Positions 1-42,778 of a DNA stretch of 42,778 bases are shown here, in pieces. The position numbers were made by a program, and so were the translations under genes. The stretch covers positions 1-42,778 of IMG/VR virus record IMGVR_UViG_2541047878_000002. The stretch is one strand, 5' to 3'. Origin of the DNA: a virus. Its lineage: Duplodnaviria; Heunggongvirae; Uroviricota; Caudoviricetes. How positions within the stretch are numbered: the first letter of the stretch is position 1; every line of letters begins with the position of its first letter. The notes beneath the pieces were generated by a model, which saw only the letters and a list, made by a program, of their open reading frames with translations, was not told the DNA's origin and did not search any database.

Positions 1-1284
1 CTACTTCTTCGCCTCTGCAACCACTTTGCTACCCACGCCGCGGTTATTGTATTCCCACATGCGGTTGTAGTTAGTGTCATTCAGATTGCGCTGTACTTCG
101 TCGTTATCATCAACGCTGCCGGTGTTACCCGCAAATGGACGATTAGAGATCACCGCATCAGCCCACGGTTTGGCTGTGTTAAAACCTTCGTTGATGGCGC
201 TATCACGGATCACTACCTGACCGTTGGTATTGGCATCAACATCCAGCGAGCGGCCCAGTTGCGCCACGCCATCACCGGAAGCATTGAAACGGCTGTTTAC
301 GGCGAGGAAACCGTAGTAAATGTTGGACAGCGTAGCCGGTGCAAACACATACGCTTCTTGCTGGGTACGGGAGTTCACCACGCGGAATTCGGTGTTATCG
401 AACACCACTGCGCCGCGACCAGAAACGATATCCACATCCCCTTCAATATAGCTGTTGGTCACCAGCGTACGCGGCTGACGATTCGTTTCCAGACGGTTCT
501 GCACACCGCTGTTGGTGACAAAGAAGGTGTTCTGACGACCGAGAATGTTGACGTTATTGATCTGCACTTTGTCGCCATCAGTACGCAGTGCCACCGCCGG
601 ATGGTTACCCGCATCTACGCTATCGCCCAGCGTGTTTTCGATGGTCAGGTTTTGCAGTTGCAGGCCATTGTTTTGTGACCAGAAGACCGCAGAGCAGAGA
701 ACACCGATACTGTCGCTGCGTTTACTCTGGCAGCTATCGTACATATACCACGCCGGTTTACCTGGCATATATTTGCCGCGCGGGTTGACGTCGTGACGCC
801 AGTCGGCAGGGCTCATGCCACCATCAAGGGAAAGCCCAATCTTCACATCAATCGGTTTTTCACCCGTACCGTACAGAGTAATTCCACCCGGAGCGGCAGG
901 GACATACACCGTTCCCTGATACTCACCAGGCATCACGGCAATATACTGGCGCTTGTTGGTACGCTTGATAATTGCCGCATCTACCGCCGCCTGAATCGTG
1001 GTATGCGTTACACCTTGAGTACCCGCCGGGCCGACAACAAAGTCAGGTTGCGCAGGCAGGGTAATCGGGGAAGGATTCCACGCTGCCGCACCTGGTGTCA
1101 GGGATGCAAAATAGTGTTGAGCATCGAAATTCTGCGCTTCTTTTGCCGACAGAATCGGGCGCGAAGAGGTACCAGGCGCGGTTTGATCAGAAGGACGTTG
1201 ATCGGGCGGTGTTGAGCTACAGGCGGTCAGCGTCACGCCAAAAGCCAATGCCAGCGCCAGACGGGAAACTGAAAATGTGTTCAC
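1..1284 (-). CDS. ybhC: YbhC-like pectinesterase-family outer-membrane lipoprotein (host gene flanking attB)
   Basis: 427-aa ORF with GTG start at 1282-1284; N-terminal lipoprotein signal (…GVTLTACSS); matches recalled E. coli YbhC; lies immediately left of the lambda att core. Confidence 0.85.
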   Translation of the reverse strand: MNTFSVSRLALALAFGVTLTACSSTPPDQRPSDQTAPGTSSRPILSAKEAQNFDAQHYFASLTPGAAAWNPSPITLPAQPDFVVGPAGTQGVTHTTIQAAVDAAIIKRTNKRQYIAVMPGEYQGTVYVPAAPGGITLYGTGEKPIDVKIGLSLDGGMSPADWRHDVNPRGKYMPGKPAWYMYDSCQSKRSDSIGVLCSAVFWSQNNGLQLQNLTIENTLGDSVDAGNHPAVALRTDGDKVQINNVNILGRQNTFFVTNSGVQNRLETNRQPRTLVTNSYIEGDVDIVSGRGAVVFDNTEFRVVNSRTQQEAYVFAPATLSNIYYGFLAVNSRFNASGDGVAQLGRSLDVDANTNGQVVIRDSAINEGFNTAKPWADAVISNRPFAGNTGSVDDNDEVQRNLNDTNYNRMWEYNNRGVGSKVVAEAKK

Positions 1285-1330
1285 AGGTTGCTCCGGGCTA
1301 TGAAATAGAAAAATGAATCCGTTGAAGCCT

Positions 1331-1345
1331 GCTTTTTTATACTAA
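1331..1345. repeat. attL core (lambda O core) followed by lambda-like P' arm
   Basis: gcctgc|GCTTTTTTATACTAA|gttggcattataaaaaagcattgcttatcaatttgttgcaacgaacaggtcactatcagtc… reads as B-O-P' of phage lambda as recalled. Confidence 0.9.
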
Positions 1346-1418
1346 GTTGGCATTATAAAAAAGCATTGCTTATCAATTTGTTGCAACGAACAGGTCACTA
1401 TCAGTCAAAATAAAATCA

Positions 1419-2489
1419 TTATTTGATTTCAATTTTGTCCCACTCCCTGCCTCTGTCATCACGATACTGTGATGCCATGGTGTCCGACTTATGCCCGAGA
1501 AGATGTTGAGCAAACTTATCGCTTATCTGCTTCTCATAGAGTCTTGCAGACAAACTGCGCAACTCGTGAAAGGTAGGCGGATCCCCTTCGAAGGAAAGAC
1601 CTGATGCTTTTCGTGCGCGCATAAAATACCTTGATACTGTGCCGGATGAAAGCGGTTCACGACGAGTAGATGCAATTATGGTTTCTCCGCCAAGAATCTC
1701 TTTGCATTTATCAAGTGTTTCCTTCATTGATATCCCAAGAGCATCAACATGCAATGTTGTTGGGATGGCAATTTTTACGCCGGTTTTGCTTTGCTCGACA
1801 TAAAGATAGCCATCTACGATATCAGACCACTTCATTTCGCATAAATCCCCAACACGCTGCCCGGTAACAACAGCCAGTTCCATTGCAAGTCTAAGCCAAC
1901 ATGGTGATGATTCTGCTGCTTGATAAATTTTCAGGTATTCGTCAGCCGTAAGTCTTGATCTCCTTACCTCTGATTTTGCTGCGCGAGTGGCAGTGACCGG
2001 GTTTGTTGTTATATGGCCTTCAGCTATTGCCTCTCGGAATGCATCGCTCAGTGTTGATCTGATTAACTTGGCTGACGCCGCCTTGCCCTCGTCTATGTAT
2101 CCATTGAGCATTGCTGCAATTTCTTTTGTGGTGATGTCTTCAAGTGGAGCATCAGGCAGCCCCCTCCTTATTGCTTTAATTTTGCTCATGTAATTTATGA
2201 GTGTCTTCTGCTTGATTCCTCTGTTGGCGAGGATTTTTTCGTAGCGATCAAGCCATGAATGTAACGTAACAGAATTATCACTGTTGATTCTCGCTGTCAG
2301 AGGCTTGTGTTTGTGTCCTGAAAATAACTCAATGTTGGCCTGTATAGCTTCAGTGATTGCTATCCTCCTGTCTCGGCCTAATCCAAACTCTTTACCCGTC
2401 CTTGGGTCCCTGTAGCAGTAATATCCATTGTTTCTTATATAAAGATTAGGGGGTAAATCCCGGCGCTCATGACTTCGCCTTCTTCCCAT
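1419..2489 (-). CDS. int: Tyrosine integrase, lambda Int type
   Basis: 356 aa, N-terminus MGRRRSHERRDLPPNLYIRNNGYYCYRDPRTGKEFGLG matches recalled lambda Int; adjacent to attL and reading toward it. Confidence 0.95.
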   Translation of the reverse strand: MGRRRSHERRDLPPNLYIRNNGYYCYRDPRTGKEFGLGRDRRIAITEAIQANIELFSGHKHKPLTARINSDNSVTLHSWLDRYEKILANRGIKQKTLINYMSKIKAIRRGLPDAPLEDITTKEIAAMLNGYIDEGKAASAKLIRSTLSDAFREAIAEGHITTNPVTATRAAKSEVRRSRLTADEYLKIYQAAESSPCWLRLAMELAVVTGQRVGDLCEMKWSDIVDGYLYVEQSKTGVKIAIPTTLHVDALGISMKETLDKCKEILGGETIIASTRREPLSSGTVSRYFMRARKASGLSFEGDPPTFHELRSLSARLYEKQISDKFAQHLLGHKSDTMASQYRDDRGREWDKIEIK

Positions 2490-2685
2490 TTTTGATCCTC
2501 TTCAAAAGGCTACCTGTTACTGGTCGATTTAAGTCAACCTTTACCGCTGATTCGTGGAACAGATACTCTCTTCCATCCTTAACCGGAGGAGGGAATATCC
2601 TGCACTCGCGTACCCATCGACGAACTGTTTCAAGGCTTCTTGGGCGTCGCTGGCGTGCGTTCCACTCCTGAAGTGTCAAGTACAT
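2467..2685 (-). CDS. xis: Excisionase, lambda Xis type
   Basis: 72 aa MYLTLQEWNARQRRPRSLETVRRWVRECRIFPPPVKDGREYLFHESAVKVDLNRP…; overlaps int start by 23 nt as in lambda. Confidence 0.9.
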   Translation of the reverse strand: MYLTLQEWNARQRRPRSLETVRRWVRECRIFPPPVKDGREYLFHESAVKVDLNRPVTGSLLKRIKNGKKAKS

Positions 2686-2775
2686 CGCAAAGTCTCCGCA
2701 ATTACACGCAAGAAAAAACCGCCATCAGGCGGCTTGGTGTTCTTTCAGTTCTTCAATTCGAATATTGGTTACGTC

Positions 2776-3087
2776 TTATTCGATGCGCACTCCTGGTATT
2801 TCGCCTTTTGATATTGCGAAGTCATAAATTTGCGCAGCACTATACCCATCTCGCATCCATGAATCTAATGCGCGAATAGCCTCGCTACGCTTTTTATCTT
2901 CTCTCTCATTTTTGATATCAACGAGGACATCAACGCAATTAAGGCAAATGTGGATTTTGTCCTTACATTCGATCATGGCGGCTTTACCATGATTTCCGCC
3001 ACACAGTGAGCATAAATCTTCAGGGTCTGGCTGGTATTTCTGTAACGTTAGATGGTTGAATGTTGAACAGGCCATAATCATCTCCAT
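2776..3087 (-). CDS. Hypothetical Cys-rich early-left protein (CxxC…CxxC, possible zinc ribbon)
   Basis: 103-aa ORF co-oriented with the pL operon; motifs CSLCGG…CLNC. Confidence 0.45.
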   Translation of the reverse strand: MEMIMACSTFNHLTLQKYQPDPEDLCSLCGGNHGKAAMIECKDKIHICLNCVDVLVDIKNEREDKKRSEAIRALDSWMRDGYSAAQIYDFAISKGEIPGVRIE

Positions 3088-3146
3088 AAAACAAAACTCG
3101 CCGTAGCGAGTTCAGATAAAAGAAATCCCCGCGAGTTCGAGGATTG

Positions 3147-3470
3147 TTATTCATTGCCGATATTCACCTTTATCGCGAACACCTTTACCGGTTTATCGCC
3201 GAAGTGCGGATGTGTGATTGTCTTGATTTCATATCCGTCATACGGAACATCAATTCTACGGCTGGAATCGTCGCGCTTCGGATATCCCTTTGTGATAATC
3301 AGGCGATCATACTCCCGGAACATAATTCGCTTATTCCAGTAGTCATTACACAGGCGATACTCTTCCGTTTTCTCTCTGCGAATCATGGCATCGAAGTATT
3401 CACCTTTAACGGCAAGTTGTAGGTTAGCCAAGGTTAACCTCCTGCGGCGGTTCTGCTGCAAAATACGCAA
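3147..3470 (-). CDS. Hypothetical protein, possibly DUF3850/ASCH-like
   Basis: 107 aa; pattern LQLAVKGEYFDAMIRREKTEEYRLCNDYW resembles the recalled ASCH/DUF3850 signature (YF.A...G.KT.E.R.ND); family assignment from memory only. Confidence 0.45.
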   Translation of the reverse strand: MRILQQNRRRRLTLANLQLAVKGEYFDAMIRREKTEEYRLCNDYWNKRIMFREYDRLIITKGYPKRDDSSRRIDVPYDGYEIKTITHPHFGDKPVKVFAIKVNIGNE

Positions 3471-4185
3471 TACCTTTATCCCAGATGGATTTTATGGTCG
3501 TCCATGTGACTGGTACTTTAATTTCAATCCGCCCGCTACCGTCACAGGTATCGCAATCATCATCGCCAAAGCATTCCGGGCAGCTGATAAACGTAGTTTC
3601 TGAAAATTCACCGGATAGCGCACCCTTAGCGCCGTTCTCGGCTGTTAGTCTCTTCGGCACCATGACCCAACCATCCGGAGTTACCGGAGAGTTGCCATTT
3701 ACATCGAAGTTTGGCTCTGCGTCCTGAACCAGGAGGATGTAACCATTCTTGGCAGTATCAAGTTCTAACGCCTCGGTGACGGTGCCGAAATAGCGATTAC
3801 CTAAATCAGCATCACAAGTGCTTACATCAATGGAAACTTCCATGCCTTCGATTAATTCTGGCAAGTTGTAAGTTTGGCTTACAGGTTGGCTACCCTGAAG
3901 CATGGAGGCGCGGTGACACCAGATAATCCAGCCAAGCGCCATATCCCATGCCATGTATTCTCTATCGCCATTTTTTGCCCTACGGCGATCTACAGATTCC
4001 CCGAAACGCTTCTCCATAAATAATTCATAGGCTGCTCGTTCATCCGATACTGCTGCCAGTGATGCCAGTGCAATTCGTGCCAGTTCTTCCGCTTCTTCTG
4101 CTGGAAGTACAACGTTGCTACCCGGTCCGTATGTTTCGCGCCACTGCTTGATTGTCAGCAGTCGCTCTTTGGTAATAGTGGTCAT
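3424..4185 (-). CDS. Hypothetical early-left protein with C-terminal Cys cluster
   Basis: 253-aa ORF, C-terminal CPECFGDDDCDTCDGSG motif; no family recognised. Confidence 0.5.
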   Translation of the reverse strand: MTTITKERLLTIKQWRETYGPGSNVVLPAEEAEELARIALASLAAVSDERAAYELFMEKRFGESVDRRRAKNGDREYMAWDMALGWIIWCHRASMLQGSQPVSQTYNLPELIEGMEVSIDVSTCDADLGNRYFGTVTEALELDTAKNGYILLVQDAEPNFDVNGNSPVTPDGWVMVPKRLTAENGAKGALSGEFSETTFISCPECFGDDDCDTCDGSGRIEIKVPVTWTTIKSIWDKGIAYFAAEPPQEVNLG

Positions 4186-4195
4186 TTGTTATGCC

Positions 4196-4435
4196 TCAAT
4201 ACACGAAATCTGTTTTAAATTCATGGTTACATTCTGGACAGCATGTTTCGTAACCTTTTATTTCTTCACATGCCTGTTTAGCTCCAGAAAACTCCCAGAA
4301 ATCTGGATCACAAAGCAGATCGAAATTGTGACCACATTTGGGACATTCGGTATCAAGTGACAGACTCCAGTAGGCAGTGGTGTTTTTATCCATCTCACTC
4401 TCCTTTGATGCGAATACCAGCGGCGCGGGAATCAT
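4196..4435 (-). CDS. Small zinc-ribbon-like hypothetical protein
   Basis: 79 aa with CPKCGH…CCPECNHEF (two CxxC pairs). Confidence 0.45.
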   Translation of the reverse strand: MIPAPLVFASKESEMDKNTTAYWSLSLDTECPKCGHNFDLLCDPDFWEFSGAKQACEEIKGYETCCPECNHEFKTDFVY

Positions 4436-5168
4436 TCCATCGCTTTACTTCTTCACGAATTACGTCAATGCATTCTTTCGAATCCATTAGGTAATCTTCA
4501 TCAAAAAGCCTTTCCTGTTCGTTTTCTATCGCAACAATGATTGCTTCAACTAACTTTTGTGCCTGAGAACCACTTTCTAACTCTGCAATGCGCTTCTCTG
4601 CGGCTTCCAGCTTCTCGCGCATATCGTCAACGTACTCGACCAGAGATCCGCCAGCAGGAATTTCGCACTCCTCGACCAGTTGGAAGTAGATATCAGCTGC
4701 GGCCCGTGTGTTGCTATGCCTAGCGTCGCCCATCTCACCTTCACGAAGAGCATCGCGTTCGGCGGTAAGATTGGCTATTTTGCTGTCTTTGCCTTCCAGC
4801 TCAACACGCAGCTTCCCTACCGTTAGCGCAATATCCTCGTTCTCCTGGTCACGGCTTTTGATGTATTGCTGGTTTCTTTCCCGTTCATCCAGTAGTGCCA
4901 GCACGGTAGCCGGATTGGCTGCGGCGATGAATTCAGCATTGGCCTGCTGTTCTATTTGGAAATCTTCATCGAAACCGCTTTCTGGATGCGCTCCTTCAAT
5001 TCTGCAAATGGGAATATATCCAGCAGCCTCGCGGTGAATTAGTGCATCATCACCATCAAATCGGCTCTCCCCATATTCGAGCGACCACTCACCACACGTT
5101 GCTTTTTCTGCCTTGGCACGCAGCGCCTGATAGTCAATCTTGCTCACTGGCTGCCTCCTTTGCGCCAC
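4395..5168 (-). CDS. Ead/Ea22-like acidic coiled-coil protein
   Basis: 257-aa acidic ORF with coiled-coil segment, in the early-left region; an internal GTG at 5147 with an AGGAGG SD is a more likely start than the ORF-track start. Confidence 0.5.
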
Positions 5169-5307
5169 ATCGCATTCAGATATTTGTTTTGATTCACTGA
5201 TGGAAAAGAATTTCTCTTAAGCAATTCCTCTCTCGATGGCATTGGTTTTACGCGTTGGCGAATAATCATTTCTGCCGGAAGAATGCCGGGATTGTATGCA
5301 AGTCCTC

Positions 5308-5589
5308 TCATGATTTACTCTCCACGAACTGGTCAACGGCCATGCTAAGTGACACACCTAAAGTCTCGATATGCTGCTGAATATCCTGTAGCGTCTGCGC
5401 CTGGGATAACAGGATTTCACGGTTGCATAATTCTTTAACCAGATGCTCAAACTTGCTGTAATAACCGATACGGCTTAGTGTTTCTTTCCCTGCATTCTCG
5501 CCTTCTTTGATAATTCCTCTTTCATTAAGAATCAGGTCGTGTTTTGTTCCAGTAATAACGTATTTTCCTAGGTCGATGTTTAGCTTCAT
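5308..5589 (-). CDS. Hypothetical protein
   Basis: 93-aa ORF co-oriented in the pL operon. Confidence 0.45.
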
Positions 5590-5605
5590 TGTTAATTACT
5601 CCATG

Positions 5606-5926
5606 TTAATTTATTCGTATGCCTGCTCTTTCTTCATCGAGTTTTTTTAGCTTGTATCGCATAGCTCTTACTGAATAAATTGAGCGGCAGGTTGCAATTG
5701 CTATTTCTTCTGCGGAGAACTTACCGAAAAGTGATACTTCGGCTCTTGTCCAGCGTCTTCCACGAAGTCGGCTAACAATGTCAGCGCCAATCCTTGTTGC
5801 TTTCGCCATAACTGCTTTTTCAGTCCTTTCCAGTTTTTCAGCGATAACTTCAACTGGCATTGTCGCCGCTACTTCGCGCAAGAAATCGACTTCCCATTTC
5901 TCCCATGGAGTCTTTTTCATAGGCAA
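5606..5926 (-). CDS. Hypothetical protein
   Basis: 106-aa ORF co-oriented in the pL operon. Confidence 0.45.
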   Translation of the reverse strand: MPMKKTPWEKWEVDFLREVAATMPVEVIAEKLERTEKAVMAKATRIGADIVSRLRGRRWTRAEVSLFGKFSAEEIAIATCRSIYSVRAMRYKLKKLDEERAGIRIN

Positions 5927-5931
5927 TACCG

Positions 5932-6420
5932 TTATTTGATAAGAAGTGAAGGTTTCCCAACTTTGAGTTGAGCGCCGGGGATATTTATTCCTGCTTTTAG
6001 TTGGTGTTTGATTGCCAGTTTGTCGGCTTTAATTGTCGTTTCAAACTCAACGTATTCAGGAGGAAGGGCGCTTGAGTCGATTATTTCTACAGTTTCTGAC
6101 GGTTTGCGGATTGTTACCTGGTGAATACCTGCTCGAATCTTTTTCTTGCCAACCATTTCAAGCGATGACGCTATATACGCCATAATGCTGTCAATCTTAT
6201 TTTGAATTACTGCTGCTCGTTCATTCAGTGACTTTGCCTCGTCCTTGAGGCGTTCAGCATAACCAGATTCATTTTTAATAATGGCAAGAAGTTGCTCTAT
6301 TTTATCGGTAAATTCTCCTTCCATTCCTTCTATTGTGTCAGCAATCATCTCTGGCTCTAAATCTGAATCCATCAGCTTTGCGTATTCATTGGCTATTTCA
6401 TACAGTTTGCTCACTGGCAA
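5932..6420 (-). CDS. Gp157-family protein (recombination-module accessory protein usually next to RecT/Sak)
   Basis: 162 aa, immediately downstream of RecT with overlapping ends; family call from memory. Confidence 0.55.
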   Translation of the reverse strand: MPVSKLYEIANEYAKLMDSDLEPEMIADTIEGMEGEFTDKIEQLLAIIKNESGYAERLKDEAKSLNERAAVIQNKIDSIMAYIASSLEMVGKKKIRAGIHQVTIRKPSETVEIIDSSALPPEYVEFETTIKADKLAIKHQLKAGINIPGAQLKVGKPSLLIK

Positions 6421-7309
6421 CCTCCAGTTTCGCTTTGCATTCTATGTAAATGGCTTGTACGTTCTGCTGCAATTTCATTCCAGATGTCAGGCGATATGCT
6501 TCTGCAAAATATCGCTTCAAATCATCCATGTTTTCAGCCTGAGCCATTTCATCACAAAGAAGTTGTGCTTTATCCGTTATTTCCTGCTGGCGTTTCCGTT
6601 CATCTTCGCGGATATCTTCCTCTGATTTGTGCGGCATAACTGGTTCAGTCCAAACACCTTCTTCTTCGTTTAGTACGTGAATAGCACTATCAAGACGTGA
6701 TGCCTTAGGCCAATACTTGCTTGCACGCTTTACGACCGTCTTTCGCGCCATCTCATTCCAGTGATTTACCCATGGTCCTTTATCGCTGAATGCCGCCTTG
6801 CTTGTTTTCCTTACAGCCTCAATTTCAGCCAGACTCATCTCTTCCGTTAGATAATCACCTGCTGGCGTCTTAACTGTGCAGTAAACGCCAACGATATCAC
6901 CACGATCACCGAAGGCGTTGTATTTATGGGTTGGTGCTTTATCAAGCCCGTTTGACTCATAGGTATCGTTAGCATGAACAAGTTTTGCCTGACCCCATGA
7001 GATAACACCAGACTCCATTGCAATATGGAGCAATCCCATATAACTGATATCAAGGCAAACCATGCCGTCGCGCGGAACCAGATAAGCCAGTTTGCTGGCC
7101 GGGTTTAAGGTGATGCCGATCGCCGCAACATTGATGATGGCGTTCTGTGCGCTGGTTGGATTTGCCAGTGCCGTTTTAGCCAGGTAATCATTTTTCTGGA
7201 AATACTGAATTGCAAACTGGCTTTCCTTAGCCCATGTCACCGTCTGTTCAGTCAATGCTCCGCAGAATAACTGCTCTTGCTGTTTAACGAATTCAACGAT
7301 ATTGCTCAT
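6398..7309 (-). CDS. recT: RecT-family single-strand annealing recombinase
   Basis: 303 aa with RecT-like core (…LNPASKLAYLVPRDGMVCLDISYMGLLHIAMESG…GDRGDIVGVYC…); occupies the lambda bet position in the pL operon. Confidence 0.85.
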   Translation of the reverse strand: MSNIVEFVKQQEQLFCGALTEQTVTWAKESQFAIQYFQKNDYLAKTALANPTSAQNAIINVAAIGITLNPASKLAYLVPRDGMVCLDISYMGLLHIAMESGVISWGQAKLVHANDTYESNGLDKAPTHKYNAFGDRGDIVGVYCTVKTPAGDYLTEEMSLAEIEAVRKTSKAAFSDKGPWVNHWNEMARKTVVKRASKYWPKASRLDSAIHVLNEEEGVWTEPVMPHKSEEDIREDERKRQQEITDKAQLLCDEMAQAENMDDLKRYFAEAYRLTSGMKLQQNVQAIYIECKAKLEVASEQTV

Positions 7310-7617
7310 GCTGCTTCTCCAAAAATGTGTCTGCGTTTGAATATTGCGAAGGCATATTCAGCCTTAACTCTTTCGGTTATTGCATCCCAGAACCATTCAG
7401 CGGCTTTTTCCTGATAGTTACAGTCATCATCTTCCAGCCAGTCGATAGCGTCCTTAGTGTGTTCATCTGGTTTATATGAGCGAAGCATTTCGCTTATTGG
7501 GTCGCAACGTTTGCAGAGGCGATCAACTTCACTGTTGATTCGTTCGTAATCTTCATCAGTAAAACTTGCGATTATTTGCGATATTTCACGCTTATCATTC
7601 AGAGTCAGAATCATCAT
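7306..7617 (-). CDS. Hypothetical acidic protein at the position of lambda gam / P22 abc
   Basis: 103-aa ORF directly upstream of recT in the pL operon; no family recognised. Confidence 0.45.
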   Translation of the reverse strand: MMILTLNDKREISQIIASFTDEDYERINSEVDRLCKRCDPISEMLRSYKPDEHTKDAIDWLEDDDCNYQEKAAEWFWDAITERVKAEYAFAIFKRRHIFGEAA

Positions 7618-7698
7618 CTTTCTCCAGTTTTTTGTGCTGATTTAGCATTTCTTTCATCTGACGAATGAATTCTTCGTCTGACCAGTTATCTGTAAAAC

Positions 7699-7851
7699 TC
7701 ATTTCCTGCGATACCACGGAAGGTTGATAGCTGATTTCATCGCTTTATTTGCTTCAAGCCACATTTTGGAATCACCAATAAATCTGGCTATTACTGCTTT
7801 GTTTTGTGCTGCACGAAGCATCTGGTGATTGATGGTTATTTCATTGCGCAT
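7699..7851 (-). CDS. kil: Kil-like small protein (candidate host cell-division inhibitor)
   Basis: 50-aa ORF MRNEITINHQMLRAAQNKAVIARFIGDSKMWLEANKAMKSAINLPWYRRK; position just after cIII and the FIGD-containing core resemble recalled lambda Kil; below the ORF-track threshold, translated by hand. Confidence 0.45.
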   Translation of the reverse strand: MRNEITINHQMLRAAQNKAVIARFIGDSKMWLEANKAMKSAINLPWYRRK

Positions 7852-7970
7852 AACGCCTCCAGTTGTTTCTTTGCTGCTCTGATTAATTGTTTAACTCGGC
7901 GTGATAATTCAGATTCGAGCGGGTAGAAAGCGGACATGACGCCGCTACCCGCGAGCTGAAAGTGCATCAT
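7836..7970 (-). CDS. cIII: CIII-like protein (FtsH inhibitor)
   Basis: 44 aa MMHFQLAGSGVMSAFYPLESELSRRVKQLIRAAKKQLEALCAMK, similar to recalled lambda CIII (…AIAGWPVAGCPSESLLERITRKL…); GGAGTTA SD upstream; in-frame internal start of ORF-track entry 7836..8075. Confidence 0.65.
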   Translation of the reverse strand: MMHFQLAGSGVMSAFYPLESELSRRVKQLIRAAKKQLEALCAMK

Positions 7971-8032
7971 GGGTAACTCCTTATATTTGATTGCATAACG
8001 AAAACGCCTCTCGTGAAGCGTTATTGGTATGC

Positions 8033-8060
8033 ATATAAAAAGGCCCTCACACTGGAGGGC
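8033..8060 (-). terminator. Intrinsic terminator in the pL operon (tL1-like)
   Basis: minus-strand RNA …GCCCUC-cagugu-GAGGGC-CUUUUUAUAU; 6-bp GC stem plus U-run, between the AT-rich ORF and cIII. Confidence 0.5.
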
Positions 8061-8164
8061 AAAGAAGATTTCCAATAATCAGAACAAGTCGGCTCCTGTT
8101 TAGTTACGAGCGACATTGCTCCGTGTATTCACTCGTTGGAATGAATACACAGTGCTTATTCGTA

Positions 8165-8635
8165 CTAATAAAATACCCAATTTTCTGTTTCTTGGTTGTG
8201 TCCAAAGTTATATTCAATATCTGGTGTTGATGTATCAATATTCTTCATCCCATCAACAAGAGTTGATACAACAGCCAAATCTTGTTTGATTCTCATCAAA
8301 TGGTATTTCTTTCGGCGCAATAAACTTTCAATGGCAAGTTTCTTCGTCGGGAATGCAAAAGATCTTTCTGCATTTTTTGCTACTTTCTTAATTGCATATC
8401 TATTTCTCCTTTGTTTCCATTCCTGTAACCACTGATTTGGTGCTGGTTTAAAATTAACAATCCAATGCGCAGGAACCAACCATGCATAATGCTCTGTCTG
8501 ATGAAAAGCTATATATTGAAGTGCGAATATTTTGATTCCATCTTCTTCAACTGTCGCTTGGAATCTCCAGAAAACAGGCATTCCATCATGTTCAGTTTCT
8601 GATTCAGGAAAAGGTACGCTCCATGATTTTGTCAT
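8165..8635 (-). CDS. Hypothetical AT-rich pL-operon accessory protein (156 aa)
   Basis: ORF with GAGGTGA SD; visibly lower GC than surrounding genes; sits between N and cIII where lambda carries ral/sieB/ea10. Confidence 0.55.
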   Translation of the reverse strand: MTKSWSVPFPESETEHDGMPVFWRFQATVEEDGIKIFALQYIAFHQTEHYAWLVPAHWIVNFKPAPNQWLQEWKQRRNRYAIKKVAKNAERSFAFPTKKLAIESLLRRKKYHLMRIKQDLAVVSTLVDGMKNIDTSTPDIEYNFGHNQETENWVFY

Positions 8636-8690
8636 ATCTCACCTCAAATAAGTGGTTTGCTGCGAAAAAGTAAAACAATGATATTCACTT

Positions 8691-8960
8691 CTATTTGTCA
8701 TCGTGTAAGTGACGCAGGTTATTAACTCGCGGCCAGTAATATTTTGGCTTGGCACGAGATCCGGGTCTTGGACCTACACAAACTATATAGCTCTCTTCTT
8801 TCCTCGGAAGGCCAGGTGCATCTAGCAGACGGCCTAGTTCGAATTTTTTTACGTTGACACCAGGAGGAATCACCTCGACGATAAACCCGATTTTTACCTT
8901 CGTTACACCGTTTGATGAGCTTGACCATTTAACTTCATCGTTCAATTTGAACTTCATCAT
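8691..8960 (-). CDS. Hypothetical pL-operon accessory protein (89 aa)
   Basis: MMKFKLNDEVKWSSSSNGVTKVKIGFIVEVIPPG…; start trimmed to the ATGATG at 8955-8960 so it does not overlap N; immediately downstream of N. Confidence 0.5.
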   Translation of the reverse strand: MMKFKLNDEVKWSSSSNGVTKVKIGFIVEVIPPGVNVKKFELGRLLDAPGLPRKEESYIVCVGPRPGSRAKPKYYWPRVNNLRHLHDDK

Positions 8961-8965
8961 TAACC

Positions 8966-9271
8966 TCAATCGTAATAAGCTGGAATTGATTTTCTGCGTT
9001 GTTTCTGGCGACCAACACAAGTCACACCCATTTCACTGCGTGGCTTGCGGTAGTAAATACGGTTCTGTTTACTCTCGACTTCTTCTGCCTTCTTGCAGCG
9101 AAGGTTTCCGAGTGATGCTGCTTTATCTGCTCTGACGCAACCAGAGAGCTTTAGCGCAATTTTTCGCGCCAGTCGCTGCTCTTGCATTGCCTGTTCACGT
9201 TGAGCCTGTCTGCGTGCTCTGCGGCGATTTCTGGTGTTATCGTCAGCCAGATATGTAATGACTACTGTCAT
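8966..9271 (-). CDS. N: N-like transcription antiterminator
   Basis: 101 aa from ATG at 9271; arginine-rich motif NRRRARRQAQREQA near N-terminus; C-terminus RIYYRKPRSEMGVTCVGRQKQRRKSIP resembles lambda N C-terminus (…TWYSKPGERGITCSGRQKIKGKSIPLI); cognate nutL/nutR present. Confidence 0.8.
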   Translation of the reverse strand: MTVVITYLADDNTRNRRRARRQAQREQAMQEQRLARKIALKLSGCVRADKAASLGNLRCKKAEEVESKQNRIYYRKPRSEMGVTCVGRQKQRRKSIPAYYD

Positions 9272-9311
9272 GTTGACCTCCGGGAAGGTACACATCCTTG
9301 TGTGTCGATGA

Positions 9312-9431
9312 TTATTTGTTTTTGCGTTCCCACATCCAGTCATCTACTTCAGACCAGATGGTGAAACCGAAGCCGATGGCGAATGTGGTAACTAAACCAC
9401 CGAGAATTGGGTTGGTAATGATGTCTAACAT
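9312..9431 (-). CDS. Small hydrophobic peptide (39 aa) in the N leader
   Basis: MLDIITNPILGGLVTTFAIGFGFTIWSEVDDWMWERKNK; GAGGA SD 7 nt upstream of ATG; translated by hand (below ORF-track threshold). Confidence 0.35.
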   Translation of the reverse strand: MLDIITNPILGGLVTTFAIGFGFTIWSEVDDWMWERKNK

Positions 9432-9603
9432 TTTCTGTTCCTCAGATGATTAGCTTTGGTGGTGTGGTCGGTGGGAGACCCATTTCGACCCGCTTCGTCC
9501 GACTTCAATTCGGCAATAGTCCCGCAGGCCTCGCCGCTTTACGTGCGACATATTCCCGTCCATGAACCCTTCACCACACCCCAAAGCCAACTGCTCTTTG
9601 GTT

Positions 9604-9643
9604 CCCGCATTTCGGCGGGACAATCCCATCAATGTTAAAGAGC
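9604..9643 (-). promoter_or_regulatory. nutL (boxA gctctttaaca + boxB hairpin cccgc-cgaaat-gcggg)
   Basis: boxA and boxB read on the minus strand are identical to those found downstream of cro (nutR); boxA matches the rrn-type boxA consensus. Confidence 0.6.
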
Positions 9644-9684
9644 CTGCCAATCTGTTCCGTTTGGCTTCCAGCGTCCTGCTGATG

Positions 9685-9775
9685 GCTTAAATTTAAGATC
9701 TCTTTAATTAATGGTCAAGAGTATTTTTGAAGAAAACTTAAATTTTCTTTCGTAACTTAAGTTTTGCTTTGATTT
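9685..9775 (-). promoter_or_regulatory. OL/pL region with P22-type operators
   Basis: operator ATTTAAG-atct-CTTTAAT at 9691-9708 shares half-sites with OR1; further operator-like sites at 9736-9772; candidate pL -35 ttgacc (rc of 9713-9718) and -10 taaatt (rc of 9689-9694). Confidence 0.5.
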
Positions 9776-9783
9776 TTAAAGGA

Positions 9784-9807
9784 AATAAAAAAAGGGGCGA
9801 ATGCCCC
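9784..9807 (-). terminator. Intrinsic terminator downstream of the repressor gene
   Basis: minus-strand RNA GGGGC-auuc-GCCCC followed by UUUUUUUAUUU, immediately after the c2 stop. Confidence 0.5.
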
Positions 9808-9808
9808 C

Positions 9809-10459
9809 TTATGGAAGGTTTGCTAGTTTTGCATCGACAACTACGCCGATGATTTTGCAGTTTCCGTTGATCTCGATCATCGGATATTGTGGGTTAAGTG
9901 GTTTTAGAAACTTCCTGCCTGCATCAATAACTAACTTCTTGAAAGTTGCCTCGTTTTCTCCTTCGAGCTTTGCAACTACCAGTTTCCCGTTACGCGGCTC
10001 TACTTCAGGATCGACGAGTATTATCATTCCTTCAGGGATACTGAGACCGGCCGGAGCCGTCATTGAGTCTCCCTTCACGTCCAACCAAAACGAATCTTCT
10101 GAACAGTCTACGGTTGTATCGTACCAGTTATCTATTGCACGCTTATGATATGGTTCTACAGCTTCCATCCAGCATCCTGCGCTCACCCAGCTAATCAGAG
10201 GGTATGACCCTCTTGGATCATGCCTACTGTGATAGGCAATGTTTGAAAGACTTTCCTCTCCTTTCATCAGATAGTCAGGGGAACACTTCAACGCATTAGC
10301 CAGGGCGAGAAGATTCTCTCCATTTGGCTCTGTCTCAGAGCGTTCCCACTGAGATATGGCAACATTAGACACGCCGACCATCTTTCCAAGTGCGGCCTGT
10401 CTGATCTTGAGTTCTTTTCTCCGAGCGCGAATGCGCTCTCCCATCAATTGAGTTTTCAT
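9809..10459 (-). CDS. c2: Prophage repressor, P22 C2 type (LexA-like S24 autopeptidase fold)
   Basis: 216 aa, near-identical to recalled P22 C2 (MNTQLMGERIRARRKKLKIRQAALGKMVGVSNVAISQWERSETEPNGENLLAL…); HTH N-domain plus C-terminal S24-like domain. Confidence 0.95.
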   Translation of the reverse strand: MKTQLMGERIRARRKELKIRQAALGKMVGVSNVAISQWERSETEPNGENLLALANALKCSPDYLMKGEESLSNIAYHSRHDPRGSYPLISWVSAGCWMEAVEPYHKRAIDNWYDTTVDCSEDSFWLDVKGDSMTAPAGLSIPEGMIILVDPEVEPRNGKLVVAKLEGENEATFKKLVIDAGRKFLKPLNPQYPMIEINGNCKIIGVVVDAKLANLP

Positions 10460-10539
10460 AGTTAAGACATCTTAAATAAACTTGACTTAAGATTCCTTTA
10501 GTGGATAATTTAAGTGTTCTTTAATTTCGGAGCGAGTCT
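10460..10539. promoter_or_regulatory. OR operators with divergent PRM/PR
   Basis: three 18-bp operators of pattern A(N)TTAAG-N4-CTT(T/A)A(A/G)T at 10460-10477, 10485-10502, 10508-10525; PR -35 TTGACT 10482-10487, -10 GATAAT 10504-10509 (16-bp spacer). Confidence 0.7.
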
Positions 10540-10725
10540 ATGTACAAGAAAGATGTTATCGACCACTTCGGAACCCAGCGTGCTGTAGCTAAAGCGTTAG
10601 GCATTAGCGACGCAGCAGTCTCTCAGTGGAAGGAAGTCATCCCAGAGAAAGACGCCTATCGACTGGAAGTCGTTACAGCTGGCGCCCTGAAGTATCAAGA
10701 AAGCGCTTACCGCAAAGCGGCATAA
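10540..10725 (+). CDS. cro: Cro repressor, P22 type
   Basis: 61 aa MYKKDVIDHFGTQRAVAKALGISDAAVSQWKEVIPEKDAYRLE… matches recalled P22 Cro. Confidence 0.9.
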   Translation: MYKKDVIDHFGTQRAVAKALGISDAAVSQWKEVIPEKDAYRLEVVTAGALKYQESAYRKAA

Positions 10726-10732
10726 GCAAATT

Positions 10733-10774
10733 GCTCTTTAACAGTCATGGTCCTCATTCCCGCCGAAATGCGGG
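10733..10774 (+). promoter_or_regulatory. nutR (boxA gctctttaaca 10733-10743; boxB cccgc-cgaaat-gcggg 10759-10774)
   Basis: identical boxA/boxB to nutL, between cro and cII. Confidence 0.65.
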
Positions 10775-10833
10775 AATACAACGCGCATAAGTTGATGCGC
10801 ATAACTTCTTATTTGTTAAGGAAATACTTACAT

Positions 10834-11127
10834 ATGGTTCGTGCAAACAAACGCAACGAGGCTCTAAGAATCGAGAGTGCGTTGCTTAACAAAATCGCAA
10901 TGCTTGGAACTGAGAAGACAGCGGAAGCTGTTGGAGTTGATAAGTCGCAGATCAGCAGGTGGAAGAGGGACTGGATTCCAAAGTTCTCAATGCTGCTTGC
11001 TGTTCTTGAATGGGGCGTCGTTGACGACGATATGGCTCGATTGGCACGACAAGTTGCTTCGATTCTCACCAACAAAAAACGCCCGGCGGCAACCGAGCGT
11101 TCTGAACAAATCCAAATGGAATTTTAA
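10834..11127 (+). CDS. cII: CII transcriptional activator, lambda type
   Basis: 97 aa MVRANKRNEALRIESALLNKIAMLGTEKTAEAVGVDKSQISRWKRDWIPKF… matches recalled lambda CII; ORF-track entry 10747..11127 trimmed to this ATG. Confidence 0.9.
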   Translation: MVRANKRNEALRIESALLNKIAMLGTEKTAEAVGVDKSQISRWKRDWIPKFSMLLAVLEWGVVDDDMARLARQVASILTNKKRPAATERSEQIQMEF

Positions 11128-11149
11128 TAACATCCAACGAGGTAATTAT

Positions 11150-11422
11150 ATGCGAAACAAAGGCTTTAATCCACCTGATACACACAAAGAAGCTAAGCGT
11201 TTGCGCTTCCTTCGTTCCATTGATGAAAGAACTCAAATCTCTTTTGTGAAAGTTGCCAGAACTGAGCTTCTGAAGGCTGAGGCGAGGGCGTTGCTCCCGT
11301 CCCTACCAAAAGAGGAGGGATATACGTTCATTCCAAACGCATTTCTGGAAAAGCTGCTCAAAGAAGACATATCCGTAAGTCAGTTTAACGATGTTCTTAA
11401 GGTCTTTCGTCAAGGCAGGTAG
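11150..11422 (+). CDS. Hypothetical protein between cII and O
   Basis: 90-aa ORF from ATG 11150 (in-frame internal start of ORF-track entry 10877..11422, which otherwise overlaps cII). Confidence 0.45.
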   Translation: MRNKGFNPPDTHKEAKRLRFLRSIDERTQISFVKVARTELLKAEARALLPSLPKEEGYTFIPNAFLEKLLKEDISVSQFNDVLKVFRQGR

Positions 11423-11424
11423 TT

Positions 11425-12372
11425 ATGAGCAATACAGCAAAAATCTACGATTTCAGCGCCGCACACGAGCGCAGGAGCAACAGGATGGAGAACCAGAAAA
11501 CTGGTTACATTCCGTTGTACCGGAGCATTCTGAAACAGTCATGGGCGAAAGATGTTTATCTTCGCACCCTGTGGGAAAACCTTCTCCTGAATGCCGCCAG
11601 AAAGCCATACAAAGCGAATTTCAAAGGTCATGAATGGCATCTGCAACCCGGTCAACTGGTTGTGACAGCAGCTGATTTAGGTCTTCAGTTATGCGACAGG
11701 CATGGCAAGCCGGCAAGCCGTGATCAGGTTGAGCGGATGCTTCAGGTTTTTGTGAAAGAGGGGATGATCTCCATTGATGGAGAGAAGCAAAAAGGTCGTG
11801 TGATCACCATCACAAATTACCATGAATACGCTCAAAAAATGGACAATTCACCCGCACATGAAGCCGCACAAACAACCGCACATGATGCCGCACATGACGA
11901 AGCCAGCAATGGCGCGGCTTTCAGAGTACATGCCGCACATGAAAGCGCACATGAAGCCGCACAAACAACCGCACATCATGAACAAGAAGGTATTAACAAG
12001 AATATAAATAATACCCCCCTACCCCCCAATGGGGGAGGCGATGGGCAGGTTAAACCTGAACGTCGCAAGGCAGAACGAATCGACTACGAATCCTTCCTGA
12101 ACGCCTACAACACCGAAGTCGGTGACAGACTTCCACACGCTGTTGCGGTCAACGAGAAACGCAAACGCCGCCTGAAGAAAATCATCCCGCAACTGAAAAC
12201 GCCAAACGTGGACGGTTTCAGAGCGTATGTCAGGGCGTTTGTGCATCAGGCCAAGCCGTTTTACTTCGGAGACAACGACACGGGCTGGACAGCTGATTTT
12301 GATTACCTGCTGAGGGAAGATTCGTTAACGGGAGTTCGGGAAGGGAAGTTTGCAGACAGGGGGATTGCATGA
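11425..12372 (+). CDS. Replication initiator (O-like) containing the origin iterons
   Basis: 315 aa; position upstream of DnaB-type helicase; central His/Ala-rich repeats encoded by direct DNA repeats followed by an AT-rich stretch, as in lambda O/ori. Confidence 0.7.
11851..11982 (+). repeat. Origin iteron array inside the O-like gene
   Basis: about 8 direct repeats of roughly 12 bp (consensus CCGCACATGA(A/T)G), followed by AT-rich 11983-12015 and a C6/G5 palindromic element near 12015-12040. Confidence 0.55.
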
Positions 12373-13745
12373 GACAGGATATCGAAGCGAGCGTTATCGG
12401 TGGCCTGCTGATTGGTGGATTAACTCCAACCGCCAGTGACGTTCTGGCAACGCTTGAGCCGGAAGCGTTTTCAATTCCGCTCTACCGGAAAGCCTTCGAG
12501 GTTATCCGCAAGCAGGCGAGAAACAGAAACCTAATCGACGCGCTGATGGTTGCCGAGGCGTGCGGAGAGGAGCATTTCACGTCAATCCTGATGACCAGTA
12601 AGAACTGCCCGAGTGCCGCAAACCTGAAGGGATATGCCGGAATGGTCGCGGATAACTATCACCGCCGTCTGGTGCTGGAAATCATGGATGAAATGCGTGA
12701 ACCAATTCAGAGCGGAACCATCGATACATCGAGTCAGGCGATGGACGAGCTTGTAAAGCGTCTTTCAGCCATCAGAAAGCCCCGTGACGAGGTTAAACCT
12801 GTACGGTTAGGGGAAATCATCACTGACTACACTGACACGCTTGACAGGCGTCTGAGGAACGGAGAAGAGTCCGATACCCTGAAGACCGGAATCGAAGAAC
12901 TTGATGCCATCACCGGAGGGATGAACGCGGAAGACCTGGTGATAATCGCCGCTCGTCCTGGTATGGGGAAAACCGAACTGGCGCTGAAGATTGCCGAAGG
13001 CGTGGCAAGCCGCGTTATTCCTGGTTCTGACGTCCGGCGTGGAGTGTTGATTTTCTCGATGGAAATGAGCGCATTGCAGATTGCAGAGCGAAGCATTGCC
13101 AACGCCGGGAGGATGTCGGTTAGCGTACTGCGAAATCCTGCATCGATGGATGACGAAGGCTGGGCGCGTGTTGCTAACGGCATGAGTCAGCTTGCAGATT
13201 TGGATGTATGGGTAGTCGATGCCTCGCGGTTATCGGTCGAAGAAATTCGCTCAATTGCAGAGCGGCACAAACAGGAAAATCCAAACCTGTCACTCATCAT
13301 GGCGGATTATCTTGGCCTGATTGAGAAGCCGAAAGCAGACCGCAACGACCTCGCAATTGCACACATCTCCGGAAGCCTGAAGGCGATGGCGAAAGACCTG
13401 AAAACACCGGTTATCTCCCTGAGTCAGCTTTCGCGCGATGTTGAGAAGCGACCAAACAAACGCCCGACAAACGCAGATTTGCGTGATTCAGGAAGCATTG
13501 AGCAGGACGCGGACTCAATCATCATGCTCTATCGGGAAGCGGTATATGACGAGAACAGTAGCGCCGCGCCATTTGCTGAAATCATCGTGACGAAAAACCG
13601 TTTTGGCTCACTTGGTACGGTTTACCAGCGGTTCTGCAACGGGCACTTTGTTGCATGTGACCAGGATGAAGCCAGACAGATTTGCACAGCATCAAATGCA
13701 CCTGCTGCGCGTGGCAGACGATATGCACAAGGGGCTGACGTATGA
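12369..13745 (+). CDS. DnaB-family replicative helicase
   Basis: 458 aa with Walker A ([15 protein letters not shown]) and DnaB-like C-terminal domain. Confidence 0.9.
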
Positions 13746-13817
13746 CCATCTACATCACTGAGCTAATAGCAGGCCTGCTGGTAATCGCAGGCCTTTTTAT
13801 TTGGGGGAGAGTAAATC

Positions 13818-14024
13818 GTGGTTAAGTTTATGCTCGTCGCACTCAAATGCGTTGGCGTTGGATGGATTCTTCTGACGTTTTTTATTGTTCTGCATAGCTA
13901 CATTCGTCTTGTGAATGACGGTAAAGACCCATGGTATACGTTGTTTGGCGCTGCATTTGCCTGGGTGATTATCGGTGTTATGCCTGTTGTCGTAGCAAAA
14001 ATGGCGTGGCGTTTTGTGAGTTGA
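13818..14024 (+). CDS. Small membrane protein (2 predicted TM helices)
   Basis: 68-aa hydrophobic ORF with GTG start and GGAGAG SD. Confidence 0.4.
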   Translation: MVKFMLVALKCVGVGWILLTFFIVLHSYIRLVNDGKDPWYTLFGAAFAWVIIGVMPVVVAKMAWRFVS

Positions 14025-14041
14025 ACTGAGGGTAAGTATCG

Positions 14042-14362
14042 ATGGCCGAATCAAGAAAGCAGTTTGAAGAAAGTTGGTTGCGACGTGGAGGCGAATCTTC
14101 AGACCTTATCCGTTACCCTGAAAATCACCATGAAATTGGCAGTGGTGATATTGGTGGTCAATACGTGATGGACGATGTTCAAGGCCACTGGCAAACGTGG
14201 CAGGCATCGCGAGCAGCTATTGAAATAACCGCGCCAAAGTTTATCGACAGCAGAGAAGCATTAGCCAAAGGGTTTACTGTTGATTATTCCAATGGCTTCG
14301 GTGATGCAATGGATGCTTATGAGGAAAACATCCGCGCTGCTGGAGTCAAAGTGAAGGAGTGA
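14042..14362 (+). CDS. Hypothetical nin-region protein
   Basis: 106-aa ORF. Confidence 0.45.
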   Translation: MAESRKQFEESWLRRGGESSDLIRYPENHHEIGSGDIGGQYVMDDVQGHWQTWQASRAAIEITAPKFIDSREALAKGFTVDYSNGFGDAMDAYEENIRAAGVKVKE

Positions 14363-14550
14363 GTATGAGTCGACGAAGTAGCTTTTTGGGGTTTGTAATA
14401 TTCCTGTTCTGCACTGGTTACATCGTAATCTGGTCAGTTTCGAACATTGACCGTGGCGGGGAATATCTCATTGTAATGTTCTTTCCTTTGTTTCTTGGGT
14501 GGTACGCCGCAAGGTTGCTGGAAGAATGGGGTTACAGGCATAAAAAATAA
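14359..14550 (+). CDS. Small membrane protein
   Basis: 63-aa hydrophobic ORF overlapping the previous stop. Confidence 0.4.
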   Translation: MSMSRRSSFLGFVIFLFCTGYIVIWSVSNIDRGGEYLIVMFFPLFLGWYAARLLEEWGYRHKK

Positions 14551-14561
14551 AGGAGTATTCA

Positions 14562-14972
14562 GTGAAGCAAACAATCTTCCTCCGAACTAAGCAACAACAG
14601 CAAGCTGCAATAAATGCCATCCTCGCAACACCACTCGATAAAGACAAGCCAGTCACGATCCACATTACTGACTACAAGCGAAATCTTGACCAGAACGCAA
14701 AATTTCACGCGATGCTGGCGGATATCGCTCGTCAGGTTCAATGGTGCGGAAAATGGTTAAAACCGGAACAATGGAAGGTTTTGTTGATCAGCGGTCATGC
14801 AGTGGCAACAAAGCAGGAAGCTGATGTTTTGCCCGGCCTTGAAGGCGAATACGTCAACATTCGCGAAAGTAGCGCGCAGATGAGTGTGAAGCGTATGGCA
14901 AGTCTGATTGAGTACACGACAGCATGGGCTATTGGTCAGGGTGTCAGATTTACCGACAGGAGGTACGAATGA
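14562..14972 (+). CDS. ninB: NinB-like recombination protein
   Basis: 136 aa; motif [26 protein letters not shown] resembles recalled lambda NinB (…SLDQNRKLWACLGDVSRQVEWHGRWL…). Confidence 0.8.
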
Positions 14973-15151
14973 GACGACAGCGACGAAGTATCACCGACAT
15001 CATCTGCGAAAACTGCAAATACCTTCCAACGAAACGCTCCAGAAATAAACGCAAGCCAATCCCAAAAGAATCTGACGTAAAAACCTTCAATTACACGGCT
15101 CACCTGTGGGATATCCGGTGGCTTAGAGAACGTGCGAGGAAAACAAGGTGA
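14969..15151 (+). CDS. ninE: NinE-like small protein
   Basis: 60 aa [32 protein letters not shown]…; size and position fit NinE; identity from memory. Confidence 0.5.
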
Positions 15152-15318
15152 TTGACCCAAATCGAAGTTACGAACAAGAAAGCGTCGAGCGAGCTTTAAC
15201 GTGCGCTAACTGCGGTCAGAAGCTGCATGTGCTGGAAGTTCACGTTTGCTCCGATTGCTGCGCAGAACTGATGAGCGATCCGAATAGCTCAATGTACGAG
15301 GAAGAAGACGATGAATGA
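15148..15318 (+). CDS. ninF: NinF-like small Cys-rich protein
   Basis: 56 aa from GTG overlapping the ninE stop (GTGA): [48 protein letters not shown]…; translated by hand. Confidence 0.4.
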
Positions 15319-16033
15319 GTTAATAAATGGCAATGCCATCAAAATGACAAGCATTGAAATCGCTGAGTTGGTTGGTAAGCGTCATGACAATGTGAAACGT
15401 ACCATCGAAACGCTGGCTAAAAATGGTGTTATCCGGCTTCCTCAAATTGAGGTTTCCGAAAGAATCAATAACTTAGGGTTCAATGTTCAGTACGAGCATT
15501 ACGTCTTCGAAGGCGAACAAGGTAAGCGCGACAGCATTGTTGTCGTTGCCCAGTTGTCGCCGGAATTCACGGCTCGCCTTGTTGACCGTTGGCGAGAGCT
15601 TGAAGAAGCTGCGGTTAATATCCCAAAAACGCTACCAGAAGCGTTGCGCCTTGCTGCTGACCTTGCTGAGCAGAAAATGCAACTGGAAAACCAGCTCGCA
15701 ATTGCCGCACCTAAAGTTGAGTTTGCCGATCGCGTTGGCGAGGCCAGCGGAATTTTGATTGGAAACTTTGCAAAGGTTGTTGGAATTGGTCCAAACAAAC
15801 TGTTTGCGTGGATGCGCGATCACAAAATCCTTATTGCTTCAGGTTCCCGGCGCAATGTGCCAATGCAGGAATATATGGATCGCGGCTATTTCACAGTGAA
15901 AGAAACAGCGGTCAACACAAATCACGGAATACAGATATCGTTCACCACAAAAATCACCGGGCGTGGTCAACAGTGGCTGACCAGAAAGCTGCTCGATAAC
16001 GGAATGCTGAAAGTAACAGGGGAGGCTGCTTAA
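15311..16033 (+). CDS. Rha-family phage regulatory protein / antirepressor (KilA-C-type C-terminus)
   Basis: 240 aa; N-terminal Rha-like region and C-terminal antirepressor-like region. Confidence 0.7.
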   Translation: MNELINGNAIKMTSIEIAELVGKRHDNVKRTIETLAKNGVIRLPQIEVSERINNLGFNVQYEHYVFEGEQGKRDSIVVVAQLSPEFTARLVDRWRELEEAAVNIPKTLPEALRLAADLAEQKMQLENQLAIAAPKVEFADRVGEASGILIGNFAKVVGIGPNKLFAWMRDHKILIASGSRRNVPMQEYMDRGYFTVKETAVNTNHGIQISFTTKITGRGQQWLTRKLLDNGMLKVTGEAA

Positions 16034-16323
16034 TGGCTAACCTATGCAAAGAAGCACGCGGCAGAGAATGCCAGGTACGTATTTACGGCGTATGCAATGG
16101 CAATCCTGAAACTACAGTTCTGGCACATTACCGGATGGCTGGAATTTGCGGAACGGGAATGAAGCCTGACGACCTGATCGGCGCATGGGCTTGTAGCGCG
16201 TGTCACGATGAAATCGACCGACGCACCCATAACCTCGACAACAAAGACGCCAGACTTTACCACCTCGAAGGCGTAATCAGGACGCAGGCGGTATTGCTGA
16301 AGGAGGGGAAGGTTAAGTCATGA
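16033..16323 (+). CDS. YbcO-like DUF1364 zinc-binding putative nuclease
   Basis: 96 aa MANLCKEARGRECQVRIYGVCNGNPETTVLAH…ACSACHDEIDRR resembles recalled DLP12 YbcO. Confidence 0.6.
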   Translation: MANLCKEARGRECQVRIYGVCNGNPETTVLAHYRMAGICGTGMKPDDLIGAWACSACHDEIDRRTHNLDNKDARLYHLEGVIRTQAVLLKEGKVKS

Positions 16324-16682
16324 ATGAATATCGGTTTGTGCTTCCATACCCGCCGTCGGTGAATACCTACTGGCGAAGAAGGGGAAGCCAATACTACATC
16401 AGCGATAAAGGCCAGAAATACCGAAAAGATGTACAGCAAATAATCCGCCAACTCAAGTTAGACATTTTCACCAAATCACGACTCCGCATCAAAGTCATCG
16501 CAGACGTTCCAGACTCCCGCCGCCGCGACCTCGACAATATCCTGAAAGGTTTACTCGACTCCCTTATCCACGCCGGATTTGCGGAAGACGACGAGCAATT
16601 CGATGACATTCGCGTAATTCGTGGTGTGAAAGTACCAGGCGGACGGCTTGGAATAAAAATCACCGAACTGGAGAACGCATGA
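16320..16682 (+). CDS. rusA: RusA Holliday-junction resolvase
   Basis: 120 aa with RusA signature …DVPDSRRRDLDNILKGLLDSL…. Confidence 0.85.
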   Translation: MNEYRFVLPYPPSVNTYWRRRGSQYYISDKGQKYRKDVQQIIRQLKLDIFTKSRLRIKVIADVPDSRRRDLDNILKGLLDSLIHAGFAEDDEQFDDIRVIRGVKVPGGRLGIKITELENA

Positions 16683-16867
16683 ACGCCACAATTCAAACGA
16701 TACCAGAGCTTCTTATCCAGACACGAGGCAATCAGACCGAAGTGGCGAGGATGCTTTCCTGCGCAAGAGGAACAGTGCTCAAGTACAACCGAGACAGCAA
16801 AGGTGAGCGTCACATAATAGTTAACGGCGTCCTGATGGTAACGCCAGGAAAAAAGGGAAGGCGATGA
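16679..16867 (+). CDS. ninH: NinH-like protein
   Basis: 62 aa; …GNQTEVARMLSCARGTVLKY… resembles recalled lambda NinH (…GNQTEVARRLKCSRGTVRKY…). Confidence 0.65.
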   Translation: MNATIQTIPELLIQTRGNQTEVARMLSCARGTVLKYNRDSKGERHIIVNGVLMVTPGKKGRR

Positions 16868-17382
16868 GCATAAGAGAACTAAACCTCACCAAAGAACAGC
16901 ACGATTGGCTGAATGGCTGGCTTGAACTGTGGGGCGCATGGGTTTATTCAGGTCGCCTGGAAAAGCGTATGAGCAGCGTAATAGCGAAGTTCATGGAGAG
17001 CGTAGAGCCGGGAAGAGTTATGACAAGGCCAATGTGCAATGATGATGATGGAATGTTGATTTCTCAGGTCGTCGATTCCGTCATGTACATTGACAAGAAA
17101 GCCTTTGGCATCCTCCTCAGCTACTACGCTCATGGTTCATCTAAGCGAGCAATTGCATCCTACTATCACGCGACTGCAAAGCCACGCAAGATGTGTGGAC
17201 GTGGTGGCGAGGGATGGAGAAAACCTTCACTGGCAACCTGTAGAAACGAAATTGACGACATCCTGAAGGCGTCATTATTTGTTTTATACCAGCCAATGCA
17301 AAATGCTTTCAAAATGCGTAAACGTGTTGAGAAAGTTAAGCATGTTGCTGTTAAAAGCCTTGACATGCAATTAGCCATTTAG
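16864..17382 (+). CDS. Putative late-gene antiterminator Q
   Basis: 172-aa Cys-containing protein immediately upstream of a consensus late promoter and the lysis cassette; positional call, family not confirmed. Confidence 0.55.
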   Translation: MSIRELNLTKEQHDWLNGWLELWGAWVYSGRLEKRMSSVIAKFMESVEPGRVMTRPMCNDDDGMLISQVVDSVMYIDKKAFGILLSYYAHGSSKRAIASYYHATAKPRKMCGRGGEGWRKPSLATCRNEIDDILKASLFVLYQPMQNAFKMRKRVEKVKHVAVKSLDMQLAI

Positions 17383-17389
17383 CCATAAT
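17360..17389 (+). promoter_or_regulatory. Candidate late promoter pR'
   Basis: -35 TTGACA (17360-17365), 18-bp spacer, -10 CATAAT (17384-17389), overlapping the 3' end of the Q-like gene. Confidence 0.45.
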
Positions 17390-17403
17390 TAGAGGGTAAG
17401 CTG

Positions 17404-17441
17404 CCGTTAGTGACTCTTAAGTTGCAACGGTGGCTTTTTTT
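17404..17441 (+). terminator. Possible tR'-like terminator
   Basis: ccgtt…gttgcaac…aacgg pairing followed by ggc + T7 run (17435-17441); structure is imperfect. Confidence 0.3.
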
Positions 17442-17445
17442 ATTT

Positions 17446-17520
17446 GGGTCAGTCGTATAAAGGTCATTACGGAAGGCTGTTAACCTTCTTATCGTGGTTC
17501 GAGTCCACGCTGTCCCGCCA
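17446..17520 (+). tRNA. tRNA-like gene, anticodon GUU (Asn), CCA encoded
   Basis: hand-folded cloverleaf: acceptor GGGTCAG/CTGTCCC (one U-U mismatch), D-loop with GG, anticodon stem gaagg/ccttc with loop cuGUUaa, T-arm cgtgg-TTCGAGT-ccacg, discriminator G + CCA. Confidence 0.55.
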
Positions 17521-17525
17521 AACAT

Positions 17526-17601
17526 GCTGGTTTAGCTCCAATGGTAGAGCGGTCGCCTTGTAAGCGAATGGGTAGCGGTTCAAGTCCGTTAACCAGCACC
17601 A
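17526..17601 (+). tRNA. tRNA-like gene, anticodon UGU (Thr), CCA encoded
   Basis: hand-folded cloverleaf: acceptor GCTGGTT/AACCAGC (7/7), D-arm TAGCTCCAATGGTAGAGC, anticodon loop cuUGUaa, T-arm agcgg-TTCAAGT-ccgtt, discriminator A + CCA. Confidence 0.6.
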
Positions 17602-17718
17602 TAACTGAGCCGTAGCCACTGGCTATCATGAATTCCTCAGTGATAGTTACGCTGCGGCCTTCTTTTTCCCCTTCCTAATACAAGAACTACGCAATCCGTT
17701 ACTGGCGGAGGCGTTGCT

Positions 17719-17934
17719 ATGAAATCCATGGATAAGATAACAACGGGTGTCGCCTATGGCACCTCGGCAGGCAGTGCCGGGTACTGGTTTTTACAGTGGC
17801 TTGATCAGGTCAGTCCATCACAGTGGGCTGCTATTGGTGTGCTGGGAAGTCTGGTTCTGGGCTTCCTGACTTATCTGACAAATCTGTACTTCAAAATCAG
17901 AGAAGACAAGCGTAAGGCTGCGAGAGGTGAATAA
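17719..17934 (+). CDS. S: Pinholin, phage 21 S21 type (dual-start MKSM motif)
   Basis: 71 aa [63 protein letters not shown]… matches recalled S21. Confidence 0.85.
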
Positions 17935-18431
17935 TGTCGCCATCATTACGCAAGGCTGTTGCAGCTGCTATTGGTGGTGGGGCTATTGCCATAGCGTCTA
18001 TGCTCATCACTGGCCCAAGTGGTAACGATGGTCTGGAAGGTGTCAGTTACATACCATACAAAGATATCGTTGGCGTATGGACTGTATGTCACGGACACAC
18101 CGGAAAAGACATTATGCTCGGTAAAACGTATACCGAAGCAGAATGCAAAGCCCTCCTGAATAAAGACCTTGCCACTGTCGCCAGACAAATTAACCCGTAC
18201 ATCAAAGTCGATATACCGGAAACAACGCGCGGCGCTCTTTACTCATTCGTTTACAACGTGGGTGCTGGCAATTTCAGAACATCGACGCTTCTGCGCAAAA
18301 TCAACCAGGGCGATATCAAAGGCGCATGTGATCAGCTACGTCGCTGGACATACGCTGGCGGTAAGCAATGGAAAGGTCTGATGACTCGTCGTGAGATTGA
18401 GCGTGAAATCTGTTTGTGGGGTCAGCAATGA
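17934..18431 (+). CDS. R: SAR endolysin (lysozyme with N-terminal signal-anchor-release domain), R21 type
   Basis: 165 aa; Gly/Ala-rich weakly hydrophobic N-terminus [20 protein letters not shown] followed by a lysozyme-like domain. Confidence 0.85.
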
Positions 18432-18519
18432 ACATGATTTGCTTTTTCATGGCAGCGTTGCTCGCATTGAATGGCAACGATGCGTGGCCGTGGTTTCTGG
18501 CCGTGGGGGTGTTGATGTC

Positions 18520-18987
18520 ATGAGTCGGTTAACCGCGATTATCTCCGCTCTGGTTATCTGCATCATCGTTTGCCTGTCATGGGCTGTTAATCATTACCGT
18601 GATAACGCCATTACCTACAAAGCCCAGCGCGATAAAAAAGTCAGTGAGCTGAAGCAGGCGACTGCCACCATTACTGACATGCAGCAGCGCCAGCGTTCTG
18701 CTGATGCACTCGATGCTAAATACACGAAGGAGTTAGCTGATGCGAAAGCTGAAAATGATGCTCTTCGGCGCAGGCTTGATAATGGTGGTCGGGTGTTCGT
18801 CAAAGGAAAATGCCCTGTGCCATCCTCAGCCGAAACCTCCAGCGCCTCCGGCATGGGCAATGATGCCACCGTCGAACTCTCTCCAGTTGCTGGACGAAAC
18901 GTTCTCGGTATCCGGGACGGAATTATCCGCGACCAAACAGCACTGAGAACGCTTCAGGAATACATCAGGACGCAATGCCTTCGATGA
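18520..18987 (+). CDS. Rz: Rz i-spanin
   Basis: N-terminal TM helix then coiled-coil periplasmic domain; start at ATG 18520 within ORF-track entry 18391..18987. Confidence 0.75.
18740..18946 (+). CDS. Rz1: Rz1 o-spanin lipoprotein nested in the +1 frame of Rz
   Basis: 68 aa with signal peptide and lipobox (LIMVVGCSS), Pro-rich mature part, entirely embedded within Rz. Confidence 0.75.
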
Positions 18988-19161
18988 TAGCGATAATTTT
19001 ACTCATCATCCTTCACATCTGGCTCTGTAGACAGGATGGTGATCACTTCTGGAGTGAATCCAGATTAAACATCTCATTGCTGATGCTTGATATTGAGCAT
19101 CTGGCGCGCGGTAAGGGGCTGCGTTGAGATAAGAGCCAGTCATTACAAATACCAGGATTTA

Positions 19162-19186
19162 GCCTCGCATTTGCGGGGTTTTTTAT
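19162..19186 (+). terminator. Intrinsic terminator after the lysis cassette
   Basis: cctcgc-attt-gcgggg hairpin followed by TTTTTTAT. Confidence 0.4.
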
Positions 19187-19208
19187 TCCCAACTCCATAG
19201 GTAATTTT

Positions 19209-19688
19209 ATGACCCAGCATATTGGCGTAAAACTGATTAACGCCTTTCCGATGACGAGACAGGCATATAACGATTTTCGTGGCTGGCAGCTTCCTGCCGG
19301 AGAAAACGGCGAGGATGAAGGCTATCTGGTTGAATATCTGGATGGCGGAAAACCTAACACCGATCGCTTTGATGGCTACGTTAGCTGGAGTCCAAAAGAA
19401 GTATTCGAAAAGGCTTATCGTCCTGTATCAGGGCTAAGTTTCGGTCTGGCCATGGAAGCGTTAAAACAGGGAAAGAGTTTGCAGCGGGCAGGATGGAATG
19501 GGAAAGACCAGTTTGTTTATCTCGTGAAAGGGGAAAAATTAGCGTCTGCGTTGGGTTATGGCTTTGGCGAATATGTTGGCGAGCCAACTTTCAATGACAC
19601 GCTTGTATTGAAAAACTCACAGAACCGCCTTGCTACATGGGGTCCATCCATTGGCGACCTGATGGCTGAAGACTGGCAAATCATTTAA
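19209..19688 (+). CDS. Hypothetical protein (159 aa); C-terminal half possibly DUF2829-like
   Basis: ORF between lysis and packaging modules; C-terminal segment …FGLAMEALKQGKSLQRAGWNGKDQFVYLV…LATWGPSIGDLMAEDWQII; family link is tentative recollection. Confidence 0.5.
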   Translation: MTQHIGVKLINAFPMTRQAYNDFRGWQLPAGENGEDEGYLVEYLDGGKPNTDRFDGYVSWSPKEVFEKAYRPVSGLSFGLAMEALKQGKSLQRAGWNGKDQFVYLVKGEKLASALGYGFGEYVGEPTFNDTLVLKNSQNRLATWGPSIGDLMAEDWQII

Positions 19689-19990
19689 CCGTGTAGGCAT
19701 TACAAAGCCTATCTACGGGTGGGCTTGATAATGAAACCGGAATTTATTCTTGGCAACCAGTTACGGCAGTACCACGAAGCAACCCAAGCCAGTAAGTGGG
19801 GAAATAACACTGGCAGCCACTGAAAGATGAACCTCCTGCCTTATGGCAAAAAAGATTCTTTGTGGTGGCGGACTGATGGAAAGACATCGGTTATTGCAGA
19901 GGCCATTCAATGAATGGTCTCGACAATGGCTTATACCATACACGGGATAACTTAACTGATATCCCTTTCAACGGATAAACGGAGCCAACA

Positions 19991-20233
19991 ATGGCAGAGA
20001 TTATTCCCATGACTGAAGAACAGAAATTCCAGTTAGAGATTTACAAACTGGTCATGAACCAGAACGCAGCTGCAGAGGAAGCATTTCAGTTCATTGGCAC
20101 TGACGAACTGAAGCTTGAGCTATTCAAAATTCACTTCCAGTCAGGCGGCGCTAATTCGGATATCACGACCCGCACTATCGAAGCGGTGCGTAAATCGAAG
20201 GAAGCGTTAGACCTGTTCACCACCGGAGCATGA
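19991..20233 (+). CDS. Hypothetical protein upstream of terminase
   Basis: 80-aa ORF with GGAG SD. Confidence 0.45.
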   Translation: MAEIIPMTEEQKFQLEIYKLVMNQNAAAEEAFQFIGTDELKLELFKIHFQSGGANSDITTRTIEAVRKSKEALDLFTTGA

Positions 20234-20262
20234 TGCTCAACCTGAAATAACAACTAAGTGAG

Positions 20263-20757
20263 ATGAATATGGCAGCACCAAAGGGCAACCGATTTTGGGA
20301 GGCCCGCAGTAGTCATGGGCGAAATCCTAAATTCGAATCGCCTGAGGCGCTGTGGGCTGCTTGTTGTGAATACTTCGAGTGGGTGGAAGCTAACCCGCTA
20401 TGGGAGATGAAGGCGTTCTCGTATCAGGGTGAAGTGATACAAGAGCCTATCGCCAAGATGCGAGCGATGACCATTACCGGACTCACTCTGTTCATTGATG
20501 TGACGCTTGAAACATGGCGCACATATCGCCTGCGAGAAGATTTATCTGAAGTCGTTACGCGAGCAGAGCAGGTCATCTACGATCAGAAATTCTCTGGCGC
20601 AGCCGCTGACCTTCTCAACGCTAACATCATCGCCCGTGATTTGGGCCTCAAAGAGCAGTCGCAAGTTGAAGACGTGACACCTGATAAGGGAGATCGCGAT
20701 AAGCGGCGCTCTCGTATCAAGGAGCTATTCAACCGTGGAACTGGACGCGATTCTTGA
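20263..20757 (+). CDS. Terminase small subunit, P22 gp3 type
   Basis: matches recalled P22 gp3 ([47 protein letters not shown]…); likely true start is the ATG at 20269; contains the pac site. Confidence 0.85.
20536..20557 (+). other. Candidate P22-type pac site within the terS gene
   Basis: GAAGATTTATCTGAAGTCGTTA matches my recollection of the 22-bp P22 pac sequence. Confidence 0.5.
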
Positions 20758-22234
20758 TAACCTGAGCGACGAAGAGCAAATCGAATTGCTCGAGCTACTC
20801 GAAGAAGAAGAGAGCTACCGGAACACACACCTGCTATATGAATTTACGCCATACAGCAAACAGCGTGAGTTCATCGACGCCGGGCATGACTATCCAGAGC
20901 GCTGTTTTATGGCTGGTAACCAGCTTGGTAAGTCATTTACTGGTGCTGCTGAAGTCGCGTTTCACCTTACCGGGCGTTATCCGGGCACAAAAGGCTATCC
21001 TGCTGATGGTAAATATGGCGGGGAGTGGAAAGGTAAGCGTTTCTATGAGCCTGTTGTCTTCTGGATTGGCGGCGAGACAAACGAGACGGTAACCAAAACG
21101 ACTCAACGCATCCTGTGCGGTCGTATTGAAGAGAATGATGAACCGGGCTACGGTTCAATACCGAAAGAGGACATCATTAGCTGGAAGAAGTCTCCTTTCT
21201 TTCCGAACCTTGTTGATCATCTTCTGGTTAAGCATCACACGGTTGATGGCGTTGAAGATGGCATTTCAATCTGCTACTTCAAGCCATACTCGCAAGGCCG
21301 TGCTCGCTGGCAGGGTGACACAATCCACGGCGTGTGGTTTGACGAAGAGCCACCATACAGCATTTATGGCGAAGGTCTTACCCGTACCAACAAATACGGG
21401 CAATTCTCAATTCTGACGTTTACCCCGCTGATGGGGATGTCTGACGTTGTTACCAAGTTCCTGAAGAATCCCAGCAAGTCGCAGAAAGTGGTCAACATGA
21501 CCATCTATGACGCTGAGCACTACACCGACGAGCAGAAAGAGCAAATCATCGCATCCTATCCTGAGCATGAGAGAGAGGCGCGTGCTCGCGGTATTCCTAC
21601 GATGGGTAGCGGGCGAATCTTCCAGATACCGGAAGAGACGATTAAGTGTCAGCCGTTTGAGTGTCCTGATCACTTCTACGTAATTGGCGGGATGGATTTC
21701 GGATGGGATCACCCGCAGGCGCAGGTTCAGCTTTGGTGGGATAAGGACGCAGACACAATCTACGTTTCACGCGTGTGGAAGGCGAAAGAAAAAACAGCCG
21801 TTCAGGCGTGGGGAGCCGTTAAATCATGGGCGCATAAAGTGCCAACCGCATGGCCTCATGACGGAAACCAGCATGAGAAGGGCGGCGGTGAGCAGCTCAA
21901 AGGGCAGTATGCAGATGCTGGATTTATGATGTTGCAGGAGCATGCGACATGGCCTGATGGCGGTAATGCTGTTGAGCCTGGAATCACTGAATTGCGAGAC
22001 ATGATGCTCGACGGTCGCTTCAAAGTATTCAACACCTGTGAGCCATTCTTTGAGGAGTTCCGTCTCTATCACCGTGATGAAAACGGGAAAATCGTCAAGC
22101 TTAACGACGACGTGCTCTCCGCCGTTCGCTATGCATACATGATGCGCCGCTTCGCCAAAATGATGCGCGACATCAAAAAACCAAAAGAGAAAAAGATACC
22201 AGCCCCAATCAGGCCCATCGCACGGAGAACTTAA
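20735..22234 (+). CDS. Terminase large subunit, P22 gp2 type
   Basis: 499 aa, GTG start overlapping terS end; N-terminus [26 protein letters not shown]… as recalled for P22 gp2. Confidence 0.9.
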
Positions 22235-24400
22235 ATGGCCGACGAAAACAGACTCAATTCCATTCTGTGCAAGTTTGACGCGGACTGGATGGCGAGCGAT
22301 GAAGCCAGAACCGAGGCGACAAATGACCTGTATTTTAGCCGAGTGTCGCAATGGGATGACTGGCTATCAAACTACACCACCCTGCAATATCGCGGACAAT
22401 TCGATGTTGTTCGCCCGGTGGTCAGGAAACTGGTCGCAGAGATGCGCCGGAACCCTATCGACGTTCTCTTCCGACCCAAAGACGGTGCTAATCCTGATGC
22501 AGCCGATGTGTTGATGGGGATGTATCGTACTGATATGCGCCATAACACGGCAAAGATTGCCGTTAACGTTGGCGTTCGTGAGCAGATAGAGTCCGGCGTT
22601 GGTGCATGGCGTCTGGTCACCCAGTACGAAGACAACGACCCAACAAGCAACAATCAGGTAATCCGACGCCTGCCAATCCATGAAGCCTGCTCACACGTCA
22701 TATGGGACGCCAACAGCAAGCAGATGGATAAGAGCGACGCTAAGCACTGCACGGTGATTAACGCTTTGTCACGCAATGGCTGGAAAGAGTTCGCAGAGGA
22801 TTACGGTATTGATCCTGACACCCTGCCATCTTTCCAGAATCCTAACGATACATGGCTATTCCCGTGGGTATCGAATGATGTCGTCTACGTCGCTGAGTAT
22901 TACGAGGTAGAAGAGAAGAAGGAGAAAGTCTTCATCTACCGCGACCCGCTGACAGGTGAGCCGGTCAGCTATTACCAGAAGGATATCAAAGACGTCATCG
23001 ACGACCTGGCTAATCGTGGATTCATTAAGGTAGCAGAGCGTAAGGTCAAGCGTCGTCGTGTGTATAAGTCGATCATCACCTGCACGCAGATACTGAAAGA
23101 CCGCGAGAAGATAGCAGGAGAGCATATTCCAATCGTTCCAGTGTATGGTGAATGGTCATTCGCTGGTGACAAGGAGTGCTACGAAGGAGTGGTAAGGCTG
23201 ACGAAAGACGGTCAACGCCTTCGTAACATGATCATGTCATTCAACGCCGATATCGTTGCTCGTTCACCGAAGAAGAAACCGACCTTCTTCCCTGAGCAAA
23301 TCGAAGGATACGAATACATGTACGGAGGAAATGATGACTATCCGTACTATCTGCAGAACAAGACCGATGAAAACGGTAACGACCTGCCGATTGGTCCAAT
23401 CTCCTACATGGAAAACCCTGAAGTGCCGCAAGCCAACGCTTACATGCTTGAGGCTGCCACCAACGCAGTGAAAGAGGTAGCTAGTCTTGGCGTGGATGCG
23501 CAGGCGGCAAATGGTCAGGTCGCTTTCGATACCGTCAATCAACTGAACATGCGGGCAGACCTTGAGACATACGTGTTTCAGGATAACCTGGCTACCGCAA
23601 TGCGACGTGATGGCGAGATTTATGCCTCAATGGTCAACGATATTTATGACGTTCCTCGCCATGTAACGCTGACTCTTGAAGACGGAAGCGAGAAAGACGT
23701 TCAACTCTACGCGCAAGTTGTAGATTACCAGTCCGGTAATGTGGTCACACTCAACGACATTCGCGGTCGCTATGAGTGCTATACAGACGTTGGGCCATCC
23801 TTCCAGAGCATGAAGGAACAGAACCGCGCAGAGATTCAGGAGTTACTAACCAAGGTTCCGCAAGGTACTCCAGAGTTCCAGATGCTGATGCTGCAATACT
23901 TCACGCTGCTTGACGGTAAAGGCGTCGAGATGATGCGAGAGTACGCGAACAAGCAACTGGTGATGATGGGGCTGAAGAAACCAGAAACACCTGAAGAGAT
24001 GGAGATGGTGCAGCAGGCACAACAACAGCCGCAGCAGCCATCAGCAGAGCAAATTCAGGCGCAGGGCATCCTTCTGCAAGGTCAGGCTGAATTGCTCAAG
24101 GCAGAGAACCAACAGGCGCAGATTCAGGTTGAAGCTGCCAAGGTTGAAGCCCAGAACCAACTCAACGCCGCGAAGATTGCAGAAATCTTCAACAATATGG
24201 ACCTCGACAAGCAGGCAGAACTGCGTGAGTACCTCAAGCTCGTAGGTCAATTCCAGCAACAGCGCAGCAAAGATGCTCGTGCTAACGCTGAGCTGCTTCT
24301 TAAAGATGCAGACCAGACTCATTCACAACGCATGGATTTCGCGAATCTTATGCGTCAAGTTCAAATCCCCTCCGGCGGAGTAGCCGAGACACCTCAATAA
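22235..24400 (+). CDS. Portal protein, P22 gp1 type
   Basis: 721 aa, extensive similarity to recalled P22 gp1 including the C-terminal Gln-rich barrel region. Confidence 0.9.
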
Positions 24401-24413
24401 GAGAGAGTTAATC

Positions 24414-25325
24414 ATGGACCAAACCACCGACATTCAGGCTTCTGAAGAATTAACCCTGCCTGGCAATCATGCAGCGGCATCTGCTGATGGCTTAGTTGTC
24501 GATAATGCCAACGACAACGCAGGTCAGGAAGAAGGCTTCGAGATTGTCCTGAAAGACGATGAGAAACCAAAACAAGACCCGGCAACTAATGCTGAATTTG
24601 CCCGTCGCCGCATCGAACGCAAACGCCAGCGTGAGCTTGAGCAGCAGATGGAAGCGGTTAAGCGTGGAGAGTTGCCGGAGCACCTGCGGGTGAACCCTGA
24701 GTTACCAAAACAACCAGACCCTAACGATTATCTTTCCGAAGATGCACTGGCTAAGTACGACTATGACCAGAGCCGCGCACTGGCTGCCTTCCAGCAGGCA
24801 AACAGTGAATGGCAGATCAAGGCTATGGACGCACGAAGCCAGGCTGTCGCCGAGCAGGGTCGCAAAACTCAGGAGTTCACCCAGCAATCAGCGCAATACG
24901 TCGAGGCAGCCCGTAAGCACTACGACGCAGCGGAAAAGCTCAATATCCCTGACTATCAGGAGAAAGAGGATGCATTCATGCAACTGGTGCCGCCAGCAGT
25001 CGGTGCCGACATCATGCGCCTCTTCCCGGAGAAATCCGCCGCTCTCATGTATCACCTTGGTGCTAATCCTGAGAAAACACGCCAGTTGCTGGCGATGGAC
25101 GGGCAATCCGCGCTGATTGAACTCACTCGACTGTCAGAACGTTTAACTCTCAAGCCTCGAGCCAAACCTGTTTCAGAAGCCCCGCTACCTGATGAACCCA
25201 TTCATGGACACGCTGTTGCTGCAAATATATCTGCGATTGAAAAGCAGATGGAAGCGGCAGCAAACAAAGGGGATGTAGAGACATACCGCAAGCTCAAGGC
25301 GCAACTGAATAAAGGAATTCGATAA
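24414..25325 (+). CDS. Scaffolding protein, P22 gp8 type
   Basis: 303 aa, close match to recalled P22 gp8 (…[30 protein letters not shown]…[11 protein letters not shown]…). Confidence 0.85.
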
Positions 25326-26620
25326 TGGCATTAAATGAAGGTCAACTGGTCACGTATGCTCTGGATGAAATCATCGAAACCGTCCAGAACCTGACGCCAA
25401 TGGCGTCCAAAGTGACAAAATACACCCCTCCGGCAGAATCCATGCAGCGTTCAAGCAACACCGTGTGGATGCCTGTTGAGCAGGAAGCGCCAACTCAGAC
25501 TGGCTGGGATTTAACTGGCAACGCTACCGGGATTCTGGAACTCTCCGTGAAATGCAACATGGGCGATCCGGATAACGATTTCTTCGAACTTCGTGCAGAT
25601 GACCTGCGTGATGAGCGTTCTTACCGTCGCCGCATCCAGGCATCCGCCAAAAAACTGGCGAATAACATTGAGTCAGCGATTGCCAAACAGGCAACTGAAA
25701 TGGGCTCGCTTGTTGTTCACGATACCCGCGCAATTGGTCCATCTACTGGCCTGTCTGGCTGGGATTTTGTGTCTGATGCAGAGCGCCTGATGTTCTCCCG
25801 TGAGCTAAACCGCGACATGGGCATCAGTTACTTCCTGAACCCTGACGATTACCGCAAAGCAGGCCGCAACCTGGTAGATGGTGACATCTTTGGGCGCGTT
25901 CCTGAAGAAGCGTATCGCAACGGTACTATTCAGCGTCAGATTGCTGGCTTTGATGAAATTCTTCGCTCACCGAAACTTCCGGCAGTTACCAAGTCAACCG
26001 CGACTGGTGTAACTGTTTCTGGTGCGCAGAAGTTTAAGCCGCAGGCATACACCCTTGATACCGATGGTAACAAAGAGAACGTCGACAACCGTGTTGCAAC
26101 GGTGACCGTATCCTCCACCACCGGATTTAAGCGCGGCGACAAAATCAGCTTCACTGGTGTGAAATTCCTGTCTCAGATGGCGAAGAACGTGCTGACTGAT
26201 GATGCTACTTTCTCAATCACCCGCGTGATCGATAGTACTCACATCGAAATCACGCCGAAGCCGATTGCACTGGATGACGCGTCACTGACAAAAGAAGAGA
26301 AGGCTTACGCTAACGTAAACACCTCTCTTGCTGAGACCACTCCGGTAAACGTTCTGAACGTGGCAACAACAACCGCTAACGTGTTCTGGGCTGATGACTC
26401 AATCCGTCTGCTGTCTCAGCCGATCCCGGTAACCCATGAACTGTTTGCTGGCATGAAAACGTCTTCCTTCAGCATTCCTGGTATTGGTGTTAACGGCATC
26501 TTCGCAACGCAGGGTGATATCAACACTCTGTCTGGTAAGTGCCGTATTGCTGTGTGGTATTCAGCATGTGCTGTACGACCAGAGGCAATTGGTGTTGGTC
26601 TGCCTAACCAGACCGCGTGA
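25325..26620 (+). CDS. Major coat protein, P22 gp5 type
   Basis: 431 aa, close match to recalled P22 gp5 (MALNEGQ…VGLPGQTA-like C-terminus). Confidence 0.9.
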
Positions 26621-26663
26621 TAACCAGAGGGAGCTTCTGCTCCCTTTTCTATTGGAGATACCA

Positions 26664-27257
26664 ATGAGCGTAATGATTTTTCAGGCTGGCGGAGATACCA
26701 AAATCTGGGGACGCAAGCTGAAAACGAAAACCGTTGATCCTGATGATGTAGCTGTGCACTTAGCAAATGGCTGGTATAAGCACCCTGACGATGTTCCTGA
26801 TGATCCTCTTGTTGGTGATCACATTAGGAGTGTTGGCGGAGGTGAAACTTCCCCAGTTGATATGGGCGAAGTGTCCGACGGTTATCACACTTTTAACGAG
26901 CTTTACGCTCACCGAGTGCGCCTCTTCTCATCGCTGATGCATGCTTACGCTGAGCTTTCGTGGTGGTCTCGCAAACACAGTGACGGTGAAGAGTGGGATG
27001 GCTGGATCATTGCTGGTATCACCACTCCAGAAGGCGAAATCACTTATCACCTACCTGTTGAAGAAATCGAGTTCCTTCCTGAAGGTACTGAGCTTGAGTT
27101 CGGGAAAGAGTGGGATGGTCATGAAGCAAATGATGTTCTTGGACGACTCCTGAGTTTGCGTCCGGCTATTGCAGAGCCAGAGCCAGAAGAAAAACAGCGT
27201 AAAAAGCCTGGTCGAAAACCTAAGGCGGCAGCAGATGAACCTGACAACGAAGGGTGA
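26664..27257 (+). CDS. Hypothetical acidic protein between coat and gp4 (197 aa)
   Basis: ATG at 26664 with GGAG SD (in-frame internal start of ORF-track entry 26484..27257, which overlaps coat); basic C-terminal tail [11 protein letters not shown]. Confidence 0.5.
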
Positions 27258-27735
27258 TTTAGTCCTTGCGGCATTACGTAAGCTCGGTGTGGCATCAAAT
27301 GCCACGTTAACAGATGTCGAACCGCAGTCTATGGAAGACGGCGTCAACGACCTTGAAATGATGATGGCTGAATGGATTGGCGGTGATGCGTCACCTGGTA
27401 TCAACGTTGGCTACATTTTTGCTGATGCAGATGTTGCTCCGGATCCGGGCGATGAGCACGGTTTATCAAATAACGCTATCAATGCCGTCATTTTCAACCT
27501 TGCCTGCCGCATTGCTCCAGATTATGCGCTGGAAGCGTCTGCAAAACTTATAACCACTGCCAGATACGGGAAAGAGCGACTCGTCAAACTGTCTGCAATG
27601 GATAGGGCAAAAGCCGCTAAATGTAAGTCCGGTTATCCAAACCGTATGCCTGTTGGTAGCGGTAACCAGTTGGCGAAGTGGAACGGTTGGAATTACTTCC
27701 ACCGGAAGGAACCTTGCGATAACGGGAGCGAATAA
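27235..27735 (+). CDS. Head-tail adaptor / head completion protein, P22 gp4 type
   Basis: 166 aa from ATG 27235; …[26 protein letters not shown]… matches recalled gp4. Confidence 0.8.
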
Positions 27736-29154
27736 ATGCCGATTCAGCAACTTCCGCTTATGAAAGGTGTCGGCAAAGACTTTCGAAACGCCGACTATAT
27801 CGACTATCTGCCAGTGAATATGCTGGCTACACCCAAAGAAATCCTCAACAGCAGCGGATATCTTCGCTCATTCCCGGGCATTGCCAAACGTTCCGACGTG
27901 AACGGCGTATCGCGGGGCGTCGAGTACAACATGGCGCAGAATGCTGTTTATCGCGTGTGTGGTGGCAAGCTGTATAAGGGCGAAAGTGAAGTCGGTGATG
28001 TTGCCGGAAGTGGTCGCGTATCAATGGCGCATGGTCGGACATCACAGGCGGTAGGCGTTAATGGTCAACTGGTCGAGTATCGTTATGATGGCACGGTTAA
28101 AACCGTCTCAAACTGGCCTACAGACAGCGGATTCACTCAGTATGAGTTAGGCTCAGTCCGTGACATTACGCGCTTACGTGGGCGTTATGCGTGGTCAAAA
28201 GACGGAACTGATTCATGGTTTATCACTGACCTTGAAGACGAATCGCATCCTGACCGTTACAGCGCACAATATCGCGCAGAATCGCAGCCGGACGGCATCA
28301 TCGGTATCGGCACATGGCGAGACTTCATAGTCTGCTTTGGTTCGTCGACGATTGAATATTTCTCCCTGACTGGTGCAACCACAGTTGGTGCTGCTTTGTA
28401 TGTCGCACAGCCATCACTGATGGTGCAAAAAGGCATCGCCGGGACTTACTGCAAAACGCCATTCGCTGATTCTTATGCGTTCATCAGCAATCCGGCAACG
28501 GGTGCGCCGTCTGTATACATCATCGGCTCCGGTCAGTTATCACCAATCGCCAGCGCGAGCATTGAGAAAATACTACGCTCCTACACTGCTGATGAACTGG
28601 CTGATGGCGTGATGGAATCGTTGCGGTTTGATGCTCATGAGTTGCTGATTATTCACCTGCCGCGCCATGTTCTTGTTTACGACGCATCTTCAAGCGCCAA
28701 TGGTCCGCAATGGTGTGTACTGAAAACAGGCCTGTATGACGATGTGTACCGCGCTATCGACTTCATTTACGAAGGCAATCAGATAACGTGCGGCGATAAG
28801 CTTGAATCGATGACAGGGAAATTGCAGTTCGATATCAGCAGCCAGTACGACAAGCAACAGGAACACCTGCTGTTTACTCCGTTGTTCAAAGCAGATAACG
28901 CCAGAGTTTTCGACCTTGAAGTTGAATCTTCAACTGGCGTTGCGCAGTACGCTGACCGCCTGTTCCTATCGGCAACCACTGACGGCATCAATTACGGACG
29001 TGAGCAGATGATTGAGCAGAATGAACCGTTCGTTTACGACAAACGCGTTTTGTGGAAGAAAGTAGGGCGCATCAGGAAAAATGTCGGCTTCAAATTGCGC
29101 GTTATCACGAAGTCACCTGTAACTCTGTCTGGCTGCCAGATAAGGATTGAGTAA
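27736..29154 (+). CDS. Tail hub protein, P22 gp10 type
   Basis: 472 aa, near-identical to recalled P22 gp10 over most of its length. Confidence 0.85.
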
Positions 29155-30107
29155 TGGCTGATTCGAATCTCAATGAGCCGGTAATCATTCAGGCTACACG
29201 ACTCGACACATCAGTCCTTCCACGCAATATCTTCTCGCAGTCGTATCTGTTGTACGTTATCGCACAGGGTGCTGATGTTGGTAACGTGGCGAACAAGGCC
29301 AACGAAGCAGGGAAGGGGGCTTATGATGCACAGGTGAAGAATGATGAGCAGGATGTCACCCTTGCAGACCATGAATCCAGAATTGCTGCTGCTGAAGCAA
29401 CTCTCGTCAATCATGAACATAGAATCGCAGCAGCGGAAAGCACTCTTGCAGATCATGAAACAAGGATTACTGCTGCCGAAACAGAGCTGGCTGATCACGA
29501 GACGCGAATTGCTGCCAATGAATCTGAGTTAGCAAACCATGATGCGCGAATAACTCAGAATACAACCGATATCAACGCACTTGATACCAGGCTCACAGCG
29601 GCAGAGGGAAGTATTTCGACGCTACAAAGCACAGTTGGTGATCACTCAACAAGAATATCTGCGCTTGAGTATGCCACCACGCGCAAGAAATCAGAGGTTG
29701 TTTACTCAGGAGTATCGGTAACCATTCCAACAGCGCCGACCAACCTTGTTAGCCTGCTGAAAACGCTCACGCCGTCATCCGGGACGTTGGCACCATTCTT
29801 CGATACTGATAACAACAAGATGGTTGTTTTCAACGAGAACAAAACCCTGTTCTTCAAGCTGTCGATTGTCGGGACGTGGCCCAGCGGAACCGCCAACAGG
29901 TCAATGCAGCTAACCTTTTCCGGCTCTGTTCCTGACACACTGGTCAGCAGTCGTAATGCGGCGACAACAACCGATAACATCCTGTTAGCTACGTTTTTCA
30001 GCGTGGATAAAGACGGCTTTCTTGCCACAAATGGCAGTACGTTAACCATTCAGTCGAATGGTGCGGCGTTTACCGCCACAACCATCAAAATCATTGCGGA
30101 GCAGTGA
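29154..30107 (+). CDS. Tail needle, P22 gp26 type, with coiled-coil repeats and extended C-terminal domain
   Basis: 317 aa; gp26-like N-terminus (…[26 protein letters not shown]…), five 14-residue repeats (TLADHE.RIAAAE.), longer C-terminus than the 233-aa P22 gp26. Confidence 0.8.
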
Positions 30108-30586
30108 TGGAAATAAAGCTCATCGATAATCCGGTGAAGCTTGCAGAATTCCTCAACAACCCGGCAAACACGGGGAATATCGTAGACAGTGGAGATAAAT
30201 ACTACATCAAGCCTGATGCGGTATATCTCGGCATCTACGAAGGATTAGTGCTGGCTGGAGTTCATGAAGTGCGTAACTTCTGGCATAGCGTTGTTGAATG
30301 CCATGCGGTGTACGACCCCGGATTCCGTGGTGAATATGCACTGCAAGGGCATCGATTATTCTGCAAATGGCTTCTCGAAAACTCACCATTCCTTAACAGC
30401 ATCACCATGGTTCCTGACACCACCAAATACGGACGGGCAATTATCCGTTTGCTTGGCGCTACCCGTGTTGGTCACCTTGATGATGCTTATACCAGCAATG
30501 GAAAGCCTGTAGGCATCACGATTTATCAGTTACCGCGCTCAAAATACGAGGAGCTAAAGAATGTTAATTTTCCAGATTGCCAATAA
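30104..30586 (+). CDS. gp14-position head assembly/ejection accessory protein
   Basis: 160-aa ORF in the P22 gene-14 position between needle and ejection proteins; positional call. Confidence 0.5.
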
Positions 30587-31235
30587 GCACCTCAGCAAAG
30601 CTGTGTACTGCAAAGGCGGCAGTGATAGCGGAGCAAAAGAGCAGGCCCGCGCAACTGAAAAGGGCATCGAACTGCAGCGTGAAATGTGGCAGACGAACAT
30701 GCAAAACCTTGCACCGTTCACGCCACTCGCTCAGCAGTACGTATCACAGCTGCAGAATCTTTCCTCTCTTCAGGGGCAAGGTCAGGCGCTTAACCAGTAT
30801 TACAACTCTCAGCAGTATAAAGACCTTGCAGGGCAGGCGCGTTACCAGAGTCTGGCAGCAGCAGAGGCAACGGGTGGATTAGGCTCTACAGCAACAGGAA
30901 ACCAGTTAGCAGCAATCGCACCTACACTCGGTCAAAACTGGCTGTCAGGTCAGATGAACAACTACAACAATCTGGCAAATATCGGCCTTGGTGCTCTTAC
31001 AGGTCAGGCAAACGCCGGGCAGAACTACGCTAACAACGTCAGCCAGTTGTACCAACAGCAGGCGGCAGCAGCGGCAGCAAATGCGAATAAGCCTTCAGGC
31101 CTACAGAGTTTTGCTACAGGTGCCATTGGTGGGGCCGCATCAGGTGCAATGATTGGTAGTGCAGTTCCTGTTATTGGGACTGGTATTGGTGCTCTTGCTG
31201 GCGGTGTTATCGGTGGTCTTGGATCATTGTTTTAA
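30561..31235 (+). CDS. Ejection (internal virion) protein, gp7 position
   Basis: 224 aa, GAGGAG SD; Gln/Ala/Gly-rich low-complexity protein with Gly-rich C-terminal hydrophobic tail; size and position match P22 gp7. Confidence 0.65.
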   Translation: MLIFQIANKHLSKAVYCKGGSDSGAKEQARATEKGIELQREMWQTNMQNLAPFTPLAQQYVSQLQNLSSLQGQGQALNQYYNSQQYKDLAGQARYQSLAAAEATGGLGSTATGNQLAAIAPTLGQNWLSGQMNNYNNLANIGLGALTGQANAGQNYANNVSQLYQQQAAAAAANANKPSGLQSFATGAIGGAASGAMIGSAVPVIGTGIGALAGGVIGGLGSLF

Positions 31236-31244
31236 GGTGGGAAT

Positions 31245-32720
31245 ATGGCTACTTGGCAACAAGGAATCAACTCAGGCGGTTTTCTTGCTGGTATCGGTGG
31301 GCAAAACTCAAATGCGCCAAAGGCAAGTGATGTAAGTGAGGCGTTGGCCTATATTCGCCAGAACAACGAAATGGAGCGCTCAGGTCGCAATAACATCGGC
31401 CTTCAGGCGTTGCAGGGGCTTGGTAGTGTCGCTCAAACATATCAAGCCGCAAAGCAACAGGAAGTGGATGCTGCATTCCAAAAAGAATATGCGGCAGCCA
31501 TCCAGTCAGGTGATCGACAGCAGGTTCGAGATCTGATGACCAAATATCCTGGTCAATTAGAGAAGATTCAGTCTGGTATGAAGTGGGCTGACGAAGACCA
31601 GCGTGATGAAATTGGCAATCTAGCGGCAGGCGGTCAAATTGCCTCCATGATGGGTGGTGATGCATTTAGCAAGTGGATTGGAAACAATGCAACCAGATTG
31701 TCTAATCAGGGGGTAGACCCACAACAACTCCTCAGCATGTATCAAAAAGACCCACAAGCAACATCACAACTTATCGGACAATATGGTCAGTTTGCATTAG
31801 GCCATGAAAAGTATTGGGATTTACAGGACAAGATGGTTGGTCGTGAGATTGACCGAGGCAGGCTGGCAGAGACAATCCGCAGCAATCAGGCCAGCGAAGC
31901 ACTTCAGGCGAGAGGGCAGGATATTAGCCGAGCAAATGCGTTAACGTCAGCATATGCACCAACAGCCGCAATGCAGAATTACAATCAGTACGCGCAAATG
32001 TTAAAGGCGGATCCAGATGGTGCAGCGGCATTTGCGGCAGCGGCGGGAATTAATCCCAATGCTAAGAAATTACTTAAGGTTGAAACCAATCCTGATGGCT
32101 CGGTAACTAAGTATTACACCGATGGCAGCGAGGAAGCCGGAAAACTAAACCAACCTATATCTGGTGATGGCATTAAACCAATTAGTTTGCCACAAGCGCA
32201 AAGCATCATAGATAAGGCTAATGAGGGTTCCAAGAAGGCGGCGGGATTTGCTTTGCGATTAAAAGATTCAATGGACTCAATGAATCAGCTTAGTAAAAGC
32301 ATTGACCCTAAGCGAGTTGCATTAATAAATCGCTCTCTTGGTGATGGGACTATTGCAAATTTAAGCCTATCACCAGCGGAGCAGCAATATATGGTAAATG
32401 CGAGAGACGCCTTGTATGCAATTTTGCGCCCAGAAACAGGTGCAGCAATTACTCTGCCAGAGATGCAGGAGTATTCCAAAATGTACCTGCCTCAGCCCGG
32501 TGATTCCAAGGCTGCTACTGAAACAAAAATGCGAAAAATGCAGGGCCAATATAACTCATTACGTGGTCAGTCTGGTCGCGTTTATGATGCTTTGGTGGTT
32601 TCAAGTGCTGCAAATAGTCAACAACAGAGCAATAGCCAACAACCGACAAATACCCAACAGCAGCAGAGTCAATCCGGATCATATACCTCAAAATCAGGCA
32701 TTCAATTTACGGTGGAATGA
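31245..32720 (+). CDS. Ejection protein, gp20 position
   Basis: 491 aa, Gln/Ala-rich; size and order match P22 gp20. Confidence 0.7.
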
Positions 32721-34558
32721 TGAAAGTAACTGCAAACGGTAAGACATTTACCTTTCCTGATGGTACGAGCACCGAAGATATTGGCACCGCCATTGATGAG
32801 TATTTTGCTGGTCAGGCTGTTCAGCAACAAACAGTTAATCAGGCCAATAATGCACCAACACGGGAAGAACCATCATTGATGCAACAAGCTGGCGATTGGC
32901 TCACTGGTGGTCAAAGTGCAGGGCAAATTGCAGAACAGGCTGGTCGTGGTCTGGTAAACATACCATTTGACGTATTGCAGGGTGGCGCAAGTCTGATTAA
33001 TGCAATCAGTCAGGGGCTTGGTGGGCCAAAAGTTTTGGATGATGTTTATCGTCCAGTAGACAGACCGACAGACCCCTACGCTCAAGCTGGAGAAACAATT
33101 GGCGGGTATTTAGTTCCAGGAATTGGAACGGCAGGAAGCATGGCTATTGGATCACTGGCAGAGGCCGCAAATCAGAAAGGCGATTTCGCACAAAATGCAG
33201 CTAAAAATGCCGGAGTTAACCTTGCCGCTCAGGGTGTTCTTTCCGCAGCAGCAAAGGGAATAGGGCGTGGAATAACGGCTATAAAAGGTGATATTGCGCC
33301 AGAAGTGGCGAAGAAAATTGCCACTTCAGAATCGATGGGCGTGACACCAATGACATCTGATGTTATCCCGCCGAAAAATGCTTTCACTCGCGGCCTTACT
33401 CAGGATGCCGAGGGGGCTTTGCTCGGGACAGGCTCAAAGCGAGCGGAGCAATATGCAACGCGTAGTAAGCTGGTAAGCAATTATTTTGACCGTTTTGGTG
33501 AGTACAACCCTGATGATGTGGTGAAATCTCTGACCACCACGTTAAGGGGGCGGAAGGATGCTGCTGGCGCTGTTATCAATGACGTCACCAATAAAATGGG
33601 TAATGCCGCAGTTGATACCACAAATACCATGAATGCTCTGAATACAGCGATCGCAAGACAGGAACGGCTTGGGACTTCAGCCAATCAAAGCCTGCTTACA
33701 TCCTTGCGTAACCTACGTGAAGAATTAGCAAACCCTGCAACTGATTTGGATGTTACGTTTGATCTCTTGCGTCAGCACAGAACAGCATTTAGATCTAATG
33801 TTCAGGGAGATTCTATGGTCTTCCCCAACCAGGCAAAAGCAGCTACCAATATGGTAGAGAATGCAATGTCAAAAGACCTTCGTAACGCAGTTGCTAAAAA
33901 CCTCGGTGCATCAGACGCAGCAAAATACCTTAAAGCAAATTCAGATTATGCAAACGTTTATAATAAGGTGCTTAATAAAAACATTGCTAACAAGCTCAAC
34001 AAGGCAAGCAGTGAAGCCAGTCCTGAACTTATAAATACCGTTGTATTAAGCAGAAAACCATCTGACGTGAAACGAATCTGGAGCGCATTGGATGATAAAG
34101 GGAAAGATGCTATGCGTGCAGCTTACGTCAGCAAAATAGCGGAAAAGGCCGGTGATTCTCCAGCCAAGTTCATCACTGAAGTTAATAAGCTGAAATCTCA
34201 GTCAGGTGGTGAAATTTACAACACTATTTTTTCTGGAAAGCACATGAAAGAGCTTGATTCTCTTCATGAAGTTCTACAGCAAACAGCAAGGTCAGACACC
34301 GCAAATGTAGTAACTCAGACGGGGCAATCGCAAGCCAACCGGATAAGGACGATTGGCGCAACTGCGACTCTTGGCGTATCAATGGGGCTTGAGGCTGGCT
34401 TTGGTGCAATGATGCGTTTGTATGAGTCTAAAGCAGCAAGGAATGCTCTCTTACGTTTGGCAAACACCAAAGCAGGAACACCAGCCTATGAAAGAGCGCT
34501 GAATAACGCCGCAAATGCCATCAGACCAATACTTGCCAATGATGCAACTGATCGCTAA
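32717..34558 (+). CDS. Ejection protein, gp16 position
   Basis: 613 aa; size and order match P22 gp16. Confidence 0.7.
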
Positions 34559-34579
34559 GGGTTGATGTCATGGATGTTG

Positions 34580-35218
34580 TTAATTGCGAATGGAATCGCG
34601 GAACTCTTTGCTTGATAGAAAAGGATCTGTTCTCCTTAACTCATCATAGTTTTTATTAAACTTTCTTGCTTCACCTGGGTATCTGTTGAACAAAACATTG
34701 CAGAAAAAAGAGAGCAATAACTCACATATGAATGCTAATACCCTGAAAAATAAAGGTATAAAAAGAAGGGAAGGTTCATTGAAGTCTCTATTCCAAACAA
34801 AATAGACAATCATCCCGACATACCAAATTGATATCCCTATACTGATGATTGTTCCAACAGAGGTAACTACGATCCCGATTAAGTCGGACAGTCTGTTTGC
34901 CAGTAACTCATTTGAGTATCTTGCAATCATATACCGCCAACATTTTGCAATATCATCATGATCTGTAGAGTCTTCTGGAATAGCTAGGCTTCTACATATT
35001 GAAGTAGCTCTTTTTTTCTCAACTCTTTTTGAGAGCCATCCATTAAAGAGATACATCAACACCTGCGTTGCTATTCCTGCACCAAGTGATATCAAAGACA
35101 TCCCCAAAAATCGCCATCCTGGAGATAGTGACTGGTACTGCCAAACAAAAAAAATTAAAAAACCCAATGAGCCTATGACATAGGCTGATGTATCGCTATA
35201 TATATCTATTTTTTTCAT
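34580..35218 (-). CDS. AT-rich integral membrane protein (about 4 TM helices) at the P22 sieA position; candidate superinfection-exclusion or abortive-infection effector
   Basis: 212 aa from ATG 35218 with AAGGAG SD 10 nt upstream (ORF-track start is a GTG at 35251); strongly hydrophobic segments; low GC; directly downstream of the Mnt-like RHH gene on the same strand. Confidence 0.55.
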   Translation of the reverse strand: MKKIDIYSDTSAYVIGSLGFLIFFVWQYQSLSPGWRFLGMSLISLGAGIATQVLMYLFNGWLSKRVEKKRATSICRSLAIPEDSTDHDDIAKCWRYMIARYSNELLANRLSDLIGIVVTSVGTIISIGISIWYVGMIVYFVWNRDFNEPSLLFIPLFFRVLAFICELLLSFFCNVLFNRYPGEARKFNKNYDELRRTDPFLSSKEFRDSIRN

Positions 35219-35268
35219 TGAGTAGCCACTCCTTAGTTTTGAGCAGAACACCGGATGATAATGTTTTG

Positions 35269-35520
35269 TTATGTGTCTTTTGGGATTCTATCCAGTAACT
35301 CGTTGGAAATTTTATCAAGTAAAGATTTTATTTGTTTAAGATCTAATGATTTGTCTACTGATGAGACGTCAGATGATAACGCATCCTCAAGAATTTGAAC
35401 TATCTCTGAGTTCATAGATCGACCGTTTCGTTTAGCCCTTTCCGCAATAGCACTACGCATGCCGTCAGGCATTCTAACCGTAAATCTTTCTATGAAATTT
35501 GATTCGTCTTTTTCTGACAT
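35269..35520 (-). CDS. Mnt-like ribbon-helix-helix repressor (paralogue 1)
   Basis: 83 aa from ATG 35520: …RFTVRMPDGMRSAIAERAKRNGRSMNSEIVQILEDALS…, RHH core nearly identical to recalled P22 Mnt (…NGRSMNSELLQIVQDALS…); the hydrophobic N-extension of the ORF-track entry was rejected. Confidence 0.65.
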   Translation of the reverse strand: MSEKDESNFIERFTVRMPDGMRSAIAERAKRNGRSMNSEIVQILEDALSSDVSSVDKSLDLKQIKSLLDKISNELLDRIPKDT

Positions 35521-35569
35521 TTTCTTATTCGCAAGGCATATGAGCAATAAAAAACACAGTAGCATCATA

Positions 35570-35624
35570 TTGACATTATGAGCAATGGCATCATAATGGT
35601 GTCATGACATCATGGTGATGTCAT
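35570..35624 (+). promoter_or_regulatory. Divergent promoter/operator region: candidate Pant-like promoter plus 21-bp perfect palindromic operator
   Basis: -35 TTGACA 35570-35575, 16-bp spacer, -10 CATAAT 35592-35597; palindrome ATGACATCA-TGG-TGATGTCAT at 35604-35624 at the predicted transcription start. Confidence 0.5.
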
Positions 35625-35640
35625 TATGACGGAGATATTG

Positions 35641-35817
35641 ATGATGAGCGATGTTCTTTACAGTGGTCGTAAAAGTCAGAGTTTCCAGCTTCGTTTGCCA
35701 GCGCGAATGAAGGAGGAGATCAGACGCGTAGCTGAAATGGATGGAATTTCTATCAACTCTGCGATTGTGCAGCGACTGGCTAAAAGCCTGAGAGAGGAAA
35801 GAGCTAATGCCCAGTAA
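35641..35817 (+). CDS. Arc-like ribbon-helix-helix repressor
   Basis: 58 aa from ATG 35641 (GGAG SD 6 nt upstream; ORF-track start 35626): …QSFQLRLPARMKEEIRRVAEMDGISINSAIVQRLAKSL…, RHH fold as in P22 Arc. Confidence 0.6.
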   Translation: MMSDVLYSGRKSQSFQLRLPARMKEEIRRVAEMDGISINSAIVQRLAKSLREERANAQ

Positions 35818-35890
35818 AAATAGTGAAGCCCGGAAGTGCGCGAACACAAACCGGGCCTCTATGTCAGTAACCGTACTCAAGGAAACTAAC

Positions 35891-36529
35891 ATGAATATTG
35901 TAGCAAAATCAGATTATAACTTCCAAGGATTCACTTTTAACCCTGTAACAGAGGGCGGGTCTATCTGGTTTACCTCCACCGAACTAGCTAAGGCTCTCGG
36001 CTATAAAAAAACTGATGCCATCAGCCAAATTTATGCCCGTAATGCTGACGAATTTTCCGACTCAATGTCATTGACCCTCAATATGAAGGTCAACGGAATA
36101 AACAATAGCTTACGTAACAAATCGGTCAGAGTTTACTCACTCCGAGGCGCTCACTTGGTGGCGATGTTTGCTTCTACGCCCAAGGCCAAAGAGTTCCGCC
36201 GCTGGGTGCTGGATATTTTGGATCGGCAGGCAGAATGCTCACCGATTGCAAAACAGTTTACTGACGAAGAACTGGTTAATCTCTGCTACTTACAATTGTG
36301 GATGGAGAAGAGTCAACAAATGTGCAAACACATCTACCCAGGAATGAAGCAAATTGGTTCTGAGCTTTCTGGAAGGATTTACGATATTGCATATGAGACT
36401 CGCTACATGTCAGAAGAAACCAAGAAATCACTTCTTCGTGAAGTGAAGAATCTTGATACCAACAATTTTGTCGTAAAGAACGCTCAGCCAATGCTGGCAA
36501 AACTGCGCGGCGAGGAATGGATTCATTGA
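35891..36529 (+). CDS. Bro-N domain antirepressor-like protein
   Basis: 212 aa from ATG 35891 (AAGGA SD); N-terminal Bro-N-like segment …IWFTSTELAKALGY…VRVYSLRGAHLVAMFASTPKAKEFRRWVLDIL…; downstream of arc as ant is in P22. Confidence 0.6.
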   Translation: MNIVAKSDYNFQGFTFNPVTEGGSIWFTSTELAKALGYKKTDAISQIYARNADEFSDSMSLTLNMKVNGINNSLRNKSVRVYSLRGAHLVAMFASTPKAKEFRRWVLDILDRQAECSPIAKQFTDEELVNLCYLQLWMEKSQQMCKHIYPGMKQIGSELSGRIYDIAYETRYMSEETKKSLLREVKNLDTNNFVVKNAQPMLAKLRGEEWIH

Positions 36530-36617
36530 TTGGTGCGCCGGACGGCGCAAAAAGAAAACCGCCAGTGTGCTGCTGGCGGCCTATGTCACACCCTTACTAC
36601 CACATAAGGAATGCCTA

Positions 36618-37346
36618 ATGACTTTTAAGAATGTAGCAAACATCGGATCCGTTGTCACGGATAAAACCATTGACAGCCAGCGCCTGCTTGAGATGGTCAA
36701 TCATGCTCGTAGACAGTGCGGGGAAAAAGAAGTCCGCAATAACGACTTTATTGCACGCATTAAGGATGAACTTGAAGGTGAGCACTACGAAATTTTCGTA
36801 GTTCAAAAATCAAACAAGACAAGTTCTGAAAAAGTTGTTATGTCAATTAAGCAAGCCCTTCGAGTGGCTGCTCGTGAATCTAAAGCTGTTCGCCGCTCAC
36901 TGGTAGACCAACTTGAAAGTATGCAAGAAGCGCACATTAAAAGCGGTAAATCAGCGAGTGGACTTGTTGAGTATCGTCAAGCGCGAACATTGAAAATGAC
37001 GGTTGAAGCTGTTACCAATCTGTTCGATCTGATGCCAAATCTTGCGCCTGAGGCAAAGCAGACAGCGGCAGCAAGTATAATCAACCCGCTCGTTGGTTTT
37101 AATGCAATACCTCTTCCGGCAATAGAAGAGCATTACTACTCAGCAGGGGAGGTTGCAGAGCAGCTTGGAGTAACGGCCAACAAGATTGGTCGCATTGCTA
37201 ACGCAAACAACCTCAAAACTGAGCAGTACGGGAAGTTCTTCCTGGATAAATCGGCGCATTCCAGCAAACAGGTAGAGGCGTTTCGTTACAATTCTGAAGG
37301 CGTTAAAGCACTACAACACCTGCTACATGGCTCAAATGTGGCGTAA
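36618..37346 (+). CDS. Hypothetical protein, possibly a second antirepressor-type protein
   Basis: 242 aa from ATG 36618 with AAGGA SD; co-transcribed with arc-like and Bro-N genes; no confident family call. Confidence 0.45.
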   Translation: MTFKNVANIGSVVTDKTIDSQRLLEMVNHARRQCGEKEVRNNDFIARIKDELEGEHYEIFVVQKSNKTSSEKVVMSIKQALRVAARESKAVRRSLVDQLESMQEAHIKSGKSASGLVEYRQARTLKMTVEAVTNLFDLMPNLAPEAKQTAAASIINPLVGFNAIPLPAIEEHYYSAGEVAEQLGVTANKIGRIANANNLKTEQYGKFFLDKSAHSSKQVEAFRYNSEGVKALQHLLHGSNVA

Positions 37347-37364
37347 CATTTTATAATGAAAACT

Positions 37365-37390
37365 AAACCCGCTTAATCGCGGGTTTTTTC
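37365..37390. terminator. Bidirectional intrinsic terminator between convergent genes
   Basis: cccgc-ttaatc-gcggg hairpin flanked by A-run upstream and TTTTTTC downstream; overlaps the mnt paralogue-2 stop codon. Confidence 0.45.
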
Positions 37391-37630
37391 TTTCCTTAGA
37401 ATTTCAGCCGCAACTTCTTTTACTCGTTCCGAGATTAATGAGGCCAGCCTCTCTTCTTCATCACGATACCCGCTTACAGGTGATGGTTTGGAGAGTGATT
37501 CTTCCATCGTAGCCACAATTTCGGAATTGATAGACCTGTTATTCATTTTTGCACGCTGCTTAATCTTAGCGTGCAACTCGTGTGTAAGCCTCAAGTGGAA
37601 CTGCGCCTCATCGTATTTGCTGTACATCAT
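37373..37630 (-). CDS. mnt: Mnt-like repressor (paralogue 2, closest to P22 Mnt)
   Basis: 85 aa from ATG 37630: MMYSKYDEAQFHLRLTHELHAKIKQRAKMNNRSINSEIVATMEESLSKPSPVSGYRDEEERLAS… matches recalled P22 Mnt along its length; the ORF-track N-extension overlaps the tailspike and was rejected. Confidence 0.7.
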   Translation of the reverse strand: MMYSKYDEAQFHLRLTHELHAKIKQRAKMNNRSINSEIVATMEESLSKPSPVSGYRDEEERLASLISERVKEVAAEILRKEKTRD

Positions 37631-37762
37631 CAATGCCTCACCAAATGGGTGGAATGGCATCGTAAAACCTACTGTACAAATCAACAATCGTACCGTTTCG
37701 GTATGTAACAAATGCCAACCGTAGCCATGCTGCGGCGATTCCTTGTATCTGGAGCAAATTAA

Positions 37763-40468
37763 ATGACAGACATTACAGCCAATGTTGTAGTGAGCATGCC
37801 TTCGCAACTCTTCACTATGGCGCGTTCTTTTAAAGCCGTAGCTAATGGCAAAATTTATATCGGTAAAATTGACACTGACCCGGTAAATCCTGATAACCAG
37901 ATTCAGGTCTATGTTGGGAACGAAGATGGTTCTCACGTTCCTGTTGCACAGCCAATCGTCATCAATGCCGCTGGGTATCCAGTATATAACGGACAGATTG
38001 CCAAATTCGTAACCGTGCAAGGCCATTCTATGGCTGTTTACGATGCTTATGGCACTCAGCAGTTTTATTTCCCAAATGTATTAAAATACGATCCAGATCA
38101 GTTTGGCCCAGACTTCAAAGAGCAGTTATCTCAATCAGGAGCATACATTAATGATGATTCAAAAGGTGATGCATTAATTGGGGTAAGGCAGCCATTTACC
38201 GGGGCTGTAACTATAACTCAGCATGAAAACAATGCTCTTTTCTTAAATGTAAAACAATTCGGAGCAATTGGGGATGGGAAATATCATCCATTATCTGAGA
38301 GGTTTTCTTCAATTTCTGAAGCAAAATCCTTATATCCTTTTGTTGACTCATTATCTCAGTCAATAGACTGGGCCGCGTGGCAAGCTGCCCTTAACACAGG
38401 AAAGGTTATTTATGGTACTGATAATGCGTATGTAATAACGGATACGTTAACACCTGTTTCTGGTGGTGGGATAATTGGTCTTGGTGTGGGCAAATGGGTC
38501 TCCGGATATACTGCAACATTTGCTCCTGATATTACCACAGGGACCACATTCCTGATGTACGGGGTAGGAAATAAAAAATATACTGTAGATTGTGTTTCTA
38601 ATATGGATGTTAGTGGTGGTGTGGTTTCTAATCCATCTTCCGAAGACCCGTATACAACAACAGCACCTGCGTCATCATATGATTTATTGGATTTTACTAA
38701 CGGTGATGCTAATGGGACTACAAGAGCCACGCTTAAACCATTCTCTGCCGCAATATTGATGCCTGAGACAGGATGTGTTCGCCTTGAGAACTTTCGTGTT
38801 GTTCCATATTTCAATGGGCTGGATGGTTATAAAGACATTGCAAATACCGGTCTTGGCGATGAGTGGGATGTAGGTATTTGGTCACGTGCGTCTTTTGGCA
38901 ATGAATACCGCAATTTGCAGGTGGTTGGATACTGGCGCAAGACGGCACTTTTAAAAACGAACATTCCTGTATCTGGCACGCTGGCTGCTCAGGGCGAGGA
39001 TGAAAACTATTATCACTGTAGATTCCAGGGATTCAAGGGTGTTTCGATCCGCGCCAATGATGTATTCCGAATTACAGCGGTAACGTCCAGCACTATCGAA
39101 ATCCCATGGTCAGCAAGCCACACCTTCGAAACGTCCGGAGTTTTAAGATCTGGAGGCAGGAATTTCACTTATTCAGGATTATCCGTATCCGGTGATAAGT
39201 TAGTATTTACTGGAGTGTCTAACGCTTCTGAGGCAACAGTAGGTTCTACTATACGGCGAAATGACATAGATAACTTTGGTATGGCGGGAACGCAATTTTT
39301 CGATTGCTACATTACCAGCCTGTATCACCACACACATCTGCTTGCCACATCGCAATACCTGTCTCAACCATTCAGCCGACCATCAGAGTGTATGGAGGTT
39401 TCAGGGGAACCAGTTCGCGGTGTACAGGTACATGCAGGAACCATTCAGGGATGGGATGATGTTCTTATTCATCTGCATGACTGTGGAAATATGAACTTTT
39501 ACAGTACATATTTCGAAAGCCAGCAAGCATATGTAACTATAAATGGTGGTAATGCTATTGGTTATGGAGCACGTATGATAGCTTCCCGGCAATCAACAAG
39601 CTCATTACCATATGCAGCAGGGAATACACGAGTGCTTAGAATGGTCGGGTGCTCTGAAGGCAATGGCGTTGACTGGGGTCCTGTATTTAACAACTATACA
39701 GGAGGAAGATATAATTCTGGAGACGGTGTATTTAACCCCCGCGATGCATTTATAGACCATAAATCTCTTCCTGAGCAGTCAGGAGGTGAGTCAAGACTCG
39801 TATCACAAAAAGGAAATGCCAGAGTAGTATGTGGTGTTGGTAAAACTGTACTGCTTGGACCAACGTCAGGAGATTGTAATTTACAGAGTAATACCGGAAG
39901 TTTAAATATTAGAAGTGGGATAAGAGTAAGAGTCGGTCACGCTGATGGAACAGACTGGTGGTTGGCAGATGCTAATAAAATAGCTCCTGTTGATGATAAT
40001 GTTAAAGCTATTGGACAGCCATCAAACAGATGCTCTGTTATCTATGCAGGAACCGGGTCAATCAATACATCAGATGAAACTCTTAAAACAAGATATGATA
40101 TTATTAATGCAGAGCGTGATGCCGCTATTGAAATAAAGTCAGTCATCTATAAATTTAAATTTAATGACTCAATTAATCACAAAGGAATTGAGTCGTCCAG
40201 GTATCATTTTGGCGTTGGCGCTCAAACCGTAGGGGATATTCTTAGAAAGCATGGTTTAAATCCTGAGCAATATGCTTTTTGGTGTTACGATGAATGGCCT
40301 GACGTATGGGATGAAGAGGTGATAACTGAAGAGAGCACAGATCCTGATACAGGTGAGAAAATTTATTCTCAATATAAAACAGGAGATATGATTCTTGTAA
40401 AAAAAGCAGGAGGACGCTACGGAATTCGTTATGACGAATTGGCTATGTTTATATTAATGGCAATGTAG
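37763..40468 (+). CDS. Tailspike: P22 gp9-type head-binding N-domain + divergent receptor-binding domain + C-terminal intramolecular-chaperone-like domain
   Basis: 901 aa; residues ~1-115 match recalled P22 gp9 ([11 protein letters not shown]…[22 protein letters not shown]…); AT-rich distal part; C-terminus carries …NTS|[10 protein letters not shown]… (S770/D771). Confidence 0.85.
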
Positions 40469-40486
40469 TTGCAATAAATGCAGTAT

Positions 40487-40516
40487 ATCCCGCATAAAAA
40501 TGCGGGATTGTTTTTA
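40487..40516 (+). terminator. Intrinsic terminator after the tailspike
   Basis: atcccgca-taaaaa-tgcgggat hairpin followed by TGTTTTTA. Confidence 0.55.
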
Positions 40517-40775
40517 TCTGGTGTATTTATGAATTTTAAGTAAATTTTAGTATTGATTACTGCATCGCAGTTAAAGCCTCATTACCTATGAGGCAAAACT
40601 GAGACACACAAGGCTTTGCACTGGATTGCAAGGCTTTGTGCTATCTGAGATATAGCAATGTTGGTTGCTCCACCTTTTCATCAAGCCAGTCCGCCCACCA
40701 CTGCATCATTTCTCTGCGCTTATCGAGATACTGAGCATGGTTGTAAATTCAACTAACCCAGTGAGTTGACAAAAA

Positions 40776-40812
40776 ATTAGCGCAAGAAGAAAAAAAATCA
40801 CCTTGCGCTAAT
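40776..40812. promoter_or_regulatory. sib/tI-like hairpin of the lambda b-region (int retroregulator), separated from int in the prophage
   Basis: perfect 11-bp inverted repeat attagcgcaag…cttgcgctaat with 15-nt A-rich loop, ~150 bp left of the att core, matching recalled lambda sib-region sequence. Confidence 0.45.
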
Positions 40813-40957
40813 GCTCTGTTACAGGTCACTAATACCATCTAAGTAGTTGATTCATAGTGACTGCACATGCTGTGTTTTGCAGTATTATGTAGTCTATTAT
40901 TTAGACCAAAACCATCATAACACATTGATATTGATGATTTTTCTTGTTTCTCATTCA

Positions 40958-40972
40958 GCTTTTTTATACTAA
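40958..40972. repeat. attR core (GCTTTTTTATACTAA) preceded by lambda-like P arm
   Basis: identical to attL core; upstream 40815-40957 matches the recalled lambda P arm (tctgttacaggtcactaataccatctaagtagttgattcatagtgactgca…); downstream acttgagcg is the host B' arm. Confidence 0.9.
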
Positions 40973-41062
40973 CTTGAGCGAAACGGGAAGGTAAAAAGAC
41001 AAAAAGTTGTTTTTAATACCTTTAAGTGATACCAGATGGCATTGCGCCATCTGGCAGAGTGA

Positions 41063-41539
41063 TTAACTAAACATCGCAGTAATCGAGGCACTCGCCAGAG
41101 AGTGAAAATGAACGTTAAACCCGACCATCGCGCCGCTGGCACCTTCATCGACATCAATACGTTCTACATCCAGCGCGTGAACGGTAAAAATGTAGCGATG
41201 GGTTTCGCCTTTCGGCGGCGCTGCGCCATCGTACCCGGTTTTACCAAAGTCGGTACGCGTCTGCAAAACGCCGTCTGGCATAGCTACCAGACCAGAGCCA
41301 AACCCTTGCGGTAATACGCGGGTATCAGCGGGTAAATTAACAACTACCCAGTGCCACCAGCCGGAGCCGGTTGGCGCATCCGGGTCATAGCAGGTGACAA
41401 CAAAACTTTTCGTTCCCACAGGAACATCATCCCACGCCAGATGCGGTGAAATATTATCGCCATCGTAACCCATGCCGTTAAAGACATGACGATGCGGCAG
41501 CTTATCGCCATCGCGCAGATCGTTACTGATGAGTTTCAT
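41063..41539 (-). CDS. ybhB: YbhB, PEBP/RKIP-family protein (host gene flanking attB)
   Basis: 158 aa MKLISNDLRDGDKLPHRHVF… PEBP-like; right of attR as in E. coli. Confidence 0.85.
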   Translation of the reverse strand: MKLISNDLRDGDKLPHRHVFNGMGYDGDNISPHLAWDDVPVGTKSFVVTCYDPDAPTGSGWWHWVVVNLPADTRVLPQGFGSGLVAMPDGVLQTRTDFGKTGYDGAAPPKGETHRYIFTVHALDVERIDVDEGASGAMVGFNVHFHSLASASITAMFS

Positions 41540-41647
41540 TAGAATGCCTCCGGGAAACCTCGGCCTTCAGACCGGGGAGGAAAGGAGGCGGTTTTCCGAC
41601 TAACTGTACTTTGCATAATCACATTTTCCTCTTTAGTATGTGAACAC

Positions 41648-42778
41648 ATGAAACGCGCATATAAATACCGGTTTTACCCGACAACTGAGCAGGCTGAGCT
41701 TTTAGCTCAGACGTTTGGCTGTGTGCGCTTCGTCTACAATTCCATCCTTCGTTGGCGTACCGATGCGTACTACGAGCGAAAAGAAAAGATCGGTTATCTA
41801 CAGGCCAACGCTCGCCTTACGGCGCTCAAAAAAGAGCCTGAATACATATGGCTGAATGATGTTTCCTGCGTTCCCCTCCAGCAGTCGTTGCGCCACCAAC
41901 AAGCCGCCTTTGCTAACTTCTTTGCCGGACGAGCTGCATATCCGGCTTTCAAAAGCAAACGGCACAAACAGGTGGCTGAGTTCACTGCCAGCGCGTTTAA
42001 ACACCGTGACGGCGAGTTGTATATAGCAAAGAGCAAGTCGCCGCTGGATGTTCGCTGGAGTCGAGAATTACCATCTGCGCCGTCAACCGTTACCATTTCC
42101 AGAGATAGCGCTGGCAGGTACTTTGTTTCCTGCCTGTGTGAGTTTGAACCTGTATCAATGCCTGTTACCGCTAAAACGGTCGGCATTGATGTGGGCTTAA
42201 AAGATTTATTCGTCACCGATACCGGATTCAAAACCGACAATCCCCGCCACACCGCTAAATATGCGAAGCGATTAACGCTGCTACAGCGACGTTTAAGCAG
42301 GAAGCAAAAAGGCTCAAGAAACCGTATTAAAGCCCGCTTAAAGGTCGCCCGACTCCACGCGAAAATCGCCGATTGCCGGATGGACAATCTGCACAAGTTG
42401 TCCCGCAAACTGATTAACGAAAACCAAGTTGTTTGCGTCGAATCCCTCAAGGTGAAAAACATGATCCGCAACCCGAAGCTGTCTAAAGCAATAGCTGACG
42501 CAGGCTGGAGCGAACTTGTTCGCCAGCTCCAGTACAAAGGCAAATGGGCCGGGCGGTCAGTGGTCGCCATTGACCAGTATTTACCGTCCTCAAAATGCTG
42601 TAGTTGCTGCGGTTTCACCATGCAAAAAATGCCTCTTAATGTTCGTAAATGGCACTGCCCTGAATGCGGCGCAGACCATGATCGCGACATTAACGCGGCA
42701 CGTAATATTAAAGCTGCCGGGCTGGCAGTGTTAGCCCACGGAGAGCCTGTAAACCCTGAATCGCAGCACGCGGCTTAG
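41648..42778 (+). CDS. tnpB: TnpB (IS200/IS605-family OrfB, RNA-guided endonuclease family), intact
   Basis: 376 aa with RuvC-I GIDVGL, RuvC-II VCVESLKVKNM, RuvC-III HDRDINAARNI and zinc finger CCSCCG…CPECG; stop codon is the last triplet of the window. Confidence 0.85.
   Translation: MKRAYKYRFYPTTEQAELLAQTFGCVRFVYNSILRWRTDAYYERKEKIGYLQANARLTALKKEPEYIWLNDVSCVPLQQSLRHQQAAFANFFAGRAAYPAFKSKRHKQVAEFTASAFKHRDGELYIAKSKSPLDVRWSRELPSAPSTVTISRDSAGRYFVSCLCEFEPVSMPVTAKTVGIDVGLKDLFVTDTGFKTDNPRHTAKYAKRLTLLQRRLSRKQKGSRNRIKARLKVARLHAKIADCRMDNLHKLSRKLINENQVVCVESLKVKNMIRNPKLSKAIADAGWSELVRQLQYKGKWAGRSVVAIDQYLPSSKCCSCCGFTMQKMPLNVRKWHCPECGADHDRDINAARNIKAAGLAVLAHGEPVNPESQHAA

Follow-up and report, generated by a model that had tools for sequence, protein, structure and literature searches.

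An apparently intact short-tailed (P22-type) temperate phage at the classic lambda site of an E. coli-type chromosome

Do the lambda-like, P22-like and phage-21-like genes found together at this locus belong to one complete temperate phage, and how did they come to be joined? The window, i.e. the whole stretch of DNA analysed (42,778 nt; IMG/VR record IMGVR_UViG_2541047878_000002, positions 1 to 42,778), contains two exact copies of the 15-bp lambda core GCTTTTTTATACTAA (1331–1345 and 40958–40972), giving exact element limits of 1331–40972, with 39.6 kb between the attL and attR copies. The outer flanks correspond to the E. coli attB arms and both att junctions reconstitute attB, which lies between gal and bio (ybhC/ybhB), with the same core at both junctions as for lambda. 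The element is very probably one complete P22-like (Lederbergvirus) temperate phage genome, mosaic by block exchange and integrated by a lambda-type Int between ybhC and ybhB. For a P22-like phage, experiments have demonstrated integration beside ybhC (bioRxiv 10.64898/2026.05.19.726188), and the integration site of phiHS3 adjoins ybhC.

1–1284, minus strand: ybhC, chromosomal flank left of the element
1331–1345, plus strand: attL core, exact match to GCTTTTTTATACTAA; B arm to the left, P′ arm (1346–~1420) to the right
1419–2489, minus strand: lambda-type integrase, 356 aa (Pfam lambda Arm-DNA-bind_1 and Phage_integrase)
2467–2685, minus strand: lambda-type excisionase Xis, 72 aa (97.2% aa identity to lambda Xis, 2 substitutions)
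2698–2776, no strand: linker upstream of xis, end of the lambda-type block (94–100% in lambda, P22, Gally, Kapi1 and Louie, conserved despite differing flanks)
40605–40750, minus strand: older integration-module relic (conserved hairpin, 40605–40642; last 26 codons of an argW-type int, 40671–40750)
40767–40972, plus strand: lambda-type P arm and attR core (tI/sib hairpin ~40767–40830, P1, P2, H1-type site, core 40958–40972)
41063–41539, minus strand: ybhB, chromosomal flank right of the element

A preliminary description had assigned int/xis, both att arms, the sib hairpin and cII to a lambda-like source, and alignment bears this out. By blastn, window 1331–2776 (P′ arm, int and xis) has 97.9% nt identity to lambda 27724–29169, and window 40767–40976 (P arm) has 87.7% to lambda 27534–27742. 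Int (98.6% aa identity to lambda Int, 99.4% to JEP4 Int) aligns with lambda residues at the catalytic positions (R212, K235, H308, R311, H333, Y342) and at those for core specificity (N99, S282, G283, R287, E319). Arm-type Int sites and accessory-factor sites are predicted in both the P and P′ arms; P1, H1-type and P2 sequences are identical to those of lambda in the alignment, and the X and H2 regions form the most diverged part of the P arm, with an IHF-consensus match kept there (by eye). The tI/sib stem is retained and folds in the same extended form as in lambda (predicted RNA fold −29.4 kcal/mol, z −4.6, vs −28.4 for lambda), and its position beyond the P arm fits retroregulation of int. 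The minus-strand translation of the adjacent relic, IYNHAQYLDKRREMMQWWADWLDEKV, is the C terminus of Louie Int, an argW-type integrase of the Kapi1/Louie kind, and in contigs L015, L016 and L018 the collinear sequence is the tailspike-int spacer and int 3′ end. From ybhB to the tailspike gene of the prophage UPEC_U013, RefSeq annotates a single feature, an incomplete 108-bp ORF (N terminus missing), which, judged from the 99.6% alignment, overlies the relic. This 26-codon fossil by attR appears to record a swap of the integration module: an argW-type int-attP-xis cassette would have been exchanged for a lambda-type one, with the final 26 codons of the earlier int left behind.

The virion module was proposed to be that of a P22-like podovirus, and both its gene order and an exact pac site agree with this.

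19991–26620, plus strand: orf80, TerS, TerL, portal, scaffold and coat (72–100% aa identity to P22, 82–99% to Louie)
20263–20757, plus strand: TerS (the 100% P22 match is confined to the first 54% of its length)
20536–20557, plus strand: pac site, exact 22-bp P22 pac sequence inside TerS
26664–27257, plus strand: WDGH-domain protein, 197 aa (Pfam PF25311, E 1e-39), between coat and gp4, where P22 has orf69
27235–34558, plus strand: tail and ejection genes gp4, gp10, gp26 (needle with knob), gp14, gp7, gp20 and gp16, in P22 order
37763–40468, plus strand: tailspike, 901 aa (PHROG tailspike families)

Window 20534–34518 has 69–78% nt identity to the P22 virion genes (blastn), and all 13 homologues follow the P22 order (3-2-1-8-5-4-10-26-14-7-20-16), then immI and the tailspike; the tail and ejection genes have the sizes called in related prophages. 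The location of pac in the small terminase gene points to headful packaging. An identical WDGH protein occurs in 372 index blocks, all six contigs listed carrying the gene in the coat-gp4 slot, and ST104 orf54 (61% identical) occupies the same slot. PDB matches to its termini indicate that the tailspike combines a P22/Sf6-type head-binding N terminus (residues 1–120 match P22, Sf6 and CUS-3 N-terminal domains, E 1e-43 to 3e-85) and a C-terminal chaperone-type domain with a distinct receptor-binding body. The UPEC_U013 tailspike gene is of the same length and lies in a stretch 99.6% identical in DNA to window 37718–42740.

Early control and replication genes combine a P22-type immunity region with a lambda-type cII.

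9596–9643, minus strand: nutL (boxA GCTCTTTAACA, 9633–9643; boxB hairpin, 9596–9616)
9680–9808, minus strand: pL/OL region and c2 terminator (promoter-like site 9718–9690, terminator-like stem 9810–9791)
9809–10459, minus strand: c2 prophage repressor, 216 aa, LexA-like self-cleaving type (Pfam HTH_3 and full Peptidase_S24)
10460–10539, plus strand: OR1–3, pR and pRM (pR-like TTGACT-16-GATAAT)
10540–10725, plus strand: cro (95% aa identity to P22, 97% to phage 21)
10733–10743 (boxA) and 10759–10778 (boxB), plus strand: nutR (boxA match)
10834–11127, plus strand: lambda-type cII, 97 aa (one substitution vs lambda CII, 99% aa identity)
11150–13745, plus strand: replication module (orf90, O-like initiator, DnaB-type helicase)
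11425–12372, plus strand: O-like initiator (Pfam Phage_rep_O)
12369–13745, plus strand: DnaB-type helicase (90% to P22 gp12)
13818–16867, plus strand: nin region (NinB, NinE, NinF, Roi/antirepressor-like 15311–16033, phrog_131, RusA, NinH)

As the preliminary description held, c2 and cro are P22-like: C2 has 92% aa identity to P22 C2 (97% to phage 21 cI, 99.5% to Gally, 100% to JEP4) and window 9627–10746 has 84.6% nt identity to P22 c2-cro (blastn). With three matching 18-bp operators at OR (A-TTAAG-N4-CTT-A-T, P22 half-sites), the predicted specificity is that of P22/phage 21 immC. The same boxB is present in nutL and nutR. The cII segment (10817–11123) has 96.7% nt identity to lambda (blastn), and an oop-like terminator lies on the strand opposite cII (terminator-like stem 11103–11076). 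Replication proteins have 98–99.6% aa identity to those of Gally, JEP4 and Kapi1, and the following linker (13742–13811) is common to unrelated phages. In the nin region, the phrog_131 gene is labelled HNH endonuclease, its UPEC_U013 counterpart being DUF1364 in RefSeq.

From Q through R (window 16857–18434), the element has 90% nt identity to phage 21 (blastn).

16864–17382, plus strand: phage-21-family Q (84.6% aa identity to Q21)
~17360–17400, plus strand: pR′ and two direct repeats in the QBE position (aligned to annotated phage 21 pR′/QBE)
17446–17520, plus strand: tRNA-Asn (tRNA detection)
17526–17601, plus strand: tRNA-Thr (tRNA detection)
17719–18431, plus strand: pinholin S, 71 aa, with an MKSM dual start, and SAR endolysin R, 165 aa (phage 21 type)
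18428–18523, plus strand: 95-bp insert with a 31-codon hydrophobic ORF, directly after R
18520–18987, plus strand: Rz, 155 aa (Kapi1/JEP4 type)
18740–18946, plus strand: Rz1, embedded in Rz (Kapi1/JEP4 type)
19209–19688, plus strand: Tad2-like (DUF2829) protein, 159 aa (Pfam PF11195, E 3.7e-21)

The early transcript and terminator after pR′ are conserved vs phage 21, and the repeats in the QBE position differ in sequence from those of phage 21. The lysis cassette, initially called phage-21-like as a whole, is so for S and R but not for the spanin genes. S (95.8% aa identity to S21 including the dual start; Pfam ‘P21 holin S’) and R (97.6% to R21 along its full 165 aa, N-terminal hydrophobic stretch included; PDB 3HDE, E 3e-109) are predicted to form a class II holin/SAR endolysin pair with N-terminal signal-anchor-release, as in phage 21. 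Rz/Rz1 have 95–97% identity to Kapi1/JEP4 and 60% to lambda (to phage 21, Rz 60% and Rz1 44%); phage-21-type spanins directly 3′ of R were rejected, given this other type and the 95-bp insert between. The R-insert-Rz junction is also found in SEN22, Emek and PS34 and is absent from phage 21 and SPN9CC. In the Tad2-like protein, a 74-aa N-terminal extension precedes the domain (residues 75–159; PDB 8SME/8WJE Gp34.65, E 3e-25), making it a candidate anti-Thoeris sponge.

The early-left arm and the immI region hold the accessory genes to which lysogenic-conversion defences had been attributed.

2776–5589, minus strand: patchwork ‘ea’ accessory region (PHROG and Pfam matches)
3147–3470, minus strand: phage-21-like ORF in the ea region
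4395–5168, minus strand: Ead/Ea22-like gene in the ea region (PHROG/Pfam)
5606–7617, minus strand: recombination block (phrog_323 regulator-like, Mu Gam-like 5932–6420, RecT 6398–7309, phrog_3486)
7699–7851, minus strand: kil (PHROG Kil, 2e-35)
7836–7970, minus strand: cIII-like gene (PHROG CIII, 1e-11)
8033–8155, no strand: terminator-containing linker, common to 7/7 reference phages
8165–8960, minus strand: pL accessory slot (the lambda ral/sieB position), two proteins without assigned function
8165–8635, minus strand: 156-aa pL accessory protein (phrog_1636, labelled unknown)
8691–8960, minus strand: ~89-aa pL accessory protein (phrog_11941, labelled unknown)
8966–9271, minus strand: N-type antiterminator, 101 aa (PHROG N-like, 3e-34)
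34580–37630, no strand: immI region, a 99% identical block in contigs L015–L019
34580–35218, minus strand: SieA homologue (PHROG SieA-like, E 2e-20)
35269–35520, minus strand: ribbon-helix-helix (RHH) repressor
35641–35817, plus strand: Arc-like protein
35807–36529, plus strand: antirepressor 1 (Bro-N and P22_AR_C domains)
36618–37346, plus strand: antirepressor 2
37373–37630, minus strand: Mnt orthologue

Segments of the ea region separately match Kapi1, phage 21 and Gally, and proteins of the recombination block have 96–100% aa identity to Gally, Kapi1 and Louie. The linker at 8033–8155 (93–100% identity in lambda, phage 21, Gally, JEP4, Louie and Kapi1) has terminator-like stems at 8060–8043 and 8022–8003, and the phage 21 record has an annotated terminator in the corresponding place. 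The C-terminal two thirds of N are phage-21-like (87.5% to N21 residues 34–97; 91% to Gally N) and its arginine-rich N terminus is of its own type. Most of the pL accessory slot falls in the 1-kb bin 8001–9000, which has the lowest G+C content of the early-left arm (39%), and 933W-type Stx phages encode the 156-aa protein with 100% identity. The two genes gave neither a PADLOC defence match nor a Pfam family match; as no promoter-like site of their own was found and N lies on one side of them and a terminator on the other, they resemble early lytic genes driven from pL more than genes of lysogenic conversion. The attribution of defences to the pL and immI cassettes is thus half supported, by the SieA homologue of immI.

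The homologue is distant (27.7% identity to P22 SieA over 148 aa, E 2e-19) and gave no match in the local Pfam copy; in related contigs, whose DNA is 99% identical to the window over this stretch, PF26849 (SIEA) is recorded on a 212-aa gene in the corresponding position, after an identical gp16. A SieA-family membrane protein thus appears to be encoded in immI on the mnt strand, with a predicted role in exclusion. What was earlier labelled ‘mnt/arc’ in fact comprises three RHH genes and two antirepressor genes, with divergent promoter-like sites (35564–35597) and a two-way terminator (37365–37386). A 73-codon ORF between antirepressor 2 and mnt of JEP4 and L015 is missing here. That rexAB and sieB are lacking was confirmed, RexA, RexB, lambda SieB and P22 SieB giving no tblastn match at E ≤ 0.01; ral, gtrABC, bor and lom, searched with them, are also absent from the element. 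Absence of rexAB between repressor and pL is normal for P22-type immC, and sieB is found at neither lambda’s nor P22’s repressor-pL position.

The module map proposed earlier holds in whole-prophage comparison against lambda, P22, phage 21 and related genomes. The best-matching reference switches sharply along the genome, and the same reference drops from >95% identity to no detectable similarity at sharp boundaries, a pattern that chance cannot produce; the mosaicism is therefore module-level. The nearest kin are Lederbergvirus phages and prophages of E. coli (JEP4, Gally, Louie and Kapi1): every block has 93–99% identity to blocks found in this group, where the same combinations already occur. 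JEP4 (MT740315; an isolated Lederbergvirus; PMC8425383), which already joins a lambda Int to a P22-like virion, shares the Int, Xis and att region including the integrase fossil, the c2-through-helicase block (98% nt identity), gp10 and needle (95%) and the antirepressors and Mnt (93–98%), but has another head module (portal and coat ~25–34% aa identity), lambda-type holin and endolysin rather than S21/R21, a C2-like repressor in place of the SieA-RHH-Arc unit, and another tailspike body and ea region. Gally (OV696608), which is active as a prophage in E. coli LF82, aligns with 63% of the left half (95% mean nt identity), sharing the RecT/Mu Gam block, immunity, replication and nin genes, but has an HK022-type Int (75% aa identity) at torS-torT (PMC9928086), another head module, lambda-type lysis genes and only Mnt in immI; it is a ciprofloxacin-inducible podovirus performing lateral transduction (PMC9928086).

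UPEC_U013 (NZ_CP058596), a P22-like prophage, occupies the same ybhC-ybhB site with the same flanks (including a TnpB gene beyond ybhB) and has element ends and tailspike 98.8–99.6% identical, but carries other types of head module, of ejection, immI and lysis genes and of N-to-O region, which shows that blocks are replaced between prophages at one locus. An identical WDGH protein or an identical gp16 is present in many contigs, and those inspected differ in the surrounding lysis, immI, tailspike and integrase modules.

The classical phages are more distant. P22 (NC_002371) shares overall architecture, virion gene order, exact pac, the c2/cro type, the gp12 helicase and the immI concept (Mnt, Arc, antirepressor, distant SieA), but has a thrW-type Int and N, Q and lysis genes of other types; its gtrABC, sieB, ral, erf and abc genes are absent from the element, and homologous regions have 69–85% nt identity. 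Lambda (NC_001416) shares the att core, arms, tI/sib, int, xis and cII (~88–98% nt identity) and the same chromosomal attB; otherwise it differs or matches in short patches only (ninE-ninF, part of Rz, small linkers), and its siphovirus virion genes, cI/rex, exo/bet/gam, O/P, Q, S and R are absent. Phage 21 (OL657228) shares the block of Q, pR′, terminator, both tRNAs, S21 and R21, as well as cI, the C-terminal part of N and one ea ORF, but differs in QBE repeats, in Rz/Rz1 type, in having no insert after R, and in its lambda-like siphovirus virion and icd-type Int. A recent first-generation hybrid with lambda, P22 and phage 21 as direct parents is thus very improbable. The identities of int-xis and cII (97%) to lambda and of Q through R to phage 21 would suit such a cross, but the virion and immunity modules have only 69–85% nt identity to P22 vs 93–99% to E. 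coli Lederbergvirus, and JEP4, Gally and UPEC_U013 already have the junction of lambda-type int-att and P22-type tailspike, integrase fossil included, making the combination older and circulating within the group.

Among public complete E. coli genomes and phage records, none has this combination over >75% of either half. Mis-assembly is known to arise from repeated lambdoid sequences, and no single public record spans the whole element, as might be expected had assembly joined at least two different prophages of the same genome. That such an artefact produced the element is hardly conceivable, given a canonical lambdoid/P22 gene order without duplication or inversion, precise att junctions reconstituting attB at both ends, and independent records that run across many of the internal junctions (JEP4 and Gally, 9570–13811; L013, 19922–31084; L018 and L019, 31824–37330; UPEC_U013, 37718–42740). 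As to origin, we infer that enterobacterial lambdoid phages and prophages exchange blocks repeatedly; some junctions, in short conserved terminator-containing linkers common to otherwise unrelated neighbours, fit homologous crossover, and other, abrupt junctions fit illegitimate joins kept by selection.

The gene complement looks intact, as first described: ORFs are uninterrupted throughout, at a coding density of 92%, and the essential genes reach full length vs viable phages. Since the tested cis sites also pair coherently with trans factors (Int residues with lambda core and arm sites, boxB in nutL and nutR, operators, QBE-position repeats with a Q21-family Q, and pac), an intact, SOS-inducible phage is plausible, on a reading that would miss inactivating point mutations that leave ORFs open. 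E. coli prophages are often defective, and a complete-looking but cryptic prophage, no longer inducible through silent defects (missense changes, regulator/site mismatch or weak excision), might account for a P arm only 87.7% identical to lambda, QBE repeats unlike those of phage 21 and the loss of one small immI ORF. Given the H2/X divergence, efficient excision is not guaranteed. Such decay is nevertheless unlikely, as Int catalytic and specificity residues are intact, P1, H1-type and P2 sequences are those of lambda, the nut, operator, pac and QBE-position elements all occur together with their partners, and the repressor matches that of two isolated phages, Gally (99.5%) and JEP4 (100%).

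For an intact phage, homology predicts the following life cycle. LexA-like C2 would bind the P22-type operators, holding pL and pR off, and immI, with its three RHH repressors, would silence the two antirepressors and co-express the SieA-type exclusion protein. SOS induction would lead to C2 self-cleavage and N-dependent early transcription via the matched nutL/nutR. Int and Xis would excise the phage, tI/sib rejoining int after circularization and restraining its expression. Replication would depend on the O-like initiator and DnaB-type helicase, late antitermination at pR′ on the Q21-family protein, and headful packaging into a P22-type capsid would start from the exact P22 pac. The phage-21-type pinholin and SAR endolysin, with lambda-type spanins, would then lyse the cell. 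A mosaic of blocks near-identical to those of other known phages is the usual lambdoid state, and the finding, though correct, is in this respect an ordinary one.

The 15-bp core of the lambda attachment site (GCTTTTTTATACTAA) occurs exactly twice in the window (1331–1345 and 40958–40972), and outside both copies the sequence reads as attB halves. Because the coordinates of the element run from core to core with attB halves outside, it is identified as a 39.6-kb prophage at the lambda attachment site, flanked within the window by an E. coli-type chromosome segment.

Chromosomal features flanking the prophage.
1–1284, minus strand: ybhC
41063–41539, minus strand: ybhB
41648–42778, plus strand: TnpB/IS605-OrfB-type RNA-guided endonuclease gene, past ybhB and running off the window

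A TnpB/IS605-OrfB gene likewise lies beyond ybhB in UPEC_U013, an E. coli strain with a P22-like prophage between ybhC and ybhB; given this equal neighbour, the host lineage therefore carries the TnpB gene beside the att site.

The preliminary description had assigned int/xis, the att arms, the sib hairpin and cII to a lambda-like source, and blastn, residue and fold comparisons bear this out. Window positions 1331–2776 (P' arm, int, xis) match lambda at 97.9% identity, the P arm (40767–40976) at 87.7% and cII at 96.7%. Int differs from lambda Int at 5/356 residues, retaining the catalytic residues and all five residues that set lambda-versus-HK022 core specificity, while Xis carries two substitutions and CII one. 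In the P arm, the P1, H1-type and P2 sequences are exactly those of lambda, with a more diverged X/H2 portion. The tI/sib stem is conserved and folds into an extended hairpin as in lambda (−29.4 vs −28.4 kcal/mol; z about −4.5, RNA fold).

P22-like immunity and a P22-like virion module, also proposed earlier, were found as described: identity to P22 is 84.6% across the c2-cro region, 80% in the helicase gene and 69–78% in the virion genes, which follow P22 order (blastn). C2, with HTH_3 and a complete Peptidase_S24 domain (Pfam), shares 92% of its residues with P22 C2 and 97% with phage 21 cI. Three P22-type operators lie upstream of cro, and the P22 pac site is exact at 20536–20557.

The lysis cassette had been called phage-21-like, which holds for the pinholin (S) and SAR endolysin (R), but not for the spanins. 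Positions 16857–18434 correspond at 90% to phage 21 Q, pR', terminator, tRNA-Asn, tRNA-Thr, S and R. S (95.8% identical to the phage 21 protein) matches Pfam ‘P21 holin S’, and R (97.6%) matches the R21 crystal structure; 3′ of R, a 95-bp insert is followed by Rz/Rz1 of Kapi1/JEP4 type.

Small features of the Q-lysis region.
17446–17601, plus strand: tRNA-Asn(GTT) and tRNA-Thr(TGT), between pR' and the holin gene
18428–18523, plus strand: 31-codon hydrophobic ORF in the 95-bp insert between the R21-type endolysin gene and Rz

The tRNA placement is exactly that of phage 21, Kapi1, SPN9CC and BTP1, and an Rfam scan returned no RNA family besides these two tRNAs. pR', 3′ of Q (17360–17400), has the phage 21 layout, with a transcribed leader and terminator identical to those of phage 21. 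Two direct repeats occupy the position of the Q-binding element, ATTAGCCA/TTTAGCCA here and ATTGAGCA/AATGAGCA in phage 21, and Q exceeds Q21 by 10 residues, at 85% identity; judging from these sequences, Q and its predicted site may have co-varied. The 31-codon ORF shares an ATGA with each neighbour: its start with the R stop, its stop with the Rz start. The R-insert-Rz junction is also found in SEN22, Emek, PS34 and others, with a hypothetical protein annotated there in some records, whereas phage 21 and SPN9CC are without the insert. A frameshift in Rz, suspected from a long ORF beginning at 18391, was rejected, because the gene in fact begins with the ATG at 18520 and is intact.

Set against lambda, P22, phage 21 and the isolated E. 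coli Lederbergvirus phages Gally, JEP4, Louie and Kapi1, the window shows module-level mosaicism as proposed, the best reference switching abruptly many times from >95% identity to none. This mosaicism is genuine, but lambda, P22 and phage 21 are not its nearest sources. Identity is 98% over 9570–13811 (Gally and JEP4), 96–98% in the RecT/Mu Gam block (Gally, Kapi1 and Louie), 97% in the head module (Louie), and 98% in int-xis and 93–98% in the antirepressor-mnt stretch (both JEP4). Lambda Int (99.4% aa) and a P22-type virion are already combined in JEP4. Gally, with an Int of the related HK022 type, is an inducible, highly produced podovirus (PMC9928086), and integration of a P22-like phage beside ybhC has been demonstrated experimentally (bioRxiv 10.64898/2026.05.19.726188).

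Modules of this prophage recur in other combinations. The head module's WDGH-domain protein occurs in identical form in 372 index blocks, and in the six contigs inspected the module bearing it is joined to varying lysis cassettes, ejection genes and immI contents. The exact ejection protein gp16 is recorded in 125 index blocks; in the five contigs inspected with it, the SieA-RHH-Arc-Ant-Ant2 unit present here follows, tailspikes differ and the integrase is argW-type (the Kapi1/Louie kind). The UPEC_U013 prophage shares the site and chromosomal context and is 98.8–99.6% identical at the ends and tailspike, with an interior of other types. This module combination was found in no phage record or complete E. 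coli genome (n = 5,426) over 80% of either half at a single locus. The earlier interpretation largely stands, and the prophage represents the usual lambdoid/P22-like condition, its key combinations being already present in isolated phages. In Botstein's modular theory, lambdoid phages are mosaics of exchangeable modules, and the mosaic finding mostly confirms textbook knowledge. According to Casjens & Thuman-Commike 2011, as cited in bioRxiv 10.64898/2026.05.19.726188, lambdoid phages, including P22-like ones, are module mosaics.

Several module boundaries lie in short segments conserved among phages with unrelated flanking genes; these linkers are plausible homologous crossover points, in agreement with the classical modular view.

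Conserved linkers at module boundaries, and the integrase relic.
2698–2776: linker upstream of xis, common to lambda, P22, Gally, Kapi1 and Louie
8033–8155: linker carrying an annotated terminator, common to 6/7 reference phages
13742–13811: terminator region before ninB, common to lambda, phage 21 and Louie
40671–40750, minus strand: last 26 codons of a 385-aa argW-type (Kapi1/Louie-like) integrase, between the tailspike terminator and the P arm

Other joins are abrupt, the clearest adjoining attR. Here 40605–40750 is collinear with the tailspike-integrase spacer and int 3′ end of Kapi1, Louie and prophages of the type on contig L015 (a related P22-like prophage), and lambda-type sequence begins at 40767, past the relic. 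RefSeq annotates nothing between ybhB and the tailspike gene of UPEC_U013 except a 108-bp ORF, marked incomplete (N terminus missing), which by alignment overlies the relic; JEP4 and Gally alignments also span it. An argW-type relic abutting lambda-type sequence, found also in UPEC_U013, JEP4 and Gally, suggests that the cassette was replaced in an ancestor of this subgroup, in which a lambda-family sib-attP-int-xis cassette would have displaced an argW-type int-attP-xis cassette. Separately, a ~38-bp hairpin-forming sequence near the att/int end (40605–40642) is common to phages with unrelated integrases (lambda 27473–27510, P22 21173–21217, phage 21 27097–27137 and argW-type P22-like prophages), and may be a terminator or recombination linker.

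The gene complement had appeared intact, and closer inspection agrees: no internal stops occur among the listed genes, and called genes cover 92% of the element, the remainder corresponding to regulatory regions. The phrog_625 ORF (3147–3470, TTG start) is open, ORF lengths agree with homologues in viable phages and PHROG profiles, and cis/trans partners match (nut sites, with equal boxA and identical boxB hairpin in nutL and nutR; pR' after Q; pac site). Since ORFs are intact, lengths agree and these partners match, an SOS-inducible, viable phage is the most likely state predicted from the sequence. An active pac-type podophage is probably present in the host at the gal-bio site and, as with Gally and P22, could carry out lateral transduction of adjoining chromosome (PMC9928086 for Gally).

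As noted earlier, lambda rexAB and sieB are absent: no homologue of rexA, rexB, sieB (both types), ral, gtrABC, bor or lom was found in the window (tblastn, E ≤ 0.01 for Rex/SieB). Absence of rexAB/sieB is expected for P22-type immC and is not notable. Defences had instead been placed in the immI and pL cassettes; immI does encode a 212-aa SieA homologue, downstream of the RHH repressor gene and without a match in the local Pfam copy, but the pL genes have no defence-family (PADLOC) or Pfam match. Further products of immI (34580–37630) are two antirepressors, an Arc-like protein and, adjoining the tailspike, a Mnt orthologue, giving a circuit of three ribbon-helix-helix repressors, two antirepressors and the SieA homologue. 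Divergent promoter-like sites at the RHH repressor are arranged as P22 Pant/Pmnt. Opposite the antirepressor 2 start (ATG 36618), a terminator-like stem (36582–36556) and a promoter-like site (36658–36630, minus strand) lie within 36548–36660; both are consensus matches only, in a layout that resembles P22 sar antisense RNA. Compared with JEP4 and the related prophages on contigs L015, L016, L018 and L019, ~250 bp with a 73-codon ORF is missing between antirepressor 2 and mnt, replaced by 39 bp (37322–37360), with a two-way terminator (37365–37386) close behind. Two minus-strand ORFs were rejected: 35602–35892, without family, as spurious, and 37373–38026, of which only the C-terminal 85 codons are the Mnt gene.

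Accessory genes in variable slots.
8165–8635 and 8691–8960, minus strand: two early-left genes, flanked by N and the terminator linker (position of ral/sieB in lambda)
19209–19688, plus strand: Tad2-like (DUF2829) protein extended by 74 aa at the N terminus, encoded in the moron slot that follows the spanin genes
26664–27257, plus strand: 197-aa WDGH-domain (PF25311) protein, encoded in the late operon after coat and before gp4

The pL slot genes lie mostly in the lowest-GC 1-kb bin of the early-left arm (8001–9000, 39%), and the 156-aa product of 8165–8635 is 100% identical in 933W-type Stx phages and phage CurroJimenez. A search for promoter-like sites turned up none belonging to these two genes, so both are probably early lytic genes. 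The long nutL–N leader carries a 39-codon ORF (9312–9431, minus strand; MLDIITNPILGGLVTTFAIGFGFTIWSEVDDWMWERKNK) with a plausible ribosome-binding site, and none of the seven reference phages matches this stretch; the local Pfam copy returned nothing for a 66-codon ORF of the N leader. Small hydrophobic ORFs lie both beside N and between R and Rz.

The Tad2-like protein is a candidate counter-defence gene product, a putative anti-Thoeris cyclic-nucleotide sponge; its Louie homologue (67% aa) is annotated as anti-CRISPR. Like its counterpart in phage ST104, the WDGH protein sits where P22 has orf69, and its domain, with invariant D/H/E/R positions, is likewise present in phages of Listeria, Bacillus, Streptococcus and cyanobacteria. 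Single-sequence and profile searches of this domain against PDB gave nothing significant (best E 0.3), PADLOC gave no match for 10 accessory proteins, and single-sequence AlphaFold2 models of the WDGH and 156-aa pL proteins were unusable (mean pLDDT 37 and 42). Variable slots of an ordinary backbone hold uncharacterised cargo, though it is unlikely that one of these (WDGH, the early-left genes, the hydrophobic ORFs or the immI circuit) provides a new exclusion, counter-defence or regulatory function.

Only the integrase relic and the few uncharacterised cargo genes merit a second look. The element is a clean example of an integration-module swap in which 26 codons of the former integrase survive, and it draws attention to a small number of uncharacterised accessory genes that are common among E. 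coli prophages.

Follow-up and report, generated by a model that had tools for sequence, protein, structure and literature searches.

The window analysed here, by which we mean the whole 42,778-nt stretch of DNA in IMG/VR record IMGVR_UViG_2541047878_000002 (Caudoviricetes), carries the elements of a lambda-type N leader on its minus strand, which we read as the transcribed strand. A repressor gene, pL, boxA, boxB, a large hairpin and an N-family gene follow one another in the lambda order, and between the hairpin and N lies a 39-codon open reading frame (ORF) with its own Shine-Dalgarno (SD) sequence (Table 1). The pL-nutL-N leader is among the best-studied regulatory regions and is usually drawn without any gene inside it.

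Table 1. Features of the N leader and its surroundings in the window, in the order of transcription.
Feature	Position	Strand	Details
CI/LexA-type repressor gene	9809-10459	-	Pfam HTH_3 and Peptidase_S24; upstream of pL
Terminator-like hairpin of the repressor gene	9810-9791	-	From a search for terminator-like sites; upstream of pL
pL-type promoter	9690-9718	-	-35 TTGACC 9718-9713, 17-nt spacer, -10 TAAATT 9695-9690
nutL	9604-9643	-	boxA GCTCTTTAACA 9643-9633; boxB hairpin CCCGC-CGAAAT-GCGGG 9619-9604
Large N-leader hairpin	9449-9591	-	19-bp basal stem with one bulged A (9460); 120-nt interior
SD sequence of the small gene, GAGGA	9439-9443	-	7 nt to ATG; read from the sequence
Small gene	9312-9431	-	39 codons and stop; ATG 9431-9429, TAA 9314-9312; product MLDIITNPILGGLVTTFAIGFGFTIWSEVDDWMWERKNK; ORF and translation confirmed
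Short spacer hairpin, ACACA-AGGA-TGTGT	9290-9303	-	Within the 40-nt spacer; from RNA fold
N-type antiterminator gene	8966-9281 (including SD)	-	GGAGG 9281-9277, ATG 9271, stop 8966

A sequence-only reading of this DNA had pointed to the small ORF, to a GAGGA SD sequence at good spacing and to a location between nutL and N, downstream of pL and in the same direction. The ORF was recovered with exactly the translation given there, the SD sequence is present, and the positions of nutL, pL and N bear out the placement. Because an in-frame TAA (9452-9450) lies six codons 5' of the ATG, the start is fixed at 9431 and no upstream extension is available. The pL site (TTGACC-17-TAAATT) is the sole sigma-70-like site on the minus strand between 8900 and 9900; transcription would begin at about 9683, and the transcript-start segment ATCAGCAGGACGC is homologous to the lambda pL transcript in our leader alignment. 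In alignments, the window nutL corresponds to the nutL elements annotated in 933W and in lambda, as well as to the P22-type boxB of a related E. coli locus (L001, described below).

The N-type gene matches phrog_271 ("anti-termination protein N-like"; E=3e-33) and shares about 97% nucleotide identity with N as annotated in N7, CUS-3 and HK620. Its start is the GGAGG-preceded ATG at 9271, which agrees with the annotation of N7 and CUS-3. A mechanical list of ORFs places the start at ATG 9343 on the minus strand, overlapping the 3' end of the small gene, and a second in-frame ATG lies at 9295, inside the spacer hairpin; both are without an SD sequence. From the stop of the small gene to the N start there are 40 nt, with N's own GGAGG 5 nt before its ATG. 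The stem of the spacer hairpin is retained through compensatory changes, reading GACACACA/TGTGTGTC in L001 and GCACA/TGTGC in L003 and L033. Directly downstream of N, a gene at 8694-8957 (minus strand) encodes an 88-aa protein that matches phrog_11941 and has no Pfam match.

Since a 39-codon ORF is not significant by itself, relatives were collected. They comprise L001, an E. coli genome whose copy is 86% identical across the ORF, contigs encoding variants P0003 and P0005, and 25 IMG/VR contigs, and the comparative set consists of 34 loci with 14 distinct nucleotide versions. The 39-codon frame is intact in all 34 loci, with unchanged start and stop positions and with zero indels or stops. Variable alignment columns fall at codon positions 1, 2 and 3 in the ratio 11/8/26. 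Pairwise dN/dS (Nei-Gojobori) ranges from 0.05 to 0.34 in the proposed frame; in the two shifted sense frames, most values exceed 1. Six divergent sequences were pooled to compare all six reading frames: dN/dS was 0.145 in the sense frame and 0.355 in the antisense frame with the same wobble positions, against 1.4 to 1.8 in the other four. For the most divergent pairs, binomial tests of the excess of synonymous differences give p values in the range of 1e-5 to 1e-6 (about 3e-6 to 7e-6), tests that are not independent because the pairs overlap in sequences. Moreover, five variants with otherwise divergent upstream sequence retain a GGAG/GAGG motif 7 to 9 nt 5' of the ATG. The comparison of amino-acid with nucleotide conservation that had been suggested as a check on the sequence-only reading thus gave a coding pattern, and this comparative evidence argues that the ORF is a real protein-coding gene.

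An antisense ORF of 51 codons (9298-9453, plus strand), which has its wobble positions in common with the small gene, is likewise open in every variant. We rejected it as a gene and read it, with its intermediate dN/dS of 0.355, as the usual wobble-sharing shadow frame. Relative to it, the sense frame has more synonymous and fewer non-synonymous differences. Across the variants the antisense ORF changes in length (43 to 56 codons) and in start codon (TTG, ATG or GTG), while the boundaries of the sense ORF are fixed. No promoter-like site was found on the plus strand between 8900 and 9900, and the direction of the small gene is that of pL. Because the antisense frame also falls below 1, the assignment of strand rests on this combined evidence and not on dN/dS alone.

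The peptide matches phrog_7482 (PHROGs v4; E=8.3e-24), with its residues 1-39 on positions 1-39 of the 46-position profile. The same family is matched by gp86 of Shigella phage Sf18 (46 aa, "putative membrane protein"; E=2e-29) and by a 45-aa Avunavirus protein (E=7e-24), relatives that first appeared as weak tblastn matches. On these profile matches, we assign the small gene to a catalogued but uncharacterised phage family. Over 37 residues, identity between Sf18 gp86 and the window peptide is 38%, and the two have the N-terminus MLDII(T/K)NPIL(G/C)G in common. The lambdoid copies thus resemble the other family members in their full-length profile match, the MLDII-NPIL-G motif, a hydrophobic helix, a charged tail and a size of 39 to 46 aa. 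They differ from them in being 6 to 7 residues shorter, with an invariant tail of their own (DDWMWERKNK), and in lying in the N leader of temperate phages, whereas the others lie in gene arrays of virulent myoviruses. In those phages (Mooglevirus and Avunavirus), the gene is part of a co-directional array of small, early-looking hypothetical genes, and there is no N.

PHROGs provided the sole match, and searches of the peptide against Pfam, NCBIfam and PADLOC returned zero matches; Rfam scans of the window region and six related loci gave nothing relevant. A tblastn search of 50,697 phage records found the lambdoid form in no isolated, sequenced phage. Among complete E. coli genomes, 31 of 5426 contain the gene, and it is annotated in none of the 31 (RefSeq/PGAP). 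A profile search of 1.8 billion cluster representatives returned a few close enterobacterial relatives together with over-extended or chimeric gene calls, and because the close relatives were only a handful, we regard the family as narrow. By their source names, these relatives come from E. coli, E. albertii, Atlantibacter hermannii and Citrobacter; where the gene is called, as in a few GenBank records, it is "hypothetical" or "uncharacterised protein". A Clostridia match in a scan of species-representative genomes was spurious and belonged to a longer, unrelated ORF. Searching the literature for the peptide sequence, or for a gene located upstream of N, gave no result. The location of the gene inside the N leader, where lambda, P22 and 933W have the ribosome-binding site of N, and its lack of RefSeq annotation both appear to be undescribed in the literature searched.

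To place the gene within the leader, we aligned the leader with those of lambda, 933W, N7, CUS-3 and one P22-like phage. All leaders aligned have a large hairpin 3' of nutL, with a basal stem of the form ...GGCTTTGG-GGTGTGGT... and ...ACCACACC-A-CCAAAGC.... In the window, the basal stem is present in both the minimum free energy (MFE) and the centroid structures (z=-2.9). Among 10 variant types, chosen by at least 5 closing pairs and with L001 left out, 93.5% of the cells in the stem-arm alignment are paired and 10 of 17 pairs are altered on both sides; slid controls gave 37 to 49% paired, and 0 of 500 shuffles reached the observed values. The stem is present in every variant examined, and L001 closes it with a C/A mismatch in place of the bulge.

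The structured element of the lambda N leader is reportedly an RNase III processing site (Kameyama 1991; Wilson 1997, 2002). PMC9032294, citing Kameyama 1991, states that RNase III activates lambda N expression and counts N mRNA among the transcripts that RNase III regulates positively. N together with Nus factors at nutL represses N translation across a "highly structured" leader (PMC5725501). The P22 hairpin gives rise to P22B, a stable 96-nt RNA that accumulates in infection (PMC13397905), and the reported RNA, placed on our alignment of the P22-like leader, ends 16 nt before the ATG of gene 24. From the homology of its basal stem to that of lambda and the published lambda work, the leader hairpin of the window phage would also be processed by RNase III.

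What follows the hairpin differs between the phages. In lambda, 933W, N7 and P22, the SD sequence and ATG of N lie about 10 to 20 nt past the 3' arm of the hairpin. In the window, the same slot holds the SD sequence and ATG of the small gene, and N lies 160 nt further on with a GGAGG of its own. The two leaders are thus alike in a homologous transcript start, the same order of boxA and boxB, a homologous basal stem (GGCTTTGGGGTGTG...CACACCACCAAAGCTAA) and an SD sequence about 10 nt after the stem, and they differ in that this SD sequence belongs to N in lambda, 933W, N7 and P22 and to the small gene in the window. The absence of such a gene from lambda, as put forward in the sequence-only reading, held up: tblastn with the peptide gave no lambda match, and the lambda leader runs from the hairpin into the N ribosome-binding site. 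In L001, the post-hairpin sequence CCAAAGCCATTTCACATGGAG is that of P22 as far as the SD sequence and then diverges into the small gene. From the leader alignments, therefore, the small gene, the spacer hairpin and the second SD sequence form an optional module at the N ribosome-binding site, which appears to have been inserted there or, in other lineages, deleted.

In the lambdoid loci, the gene is always just upstream of N, at 40 nt from the N ATG except in L032, and this adjacency spans at least five repressor (immunity) types and at least five N types. In L032, an additional 48-codon ORF (2861-3007, plus strand; phrog_2180) lies between the leader hairpin and the small gene, and its stop overlaps the small-gene ATG at 3001 (ATGTTAG), which suggests translational coupling of the two. 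As this locus shows, there is room in the slot for more than a single micro-gene. CUS-3 (L038, about 700-895) has approximately 190 nt of unrelated sequence in the same slot, including a terminator-like hairpin CCCCGTCTAATTGGCGGGG; the interval was annotated by Casjens as boundary sequence bsq5.

The interior of the large hairpin behaves as a swap cassette of 28 to 216 nt, with at least eight unrelated versions between conserved flanks, and each version ends in the covarying stem, a bulged purine and CCAAAG. Such cassettes were seen in the window (9449-9591, minus strand), in L001 (2395-2520), L003 (about 3900-3985), L026, L013 and L032, and in N7 (L037), 933W (L036), lambda (L042) and a P22-like phage (L044). 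The L003 cassette is a 28-nt mini-helix, and part of the L001 cassette (2428-2509) is tRNA-like and is called by both PGAP (tRNA-OTHER) and ARAGORN (Pro-tgg). The ends, with stem, purine and CCA, and the tRNA calls in L001 prompted us to consider the hairpin as a tRNA-like substrate of RNase P. We rejected this as a general reading: the flanks are homologous to the lambda RNase III-site hairpin, the CCA is base-paired within the 19-bp stem, and the Rfam tRNA model does not score the L001 variant. Individual cassettes may possibly be such substrates. The prophage small RNAs AgvB, AsxR and Pas were also considered as an identity, and they were not located here and gave no Rfam match.

AlphaFold, given a shallow family alignment, predicts that the product starts with a short turn and continues as a single unbroken helix from residue 8 to residue 38 (mean pLDDT 84). 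The best 19-residue Kyte-Doolittle window covers residues 9-27 with a mean of 1.58, a borderline value for a membrane-spanning segment. Each of the three basic residues (K/R) is C-terminal of this hydrophobic window, and the charges on either side of it do not define a topology. Among the six aligned lambdoid sequences, the positions without variation include the N-terminal TNPILGG, G20, F23, T24, W26, S27 and the whole tail DDWMWERKNK; a few copies outside that alignment deviate at single tail positions. G12, T16 (mostly), G20 and T24 lie on one face of the helix, and in the model this face of small residues would suit helix-helix packing. A membrane peptide is a plausible reading of this prediction, and the proposal of a small membrane-active peptide made from the sequence is reasonable because the ORF evolves as a coding sequence and its predicted product is hydrophobic and helical.

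Taken together, we consider it likely that the small gene is a genuine, translated accessory gene of lambdoid or P22-like prophages, encoding a 39-residue, single-helix and probably inner-membrane peptide of phrog_7482 that is expressed from pL and acts in trans. Judging by its position, the gene would be transcribed from pL ahead of N, and because of this its product would be made immediately upon infection or induction, with no need for antitermination. After RNase III processing of the hairpin, the small gene would be the 5'-proximal cistron of the mRNA and would come under the same leader-level control that applies to N in lambda, and N, 40 nt downstream, would be translated from its own strong SD sequence. 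The peptide would most likely insert into the inner membrane and act in trans during the first minutes of the lytic program. Superinfection exclusion and interference with host membrane proteins are conventional roles of early phage membrane peptides, and it is possible that this peptide binds or perturbs a host membrane protein or excludes superinfecting phage; an action in cis on N is probably absent. Several points count against this interpretation: the hydrophobicity is borderline for a transmembrane segment, the wobble-sharing antisense frame also has a dN/dS below 1, the invariant lambdoid tail DDWMWERKNK is not accounted for, and the gene is never called by NCBI PGAP. In addition, a functional link to N, which this interpretation leaves out, could underlie the strict adjacency to N in all lambdoid loci.

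One sub-case of the membrane-peptide interpretation, rather than an exclusive rival to it, is that the peptide is toxic and depolarizes the membrane or kills the host at the onset of the lytic program, in the manner of a type I toxin or of Kil. The short, hydrophobic, single-helix product with its charged C-terminus and its Gly/Thr-lined face would fit, as would the location within the pL operon, which in lambda-type phages houses genes that interfere with the host. In size, single hydrophobic helix and charged terminus, the peptide does resemble type I toxins and small membrane peptides (Hok, TisB, Ldr, Kil and Imm-type exclusion proteins), but it has no sequence relationship to them. Type I systems have an overlapping or adjacent antisense RNA with its own promoter, whereas neither an antisense promoter nor a sign of an antitoxin RNA was found on the plus strand between 8900 and 9900, Rfam gave no match and Pfam, NCBIfam and PADLOC showed no match to a toxin family. 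We therefore regard toxicity as unlikely.

With similarly low confidence, we can envision an RNase III-gated, N-independent immediate-early effector that occupies the slot of N and whose membrane action, or stalling at its tail, feeds back on N. If true, such an effector would influence the lysis-lysogeny or induction decision and would add a new layer to the classic pL/N circuit.

The sequence-only reading had also offered a leader peptide that couples translation to N expression, and this proposal fared poorly. As a cis-acting upstream ORF, the small gene would have a peptide without a job of its own, and its translation, or stalling of the nascent chain at DDWMWERKNK-stop, would remodel the leader or block Rho and so set the level of N translation. 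The ORF is always directly upstream of N, and most lambdoid variants have the same C-terminal 10 residues. The hairpin with compensatory changes starts only 9 nt past the stop, so that a ribosome terminating there would melt part of it. In three of five variant types, moreover, the SD sequence of the small ORF can pair with a pyrimidine-rich tract immediately 5' of the SD sequence of N, but the fold that encloses both SD sequences is no better than that of shuffled sequence (z=-1.2). The selection on amino acids (pooled dN/dS 0.145) speaks against a leader peptide, for which only the act of translation should matter. Furthermore, the same N gene, with identical SD sequence and start (CGGAGGTCAACATG), is used without the ORF in N7 and CUS-3, and likewise functions without it in HK620. 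Translationally coupled genes have overlapping or abutting stop and start codons and a dependent downstream gene; here the 40-nt gap and the independent GGAGG of N make termination-reinitiation unlikely.

Nor does the peptide have the character of an arrest peptide. It resembles TnaC, SecM and MifM in being encoded by a short ORF before a regulated gene, with a conserved, Trp-rich C-terminus at the stop and a hairpin downstream, but it differs from them in that N has an autonomous SD sequence and works without the ORF. Conservation across the wider family lies in the N-terminus and hydrophobic core and not in the C-terminus, and it extends to virulent phages that have no N. The hydrophobic segment ends 12 residues before the stop, so that in a chain of 39 residues it would still be in the ribosome tunnel at termination, unlike in monitors of the SecM/MifM type. 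A purely cis-acting role therefore seems quite improbable to us. Least credible of all, and very improbable, is that the ORF is not a gene, its frame being open by chance or through selection on an RNA or on the antisense ORF: the antisense frame is open in all variants with a dN/dS of 0.355 and PGAP leaves the region unannotated in 31 of 31 E. coli genomes, but the sense frame has the lower dN/dS with its synonymous excess, fixed boundaries and a conserved SD sequence against a variable antisense ORF without a promoter-like site, sense-frame homologues are annotated in virulent phages in the direction of their neighbours, and the ORF region folds no better than shuffles (z=-1.2).

In a subset of lambdoid and P22-like prophages of E. 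coli, E. albertii, Citrobacter and Atlantibacter, the leader thus contains a conserved micro-gene, which shows that small accessory genes can insert in the N leader and that reference annotation systematically misses them. The number of genomes concerned is small. As the peptide would belong to the earliest phage products, it is an inexpensive, well-defined candidate for a role in host takeover or exclusion.

Two further observations concern the sequence around the module and elsewhere in the window. An 8-bp direct repeat, TAATCATC, flanks the SD sequence and ORF on the minus strand (9445-9452 and 9307-9314), with its copies 138 bp apart. In N7, from which the ORF is absent, one AATCATC immediately precedes the SD sequence of N, and L001-type copies are without the upstream copy of the repeat. 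The repeat pair may be a junction of short-homology recombination. Two adjacent tRNA genes, Asn-gtt and Thr-tgt, are located at 17446-17601 on the plus strand.

Follow-up and report, generated by a model that had tools for sequence, protein, structure and literature searches.

An Asn–Thr tRNA gene cassette in the late leader of a P22-like prophage and its likely role as a source of nuclease-resistant replacement tRNAs

Two tRNA genes between the late terminator and the lysis genes

The window, by which we mean the whole 42,778-nt stretch of viral DNA analysed here, is a P22-like prophage whose best phage record is HZ41 (96.5% identity over 73% of positions 10000-30000). ARAGORN called exactly two tRNA genes in these 42.8 kb, a tRNA-Asn and a tRNA-Thr, and both were matched over their full length by the Rfam family RF00005 (gathering score 29; E-values computed for the whole window). 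A preliminary description of this DNA had proposed two such genes, each with an encoded CCA, between the late promoter pR' with its terminator tR' and the lysis genes. The pair was recovered by both tools at the same coordinates with scores far above threshold, CCA could be read at the end of both genes, and the promoter, the tR' hairpin and the holin gene were all located around them (Table 1).

Table 1 Features of the late leader and its neighbours in the window
Feature	Position	Strand	Evidence
Q21-family late antiterminator gene, 172 aa	16864-17382	+	phmmer vs 6jnx/6p18, E 2e-91; Pfam Phage_antitermQ PF06530, 90 bits
Late promoter pR'	17360-17389	+	-35 TTGACA 17360-17365; -10 CATAAT 17384-17389; 11/12 consensus matches
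Intrinsic terminator tR'	17400-17445	+	stem 17400-17434, U-tract 17435-17445; -21.1 kcal/mol, z = -4.0 vs shuffles
tRNA-Asn, anticodon GUU (17479-17481)	17446-17520	+	ARAGORN; Rfam RF00005, 55.3 bits, E 2.3e-09
Spacer AACAT, 5 nt	17521-17525		
tRNA-Thr, anticodon UGU (17559-17561)	17526-17601	+	ARAGORN; Rfam RF00005, 61.2 bits, E 5.5e-11
Hairpin and T-rich run CTTCTTTTTCCCC	17609-17671	+	hairpin 17609-17658, -25.7 kcal/mol, z = -4.75, 0/200 shuffles as stable
S21-type pinholin/antiholin gene, 71 aa	17719-17934	+	Pfam Phage_holin_2_1 'Bacteriophage P21 holin S', 121.6 bits; aligns with phage 21 S21-71/68
Endolysin gene, phage lysozyme family	17934-18431	+	Pfam Phage_lysozyme, 155.6 bits; phage 21 homologue annotated as SAR endolysin

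The anticodon arms read GAAGG/CUGUUAA/CCUUC in tRNA-Asn and GUCGC/CUUGUAA/GCGAA in tRNA-Thr, with canonical loops of 7 nt carrying U33 and a purine at position 37. Both D loops hold G18-G19, and the two T arms (GGTTCGAGTCC and GGTTCAAGTCC) agree with the T-loop pattern GGTTCRANTCC. AsnRS recognises the GUU anticodon together with G73, and ThrRS recognises G1-C72, C2-G71, G35 and U36. By sequence, tRNA-Asn carries the former set, including the discriminator G73, and tRNA-Thr the latter. Aminoacylation and decoding by the window tRNAs are predicted from these identity elements; the published rescue of ACA decoding refers to a tRNA-Thr allele with A at nt 26 only, where the window has G (17551).

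The antiterminator gene, whose 3' end overlaps pR', encodes a protein almost identical to the Q21 structures over residues 1-102 and diverged over residues 103-162. The pR' hexamers lie 18 nt apart and enclose the direct repeats AATTAGCC/ATTTAGCC (17369-17384), at the position of the Q-binding element (QBE) of phage 21. These repeats equal those of Sf6 and differ from the phage 21 QBE, ATTGAGCA/AATGAGCA. The promoter aligns with the annotated pR' of both phages and, judged by the aligned start site annotated in phage 21, transcription would begin near 17396. The last base of tR' directly precedes tRNA-Asn, so transcripts terminated there contain no tRNA. The tR' sequence is that of the annotated phage 21 terminator (whose record cites PMID 1704887), and the Sf6 version has a U-tract one T shorter and is otherwise identical.

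Downstream of the tRNA genes, the hairpin at 17609-17658 is kept in phage 21 and Sf6, and the T-run behind it occurs in S21-type junctions only. A permissive RNA-family scan of 17330-17760 returned nothing beyond the two tRNAs, and no Rfam match was obtained there for the 17609-17671 hairpin. When a terminator role was sought, the consensus scan was silent and the hairpin variants were without clear compensatory changes. The hairpin may serve to process or stabilise the RNA, or may act as a weak second terminator at the S21-type junction. The S21-type pinholin gene that follows opens the protein-coding part of the late operon. The prophage end adjoins the host gene ybhC about 16 kb from the cassette, and on this ground the tRNAs were rejected as integration site or attP.

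A conserved and horizontally mobile cassette

A 421-bp query around the cassette matched 94 phage records, many of which annotate tRNA-Asn and tRNA-Thr at this place (Sf6, BTP1, SPN9CC, vB_SosS_Oslo, Bas106 and phage 21 among them). The order pR', qut/QBE, tR', tRNA-Asn, tRNA-Thr is annotated in the curated Sf6 and phage 21 records; the Sf6 record was deposited in the early 2000s. The preliminary description had named phage tRNAs at this position as known in some lambdoid phages, such as Stx phages, and this was borne out, by the same pair in phage 21 and Sf6 and by some Stx-converting phages among the matches to the query. The 156-bp pair was present in 369 of 5,426 complete E. coli genomes, where it is annotated as tRNA genes, and the NCBI pipeline annotates the cassette in hundreds of E. 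coli prophages. E. coli E2348/69 carries a 100% identical pair in a prophage whose virion module is wholly different.

A three-way alignment of the window, phage 21 and Sf6 showed tRNA-Asn to be identical at 75/75 positions, the 5-nt spacer to be unchanged and tRNA-Thr to agree at 75/76. The sole difference is nt 26 of tRNA-Thr, which is A in phage 21 and Sf6. We further examined 120 IMG/VR contigs chosen by an exact match to the tRNA-Asn 3' end. Both genes occurred together in 108 of the 120 contigs. tRNA-Asn was identical in 104 of 118 copies, a figure that holds for its first 50 nt, the last 25 being set by the search pattern. Of 110 tRNA-Thr copies, 64 had the phage 21 allele and 16 the G26 allele of the window; the G26 allele is therefore common in nature. 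tR' was linked to the tRNAs in 93/119 contigs and the downstream hairpin was found in 106/120. The flanking parts were rarer: of 119 contigs, only about 35-44 had the window-type promoter/QBE and about 27-29 an S21-type lysis region. These counts mark tR', tRNA-Asn, tRNA-Thr and the hairpin as the mobile unit, bounded by a mosaic junction at either end; that on the right comes immediately past ...GCGGCCTTCT, in the last part of the unit. These results indicate that the cassette is a conserved, horizontally mobile module, already known from phage 21, Sf6 and many prophages.

Comparison with individual phages illustrates this mosaic. Phage 21 (OL657228) has the same sequence as the window in tR', tRNA-Asn, the spacer, the downstream hairpin and the S21 holin junction. 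It also shares the tRNA-Thr anticodon arm (GUCGC/GCGAA, with G27·A43 and, relative to the host, C28U/G42A), and its Q belongs to the same structural family. Besides nt 26, it differs in its promoter/QBE repeats and in the C-terminal third of Q, from which a different Q specificity is predicted, and its virion genes are λ-like where those of the window are P22-like. Conversely, Sf6, BTP1, SPN9CC, Bas106 and the HK620 group have a Q/QBE type like that of the window along with pR', tR', both tRNAs and the hairpin; the group is 97-98.6% identical to the window's cassette region over 364 bp and is likewise P22-like. Past the hairpin, however, Sf6 has a λ S-type holin cassette and the window the S21 cassette of phage 21. 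The BTP1 prophage is 97.5% identical to the query over the common 364 bp. In the transcriptome of the BTP1 lysogen, the two tRNA genes are listed apart from five protein genes with TPM >100, and the lytic operon is described as starting directly after them (PMC7067206).

Other phages carry other tRNA combinations in the same place. In 933W-like Stx phages, the tRNA genes ileZ-argN-argO lie downstream of Q and pR'. As in the window, they sit in a late leader under Q control, here ahead of the late, lysis and stx genes; unlike the window, they encode Ile and Arg rare-codon tRNAs and stand under another Q type. In phage L and ST64T, a tRNA-Asn(GUU) and a 'tRNA-Leu(UAA)' have been described at the position of the window pair (PMC8022706). 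Two contigs taken as this type (L075 and L124) have the Asn 3' end and the AACAT spacer of the window. Their second gene retains the acceptor and T arms of tRNA-Thr and G27·A43, but its anticodon arm is rewritten (UAA anticodon, C33) and ARAGORN does not call it.

Nuclease recognition and codon demand

The P2 OLD Toprim nuclease blocks phage λ by making two cuts in the anticodon stem of the host tRNA-Thr(UGU) (Govande et al. 2025, PMC12445682). Its target is a paired CNG motif at nt 28-30 and 40-42 of that tRNA, and host Asn(GUU), Lys(UUU) and Val(UAC) are also cut, more slowly (PMC12445682). Only phage tRNA-Thr(UGU) species give rescue, whereas overexpressed host tRNA-ThrU gives no protection (PMC12445682). 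The phage 21 tRNA-Thr ('tRNA-Thr21') protects cells from OLD and resists cleavage, as shown with a plasmid-borne gene outside its native late leader and with transcripts made in vitro; its resistance needs both the C28U/G42A motif change and a shorter anticodon stem, and tRNA-ThrU was not protected by the motif change alone (PMC12445682). This published function, evasion of the P2 OLD tRNA nuclease, had been missed by the preliminary description.

A second nuclease, AriB of the PARIS system, has host Lys(UUU), Thr(UGU) and Asn(GUU) as its main targets (Belukhina et al. 2025, PMC12409363). Cleavage falls between nt 40 and nt 41, beside a common U36-A-A-U39 motif; it is abolished by U39A and lowered by A41C and U16C (PMC12409363). 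PARIS is neutralised by the T5 Lys, Thr and Asn tRNAs together, and phage T4, which has its own tRNA-Thr(UGU), still needed supplied T5 tRNA-Lys(UUU) to escape (PMC12409363). The anticodons of the window match targets of both nucleases: OLD has UGU as its prime target, for AriB it is a major one, and GUU is a secondary AriB target that OLD also cleaves. The chance that two random species of about 40 both fall within the three main AriB targets is about 0.4%, a figure that, as post hoc arithmetic, is a lead and not a test.

We compared the nucleotides concerned between the window tRNAs and their host counterparts (Table 2). U39 is lost in both window tRNAs, U16 has become A16, and the C28/G42 combination is gone. 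By this comparison, both lack every published OLD and AriB recognition determinant that the host tRNAs keep. G27·A43 of tRNA-Thr is the shortened anticodon stem that the OLD study tied to resistance. tRNA-Asn retains a full 5-bp anticodon stem, with the motif change and without the stem shortening, and so has one of the two OLD-resistance features. By analogy with phage 21, the G26 tRNA-Thr of the window is expected to be equivalent to the A26 allele in charging, decoding, OLD resistance and rescue, and the altered motifs of the cassette tRNA-Asn suggest that it too may have a protective role against nucleases.

Table 2 Nuclease recognition positions in host and window tRNAs
tRNA	nt 28-30	nt 40-42	nt 36-41	nt 16	nt 27-43
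Host thrU	CUG	CAG	UAAUCA	U	A-U
Window tRNA-Thr	UCG	CGA	UAAGCG	A	G·A mismatch
Host asnT	CGG	CCG	UAAUCC	U	G·U wobble
Window tRNA-Asn	AAG	CUU	UAACCU	A	G-C

The T5 tRNAs provide a parallel. Two of the three T5 anticodons (Thr, Asn and Lys) are shared with the window and the overall sequences are unrelated, yet in all three the host U39 is replaced as in the window (G39 stands there in the Thr and Asn tRNAs of T5), and disruption of the C28...G42 motif is likewise seen. T5 differs in being virulent and in expressing 24-25 tRNAs from its own promoters, and the window has no tRNA-Lys. Lacking a tRNA-Lys(UUU), the prime AriB target, the cassette would probably be insufficient against the B185 PARIS system, and any protection from AriB by the window tRNAs is unlikely to be complete.

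We consider it probable that the cassette supplies nuclease-resistant replacement tRNAs for late translation, expressed under Q control, with codon supply as a secondary benefit. RNA polymerase starting from the constitutive pR' would halt at tR', one base short of tRNA-Asn. Polymerase modified by the Q21-family protein would pass tR' and make a late transcript with both tRNAs in its 5' part, and leak through tR' may add to their expression. Host enzymes are expected to mature them, RNase P at the 5' ends and RNase E with 3' exonucleases at the 3' ends. The mature tRNAs would decode ACA (Thr) and AAC/AAU (Asn). Because their anticodon stems and D loops differ where P2 OLD and AriB recognise the host tRNAs, the phage copies would outlast those of the host and sustain late-protein synthesis once the nucleases have destroyed the latter; an added tRNA reading the scarce ACA codon would also benefit an ACA-rich phage.

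Several observations temper this reading. From their position behind tR', the tRNAs may come late relative to nuclease activation by early proteins. The λ Gam-type RecBCD inhibitor is a known OLD trigger, and none was found in the ten early-left ORFs of at least 90 aa that were scanned; the nearest candidate was annotated 'Mu Gam-like' in PHROGs and Sipho_Gp157 in Pfam, which leaves a trigger link unsupported. No explicit OLD sensitivity is given in the BASEL paper for Bas106, a phage with the cassette, and in the literature searched no paper tied the cassette tRNA-Asn to nuclease evasion. The loss of the host motifs could also reflect ancestry in another lineage rather than selection.

Codon demand was examined as the principal alternative (Table 3). 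The preliminary description had suggested that the tRNAs compensate for the codon usage of late genes. This stood for ACA, at 18.0 per 1000 codons in the late genes against 9.7 and 2.9 in the two host sets; for Asn the effect was modest, with AAC making up just 52% of the Asn codons over the late genes. The coat gene is an exception, with AAC in 22 of 24 Asn codons. E. coli has no UGU tRNA other than tRNA-ThrU (PMC12445682). Together with the ACA enrichment, this makes the phage unusually dependent on a single host reader of ACA, and both a benefit from extra tRNA-Thr and a vulnerability to the loss of tRNA-ThrU become plausible. For Asn, the host has several genes (asnT/U/V/W), so that this tRNA is unlikely to be limiting and the case for extra supply is weak.

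Table 3 ACA and Asn codons in phage and host gene sets
Gene set	ACA per 1000 codons	ACA share of Thr codons	Asn per 1000 codons
Window, 16 late genes	18.0	28%	54
Window, 16 early genes	14.7	31%	43
K-12, 21 ordinary genes	9.7	21%	41
K-12, 30 ribosomal/EF genes	2.9	5%	34

On these numbers one could hold that the tRNAs merely top up the host pool for late proteins rich in ACA and Asn codons, and that their sequence differences are without function. The late-gene shares of ACA and of Asn codons exceed those of both host sets, the coat gene strongly prefers AAC, the host has one UGU tRNA gene, and the phage L paper argued along the same lines (PMC8022706). However, the early genes, translated before Q-dependent expression of the tRNAs, are almost equally ACA-enriched, the overall AAC preference is slight, and the several host tRNA-Asn genes make an Asn shortage improbable. 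Moreover, the sequence differences do matter where this has been assayed, since host tRNA-ThrU fails against OLD on overexpression and phage tRNAs succeed, and supply alone leaves the invariance of G27·A43 in 19 natural tRNA-Thr alleles unexplained. We therefore regard supply as the whole explanation as unlikely.

A structural role for the RNA was given far less weight. The tRNA folds might serve chiefly as RNase P and RNase E signals that cut the leader, with tR', off the late mRNA, decoding being incidental. The operon is indeed very long and has them in its 5' untranslated leader, and the conserved hairpin that follows them ahead of the mosaic junction (z = -4.75) could cap the new 5' end. 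But many lambdoid late operons, those of λ and P22 included, function without tRNAs at this place, the anticodons and identity elements are strictly conserved, and tRNA-Thr21 acts by anticodon class, with rescue limited to UGU tRNAs. Such processing as the main role is very improbable.

Irregular positions and the meaning of the cassette

The two cloverleaves contain non-canonical positions. Those listed in the preliminary description, a U-U pair in the Asn acceptor stem and C14 and a G-A pair in tRNA-Thr, are really present: tRNA-Asn has U4·U69, and in tRNA-Thr the D loop carries C14 and G27·A43 (17552/17568) tops the anticodon stem. The D stem of tRNA-Asn also has U13·U22, which cmscan marked as well. 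The U8-A14 tertiary pair is present in tRNA-Asn (A14) and absent in tRNA-Thr, where C14 is replaced by U14 in 8 natural copies.

We used 19 natural tRNA-Thr alleles to follow the pairing. By cloverleaf pair counts, 94.2% of the cells across these alleles were paired, and compensatory changes on both sides were seen at two pairs, 5-68 (GC to UA) and 49-65 (AU to GC). The covariation score was reached by 1 of 500 shuffles, and slid-partner controls were only 22-48% paired. G27·A43 was invariant (19/19) and, being repaired in none of the alleles, is taken as a fixed feature. tRNA-Asn varies too little for a covariation test, with its 3' 25 nt fixed by the search pattern. Minimum free energy (MFE) folds of the single naked tRNAs were weak relative to shuffles (z -1.7 and -1.5), and that of tRNA-Thr was not the cloverleaf; these folds were set aside since tRNA identity rests on the covariance model and covariation. 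In vivo, ACA decoding is rescued by the phage 21 tRNA-Thr, in which C14 and the G·A pair are likewise present (PMC12445682), and so C14 is no argument against function.

The notion that the genes are tRNA-like relics, with U4·U69, C14 and G27·A43 as marks of erosion, is scarcely credible: it would account for the non-canonical pairs, a C at the near-universal A14, MFE folds close to shuffles and the loss of the ARAGORN call for the second gene in some related cassettes, but the covariance-model scores are about twice the threshold, the pair is nearly identical over 120 viral contigs, 94 phage records and 369 E. coli genomes, the changes among alleles are compensatory, and for tRNA-Thr the published function of a phage 21 allele with the same 'defects' contradicts a relic. 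The earlier hint of divergence or decay was not sustained, given the 104 of 118 identical tRNA-Asn copies, the compensatory changes around an invariant G27·A43 in tRNA-Thr, and the active phage 21 allele. The window tRNA-Asn and tRNA-Thr are real tRNA genes and very probably functional.

Within the reading of the pair as nuclease-resistant replacement tRNAs, a more specific and tentative proposal, which we hold to be possible although on balance doubtful, is that Asn and Thr are paired by more than accident, as a dedicated countermeasure by which temperate lambdoid phages meet the OLD-family Toprim nucleases of competing P2/P4 elements, enzymes such as P2 OLD, PARIS AriB and their relatives that act on the anticodon stem. 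If this is true, tRNA-Asn would be a resistant stand-in for a second-line nuclease target, adding to the protection by tRNA-Thr. Since pR' is constitutive and tRNAs are stable, lysogens could hold a standing pool of resistant tRNAs through leak at tR', and such a pool would alter the response of lysogens to abortive-infection nucleases.

The cassette itself is already known, and the function of its tRNA-Thr was published in 2025 for the phage 21 allele, which is one base different. The part with some novelty is the suggested link between the cassette tRNA-Asn and nuclease evasion, which is drawn from the recognition positions in its sequence. What the analysis adds for this prophage is that it is marked as a carrier of an anti-defence tRNA against P2 OLD, and that its odd base pairs are functional features and not damage. 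It also offers a testable extension, in which the companion tRNA-Asn would be a nuclease-resistant replacement, its motifs being changed and its host counterpart being hit by both AriB and OLD. If this is true for tRNA-Asn, small tRNA cassettes of temperate phages could become readable as fingerprints of the nucleases that they face.

Prophage position and the Q protein

The P22-like prophage of the window is located in the λ attachment region, since the host gene ybhC lies at the window's left end. Coverage of the window's first 25 kb was 75% at most in every complete E. coli genome compared. In the early-left operon, the protein encoded beside the RecT-like annealase is labeled 'Mu Gam-like end protection' by PHROGs, whereas Pfam assigns it to Sipho_Gp157; no homologue of λ Gam was seen among the ten early-left ORFs scanned.

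The repeats between the -35 and -10 elements of the late promoter pR' are AATTAGCC/ATTTAGCC, in contrast to ATTGAGCA/AATGAGCA in the Q-binding element (QBE) of phage 21. The window Q departs from Q21 only past residue 102, in the region reported to contact the QBE. The window Q thus looks like a Q21-family antiterminator with altered DNA specificity, one that Sf6 shares.

Coordinates of the features described (window positions unless a contig is named)
Feature	Coordinates	Strand	Remarks
Host gene ybhC	1-1284	-	Left end of the window
RecT-like annealase and adjacent Gam-like/Gp157 protein	5932-6420 and 6398-7309	both -	Early-left operon
Q gene	16864-17382		
pR' repeats	17369-17384		Between -35 and -10
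Conserved, very stable hairpin	17609-17671		Between tRNA-Thr and lysis genes; z = -4.75
HNH endonuclease gene	L126:19434-19946		Inserted between Q and tRNA-Asn; E. coli E2348/69 prophage
Chimeric second gene	L092:1359-1434	+ (as oriented)	Also in L030, L066, L082, L093, L011, L065 and L074

Flanks of the tRNA cassette

The E2348/69 prophage (L126) carries a tRNA pair 100% identical to that of the window, but its virion module is wholly different and non-P22-like. The sequence of the leader terminator tR' is absent directly upstream of tRNA-Asn in this prophage, as in about 25 of 119 viral contigs. On the other side of the cassette, a mosaic junction falls exactly at the end of the hairpin. The hairpin had no family match in Rfam, and a T-run comes after it only where it is joined to the phage 21-type S21 pinholin/lysis cassette.

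The gene following tRNA-Asn

The cassettes of contigs L075 and L124 were taken to be of the phage L/ST64T type, whose second gene is a tRNA-Leu by tRNAscan-based annotation (PMC8022706). In both contigs this gene, uncalled by ARAGORN, retains the acceptor arm, T arm and G27·A43 mismatch of tRNA-Thr, and its anticodon arm is rewritten (loop CCUAAGA, anticodon UAA, C33). ThrRS-type identity pairs are present in its acceptor stem, so the amino acid with which it is charged may not be the one that the tRNA-Leu annotation implies.

The second gene, directly after the Asn gene, is chimeric in 8 of 120 viral contigs: nucleotides 1-25 are those of the phage tRNA-Thr and 26-76 are host-thrU-like. In seven of the eight, the anticodon stem has UCAUC on its 3' side (G42U, U43C), with loss of two base pairs and of the 3' CNG, part of the paired motif in host tRNA-Thr cut by the P2 OLD nuclease; ARAGORN made no tRNA call for these seven. 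A host-glyT-like tRNA-Gly(UCC) lies 3 nt downstream of the chimera. The host operon has the order thrU-tyrU-glyT-thrT, and tyrU is therefore missing from the chimeric cassette. The succession of a thrU-like chimera and a glyT-like gene suggests recombination between the tRNA cassette and the host thrU operon.

Follow-up and report, generated by a model that had tools for sequence, protein, structure and literature searches.

The stretch of DNA analyzed here, referred to as the window in its full length of 42,778 nucleotides, comprises a complete P22-like (Lederbergvirus) prophage with host genes on both sides. The flanks (1-2489 and 41063-42778) contain a pectinesterase gene resembling ybhC on one side and a PEBP gene resembling ybhB on the other, a position that corresponds to the classical lambda attachment site, and the prophage integrase is of the lambda type (Arm-DNA-bind plus Phage_integrase). 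An ORF of the IS605-family OrfB/TnpB type is located at 41648-42778, beyond the right flank. In addition we found an Ead/Ea22-like ORF at 4395-5168 (- strand) and a Bro-N/P22 antirepressor-C ORF at 35807-36529 (+ strand). The accessory ORFs at 3424-4185, 8165-8635, 34580-35251 and 36567-37346 gave no match in Pfam or PADLOC, and among the 10 accessory ORFs analyzed with PADLOC no defence genes were detected.

The ORF under study is located at 19209-19688 on the + strand and runs from ATG to stop, encoding 159 amino acids plus the stop codon in the ORF listing. An ORF of this length following Rz/Rz1 had been described in an earlier note on the same DNA, and both motifs quoted there, ALKQGKSLQRAGWNGKD and GDLMAEDWQII, are found in the translation. 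Upstream lie the genes for holin (17719-17934), endolysin (17934-18431) and Rz/Rz1 (18391-18987 and 18740-18946). The prophage carries tRNA-Asn(GTT) and tRNA-Thr(TGT) (17446-17601) in the interval separating the Q-like antiterminator from the holin gene, as do Sf6, Kapi1 and phage 21. The downstream boundary of the slot is formed by an hkbM-like DUF2560 gene (19991-20233, + strand; Pfam PF10834, 147.7 bits), which occupies the same position in HK620, Sf6, Kapi1 and Huey and is followed by the small (20263-20757) and the large terminase gene (20735-22234).

A terminator-like hairpin with a T-run was identified by consensus scan at 19161-19190 (+ strand), 19 nt 5' of the ATG. The hairpin is kept in Kapi1 and Huey, with a substitution in the loop only. 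The gene had previously been credited with a terminator of its own; the hairpin and T-run are indeed present upstream, but they are better read as the terminator of the lysis unit. A sigma-70 scan of the + strand between 18700 and 20400 did not detect a promoter, and inspection by eye gave only weak candidates that overlap with the terminator. A further ORF of 50 aa (18975-19127) is situated between Rz/Rz1 and the terminator, where Kapi1 has Kapi1_042 and Sf6 has gene 65, the latter also 50 aa in length.

The start codon at 19209 is supported by an AGGT Shine-Dalgarno-like motif read from the sequence at 19199-19202 (+ strand, 7 nt 5' of the ATG) together with homologs that begin at the same methionine. 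The gene is real, as a total of 2,927 homologs were found at E<=1e-3; nearly all of the best 120 are 154-173 aa long and share the same architecture. PHROG 872 was matched over the full length of the protein (E 6e-68), and the AlphaFold model has a mean pLDDT of 90.1, whereas PADLOC and NCBIfam returned nothing useful for this ORF. In RefSeq the gene is named "DUF2829 domain-containing protein", so a Tad2 identity is not in itself a novelty in kind. Compared with its commonest 99%-identical variant (P0001, 204 member sequences) the protein has Q3 for K (codon 19215-19217) and G145 for V (codon 19641-19643). Position 145 directly follows the pocket residue W144 and is variable across the family. 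The DNA of the N-terminal half was detected in 45 and the present Tad2 allele in 37 of 5,426 complete E. coli genomes, and the unannotated phage HZ41 carries this allele as well.

Between the ORF and the DUF2560 gene lies a conserved non-coding scaffold of 302 bp (19689-19990, + strand; blastn). Positions 1-200 of this gap align with the Huey sequence that ends just ahead of the Acb4 gene, and positions 202-302 with the sequence that resumes right behind this gene; the same pattern was seen with Sf6. As the gap matches both sides of the Huey and Sf6 Acb4 gene, we read it as an empty Acb4 berth at ~19889/19890; a remnant of Acb4 was not found when 19689-19990 was searched by tblastn. A terminator-like hairpin on the minus strand is located at 19853-19832. 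The order of genes in Sf6 is Rz/Rz1, gene 65, gene 66 (the namesake of the Acb4 family), DUF2560 and terminase. Huey carries both the two-domain Tad2 gene and Acb4 in the slot, and HK620 carries KilA-N plus hkbL. The proposal that this is a moron-prone position thus holds up: Sf6 and Huey have the Acb4 sponge in the same slot, and HK620 has KilA-N genes there. The slot is a two-berth accessory island for signalling inhibitors in P22-like phages, and as such a place where new inhibitors may be sought in phages that have been studied very thoroughly.

We next consider the protein itself. Its C-terminal half had been suggested to resemble DUF2829, and residues 77-159 match the Pfam family PF11195 "Tad2-like" (formerly DUF2829) with 75.9 bits (E 3.7e-21; the cutoff is 25 bits), covering profile positions 2-73 of 73. 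Far from lacking a DUF2829/Tad2 profile match, the segment in addition aligns with Tad2 of phage SPO1 (8sme, 8wje) in a phmmer search of PDB sequences with E 3e-25, end to end and without gaps over 85 aa, at 47% identity across these residues. The same search found ModTad2 (9eib, E 3e-18) and another Tad2 (8v3e, ~3e-18), while the HgmTad2/AcrIIA7 entries match weakly and partially, over aa 76-111 only. We assign the Tad2-like domain to aa 75-159 (19431-19685, + strand).

The ligand contacts of SPO1 Tad2 are given by Yirmiya et al. (10.1101/2023.05.01.538930). The SPO1 contacts W25, N26, W73, S76 and D79 correspond to W96, N97, W144, S147 and D150 of the predicted pocket and are all identical; these five core residues are conserved in 47-48 of 48 two-domain homologs, and the residues that contact phosphate and ribose in SPO1 Tad2 are likewise all retained. 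Five peripheral positions differ: I63L, T65N, D67Q, H71A and T78G, corresponding to L134, N136, Q138, A142 and G149. In SPO1 Tad2 they are adenine-side or water-coordinating, and with the loss of T78 the sole direct hydrogen bond to adenine is gone. Since these positions vary in the family, the changes concern ligand specificity more than membership of Tad2. The protein belongs to a minority N/Q/G sub-clade comprising 11-14 of the 48 sequences. In keeping with the gapless alignment, the beta2-beta3 insertion is as short as that of SPO1 Tad2, and the 35-41-residue beta2-beta5 insertion of the HgmTad2-type dual sponge is absent from the alignment to SPO1 Tad2. The cyclic-dinucleotide pocket of HgmTad2 needs this insertion and is therefore not expected here.

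The N-terminal half was passed over in the earlier note: the assignment of the C-terminal half is borne out, but residues 1-74 (19209-19430, + strand) form a separate conserved module, a small beta-rich autonomous domain that belongs to no Pfam family and will be called the N-module. Neither Pfam nor NCBIfam gave a match to these residues. Strands were located at 2-5, 9-14, 38-43 and 57-62 and helices at 17-24 and 63-69, and modelled alone the N-module reaches a pLDDT of 94.7. It is more conserved than the Tad2 half, with K8, R17, Y20, N21, R24, W26, P29, E32, D36, G38, LVEY40-43, DGG45-47, N50, GY56-57, SWSP59-62 and Y70 invariant or nearly so.

An index-free profile search yielded 2,580 cluster representatives of the N-module at E<=1e-3 and 1,283 at E<=1e-10, in which the module is located N-terminally, internally or C-terminally. 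By tblastn it was found in 137 phage genomes, including the gp49 gene of N4. Among the best 144 of the 2,580 representatives the Pfam partners were Tad2-like (45), Sequestin PF21825 (42), Acb4 PF13876 (14) and the Acb2/Tad1 hairpin (2); RyR Tad is a further partner. PF21825 and PF13876 correspond to the Sequestin and Acb4 sponges (PMC12265669). Triple fusions occur as N-module - Acb4 - Sequestin, N-module - Sequestin - Tad2, Acb4 - N-module - Sequestin and N-module - Sequestin - Acb4, and the N-module can take the first, the middle or the last place in such fusions. A two-domain protein of the reverse order, Tad2 - N-module, is also present. Genuine standalone proteins of 73-78 aa exist as well, for example in phiEaP8, where no sponge gene adjoins.

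Some individual proteins in this set deserve mention. P0331, P0330, P0313, P0338, P0344 and P0315 (261-311 aa) are "beads-on-a-string" proteins in which the N-module is combined with two validated sponge domains in several orders. In P0316, a metagenomic protein of 354 aa, HNH_3 and AP2 domains lie between the N-module and a split Tad2 domain, which suggests that an N-module-Tad2 gene acquired a homing endonuclease by insertion or fusion. In phage IME10 (NC_019501 / JF974339) an N-module with 98.7% identity is encoded at 17758-17982, where no gene is annotated.

A relationship of the N-module to a protein of known structure was found with RyR Tad (Pectobacterium phage CB1 gp68), which is described in a 2026 preprint on Pseudomonas N4-like phages (10.64898/2026.06.04.730250). 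The N-module profile matches residues 5-69 of RyR Tad by hmmsearch (29.4 bits, E 2.8e-11), and a Foldseek search against BFVD matched the N-module to an RyR-domain protein of Yersinia phage TG1 (E 2e-4, TMq 0.75). From these two matches we conclude that the N-module and the N-domain of RyR Tad are homologous. In the crystal this N-domain forms a strand-swapped dimer by exchange of beta1, and the isolated N-fragment had no apparent activity against type I Thoeris (10.64898/2026.06.04.730250). In sequence and structure the N-module resembles none of the known sponges Lockin, Sequestin, Acb4, Acb2/Tad1 and TadIV-1, nor is it a second Tad2 repeat. Lockin and TadIV-1 were considered as identities and ruled out by their published descriptions and the absence of a PDB sequence match.

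Judged from its sequence, the gene very probably encodes a Tad2-type sponge for bacterial immune alarm molecules, and we consider it likely that the whole is a two-domain phage counter-defence protein in which a Tad2-family sponge is joined to an independent N-module. By analogy with SPO1 Tad2, residues 75-159 would assemble as a homotetramer with the five core residues lining pockets between the protomers. The pockets would serve to capture and hold an ADP-ribose-derived TIR immune signal, presumably 3'cADPR (1''-3' gcADPR) of type I Thoeris as the likeliest ligand, and the Thoeris effector would then never be switched on. The N-module probably dimerises too and may add a second function.

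Sequestration of such a signal is the likeliest activity given the Tad2 identity, the conservation of the pocket and the short insertion. Tad2 homologs of many phyla inhibit Thoeris through sequestration, and most of those tested inhibit type I Thoeris. The Acb4 sponge in the same slot of Sf6 and Huey likewise counts for this reading, as do the related Kapi1_043, proposed to be Tad2-like, and the homology of the N-module with RyR Tad. On the other side, the N-module joins alpha1 of Tad2 via only ~5 residues and alpha1 is the tetramer interface, which counts against the tetramer, and the five peripheral differences from SPO1 Tad2 count against the reading as a whole, as does the failure to find a sigma-70-like promoter on the + strand. 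Overall charge proved uninformative as an argument against a sponge: the N-module has a pI of ~5.2, but SPO1 Tad2 is acidic too. Experiments on any N-module-Tad2 protein were not found in the article texts searched. As a Tad2 homolog, the protein is an ordinary prophage-borne candidate TIR/Thoeris inhibitor that is rare in E. coli (37-45 of the 5,426 complete genomes).

What the N-module contributes can be read in two ways. It may be an anti-defence effector in its own right, representing a new family of sponges or inhibitors, so that the protein would be a two-headed inhibitor of two pathways; we put this forward tentatively, at somewhat below an even chance. It fits with the range of sponges to which the module is fused (Tad2, Sequestin, Acb4 and the Acb2/Tad1 hairpin among the best 144 of 2,580 representatives, as well as RyR Tad), with its free placement in triple fusions, with standalone genes such as that of phiEaP8, and with the long loops 24-37 and 44-56 being near-invariant. 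The same logic of fusion to known sponges led to Sequestin, which was found via its fusion to Tad2 and Acb4 with a Pfam-only query (PMC12265669); the N-module has no Pfam model and was therefore invisible to such Pfam-based fusion screens. The N-module could alternatively be a dimerisation scaffold, which is consistent with the result for RyR Tad, but standalone genes like the one in phiEaP8 are hard to reconcile with it.

If the module is an effector, it may constitute a new and widespread counter-defence family, acting as a sponge for an unassigned immune signal or as a protein-binding inhibitor, which we hold possible with the same reservation. The present protein and N4 gp49 would then be two-headed inhibitors, and the failure of the RyR Tad N-fragment would reflect the wrong system or a degenerate copy without the RGW and DGGKPN loops. 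The N-module shows the fusion behavior that led to Sequestin, and the model phage N4 carries it; should it be active itself, a large family would be added to the phage counter-defence repertoire.

For the Tad2 domain the exact ligand is uncertain, as Tad2 homologs have diversified: the family switches between ligands including His-ADPR, N7-cADPR, cUMP/cCMP and cyclic dinucleotides, and its members include inhibitors of Thoeris types I, II and IV as well as of CBASS and Pycsar. The domain might thus be a sponge whose main ligand is not 3'cADPR, with His-ADPR from type II Thoeris, N7-cADPR from type IV Thoeris or the cyclic mononucleotides of Pycsar as candidates. The remodelled adenine side, where N136, Q138, A142 and G149 replace T65, D67, H71 and T78 of SPO1, and the place of the protein in the minority sub-clade speak for such a shift, as does the "ATW" context in common with the His-ADPR binder ModTad2, which is also without T78. 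We nevertheless regard it as rather unlikely, because the nearest solved relative by sequence, SPO1 Tad2, is a 3'cADPR binder, type I Thoeris is what most of the tested homologs inhibit, and the phosphate- and ribose-contacting residues are all kept.

A relative, Kapi1_043, lies in the same slot of phage Kapi1. The two genes share the start codon, an upstream region that is ~97% identical and aa 1-81 at 100% identity. Between the blastn breakpoints 19476 and 19665, however, a cassette comprising the Tad2 core (19477-19664, + strand; aa ~90-152) has no detectable similarity at the DNA level, while its flanks are ~97% identical. Kapi1_043 carries another Tad2 allele with an insertion of its own that is 14 aa longer and with T/D/T at the peripheral pocket positions; overall it is only 65% identical and thus a different protein. 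The identity of aa 1-81, the divergent core and the DNA breakpoints indicate that the ligand-binding core was exchanged as a cassette behind a constant N-half. A Tad2 core swapped behind a constant N-module is a compact example of arms-race diversification within one gene.

A 2026 transcriptome paper on E. coli MP1 proposed Kapi1_043 to be Tad2-like and found that no other prophage gene is expressed as highly in lysogens of this host, which is without Thoeris (PMC12922286). The Tad2-like idea is thus already published for this mosaic relative, and the N-module result is the added part. Strong lysogenic expression in the Thoeris-less MP1 is unusual for a pure anti-Thoeris factor. It lends some weight to a role in lysogenic conversion, in which the lysogen-expressed protein would change the physiology of the host by sequestering one of its nucleotide second messengers and would play no part against phage defence, and c-di-GMP is known to co-purify with HgmTad2. 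We consider this improbable, because the present allele has the short SPO1-type insertion and not the one required for the cyclic-dinucleotide pocket, SPO1 Tad2 does not bind cyclic dinucleotides, and the family consists mostly of genes of lytic and temperate phages situated in anti-signalling hotspots. The least probable reading is an AcrIIA7-type anti-CRISPR, which is already largely refuted; type II-A CRISPR-Cas9 is not normally known from E. coli. AcrIIA7 belongs to DUF2829 and its PDB entries are among the weak partial matches, but attempts by Li et al. to repeat the inhibition of Cas9 failed both in vitro and in vivo, for HgmTad2/AcrIIA7 as well as for other Tad2 homologs, Yirmiya et al. 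reinterpreted DUF2829 as anti-Thoeris, and the label "anti-CRISPR protein" on the Huey homolog reflects the old AcrIIA7 annotation.

Returning to the Tad2-type sponge with an N-module as the preferred reading, we compared the protein with known systems. SPO1 Tad2 (Gp34.65; PDB 8SME/8SMF/8WJE) has in common with it the Pfam domain, the short beta2-beta3 insertion and the core W, N, W, S and D. It differs in being a single-domain protein of 89 aa from a Bacillus myovirus, to which the present protein adds a 74-aa N-module, and in the five adenine-side or water-coordinating positions. HgmTad2/AcrIIA7 (8KBI) has the long insertion that forms the cyclic-dinucleotide pocket and is absent here, and ModTad2 (9EIB) binds His-ADPR and cUMP.

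The same architecture is found in gp49 of Escherichia phage N4 (ABK54417, 160 aa), which matches the N-module with 99 bits and Tad2-like with 84 bits. Its N-module is ~54% identical and its Tad2 half is another allele. The gp49 gene immediately follows an Acb4 gene in the N4-like anti-signalling hotspot, adjacent to the gene for the virion RNA polymerase, and a published functional test of gp49 was not found in the literature. In the N4 record (locus L005, EF056009 33632-34485) the Acb4-family protein is annotated as gp48; gp49 comes immediately after it, and the virion RNA polymerase gene is next. The Pfam name of PF13876 refers to "N4 Gp49", at odds with the gene numbering in EF056009.

RyR Tad is likewise a two-domain anti-Thoeris sponge, and its N-domain is a diverged N-module. 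In contrast to the present protein, the sponge at its C-terminus is helical and resembles RyR Repeat12 instead of Tad2, its N-domain is without the conserved RGW and DGGKPN loops, and it is a dimer as opposed to the presumed tetramer. Sf6 gene 66 and Huey CDS0066 (Acb4, PF13876) are similar in that they, too, encode sponges and lie in the same island of P22-like phages between the lysis and terminase genes. They differ in belonging to an unrelated fold and family (anti-CBASS) and in occupying the second berth, which is empty in the prophage described here.

Follow-up and report, generated by a model that had tools for sequence, protein, structure and literature searches.

The locus examined here raises the question of what a stretch of about 300 bp without a long open reading frame is doing at the junction between the lysis and packaging genes of a prophage, and whether it is kept there for a function or has merely spread with its surroundings. 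The window, by which we mean the whole 42,778-nucleotide stretch of DNA that was analysed, contains a complete P22-like E. coli prophage, with a copy of the lambda att core, GCTTTTTTATACTAA, at either end (1331-1345 and 40958-40972). A CI-like repressor gene is also present in the prophage, and its tailspike has the P22 head-binding domain.

The gap is a conserved, non-coding and modular spacer

The gap is placed in the Q-dependent late operon, at the junction of two modules, with the lysis genes on one side and the packaging genes on the other. The features of the window needed to follow the argument are these:

1419-2489: integrase, lambda-type
16864-17382: Q antiterminator
17446-17601: tRNA-Asn and tRNA-Thr
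17719-18987: lysis genes (holin, endolysin, Rz/Rz1)
19161-19190, + strand: canonical intrinsic terminator-like hairpin with a T-run, just upstream of the Tad2-like gene (terminator scan; dG -14 kcal/mol, z -2.65)
19209-19688, + strand: Tad2-like accessory gene (Thoeris anti-defence 2-like, PF11195; Pfam E = 3.7e-21)
19981-19993, + strand: Shine-Dalgarno GGAG (19981-19984) and the ATG of orf80 (19991), by direct reading
19991-20233, + strand: orf80, a DUF2560 gene of 80 aa and homologue of P22 orf80 (E = 1.1e-43)
from 20263: P22-type terS (GP3_package), terL and portal

The Tad2-like gene is missing from many related loci and constitutes an occupied slot upstream of the gap. In phage Ayreon, the terminator-like unit at 19161-19190 is present without the Tad2-like gene.

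The gap itself (19689-19990, 302 nt) begins after the TAA of the upstream gene (19686-19688) and ends before the orf80 ATG at 19991. As the preliminary description had stated, it has no long open reading frame; the longest on the + strand encodes 35 aa (19843-19950) and the longest on the - strand encodes 60 aa from a GTG start (19761-19943). The tight gene packing that the same description had ascribed to the rest of the late region was also found. When ORFs of at least 75 aa on both strands were counted from the lysis genes to the tailspike, only two ORF-free stretches of at least 120 nt appeared (18988-19208 and 19689-19990), with one and the same gene between them.

Lack of conservation, which the preliminary description had named as a ground for refutation, is clearly not what was seen: the DNA of the gap recurs in 203-207 phage records at 92-97% identity, with carriers among both the P22-like podoviruses (Kapi1, HZ41, SEN22, Sf6, ST64T and P22) and the HK97-like siphoviruses (HK97, HK022 and mEp234). 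Stx phages carry the gap DNA in part. Parts of the gap were found in 2434 of 5426 complete E. coli genomes (~45%), in several contexts and at up to 5 places per genome, and at the matching place most of the E. coli rows sampled have no RefSeq (PGAP) gene. A scan of species-representative genomes for more divergent homologues returned only E. coli and Salmonella copies, MAG contigs with the same sequence (91-98%) and chance 19-23-mers in Pseudomonas, and no copy of the gap element was found in the E. coli K-12 prophages DLP12 and Qin. The element is limited to phages of Escherichia, Salmonella and Shigella, at an identity of at least 89%. A Salmonella arizonae genome retains a decayed fragment of it. 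By eye, the resemblance to REP elements (GTAG), IS200/IS605 ends, IHF sites and boxA was partial.

The gap is built of five modules, in the following order:

19698-19733, + strand: HP-A, a bipartite RNA hairpin (covariance model R1 58.6 bits, E = 5.7e-13)
19734-19755, + strand: variable linker
19756-19889, + strand: conserved 134-nt leader (z about -1 on both strands, no conserved ORF)
19892-19928, + strand: HP-B, the second copy of the hairpin family (R1 55.1 bits, E = 4.8e-12)
19929-19979, + strand: 3' module, GCTTATACC..GGGATAACTTAACTGATATCCCTTT(T/C)AACGGATAAA, reaching up to the orf80 ribosome-binding site

In the linker, an unrelated ~67-bp segment can replace the part at 19747-19755, and such a segment stands in place of the linker in 31 of 127 loci. 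The leader is conserved yet without significant structure. The 3' module is near-invariant, with 25 variants among ~190 copies and no compensatory change, and is the most widespread piece of the gap, being the sole match in most of the lower-coverage E. coli rows among the matches listed. It contains a small hairpin at 19944-19965 (module z -2.2 on the + strand, -3.0 on the - strand) in which covariation was not seen; structure explains neither the leader nor the 3' module. The end of the 3' module is the exact start of the downstream context, which may be the Shine-Dalgarno and ATG of orf80, the ribosome-binding sites of other genes or, in O157/Stx prophages, unrelated sequence. We conclude with good confidence that the gap is a real non-coding, modular spacer.

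Two covarying hairpins account for the folding of the gap

Compared with shuffled sequences, the gap folds with z = -5.06 on the + strand and -3.98 on the - strand, and the strong + strand signal is due to the two hairpins HP-A and HP-B. In HP-A, a 5-bp lower stem (CAUUA/UAAUG) and a 2x2 internal loop (CA/GA) lead to a 9-bp upper stem capped by a UACG loop (dG -18.1, z -6.34 on the + strand; dG -9.4, z -2.68 on the - strand). HP-A opens with the 9-nt right copy of the direct repeat CATTACAAA (see below) and closes with the ATG at 19731. HP-B has a lower stem of UAUUG/CAAUG, again the CA/GA loop, and a 10-bp upper stem (dG -21.4, z -6.14 on the + strand; dG -14.1 on the - strand). The common architecture is a 5-bp lower stem, (C/U)AUU(A/G) with (U/C)AAUG, an invariant 2x2 loop in which CA stands opposite GA, an upper stem of 9-10 bp whose sequence is variable, and an apical loop of 3-7 nt. 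A further type of hairpin, type C, follows Sf6 gene 66 and is annotated as "terminator" in phage Ayreon.

Covariation analysis, which the preliminary description had suggested, revealed compensatory change in the hairpins, to which the test was confined because more divergent homologues are lacking for the remainder of the gap. Variants were gathered by pattern with the flanks fixed and the upper stem free; the 44 distinct variants obtained fall into about six lineages and so represent few independent compensatory events. Standard pairs filled 98.4% of 616 pair cells, as against 33.5-54% in a control in which the partner was slid by 1-3 columns. Both sides had changed in 8 of 14 pairs, and the observed score was reached by 0 of 500 shuffles. 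At the uppermost pair of the lower stem, for instance, A-U is replaced by G-C, and one upper-stem pair occurs as CG, GC, GU and AU. Hairpin lineages with wholly different upper-stem sequence keep the pairing, the CA/GA loop and the flanks. The covariation repeats on the covariance-model matches. RNAalifold on 56 sequences found singleton changes only.

The pairing has a strand polarity, which agrees with the direction of the late mRNA. The 98.4% figure applies to the + strand, on which 36 of the 44 variants are fully paired, and the corresponding values for the - strand are 84.9% and 2 of 44; the lower pairing there arises because 87 cells are G.U pairs. Two common polymorphisms in HP-B (19902 G/A and 19914 A/G) switch between G.U and A-U and keep the pairing on the + strand only.

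Run on the 42.8-kb window, the covariance model returned exactly two significant matches, both inside the gap. On 100 related loci it returned 166 matches (1-3 per locus; neither location nor orientation was tabulated for each), nearly all of them copies of the junction hairpins, and two weak 25-bit matches (in loci L027 and L058) lie away from such copies. The surroundings of 296 hairpin copies obey a simple grammar. Upstream of type A, a long open frame ends within 40 nt in 100 of 128 copies. A long ORF precedes type B, to which the second copy in the window belongs, in 0 of 99 copies, and this type always comes after the 134-nt leader; the 3' module (GCTTATACC...GGGATAACTTAACTGATATCCCTTTTAACGGATAAA) comes next after nearly all copies of types B and C. 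The type B hairpin marks an empty slot.

No Rfam family matched the hairpins, either in a scan of 17000-21000 at E <= 1 or in a gathering-threshold scan of the whole window (two tRNAs only). A string search of the searchable literature found no description of the hairpin sequences among the papers listed, two longer strings matching none of them and a 10-mer matching unrelated ones only. We conclude with good confidence that two hairpins of one covarying, strand-specific family lie in the gap. This family is a candidate for a new RNA motif that would act in cis in the late operons of lambdoid phages.

Accessory genes and homology breakpoints lie at the module edges

We mapped the positions at which homology to the window stops in 224 related loci from IMG/VR and GenBank. 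The homology breakpoints cluster at module edges, as follows:

19150: 17 breakpoints
19185-19190: 65 breakpoints
19690-19700: 120 breakpoints (about 113 of them in 19695-19700)
19735-19765: 151 breakpoints
19890-19895: 87 breakpoints
19915-19920: 67 breakpoints
19980: 58 breakpoints
20230-20235: 133 breakpoints

Related phages have inserts of 129-733 bp at five recurrent points, and the cargo at this junction consists of Tad2-like, gp49/66, Rha, KilA-N, T5orf172, DUF551, pid and YnfO. The Rha, KilA-N, T5orf172 and Tad2-like genes are found between 19186 and either 19698 or 19761, with Rha-type cassettes joining at 19761-19763 without a hairpin. In 34 loci, a further slot at the 3' end of the leader (between 19888 and 19890) is filled, at 19888-19893, by an insert of 129-413 bp; in Sf6, gene 66 (Phage_gp49_66) occupies this point, between leader and hairpin. 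In P22, a 630-bp insert lies between 19949 and 19977, inside the 3' module, with pid on the opposite strand, and the window aligns with P22 over 19763-19949 and 19977-20235.

The Tad2-like gene, too, forms a cassette, with one copy of a 9-bp direct repeat on either side:

19141-19149, + strand: left copy of CATTACAAA
19698-19706, + strand: right copy of CATTACAAA

In 15 IMG/VR loci the Tad2-like junction is empty, with 19149 running directly into 19698 and one copy of CATTACAAA present. Within 19689-19990 the window has no gene insert of its own, and both internal slots (19889 and 19949-19977) are empty. The shortest Rz-to-orf80 regions, of ~290 bp and without an accessory gene, retain the whole element.

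The P22 pid moron locus lies at the same genomic site as the gap, from which it differs in that the window is without pid and has an empty slot. Relatives with no insert or another insert at the pid site have already been noted (Cenens 2013, PMC3573128; Wolput 2022, PMC8835761), and the promoter, 5' UTR and terminator of pid have been mapped (PMC8835761). The conserved flanking hairpins and 3' module are not mentioned in the available parts of these papers (PMC3573128, PMC8835761). We conclude with good confidence that the gap of the window is the no-insert state of a known hot spot for accessory genes (morons), the P22 pid site.

A proposed role in late mRNA and in cassette exchange

We favour, with a probability of roughly 0.55, an explanation of the whole in which the gap is an untranslated spacer between accessory-gene slots and its hairpins serve both as RNA signals and as homology for exchange. 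On this explanation the gap is an empty insertion hot spot in a Q-antiterminated late operon, at the lysis-packaging junction. HP-A and HP-B would work in cis on the polycistronic late transcript, as signals for its processing or stability between cistrons, and the hairpins and 3' module, being common to many phages, would supply 40-95 bp of homology at which phage recombinases could exchange cassettes. Such use of the shared hairpins and 3' module would account for the breakpoint pattern.

That the hairpins are intercistronic processing or stability signals in the late mRNA is a tentative part of this proposal, drawn by analogy and in our view rather less likely than not. In the early mRNA of phage T7, RNase III sites (R1.1 type) lie between cistrons, and the cut leaves the upstream cistron with a 3' hairpin that protects it. 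The gap hairpins appear similar to these sites in their intercistronic position in a long phage operon, in having an upper stem of ~10 bp over an internal loop and lower stem, and in that their sequence varies while the structure is kept. It is their geometry (5-7 + 2 + 9-10 bp equivalents, with the internal loop 9-10 bp from the apical loop) that would be suggestive of an RNase III or stabiliser role. They differ from the T7 sites in their shorter helix (16-19 bp equivalents), in their symmetric 2x2 CA/GA loop and in lying in a Q-antiterminated lambdoid operon. A total helix of this length is at the short end for RNase III, which counts against that role. Folded single-stranded DNA also tolerates G.T pairs, and the strand asymmetry is accordingly no proof of a role as RNA.

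Other known elements share some of these properties. The gap hairpins are like intrinsic terminators and REP-type stabilising stem-loops in being stable stem-loops directly after operon stop codons, but they differ in having no U-tract after the hairpin, flanks that pair as the lower stem, and no REP consensus. The concept of "boundary sequences" at lambdoid mosaic junctions reportedly originates from the HK620 and Sf6 genome papers. Like these sequences (bsq in the Sf6 record), the gap units are short, common to unrelated neighbours and placed at homology breakpoints; unlike them, the gap units are structured and show compensatory change and strand polarity. In the Sf6 stretch inspected, the hairpin units are not among the annotated bsq features.

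The locus stays within known phage biology, that of moron slots and intercistronic stem-loops, and what is new is the hairpin family with its fixed grammar around anti-defence-type cargo. Hairpins and 3' module bracket changing accessory genes, including known or suspected anti-defence families (Tad2-like, gp49/66), and these conserved non-coding anchors could serve to harvest unknown cargo genes of prophages.

Selection or recent spread

We asked whether the conservation of the gap reflects function. Nucleotide diversity of the gap (pi 0.021) is 5-6x lower than that at orf80 third positions downstream of 20067 (0.105-0.134). The low diversity runs on into orf80, however, in the following segment:

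19991-20067, + strand: first 77 nt of orf80, part of one low-diversity block with the gap (third positions 0.017-0.04)

Therefore, the diversity test cannot separate purifying selection from recent spread. The stretch 19786-20067 behaves as one low-diversity mosaic block, and recent spread of such a block could explain the conservation without site-by-site selection. HK97-type phages share the block up to about 20067 only, with the 5' end of orf80 kept and the rest missing.

These observations would fit an alternative in which the gap is a neutral relic, namely a young mosaic block (~19786-20067) recently spread by recombination among E. coli and Salmonella phages, with the hairpins being terminator or 3'-end remnants of lost genes that are now functionless. 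Low diversity across the orf80 start, at values close to that of the gap, the truncated orf80 5' end in HK97, the decayed fragment in Salmonella arizonae and the limitation of the element to Escherichia, Salmonella and Shigella phages are all in keeping with it. We nevertheless consider this combined reading unlikely. The shortest junctions, free of accessory genes, keep the full ~290-bp element; pairing, CA/GA loop and flanks are kept despite different upper stems, a pattern that needs selection on structure; and 45% of complete E. coli genomes carry parts of the element, which occur in several contexts. The argument for function is based on the compensatory change between hairpin lineages together with this retention in gene-free junctions and wide distribution.

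A possible exchange at the level of DNA

It is a good deal less probable that the hairpin units operate not as RNA but as folded single-stranded or duplex DNA, at which cassettes are captured or exchanged, after the fashion of integron attC sites or of the boundary sequences proposed for lambdoid phages. Breakpoints at the hairpin edges, the bracketing of the Tad2-like cassette by CATTACAAA with a single copy at the empty site, and the conservation of structure while stem sequence varies would all fit a DNA site, and relaxed homologous recombination by lambdoid phage recombinases is documented (PMC2327257, PMC3945230). However, no dedicated recombinase is linked to the locus, Rha-type cassettes join at 19761-19763 where the hairpin is absent, and plain homologous recombination in any conserved flank would give the same breakpoints. 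The G.U(T) bias on the transcribed-sense strand also fits RNA more simply. Integron attC sites offer a comparison, as they too bound gene cassettes and keep structure with variable sequence, but the gap has no integrase and no core-site signature, belongs to a phage late operon, and has several junctions without a hairpin.

A bolder proposal, to which we give little credence, is that the hairpin units and 3' module are dedicated cassette-boundary signals of an unrecognised late-operon exchange system of lambdoid phages. A single strand would then be recognised in its folded form, whether RNA or single-stranded DNA, to capture or swap Tad2-like, gp49/66 and pid cassettes, and the anchors would be a direct handle for finding new anti-defence genes.

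Small RNA, promoter and terminator

The preliminary description had also offered a non-coding RNA or a promoter as possible contents of the gap. As to the former, RNA hairpins are strongly supported, but there is no sign of a separate transcription unit. A small RNA acting in trans, either free-standing or processed (e.g. 3'-UTR-derived), could be made up of the hairpin, CUUAUACCCUACAC, the small hairpin and UUUU (~95 nt). This layout is like that of Hfq-type sRNAs, the 3' module hardly varies in sequence, even in its loop, and several copies per genome are possible (up to 5 places). Even so, we hold this to be very unlikely: the promoter scan found nothing on the + strand, the hairpin at the end is a weak one (6 bp, 10-nt loop, U4; UUUC in the window) and was not called by the terminator scan, and Rfam gave no match at E <= 1. 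BTP1 is a P22-like prophage that shares this region; in its lysogen transcriptome, expression of pid is high, and no ncRNA is listed between rha and orf80 among the ncRNAs whose coordinates were taken from the supplement (PMC7067206). Of the prophage sRNAs already described, AgvB, AsxR, Pas and STnc100 map near pR' and STnc6030 near the tailspike, none of them at the gap.

The suggested promoter was not borne out. A consensus scan of 19000-20400 gave 2 promoter-like sites as against 1.8 expected, both of them - strand sites, with no + strand site in the gap, so that the regional count is that of chance. Neither gap hairpin was called by the terminator scan, which called 19161-19190 instead, the only clear intrinsic terminator nearby. 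HP-A is followed by AAACCGG and HP-B by GCUUAUACC, neither of which is a U-tract; therefore, they are not classical terminators. A search for a rut (Rho-loading) site found no C-rich, G-poor stretch. These results leave scant room for a promoter of the packaging genes, or for an insulating terminator that keeps the terminase silent in lysogens, although in many types of phage the element stands directly before the first gene of the packaging module, a canonical terminator is present at 19161-19190, and secondary promoters have been reported in the BTP1 capsid cluster (PMC7067206). The weakness of the 3' hairpin further argues against an insulator.

Small open reading frames

The gap encodes no protein. 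An ORF of 30 aa from ATG 19731, proposed in the preliminary description, does exist in the window, but it is not conserved and is not supported as a gene. Its ATG is the conserved last triplet of HP-A, which pairs with CAU in the lower stem. Among 127 HP-A copies, the ORF is 30 aa long in roughly 30%, most of the others giving 3, 9 or 21 aa, and in Kapi1 and HK97 a 1-nt indel shifts its frame. Two other ORFs, from ATG 19827 (28 aa) and ATG 19843 (35 aa), keep their first 15-21 codons because these are within the leader, and their C-termini differ in every insertion context; start loss, stop gain or frameshift was seen in a few of 50 sequences for each. No Pfam family matched the small ORFs of the gap, and PGAP annotates nothing there. 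That one or more of these three ORFs are small protein genes is the least credible reading of all, even though they are present in the sequence, two of them are annotated in phage Dewey, and several common polymorphisms at 19902-19938 fall at third positions of the 19843 frame, where they equally fit the G.U-compatible changes of HP-B. Only in the ST64T type does either of the 19827 and 19843 ORFs reach a real gene: there, a deletion lets the 19843 frame run into the orf80 homologue, and this run-on probably explains the annotated "orf-118".

Possible sequence-specific recognition of the 3′ module, and its setting in Stx-type prophages

Within the 3′ module, a 10-nt direct repeat, TTAAC(T/G)GATA, recurs with a 15-nt period at 19952-19977 in most copies. 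The module can also form a small hairpin, the loop of which is conserved as much as its stem, and this pattern of conservation suggests that the module is recognised sequence-specifically rather than through simple structure. In Stx-type prophages (loci L166 and L167, from O157 and Stx prophages, 1980-2700), the HP-A hairpin abuts the 3′ module directly. Past the joined HP-A/3′ module come ~400 non-coding bp and then a YlcI/YnfO (DUF3950) gene on the minus strand, which precedes the HNH and terminase genes. The YlcI/YnfO gene is another opposite-strand moron, located at the position occupied by pid in P22.

Leader sequences and matches elsewhere

A terminator-like hairpin, UUUUUUGCC-AUAA-GGCAGGAGG (19853-19832), lies on the minus strand where the leader varies most. 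It could stop antisense transcripts that start in opposite-strand morons; alternatively, it could have arisen by chance, and the terminator scan found 3 sites of this kind versus 1.4 expected. Genomes of several Pseudomonas species (L172, L174, L176, L179 and L186) carry 22-28-nt near-exact matches to 19866-19895, which probably represent one chance match within a conserved locus. Separately, in Salmonella arizonae (L178, 5652-5759), 108 bp of the leader persist as a decayed copy with 89% identity, adjoining unrelated sequence.

Variants of orf80 in HK97-type phages and ST64T

HK97-type phages retain the initial 77 nt of orf80 (window 19991-20067), joined to unrelated sequence (HK97 locus L004, 1800-1937). 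The resulting 45-aa ORF overlaps the 5′ end of gp74, the HNH endonuclease gene, and could be either a relic or a translational-coupling leader. In ST64T, the annotated 'orf-118' (L005, 1652-2008), which some records label DUF2560, is apparently a run-on in which a small deletion joins the ATG-19843 frame of the gap to the orf80 allele. That allele is divergent, encodes 80 aa, and carries a Shine-Dalgarno sequence and an ATG of its own.

Other elements of the late operon

The Tad2-like gene (anti-Thoeris type, PF11195) forms a discrete cassette, 19141-19706, with the 9-bp direct repeat CATTACAAA on each side. Because a canonical intrinsic terminator (19161-19190) lies upstream of the gene, its expression would be mainly through Q-modified late transcription, judging from this arrangement. 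Farther upstream, genes for tRNA-Asn(GTT) and tRNA-Thr(TGT) occupy 17446-17601, after the Q gene and before the holin gene, within the late-operon leader.

Prophage ends and integration module

The prophage is complete (~39.6 kb), and an exact copy of the lambda att core, GCTTTTTTATACTAA, marks each of its ends.

Features at the prophage ends
1331-1345 and 40958-40972: lambda att core, two exact copies
1419-2489, minus strand: lambda-type integrase, domains Arm-DNA-bind_1 and Phage_integrase
41063-41539, minus strand: host PEBP-family gene, immediately outside the prophage

We take the PEBP-family gene to be YbhB-like. A P22-like virion module is combined in this prophage with a lambda-att integration module. 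Downstream of the tailspike gene, the 500 nt at 40469-40968 contain no ORF and constitute the phage arm of the att site; a hairpin followed by a T-run lies within this interval, immediately after the tailspike stop codon.

Follow-up and report, generated by a model that had tools for sequence, protein, structure and literature searches.

The junction between the coat gene and gene 4 of P22-like phages raises a question of gene content: does an open reading frame (ORF) found there belong to the late operon, or has it been added, and what might its product do? We examined the question in a 42,778-nt stretch of phage DNA (hereafter the window, meaning the whole stretch at its full length). An earlier note, made from the letters alone, had described a 197-aa ORF at this junction as extra and inserted, and had suggested a decoration or head-accessory protein or a moron carried in the late operon.

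The junction carries a real gene

The elements of the junction are listed below.

25325–26620 (+), coat (major capsid) gene, the upstream neighbour; Pfam P22_CoatProtein, E=3e-165
26626–26648 (+), post-coat hairpin 't-coat', GGGAGC-TTCT-GCTCCC then TTTT; RNA fold of -19.4 kcal/mol (z=-3.2), terminator-like
26654–26657 (+), Shine-Dalgarno sequence GGAG of the 197-aa ORF, by direct reading of the sequence, 6 nt before its ATG
26664–27257 (+), ORF of 197 aa, 22.1 kDa, pI 4.79; long form of the P22 orf69/epsilon34 gene 6/L orf186 family
27235–27735 (+), gene 4 (head-tail adaptor); Pfam P22_Tail-4, E=1e-58, residues 2–160

The ORF starts with an ATG at 26664 and ends with a TGA at 27255–27257, as read directly from the sequence. 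The signals and composition described in the earlier note were confirmed: the GGAG motif lies where a Shine-Dalgarno sequence is expected to act on this ATG, and the gene 4 ATG at 27235, in a frame with a clear P22_Tail-4 match, produces an overlap of 23 nt. The protein is indeed acidic (39 Asp and Glu residues vs 21 Lys and Arg) with a His/Trp-rich core (9 His and 7 Trp in all), and its short basic C-terminal tail reads RKKPGRKPK.

The ORF is a real gene of a P22-like prophage, far beyond a chance reading frame, because it matches the Pfam family WDGH (PF25311) with 134.8 bits (cut-off 27; E=1.3e-39) over model positions 1–97 of 97, is covered over its full length by phrog_3769 (E=3e-101), and has 1385 homologues at E≤1e-3 in a large protein collection. 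WDGH is the sole domain found by Pfam in the protein, NCBIfam and PADLOC returned no match to it, and no second WDGH copy was found elsewhere in the window. The gene already bears the PGAP label 'WDGH domain-containing protein'.

A conserved slot gene precedes gene 4 in P22-like phages

The description of the ORF as extra is not borne out by comparison with other P22-like phages, in which the same slot is filled by P22 orf69, Sf6 gene 6, HK620 hkbT, and their counterparts. In the P22 reference record, orf69 (69 aa) follows gene 5 and an annotated stem-loop, and it overlaps the next gene, gene 4. Sf6 gene 6 and HK620 hkbT (61 aa each) follow an annotated 't coat' terminator and stand ahead of gene 4, and the same slot is occupied by orf186 in L/ST64T, gene 6 in epsilon34, and orf54 in ST104. 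The slot content ranges from 61 to ~210 aa. The post-coat hairpin could be aligned in P22, L, Sf6, HK620, APC_JM3.2, and a Klebsiella prophage with compensatory changes in the stem, and in all six genomes the Shine-Dalgarno sequence and the slot ORF come after it. The records of L, Sf6, HK620, and P22 each annotate the equivalent hairpin, either as a terminator or as a stem-loop; an Rfam search for structured RNA in the region gave a chance match only (E=0.6).

Because an ORF follows the post-coat hairpin and precedes gene 4 in all P22-like phages checked, the ORF of the window is not an extra gene. It is, as judged from these comparisons, the long form of a slot gene found in every P22-like phage checked. 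P22 orf69 and the 88-aa protein of APC_JM3.2 align to residues 1–45 and to the basic tail of the 197-aa protein, with the middle skipped. What is additional with respect to P22 is thus, according to the alignment, an internal linker plus the WDGH domain, not a gene.

As a gene, the ORF is ordinary, being an allele of a slot gene noted in the P22 literature since 1991–2008. The role of the slot gene was given as unknown by Villafane et al (2008; PMC2629481), who described the P22 homologue as non-essential and as carrying an internal deletion; in the phage L genome paper, orf186 appears under 'detailed function unknown' (PMC8022706). The coat–gene 4 junction is not empty, but is occupied by a small conserved gene that may or may not carry an inserted domain.

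The long form combines a mini-domain, a linker, the WDGH domain, and a tail

An AlphaFold2 (AF2) model of the 197-aa protein, built with 69 homologues and reaching a mean pLDDT of 78.9, delineates four parts.

26664–26798 (+), N-terminal orf69-type mini-domain (aa 1–45) with the motif GW..HP; AF2 strands at 3–14 and 17–24 and helix at 26–34, pLDDT 80–90
26799–26864 (+), acidic linker (aa 46–67), predicted to be disordered; pLDDT <50 at residues 48–64
26865–27158 (+), WDGH domain (aa 68–165), compact alpha/beta; PF25311, E=1.3e-39, pLDDT ~95
27159–27254 (+), disordered tail (aa 166–197), an EP repeat and then the basic RKKPGRKPK (27198–27224); pLDDT <50, disordered in the AF2 model at residues 169–197

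The N-terminal mini-domain is predicted to form a beta-hairpin plus a helix and matches phrog_1175 (E=1.7e-14). All residues that stand out in the family alignments (G9, G16, G36-W37, and H40-P41) are present in the 197-aa protein. A profile search with this domain retrieved 446 proteins, the best 120 of which are all 44–82 aa long and come from Enterobacterales prophages. At the other end of the protein, the C-terminal tail contains the pattern K/R-x-G-R-K-P-K followed by acidic residues and aligns with the tails of P22, L, and APC_JM3.2, and the DNA encoding it holds the ribosome-binding site and the start of gene 4.

The WDGH domain of the window carries the conserved residues of its family, namely S71, D72, G73, H75, and T76; Y81, H83, and R84; W100, S102, H105, D107, and G108; Y128 and H129; W150, D151, G152, and H153; and R161. 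Each of the family motifs SDGxHT, YxHR, HxDG, YH, and WDGH is found in the protein. Position 154 is a Glu, whereas a Thr is conserved here (T154) at 83% in the WDGH family.

The closest known systems are epsilon34 gene 6, L/ST64T orf186, and ST104 orf54, which share the slot, the three-part architecture, and the gene 4 overlap. Overall identity to these proteins and to that of BTP1 is 61%, rising to about 77% within the WDGH domain for the Salmonella long forms (epsilon34 gene 6, L/ST64T orf186, and ST104 orf54), whereas at the DNA level the latter are only about 67% identical. Unlike the Salmonella long forms, the window allele is flanked by coat and gp4 genes of the E. coli type, its linker is longer, and it contains the EP repeat. 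The short forms P22 orf69, APC_JM3.2 gp22, IME10, and Louie (PHROG 1175) share with it the N-terminal mini-domain, the basic tail (identical in the 197-aa protein and APC_JM3.2), and the slot, but have neither linker nor WDGH domain; they correspond to the 'internal deletions' of Villafane et al (2008; PMC2629481). Sf6 gene 6 and HK620 hkbT resemble the window gene in their slot after the t-coat hairpin, their gene 4 overlap, and a basic GRK tail, but they are 61 aa long, lack WDGH, and have an N-terminal part that is barely alignable (22% identity).

WDGH is an optional module of a maintained gene

The phage genomes closest to this region, APC_JM3.2, IME10, HZ41, CurroJimenez, Louie, and Dewey, are ~97% identical over 85% of a 3.5-kb region, in pieces. 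Two features mark the break in similarity.

26659–27171 (+), mosaic segment differing from the closest phages; no blastn alignment to APC_JM3.2, flanks 98–99% identical
27174–27185 (+), (GAGCCA)2 repeat encoding EPEP, at the right-hand mosaic junction; in-frame length polymorphism among relatives

In the blastn comparison with APC_JM3.2, window positions 26400–26658 and 27172–27499 align, with identity resuming at 27172. Indels of 6 nt occur at 27171–27177 among E. coli copies, and the APC_JM3.2 record has a repeat_region annotated where the (GAGCCA)n repeat sits. A short form without WDGH is present in APC_JM3.2, IME10, and Louie (unannotated in the last), between flanks that are 97–99% identical. 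Conversely, a Klebsiella P22-like prophage (protein P0048) combines an APC-type N-terminal domain with WDGH in the same slot. Since each of two N-terminal domain subtypes exists both with and without WDGH, the comparison indicates at least two events of gain or loss of the domain in this slot. The WDGH part of the slot gene is dispensable: the closest relatives that form plaques do without it.

Among 5426 complete E. coli genomes, the flanks occur in 217 and the full stretch in 42, at 98–99% identity. PGAP lists partial, truncated, or pseudo CDSs in several E. coli genomes, and we considered whether the gene decays in relatives; this was rejected, and the calls are attributed to an annotation artefact, because each of the five E. 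coli prophage copies examined proved to have the ORF intact in its DNA. Differences among the E. coli copies number 7 synonymous vs 3 non-synonymous in the two folded domains and 1 synonymous vs 5 non-synonymous in the linker and tail, with the non-synonymous changes concentrated in the linker. Although the numbers are small, this substitution pattern fits a functional, maintained protein.

The slot gene is an integral part of the late operon

No promoter-like (sigma-70-like) site was found between 26400 and 26664, the G+C content of the ORF (0.48–0.50) equals that of its flanks, and the overlap of its stop with gene 4 leaves it with no terminator of its own. A classical moron was rejected on these three grounds. 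Because of the missing promoter, the flank-like G+C, and the gene 4 overlap, we regard the ORF as an integral late-operon gene rather than an autonomous moron: its sequence context places it within the late transcript, positioned for a translational coupling to gene 4 that is predicted from the arrangement. The moron-like option of the earlier note therefore stands in part. WDGH is dispensable and found in many unrelated phages, as such a cargo would be, but the gene has none of the transcriptional autonomy or distinct base composition of a moron and is embedded in the late operon.

A related possibility is that the gene serves lysogenic conversion, being expressed from the prophage to the benefit of the host, for example by excluding other phages. 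The long form does reside in prophages of many Enterobacterales, and the content of the slot is variable. We nevertheless consider this role highly improbable: the interval from the coat stop to the ATG lacks a promoter-like site, a terminator-like hairpin stands just upstream, the G+C is that of the flanks, and no PADLOC defence model matches. Moreover, strictly virulent phages commonly carry WDGH, for example Listeria A511, Bacillus Tsamsa-like phages, and a jumbo phage of Klebsiella.

The arrangement also invites an explanation in which the act of translation, more than the product, is what counts. The slot ORF would restart translation after the post-coat hairpin, feed ribosomes to gene 4, and so set the coat:gp4 ratio, with WDGH as a non-immune passenger. 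The order of hairpin, Shine-Dalgarno sequence, ORF, and gene 4 overlap is kept even where the protein sequence differs, as in Sf6 and HK620; the gene 4 Shine-Dalgarno sequence lies inside the tail-coding sequence; and the slot tolerates products from 61 to ~210 aa. Against this, the protein sequence is itself conserved, and changes are mostly synonymous, in both the motif of the N-terminal domain (G9, G36 W37, H40 P41) and the WDGH domain, which argues that the slot product matters beyond the act of translation, and P22 orf69 is reported as not essential. We judge the expression account unlikely as the main explanation, though it is compatible with the explanation we favour and not exclusive of a counter-defence function for WDGH.

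WDGH is a large family of phage domains

At E≤1e-3, the WDGH family comprises 3636 clusters at 50% identity. Across 150 representatives, conservation reaches 80% or more at 35 positions, among them five His, four Asp, and two Arg residues (H75, H83, H105, H129, and H153; D72, D107, D151, and D157; R84 and R161, in the numbering of the 197-aa protein). The median WDGH domain of these representatives has a net charge of -7, with 6 His and 4 Trp. WDGH was found in 200 phage records of very diverse kinds, which include myoviruses related to Listeria A511, large phages of Bacillus, a Klebsiella jumbo phage, temperate phages of Streptococcus, Staphylococcus, and Lactococcus, actinophages, and cyanophages. 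The hosts of WDGH phages span Proteobacteria, Firmicutes, Actinobacteria, and Cyanobacteria.

Outside the P22-like phages, WDGH genes are mostly found among series of small genes of the early or accessory kind. This is the case in Listeria A511, where the gene is in the early region, a Staphylococcus phage, where it is found between primase/helicase and dUTPase genes, and Bacillus phage Nate, where it adjoins an annotated NADAR gene. A Pfam scan of the WDGH neighbours in Nate, Listeria A511, and Streptococcus phage IPP39 yielded nothing informative besides NADAR in Nate. IPP39 is an exception to the early context, with its WDGH gene placed between the portal gene and an SPP1 gp7-like gene.

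Searches of PDB sequences with WDGH, by phmmer and by profile, returned nothing meaningful, and the best Foldseek match of the WDGH model had an E-value of 1.2. A BFVD search retrieved only WDGH proteins. On the basis of the predicted model, WDGH is therefore without a detectable solved relative in the PDB. In the literature library searched, no paper names the domain, the matches being OCR noise or none.

The protein is probably not a major component of the virion

A decoration or head-accessory role, the first option of the earlier note, predicts that the protein would bind the capsid, or the portal vertex by gp4, as a decorating, cementing, or head-completion factor. The position of the gene between coat and gene 4, in a co-translated arrangement, speaks for such a role, as do the location of the IPP39 WDGH gene inside a head cluster (between portal and SPP1 gp7-like genes) and a basic, AT-hook-like tail that could touch DNA. 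Indirect evidence against it comes from epsilon34, which has the long form, yet whose virion gel differs from that of P22 only by gp13, the tailspike, and a 15-kDa Dec band (PMC2629481). Furthermore, the closest relatives lack WDGH and are nevertheless viable, the P22 homologue is reported to be non-essential, and most phages carry WDGH among early genes. The homology and structure search that the earlier note had proposed as a check identified the WDGH domain but no capsid or decoration relative; in particular, there is no sequence or fold similarity between the 197-aa protein and capsid decoration proteins such as phage L Dec. Absence from close relatives without phenotype is largely what is seen as well, as APC_JM3.2, IME10, and Louie lack WDGH, and this too weighs against a structural role.

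The decoration or head-accessory option is thus not supported, and we rejected it on the epsilon34 virion gels, the viable WDGH-less relatives, and the lack of a fold match, leaving a virion component as a very remote prospect. As judged from the published epsilon34 gels, the 197-aa protein is probably neither a major virion protein nor a building block of the particle.

Fusion partners make WDGH a candidate counter-defence domain

A different lead comes from the proteins to which WDGH is fused, taken here as raw Pfam counts among the 150 WDGH representatives. Most of the identified partners are anti-defence domains. These comprise Sequestin (PF21825, six proteins), Lar restriction alleviation (three), a Tad2-like domain (one), and an Acb2/Tad1 hairpin (one), such that about 11 of the 150 representatives (~7%) carry one. 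Other partners occur once each: YodL, a DEDD (RNase T-type) exonuclease, DUF551, and zinc ribbons. The WDGH-Sequestin proteins are P0077, P0082, P0106, P0133, P0141, and P0211; P0230 is a Lar-WDGH-zinc ribbon protein; and P0101, from a Serratia prophage, has the order Tad2-WDGH-Sequestin. The P0101 gene also lies in a late operon, with the lysis cassette on one side and the terminase on the other, and its prophage has a portal of the P22 type. The WDGH domains of P0101 and the WDGH-Sequestin proteins are 65–73% identical to that of the window. These P0101-type proteins carry validated sponge domains, whereas the window protein has the orf69-type N-terminal domain and the tail instead; Pfam detects no sponge or nuclease domain such as those of Tad1, Tad2, Acb1/2/4, Sequestin, or Apyc1 in the 197-aa protein, the partner domains being confined to other WDGH proteins.

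PF21825 was recognised as a sponge for 3'cADPR precisely because it occurs fused to Tad2 and Acb4, and fused sponges were shown to act on several systems simultaneously (Tal et al, bioRxiv 10.1101/2025.07.12.664507). Because the same fusion logic applies to WDGH, we propose it as a candidate counter-defence domain, with the argument being one of guilt by association only. WDGH and PF25311 are not mentioned in the paper of Tal et al (2025) or its supplements. Two proteins treated as possible identities of WDGH were ruled out by description: Lockin, which is a mostly-beta hexamer absent from INPHARED (bioRxiv 10.1101/2025.07.12.664507), and Acb5, which has different key residues.

In their general profile, WDGH proteins resemble Tad1, Tad2, Acb1, Acb2, Acb4, Acb5, Sequestin, and Lockin, which are likewise small accessory proteins with a wide phage spread and mutual fusions. 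WDGH shows no sequence or fold similarity to these sponges and nucleases; no resemblance of the model to a solved anti-defence protein was found. Known sponges use positively charged pockets, whereas WDGH is acidic, and late-operon expression is unusual for counter-defence genes.

Taken with the virion gels, the non-essential P22 homologue, and the mostly early accessory context of WDGH in other phages, the fusions suggest that the 197-aa protein is a non-structural accessory, probably a counter-defence factor. In our reading, the long allele of the slot gene belongs to the late transcript, its stop overlaps the gene 4 start, and its product consists of the orf69-type N-terminal domain, the optional WDGH domain, and the disordered basic tail. 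The WDGH domain is a dispensable accessory module, repeatedly gained or lost in the slot and probably not part of the virion. As proposed here, it would act in the infected cytoplasm as a counter-defence factor and would either bind or cleave a Thoeris- or CBASS-type immune signal derived from a nucleotide. Its synthesis together with coat would coincide with the time at which late-gene products trigger such immunity. Because WDGH is conserved across the phages of four phyla, its target may be a small ligand of universal occurrence and not a protein particular to one host. The near-invariant His, Asp, and Arg residues likewise argue for a catalytic or metal site rather than a passive surface, and their constellation in the alignment looks more like the former.

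We put forward tentatively, as somewhat short of an even chance, that WDGH counteracts an immune pathway of the host within the cytoplasm, the likeliest means being to bind or cleave a signal derived from a nucleotide, and that it is co-produced with capsid proteins. A broader formulation is more speculative, and we regard it as rather doubtful in its entirety: WDGH would be a previously unrecognised counter-defence family with a new fold, acting as a His/Asp enzyme or as a sponge for a nucleotide signal, with more than 3600 clusters and phages of at least four phyla, and in P22-like phages it would have been plugged into the post-coat gene and be co-made with immunity-triggering capsid proteins.

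The same conserved residues could instead serve a nucleic-acid or nucleotide enzyme unrelated to defence, for example a small metal-dependent nuclease, a phosphatase, or an RNA-processing factor active in late infection. Besides the near-invariant His, Asp, and Arg, this reading draws on the single fusion to a DEDD (RNase T-type) exonuclease and on neighbours in other phages that include dUTPase, primase, and nucleotidyltransferase genes. However, WDGH has no sequence or fold similarity to a known nuclease or phosphatase, and the anti-defence fusion partners outnumber the metabolic ones; we consider a purely metabolic enzyme unlikely. The alternatives weighed here are not all mutually exclusive. 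In addition, the slot gene must also have a function of its own, outside the counter-defence account of WDGH, because the N-terminal domain and tail persist without WDGH in most relatives.

What the analysis contributes is the link between WDGH and anti-defence fusions, a lead that can be tested for a phage domain that is widespread but uncharacterised. Among P22-like phages, near-isogenic pairs occur naturally in which one member carries WDGH and the other lacks it, between flanks that are 97–99% identical. Since the system has tractable genetics, these pairs make the counter-defence hypothesis cheap to test.

Conservation and annotation of the slot ORF

The ORF between the coat gene and gene 4 is annotated unevenly where RefSeq records of E. 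coli hold a copy of window 26400-27500 (L010, L016, L017, and L018). PGAP treats the intact ORF inconsistently: it splits it into two partial pseudogenes, shortens it to a truncated CDS of 133 or 104 aa, calls it a "hypothetical protein", or labels it "WDGH domain-containing protein". In each of the five E. coli copies checked, the DNA codes for the whole protein. Comparing these relatives with the window, we noted only two differences common to all five, at codons 53 and 55 (window 26822 and 26826), where the window carries His53 and Arg55 and each of the five relatives examined carries Gln and Gly. Both residues lie within the disordered linker of the protein.

The right-hand mosaic junction of the ORF is marked by a short hexanucleotide repeat:

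Window 27174-27185: (GAGCCA)n repeat, coding for (EP)n

The window contains two units and other E. coli prophage copies contain one or three, such that the length changes in-frame. At the same place, phage APC_JM3.2 has a long (GAGCCA)n run, for which its record gives a repeat_region. Recombination or slippage at this repeat may be how the WDGH domain is lost or gained.

The short form, which lacks linker and WDGH domain, is present but unannotated in phage Louie (L002, about 2750-3000), as an ORF of 82 aa (MTHMIFRHGNMKKWKG...PDNEG). In its place, the Louie record extends gene 4 to a start further upstream, and it also annotates a 45-aa ORF across the end of the coat gene.

WDGH genes in other phages and prophages

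Three WDGH genes from other genomes are noted here:

L015 (Serratia prophage contig) 6001-6798: Tad2-like–WDGH–Sequestin triple fusion, 265 aa
L005 (Streptococcus phage IPP39) 3908-4303: WDGH protein, 131 aa
L004 (Bacillus phage Nate) 3848-5048: WDGH gene gp134 and gp135, annotated as NADAR family

The Serratia gene is flanked by a lysis cassette (holins, M15 peptidase, and DUF2570) on one side and by terminase and P22-type portal genes on the other, so that known sponge domains here occupy a late-operon site. The IPP39 gene resides within the head-morphogenesis cluster, bounded by the portal gene and a minor capsid gene similar to SPP1 gp7, and is a second, unrelated instance of WDGH inserted among head genes. 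In Nate, gp134 overlaps the start of gp135; since NADAR enzymes act on ADP-ribose adducts, this pair is a possible functional neighborhood.

Tail-needle gene

A further feature of the window is its tail-needle gene:

Window 29154-30107: tail-needle gene (gp26 position), 317 aa

P22 gene 26, by contrast, encodes 233 aa, as calculated from the P22 gene coordinates. In the coiled-coil shaft of the window protein, a 14-residue unit of the form LADHETRI(A/T)AAE(T/S)x is repeated in tandem about five times.

Follow-up and report, generated by a model that had tools for sequence, protein, structure and literature searches.

A type B sieA gene next to an Arc-family repressor gene in the immI region of a P22-like prophage of Escherichia coli

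Two co-oriented minus-strand genes, one for a small ribbon-helix-helix (RHH) protein and one for a polytopic membrane protein, lie between an ejection-protein gene and an arc/ant switch in a prophage of Escherichia coli. Which protein does the second gene encode, and do the two genes form a single regulator-effector unit or are they simply neighbours? The DNA analysed (hereafter 'the window') is the whole stretch of 42,778 nucleotides of IMG/VR record IMGVR_UViG_2541047878_000002. An earlier examination of the sequence (the original prediction) regarded the two genes as a putative, horizontally acquired cassette for superinfection exclusion or abortive infection.

A complete P22-like prophage makes up the window; its insertion site in the E. 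coli chromosome is flanked by ybhC (1-1284, pectinesterase family) and ybhB (41063-41539, PEBP family). The prophage carries a lambda-type integrase gene (1419-2489), and its virion genes are approximately 95% identical to those of Escherichia Lederbergvirus-type phages. The tailspike gene (37763-40468, plus strand) specifies a protein of 901 aa with the P22 head-binding domain at its N-terminus and an endosialidase-chaperone domain (Peptidase_S74) at its C-terminus. Just outside the prophage, adjoining ybhB, is an IS605-family tnpB (OrfB_IS605 and Cas12f1-like TNB; 41648-42778, plus strand), which runs past the window end.

Both open reading frames, at 34580-35218 (membrane protein) and 35269-35520 (RHH protein, here called RHH1), are present and co-oriented on the minus strand as originally described. 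Their location was also confirmed. On one side is a homologue of gene 16, encoding the ejection or DNA-transfer protein (32717-34558, plus strand; phrog_770 DNA transfer protein, E 1.3e-279), which is convergent with the membrane-protein gene; on the other are plus-strand genes for an Arc-like protein and antirepressors. The GC content of the two genes (0.365 and 0.361, respectively, compared with 0.473 for the whole window) bears out the AT-richness that had been noted. Together they span 941 bp with a GC content of 0.367, in the lowest 0.4% of equal-sized windows, and this is the most AT-rich stretch bar the tailspike 3' end. The sole other region as AT-rich is that at 39500-41200 (GC approximately 0.36), which includes the 3' part of the tailspike gene and the prophage end. 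P22 sieA is itself AT-rich (GC 0.337), which is consistent with low GC being a property that goes with sieA genes.

Identity of the membrane protein

The gene at 34580-35218 (ATG at 35218, preceded by a ribosome-binding site AAGGAG at 35234-35229) encodes a protein of 212 aa that, by homology, is SieA of sequence type B. It is identical at 210 of 212 residues (99%) to ECHS_RS01600 (212 aa), the SieA of prophage HS1 of E. coli HS, whose gene (EcHS_A0321) is the type B example of Leavitt et al. (mBio 2024; PMC10883804). The two differences, L62I and H87Q, both fall in variable alignment columns. Length and orientation are the same, as are the 48-bp leader and the slot, which in HS1 also lies between the gene-16 and gene-9 homologues. 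The HS1 locus differs upstream of sieA, where it has a 213-aa HTH-domain gene in place of the Arc-family RHH gene of the window.

Homology to P22 SieA itself (type A) is more distant: 28% identity over 148 aa by BLASTP (E 2e-24). P22 SieA was also matched in a tblastn search with the window protein against 38 P22-group phage records. In addition, the protein matches phrog_7745 'superinfection exclusion SieA-like' (E 1.8e-20), and a newer Pfam release has a precomputed PF26849 SIEA assignment for the cluster of a 99% identical protein. The similarity to P22 SieA covers the three shared transmembrane (TM) helices and a family motif, FxRYPxEAxxFNK, described as a conserved cytoplasmic motif of SieA (PMC10883804). 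In the window protein this motif is found near the C-terminus, at residues 177-189, as FNRYPGEARKFNK. Nine of its positions are invariant in an alignment of types A and B (F177, R179, Y180, P181, E183, A184, F187, N188 and K189).

Type B proteins are longer than type A at the N-terminus by about 30 aa, which add one TM segment (PMC10883804). The window protein has such an extension: the alignment with P22 SieA begins at residue 44, leaving approximately 43 extra N-terminal residues, which include an added TM helix, together with approximately 20 extra residues at the C-terminus. Its gene also occupies the sieA slot of P22, between the gene-16 and gene-9 homologues and opposite to the late operon. 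The original prediction had been unable to recognise the protein as SieA. Homology to both P22 SieA and a characterised protein is, on the contrary, what was found, and that statement no longer stands; judged by its sequence the protein is already known, as a 99% identical allele of a characterised type B SieA. The suggestion that it acts in superinfection exclusion fares better: this P22-like prophage has a sieA gene in the sieA position.

Several searches missed this assignment. The local Pfam copy returned only sub-threshold noise for the membrane protein (7tm_7, DUF3918 and EI24) because it evidently does not include PF26849; the empty Pfam result is thus misleading. PADLOC produced zero matches, and PADLOC 2.0 includes no model for SieA type B. 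A megablast search of the region against a phage collection gave no match covering sieA or RHH1, and this sieA allele is known from prophages only. In a profile search of 1.84 billion representatives, 176 clusters were found at E <= 0.001, most of them 165-175 aa long, the type A length.

Hydropathy analysis shows three clear peaks. A fourth hydrophobic stretch (residues 12-28), close to the N-terminus, is below the 19-residue threshold of the hydropathy script but is modelled by AlphaFold (pLDDT 75.5) as a helix at 6-25; the other membrane-length helices of the model are at 33-78, 105-143 and 149-177. Type B SieA has been predicted with TMHMM to contain four TM segments (PMC10883804). The three lines of evidence are consistent with four TM helices and agree with the number first proposed for this protein. 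By the positive-inside rule, the basic loops at 59-112 and 170-212 are predicted to be cytoplasmic, as are both the N and C termini. When the AlphaFold model was compared with the PDB using Foldseek, the best match was no better than E 2.2. The fold is therefore without a relative of solved structure and the model adds no mechanism.

RHH1 and the arc/ant control region

RHH1 is an Arc-family RHH repressor of 83 aa (35269-35520, minus strand). Its best match is PF03869 Arc (E 1.4e-17), in agreement with the original call of an RHH regulator, and there are secondary matches to FitA-like (E 4e-08) and HicB (E 0.008) families. The N-terminal Arc-type RHH DNA-binding domain resembles that of P22 Mnt (55% identity), but the similarity is limited to 38 aa of this domain and nothing past residue 49 can be aligned. 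P22 Mnt has a C-terminal tetramerisation domain, PF11423, which is readily detected in Mnt of P22 (E 1.6e-20) and of Salmonella (E 1e-14). RHH1 does not have this domain and gives no match to PF11423 even at a cut-off of E 10. On these comparisons RHH1 sits at the Mnt position but is not an Mnt orthologue.

In two genomes, PGAP calls the RHH1 gene a pseudogene fragment ('missing C-terminus'; E. coli UTAK-1, L003 4969-5121, and L004 3100-3252). We rejected the possibility of a truncated gene: full-length homologues (81-83 aa, 60-79% identity) occur widely in Salmonella, Citrobacter and Hafnia, and the flag is probably an annotation artefact. In the loci examined, homologues with 61-72% identity are found in long-tailed prophages, always divergent from a 53-57 aa Arc-like protein and a Bro-N antirepressor. 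The full-length homologue with 72% identity, for example, lies opposite Arc and Bro-N in Salmonella long-tailed prophages.

The same divergent arrangement is present in the window. The gene for the Arc-like protein (57 aa; 35644-35817, plus strand; PF03869, E 1.1e-11; 42% identical to P22 Arc over 43 aa) is taken from the PGAP start in the UTAK-1 annotation, although an earlier in-frame ATG occurs at 35626. It is separated from RHH1 by 105 bp containing a control region (35564-35625) with face-to-face promoter-like sites and two adjacent palindromes. The plus-strand site, TTGACA-16-CATAAT (35570-35597), is near consensus; that on the minus strand, ATGCCA-16-TATGAT (35591-35564), is weaker and overlaps it. 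These promoter calls are consensus matches and, as such, are no commoner than in shuffled sequence (8 found compared with 6.9 expected). The palindromes are both 21 bp in length and are predicted operators. One (35585-35605) has two mismatches and the other (35604-35624) is perfect, ATGACATCA-TGG-TGATGTCAT; two such sites were found compared with none expected in 100 shuffles.

This layout matches that of P22 Pant/Pmnt with Oarc and Omnt: an RHH gene is divergent from an Arc-like and an antirepressor gene, the face-to-face promoters overlap, and there is one operator between the -35 and -10 (Oarc in P22) and a second just downstream of the -10 (Omnt). RHH1 is therefore read as a Mnt-analogous repressor. 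It would do the job of P22 Mnt as maintenance repressor of the divergent arc/ant1/ant2 operon, and would bind the two palindromes that overlap the predicted ant promoter. Differences from P22 also exist. Oarc and Omnt are unrelated in P22, whereas the operators predicted here share half-sites; the window has two tandem antirepressors, and at the opposite end of the operon lies a further gene that resembles mnt more closely.

The two antirepressor-family genes, which differ from each other, lie in tandem behind the one Arc-like gene. Antirepressor 1 (35891-36529, plus strand; start as annotated in UTAK-1) has Bro-N (PF02498) and P22AR C-terminal (PF10548) domains and matches phrog_245 Ant (E 2.6e-63). 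The second gene (36618-37346, plus strand) matches phrog_1726 (E 2e-100). Between the arc-like stop (35817) and the start of ant1 (35891) we also noted a possible Sar-like antisense RNA (35818-35940). Minus-strand promoter-like sites are located just inside ant1 (TTAAAA-16-TATAAT, 35940 to 35913; TTGGAA-18-TACAAT, 35926 to 35897), and a GCCCGG/CCGGGC hairpin (approximately 35830-35858) is followed by a T-run on the minus strand. The position of this candidate mirrors that of P22 Psar/sar; it has no match to an Rfam family.

The closest relative of P22 Mnt in the window is not RHH1 but a 95-aa protein, Mnt2, encoded at 37373-37660 on the minus strand. The similarity of Mnt2 to P22 Mnt (45% over 73 aa) takes in the C-terminal region, and Mnt2 can be aligned with the Mnt proteins that precede type B sieA in Salmonella, Yersinia and Serratia. 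Its gene is back-to-back with that of the tailspike and converges on the ant operon, where the terminator scan identified a bidirectional terminator-like hairpin (37365-37386). The only Rfam matches in 34300-38000 are two sub-threshold sRNA matches at this hairpin. No palindrome was found in the region upstream of Mnt2 (37661-37762). Of the resemblance to P22 sieA-mnt pointed out originally, the sieA slot and an RHH gene at the Mnt position are there, but the true Mnt-like gene is Mnt2. In comparison with the Salmonella, Yersinia and Serratia genomes, it looks as if an RHH-arc-ant1-ant2 module was inserted between sieA and mnt, stranding the Mnt orthologue beside the tailspike, and the switch may be composite, RHH1 and Mnt2 both being RHH repressors of the maintenance type.

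Linkage and transcription of sieA and RHH1

We regard it as highly probable that the locus consists of a type B sieA and, separately, of RHH1 as maintenance repressor of arc/ant1/ant2, with sieA probably expressed at least partly by read-through. The main competing explanation is that of the original prediction, in which the genes for RHH1 and the membrane protein would have been acquired horizontally as a single unit, RHH1 repressing or autoregulating an operon that includes the exclusion gene. This is compatible with the co-orientation of the genes, with the 50 bp and no terminator between them, and with their equally low GC content (0.36). Their distribution points in the other direction. 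Among 5426 complete E. coli genomes, type B sieA occurs in 21 and RHH1 with its control region in 24. The genes are adjacent in 13 records, but type B sieA occurs without RHH1 in 8 and RHH1 without type B sieA in 11. In the loci examined, sieA is never found downstream of the RHH1 homologues of other prophages.

Type B sieA has four different upstream neighbours in E. coli: in the window type this is RHH1; HS1 has a 213-aa HTH protein at this place and H22 a LexA-family protein; in EC31 and Z1322HEC0003 the neighbour is a divergent P63C gene, and no upstream gene is co-oriented. In an alignment of five upstream contexts, the loci are homologous over only 35-48 bp before the sieA ATG. For the window, homology with other type B sieA loci stops at approximately 35264, just past the RHH1 stop codon. 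It follows from the reassortment, the differing neighbours and this break in homology that, as far as sequence comparison can tell, type B sieA and RHH1 are two juxtaposed mosaic modules and not one acquired unit. The slot can also be occupied differently. In E. coli AR_0058 an unrelated 122-aa gene (L004 2565-2933, minus strand) is found in the sieA position after an identical RHH gene; its product has no match in Pfam or PADLOC, and the gene may be a different kind of cargo or another exclusion gene.

Regulation by RHH1 fares no better than common acquisition. The sole operators found overlap the divergent ant promoter, with none in front of sieA, and cloned HS1 sieA, which had just 106 bp of different upstream sequence and no RHH gene with it, is functional. 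RHH1 is neither required for SieA function nor a dedicated SieA regulator. The proposed cassette can thus be upheld neither as an evolutionary nor as a regulatory unit, and we consider it improbable. Two observations temper this view. The conserved sieA leader (35-48 bp) is short for it to be certain that it includes a complete promoter. In addition, a true mnt directly precedes type B sieA in three other genera, with a gap of 4 bp in Salmonella, an overlap in Yersinia and a gap of 42 bp in Serratia, even where, as in the Yersinia and Serratia loci, arc/ant is absent. The ancestral unit may therefore have been an operon of repressor and sieA, which counts against treating RHH1 and sieA as separate modules.

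These loci have further individual features. In P22-like prophages of Yersinia pseudotuberculosis (L012 3266-4181) and Serratia fonticola (L015 3207-4145), mnt and type B sieA form a pair flanked directly by the tailspike gene and gene 16, and in Serratia there is an Omnt-like palindrome, AAGACCACAGTGGTCTT, upstream of mnt. The Salmonella enterica locus has a canonical P22 immI region with verbatim Omnt and Oarc (L008 3150-3510). Its mnt stop codon is 4 nt before the ATG of type B sieA, and the P22 orf59a, terminator and PsieA are absent, implying an mnt-sieA operon.

In the second alternative, the two genes would be a toxin-antitoxin or abortive-infection pair. Some type II toxin-antitoxin systems have a small RHH gene before one for a small membrane protein, and the secondary matches of RHH1 are to antitoxin-type families (FitA-like, E 4e-08; HicB, E 0.008), so that RHH1 could be imagined as the antitoxin to a toxin that damages membranes and kills infected cells. 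We rejected this reading, which is extremely improbable, and the abortive-infection option that had been raised is without support: the best match of RHH1 is Arc and its gene lies in a canonical immI control region; the putative toxin is SieA, and type B sieA occurs without any RHH partner; PADLOC gives no match; and growth is affected little or not at all by P22 sieA alone in the chromosome, SieA stopping DNA entry without killing the cell (PMC10883804). Lack of toxicity of the protein by itself, with infected cells surviving and no phage DNA entering, is already reported for SieA of both HS1 and P22.

How, then, is the type B sieA of the window transcribed? In P22, orf59a lies between mnt and sieA, as do a terminator and a promoter, PsieA, both annotated. 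In the window there is simply the 50-bp spacer that forms the sieA leader (35219-35268, minus strand), with a -10-like CATTAT at 35263-35258. This spacer contains no terminator-like site and its predicted RNA structure is not unusual (z = 0.16). Scans for promoters upstream of sieA identified a site with 9 of 12 matches inside RHH1 in the window (35338-35309) and another in HS1 (9 of 12, TTGATA-17-CATTAT), which uses the shared CATTAT; neither is above shuffle expectation. No site was found in EC31.

Read-through from the RHH1 promoter is probable, at least in part, because the sieA start is no more than 50 bp from the RHH1 stop and no terminator intervenes. Co-transcription of sieA with an upstream, lysogen-expressed RHH1 gene is plausible given the lack of a terminator, the lack of a convincing sieA promoter in any of the contexts, and the mnt-sieA arrangement in Salmonella, Yersinia and Serratia. 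A broader proposal, which we offer tentatively and regard as possible rather than probable, is that type B sieA is essentially a promoter-less plug-in. In nearly all cases it would lie, in the same orientation, immediately downstream of whichever immI maintenance repressor the lysogen expresses (Mnt in the latter three, RHH1 in the window, the HTH protein in HS1 and the LexA-family protein in H22). Transcription of the exclusion gene would then follow the state of the antirepressor switch, which in this prophage would be a composite of RHH1 and Mnt2.

Proposed function and implications

The function of the window SieA is carried over from experiments with P22 SieA and with the 99% identical SieA of HS1. 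When HS1 sieA was cloned in Salmonella with 106 bp of upstream DNA, it conferred full exclusion of phages P22, L, MG40, MG178 and LP7 (PMC10883804). E-protein hybrid phages were likewise excluded, and an HK620 hybrid escapes partially (PMC10883804). P22 SieA, of type A, shares this exclusion phenotype; it is located in the inner membrane, it blocks DNA injection and K+ release, and mutations that escape it map to the C-terminal parts of gp16 and gp20 (PMC10883804). By analogy, the window protein would reside in the inner membrane as a small protein of four helices; produced by the lysogen, it would block DNA injection by superinfecting P22-like phages. Its most likely target would be the conduit formed by the ejection proteins gp16 and gp20, with which it would interfere at the inner membrane.

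The locus is thus ordinary: a known sieA beside the probable repressor of a switch of a well-understood type. Nevertheless, in RefSeq the window-type SieA still goes under 'hypothetical protein' in every one of the 21 complete E. coli genomes in which it occurs. The comparison of modules leaves one small, testable point, namely whether type B sieA has its own promoter or is read through from the upstream repressor gene. The label 'sieA type B' predicts that the lysogen would be resistant to P22-like phages, which is relevant to phage typing or therapy that uses podoviruses of this group.
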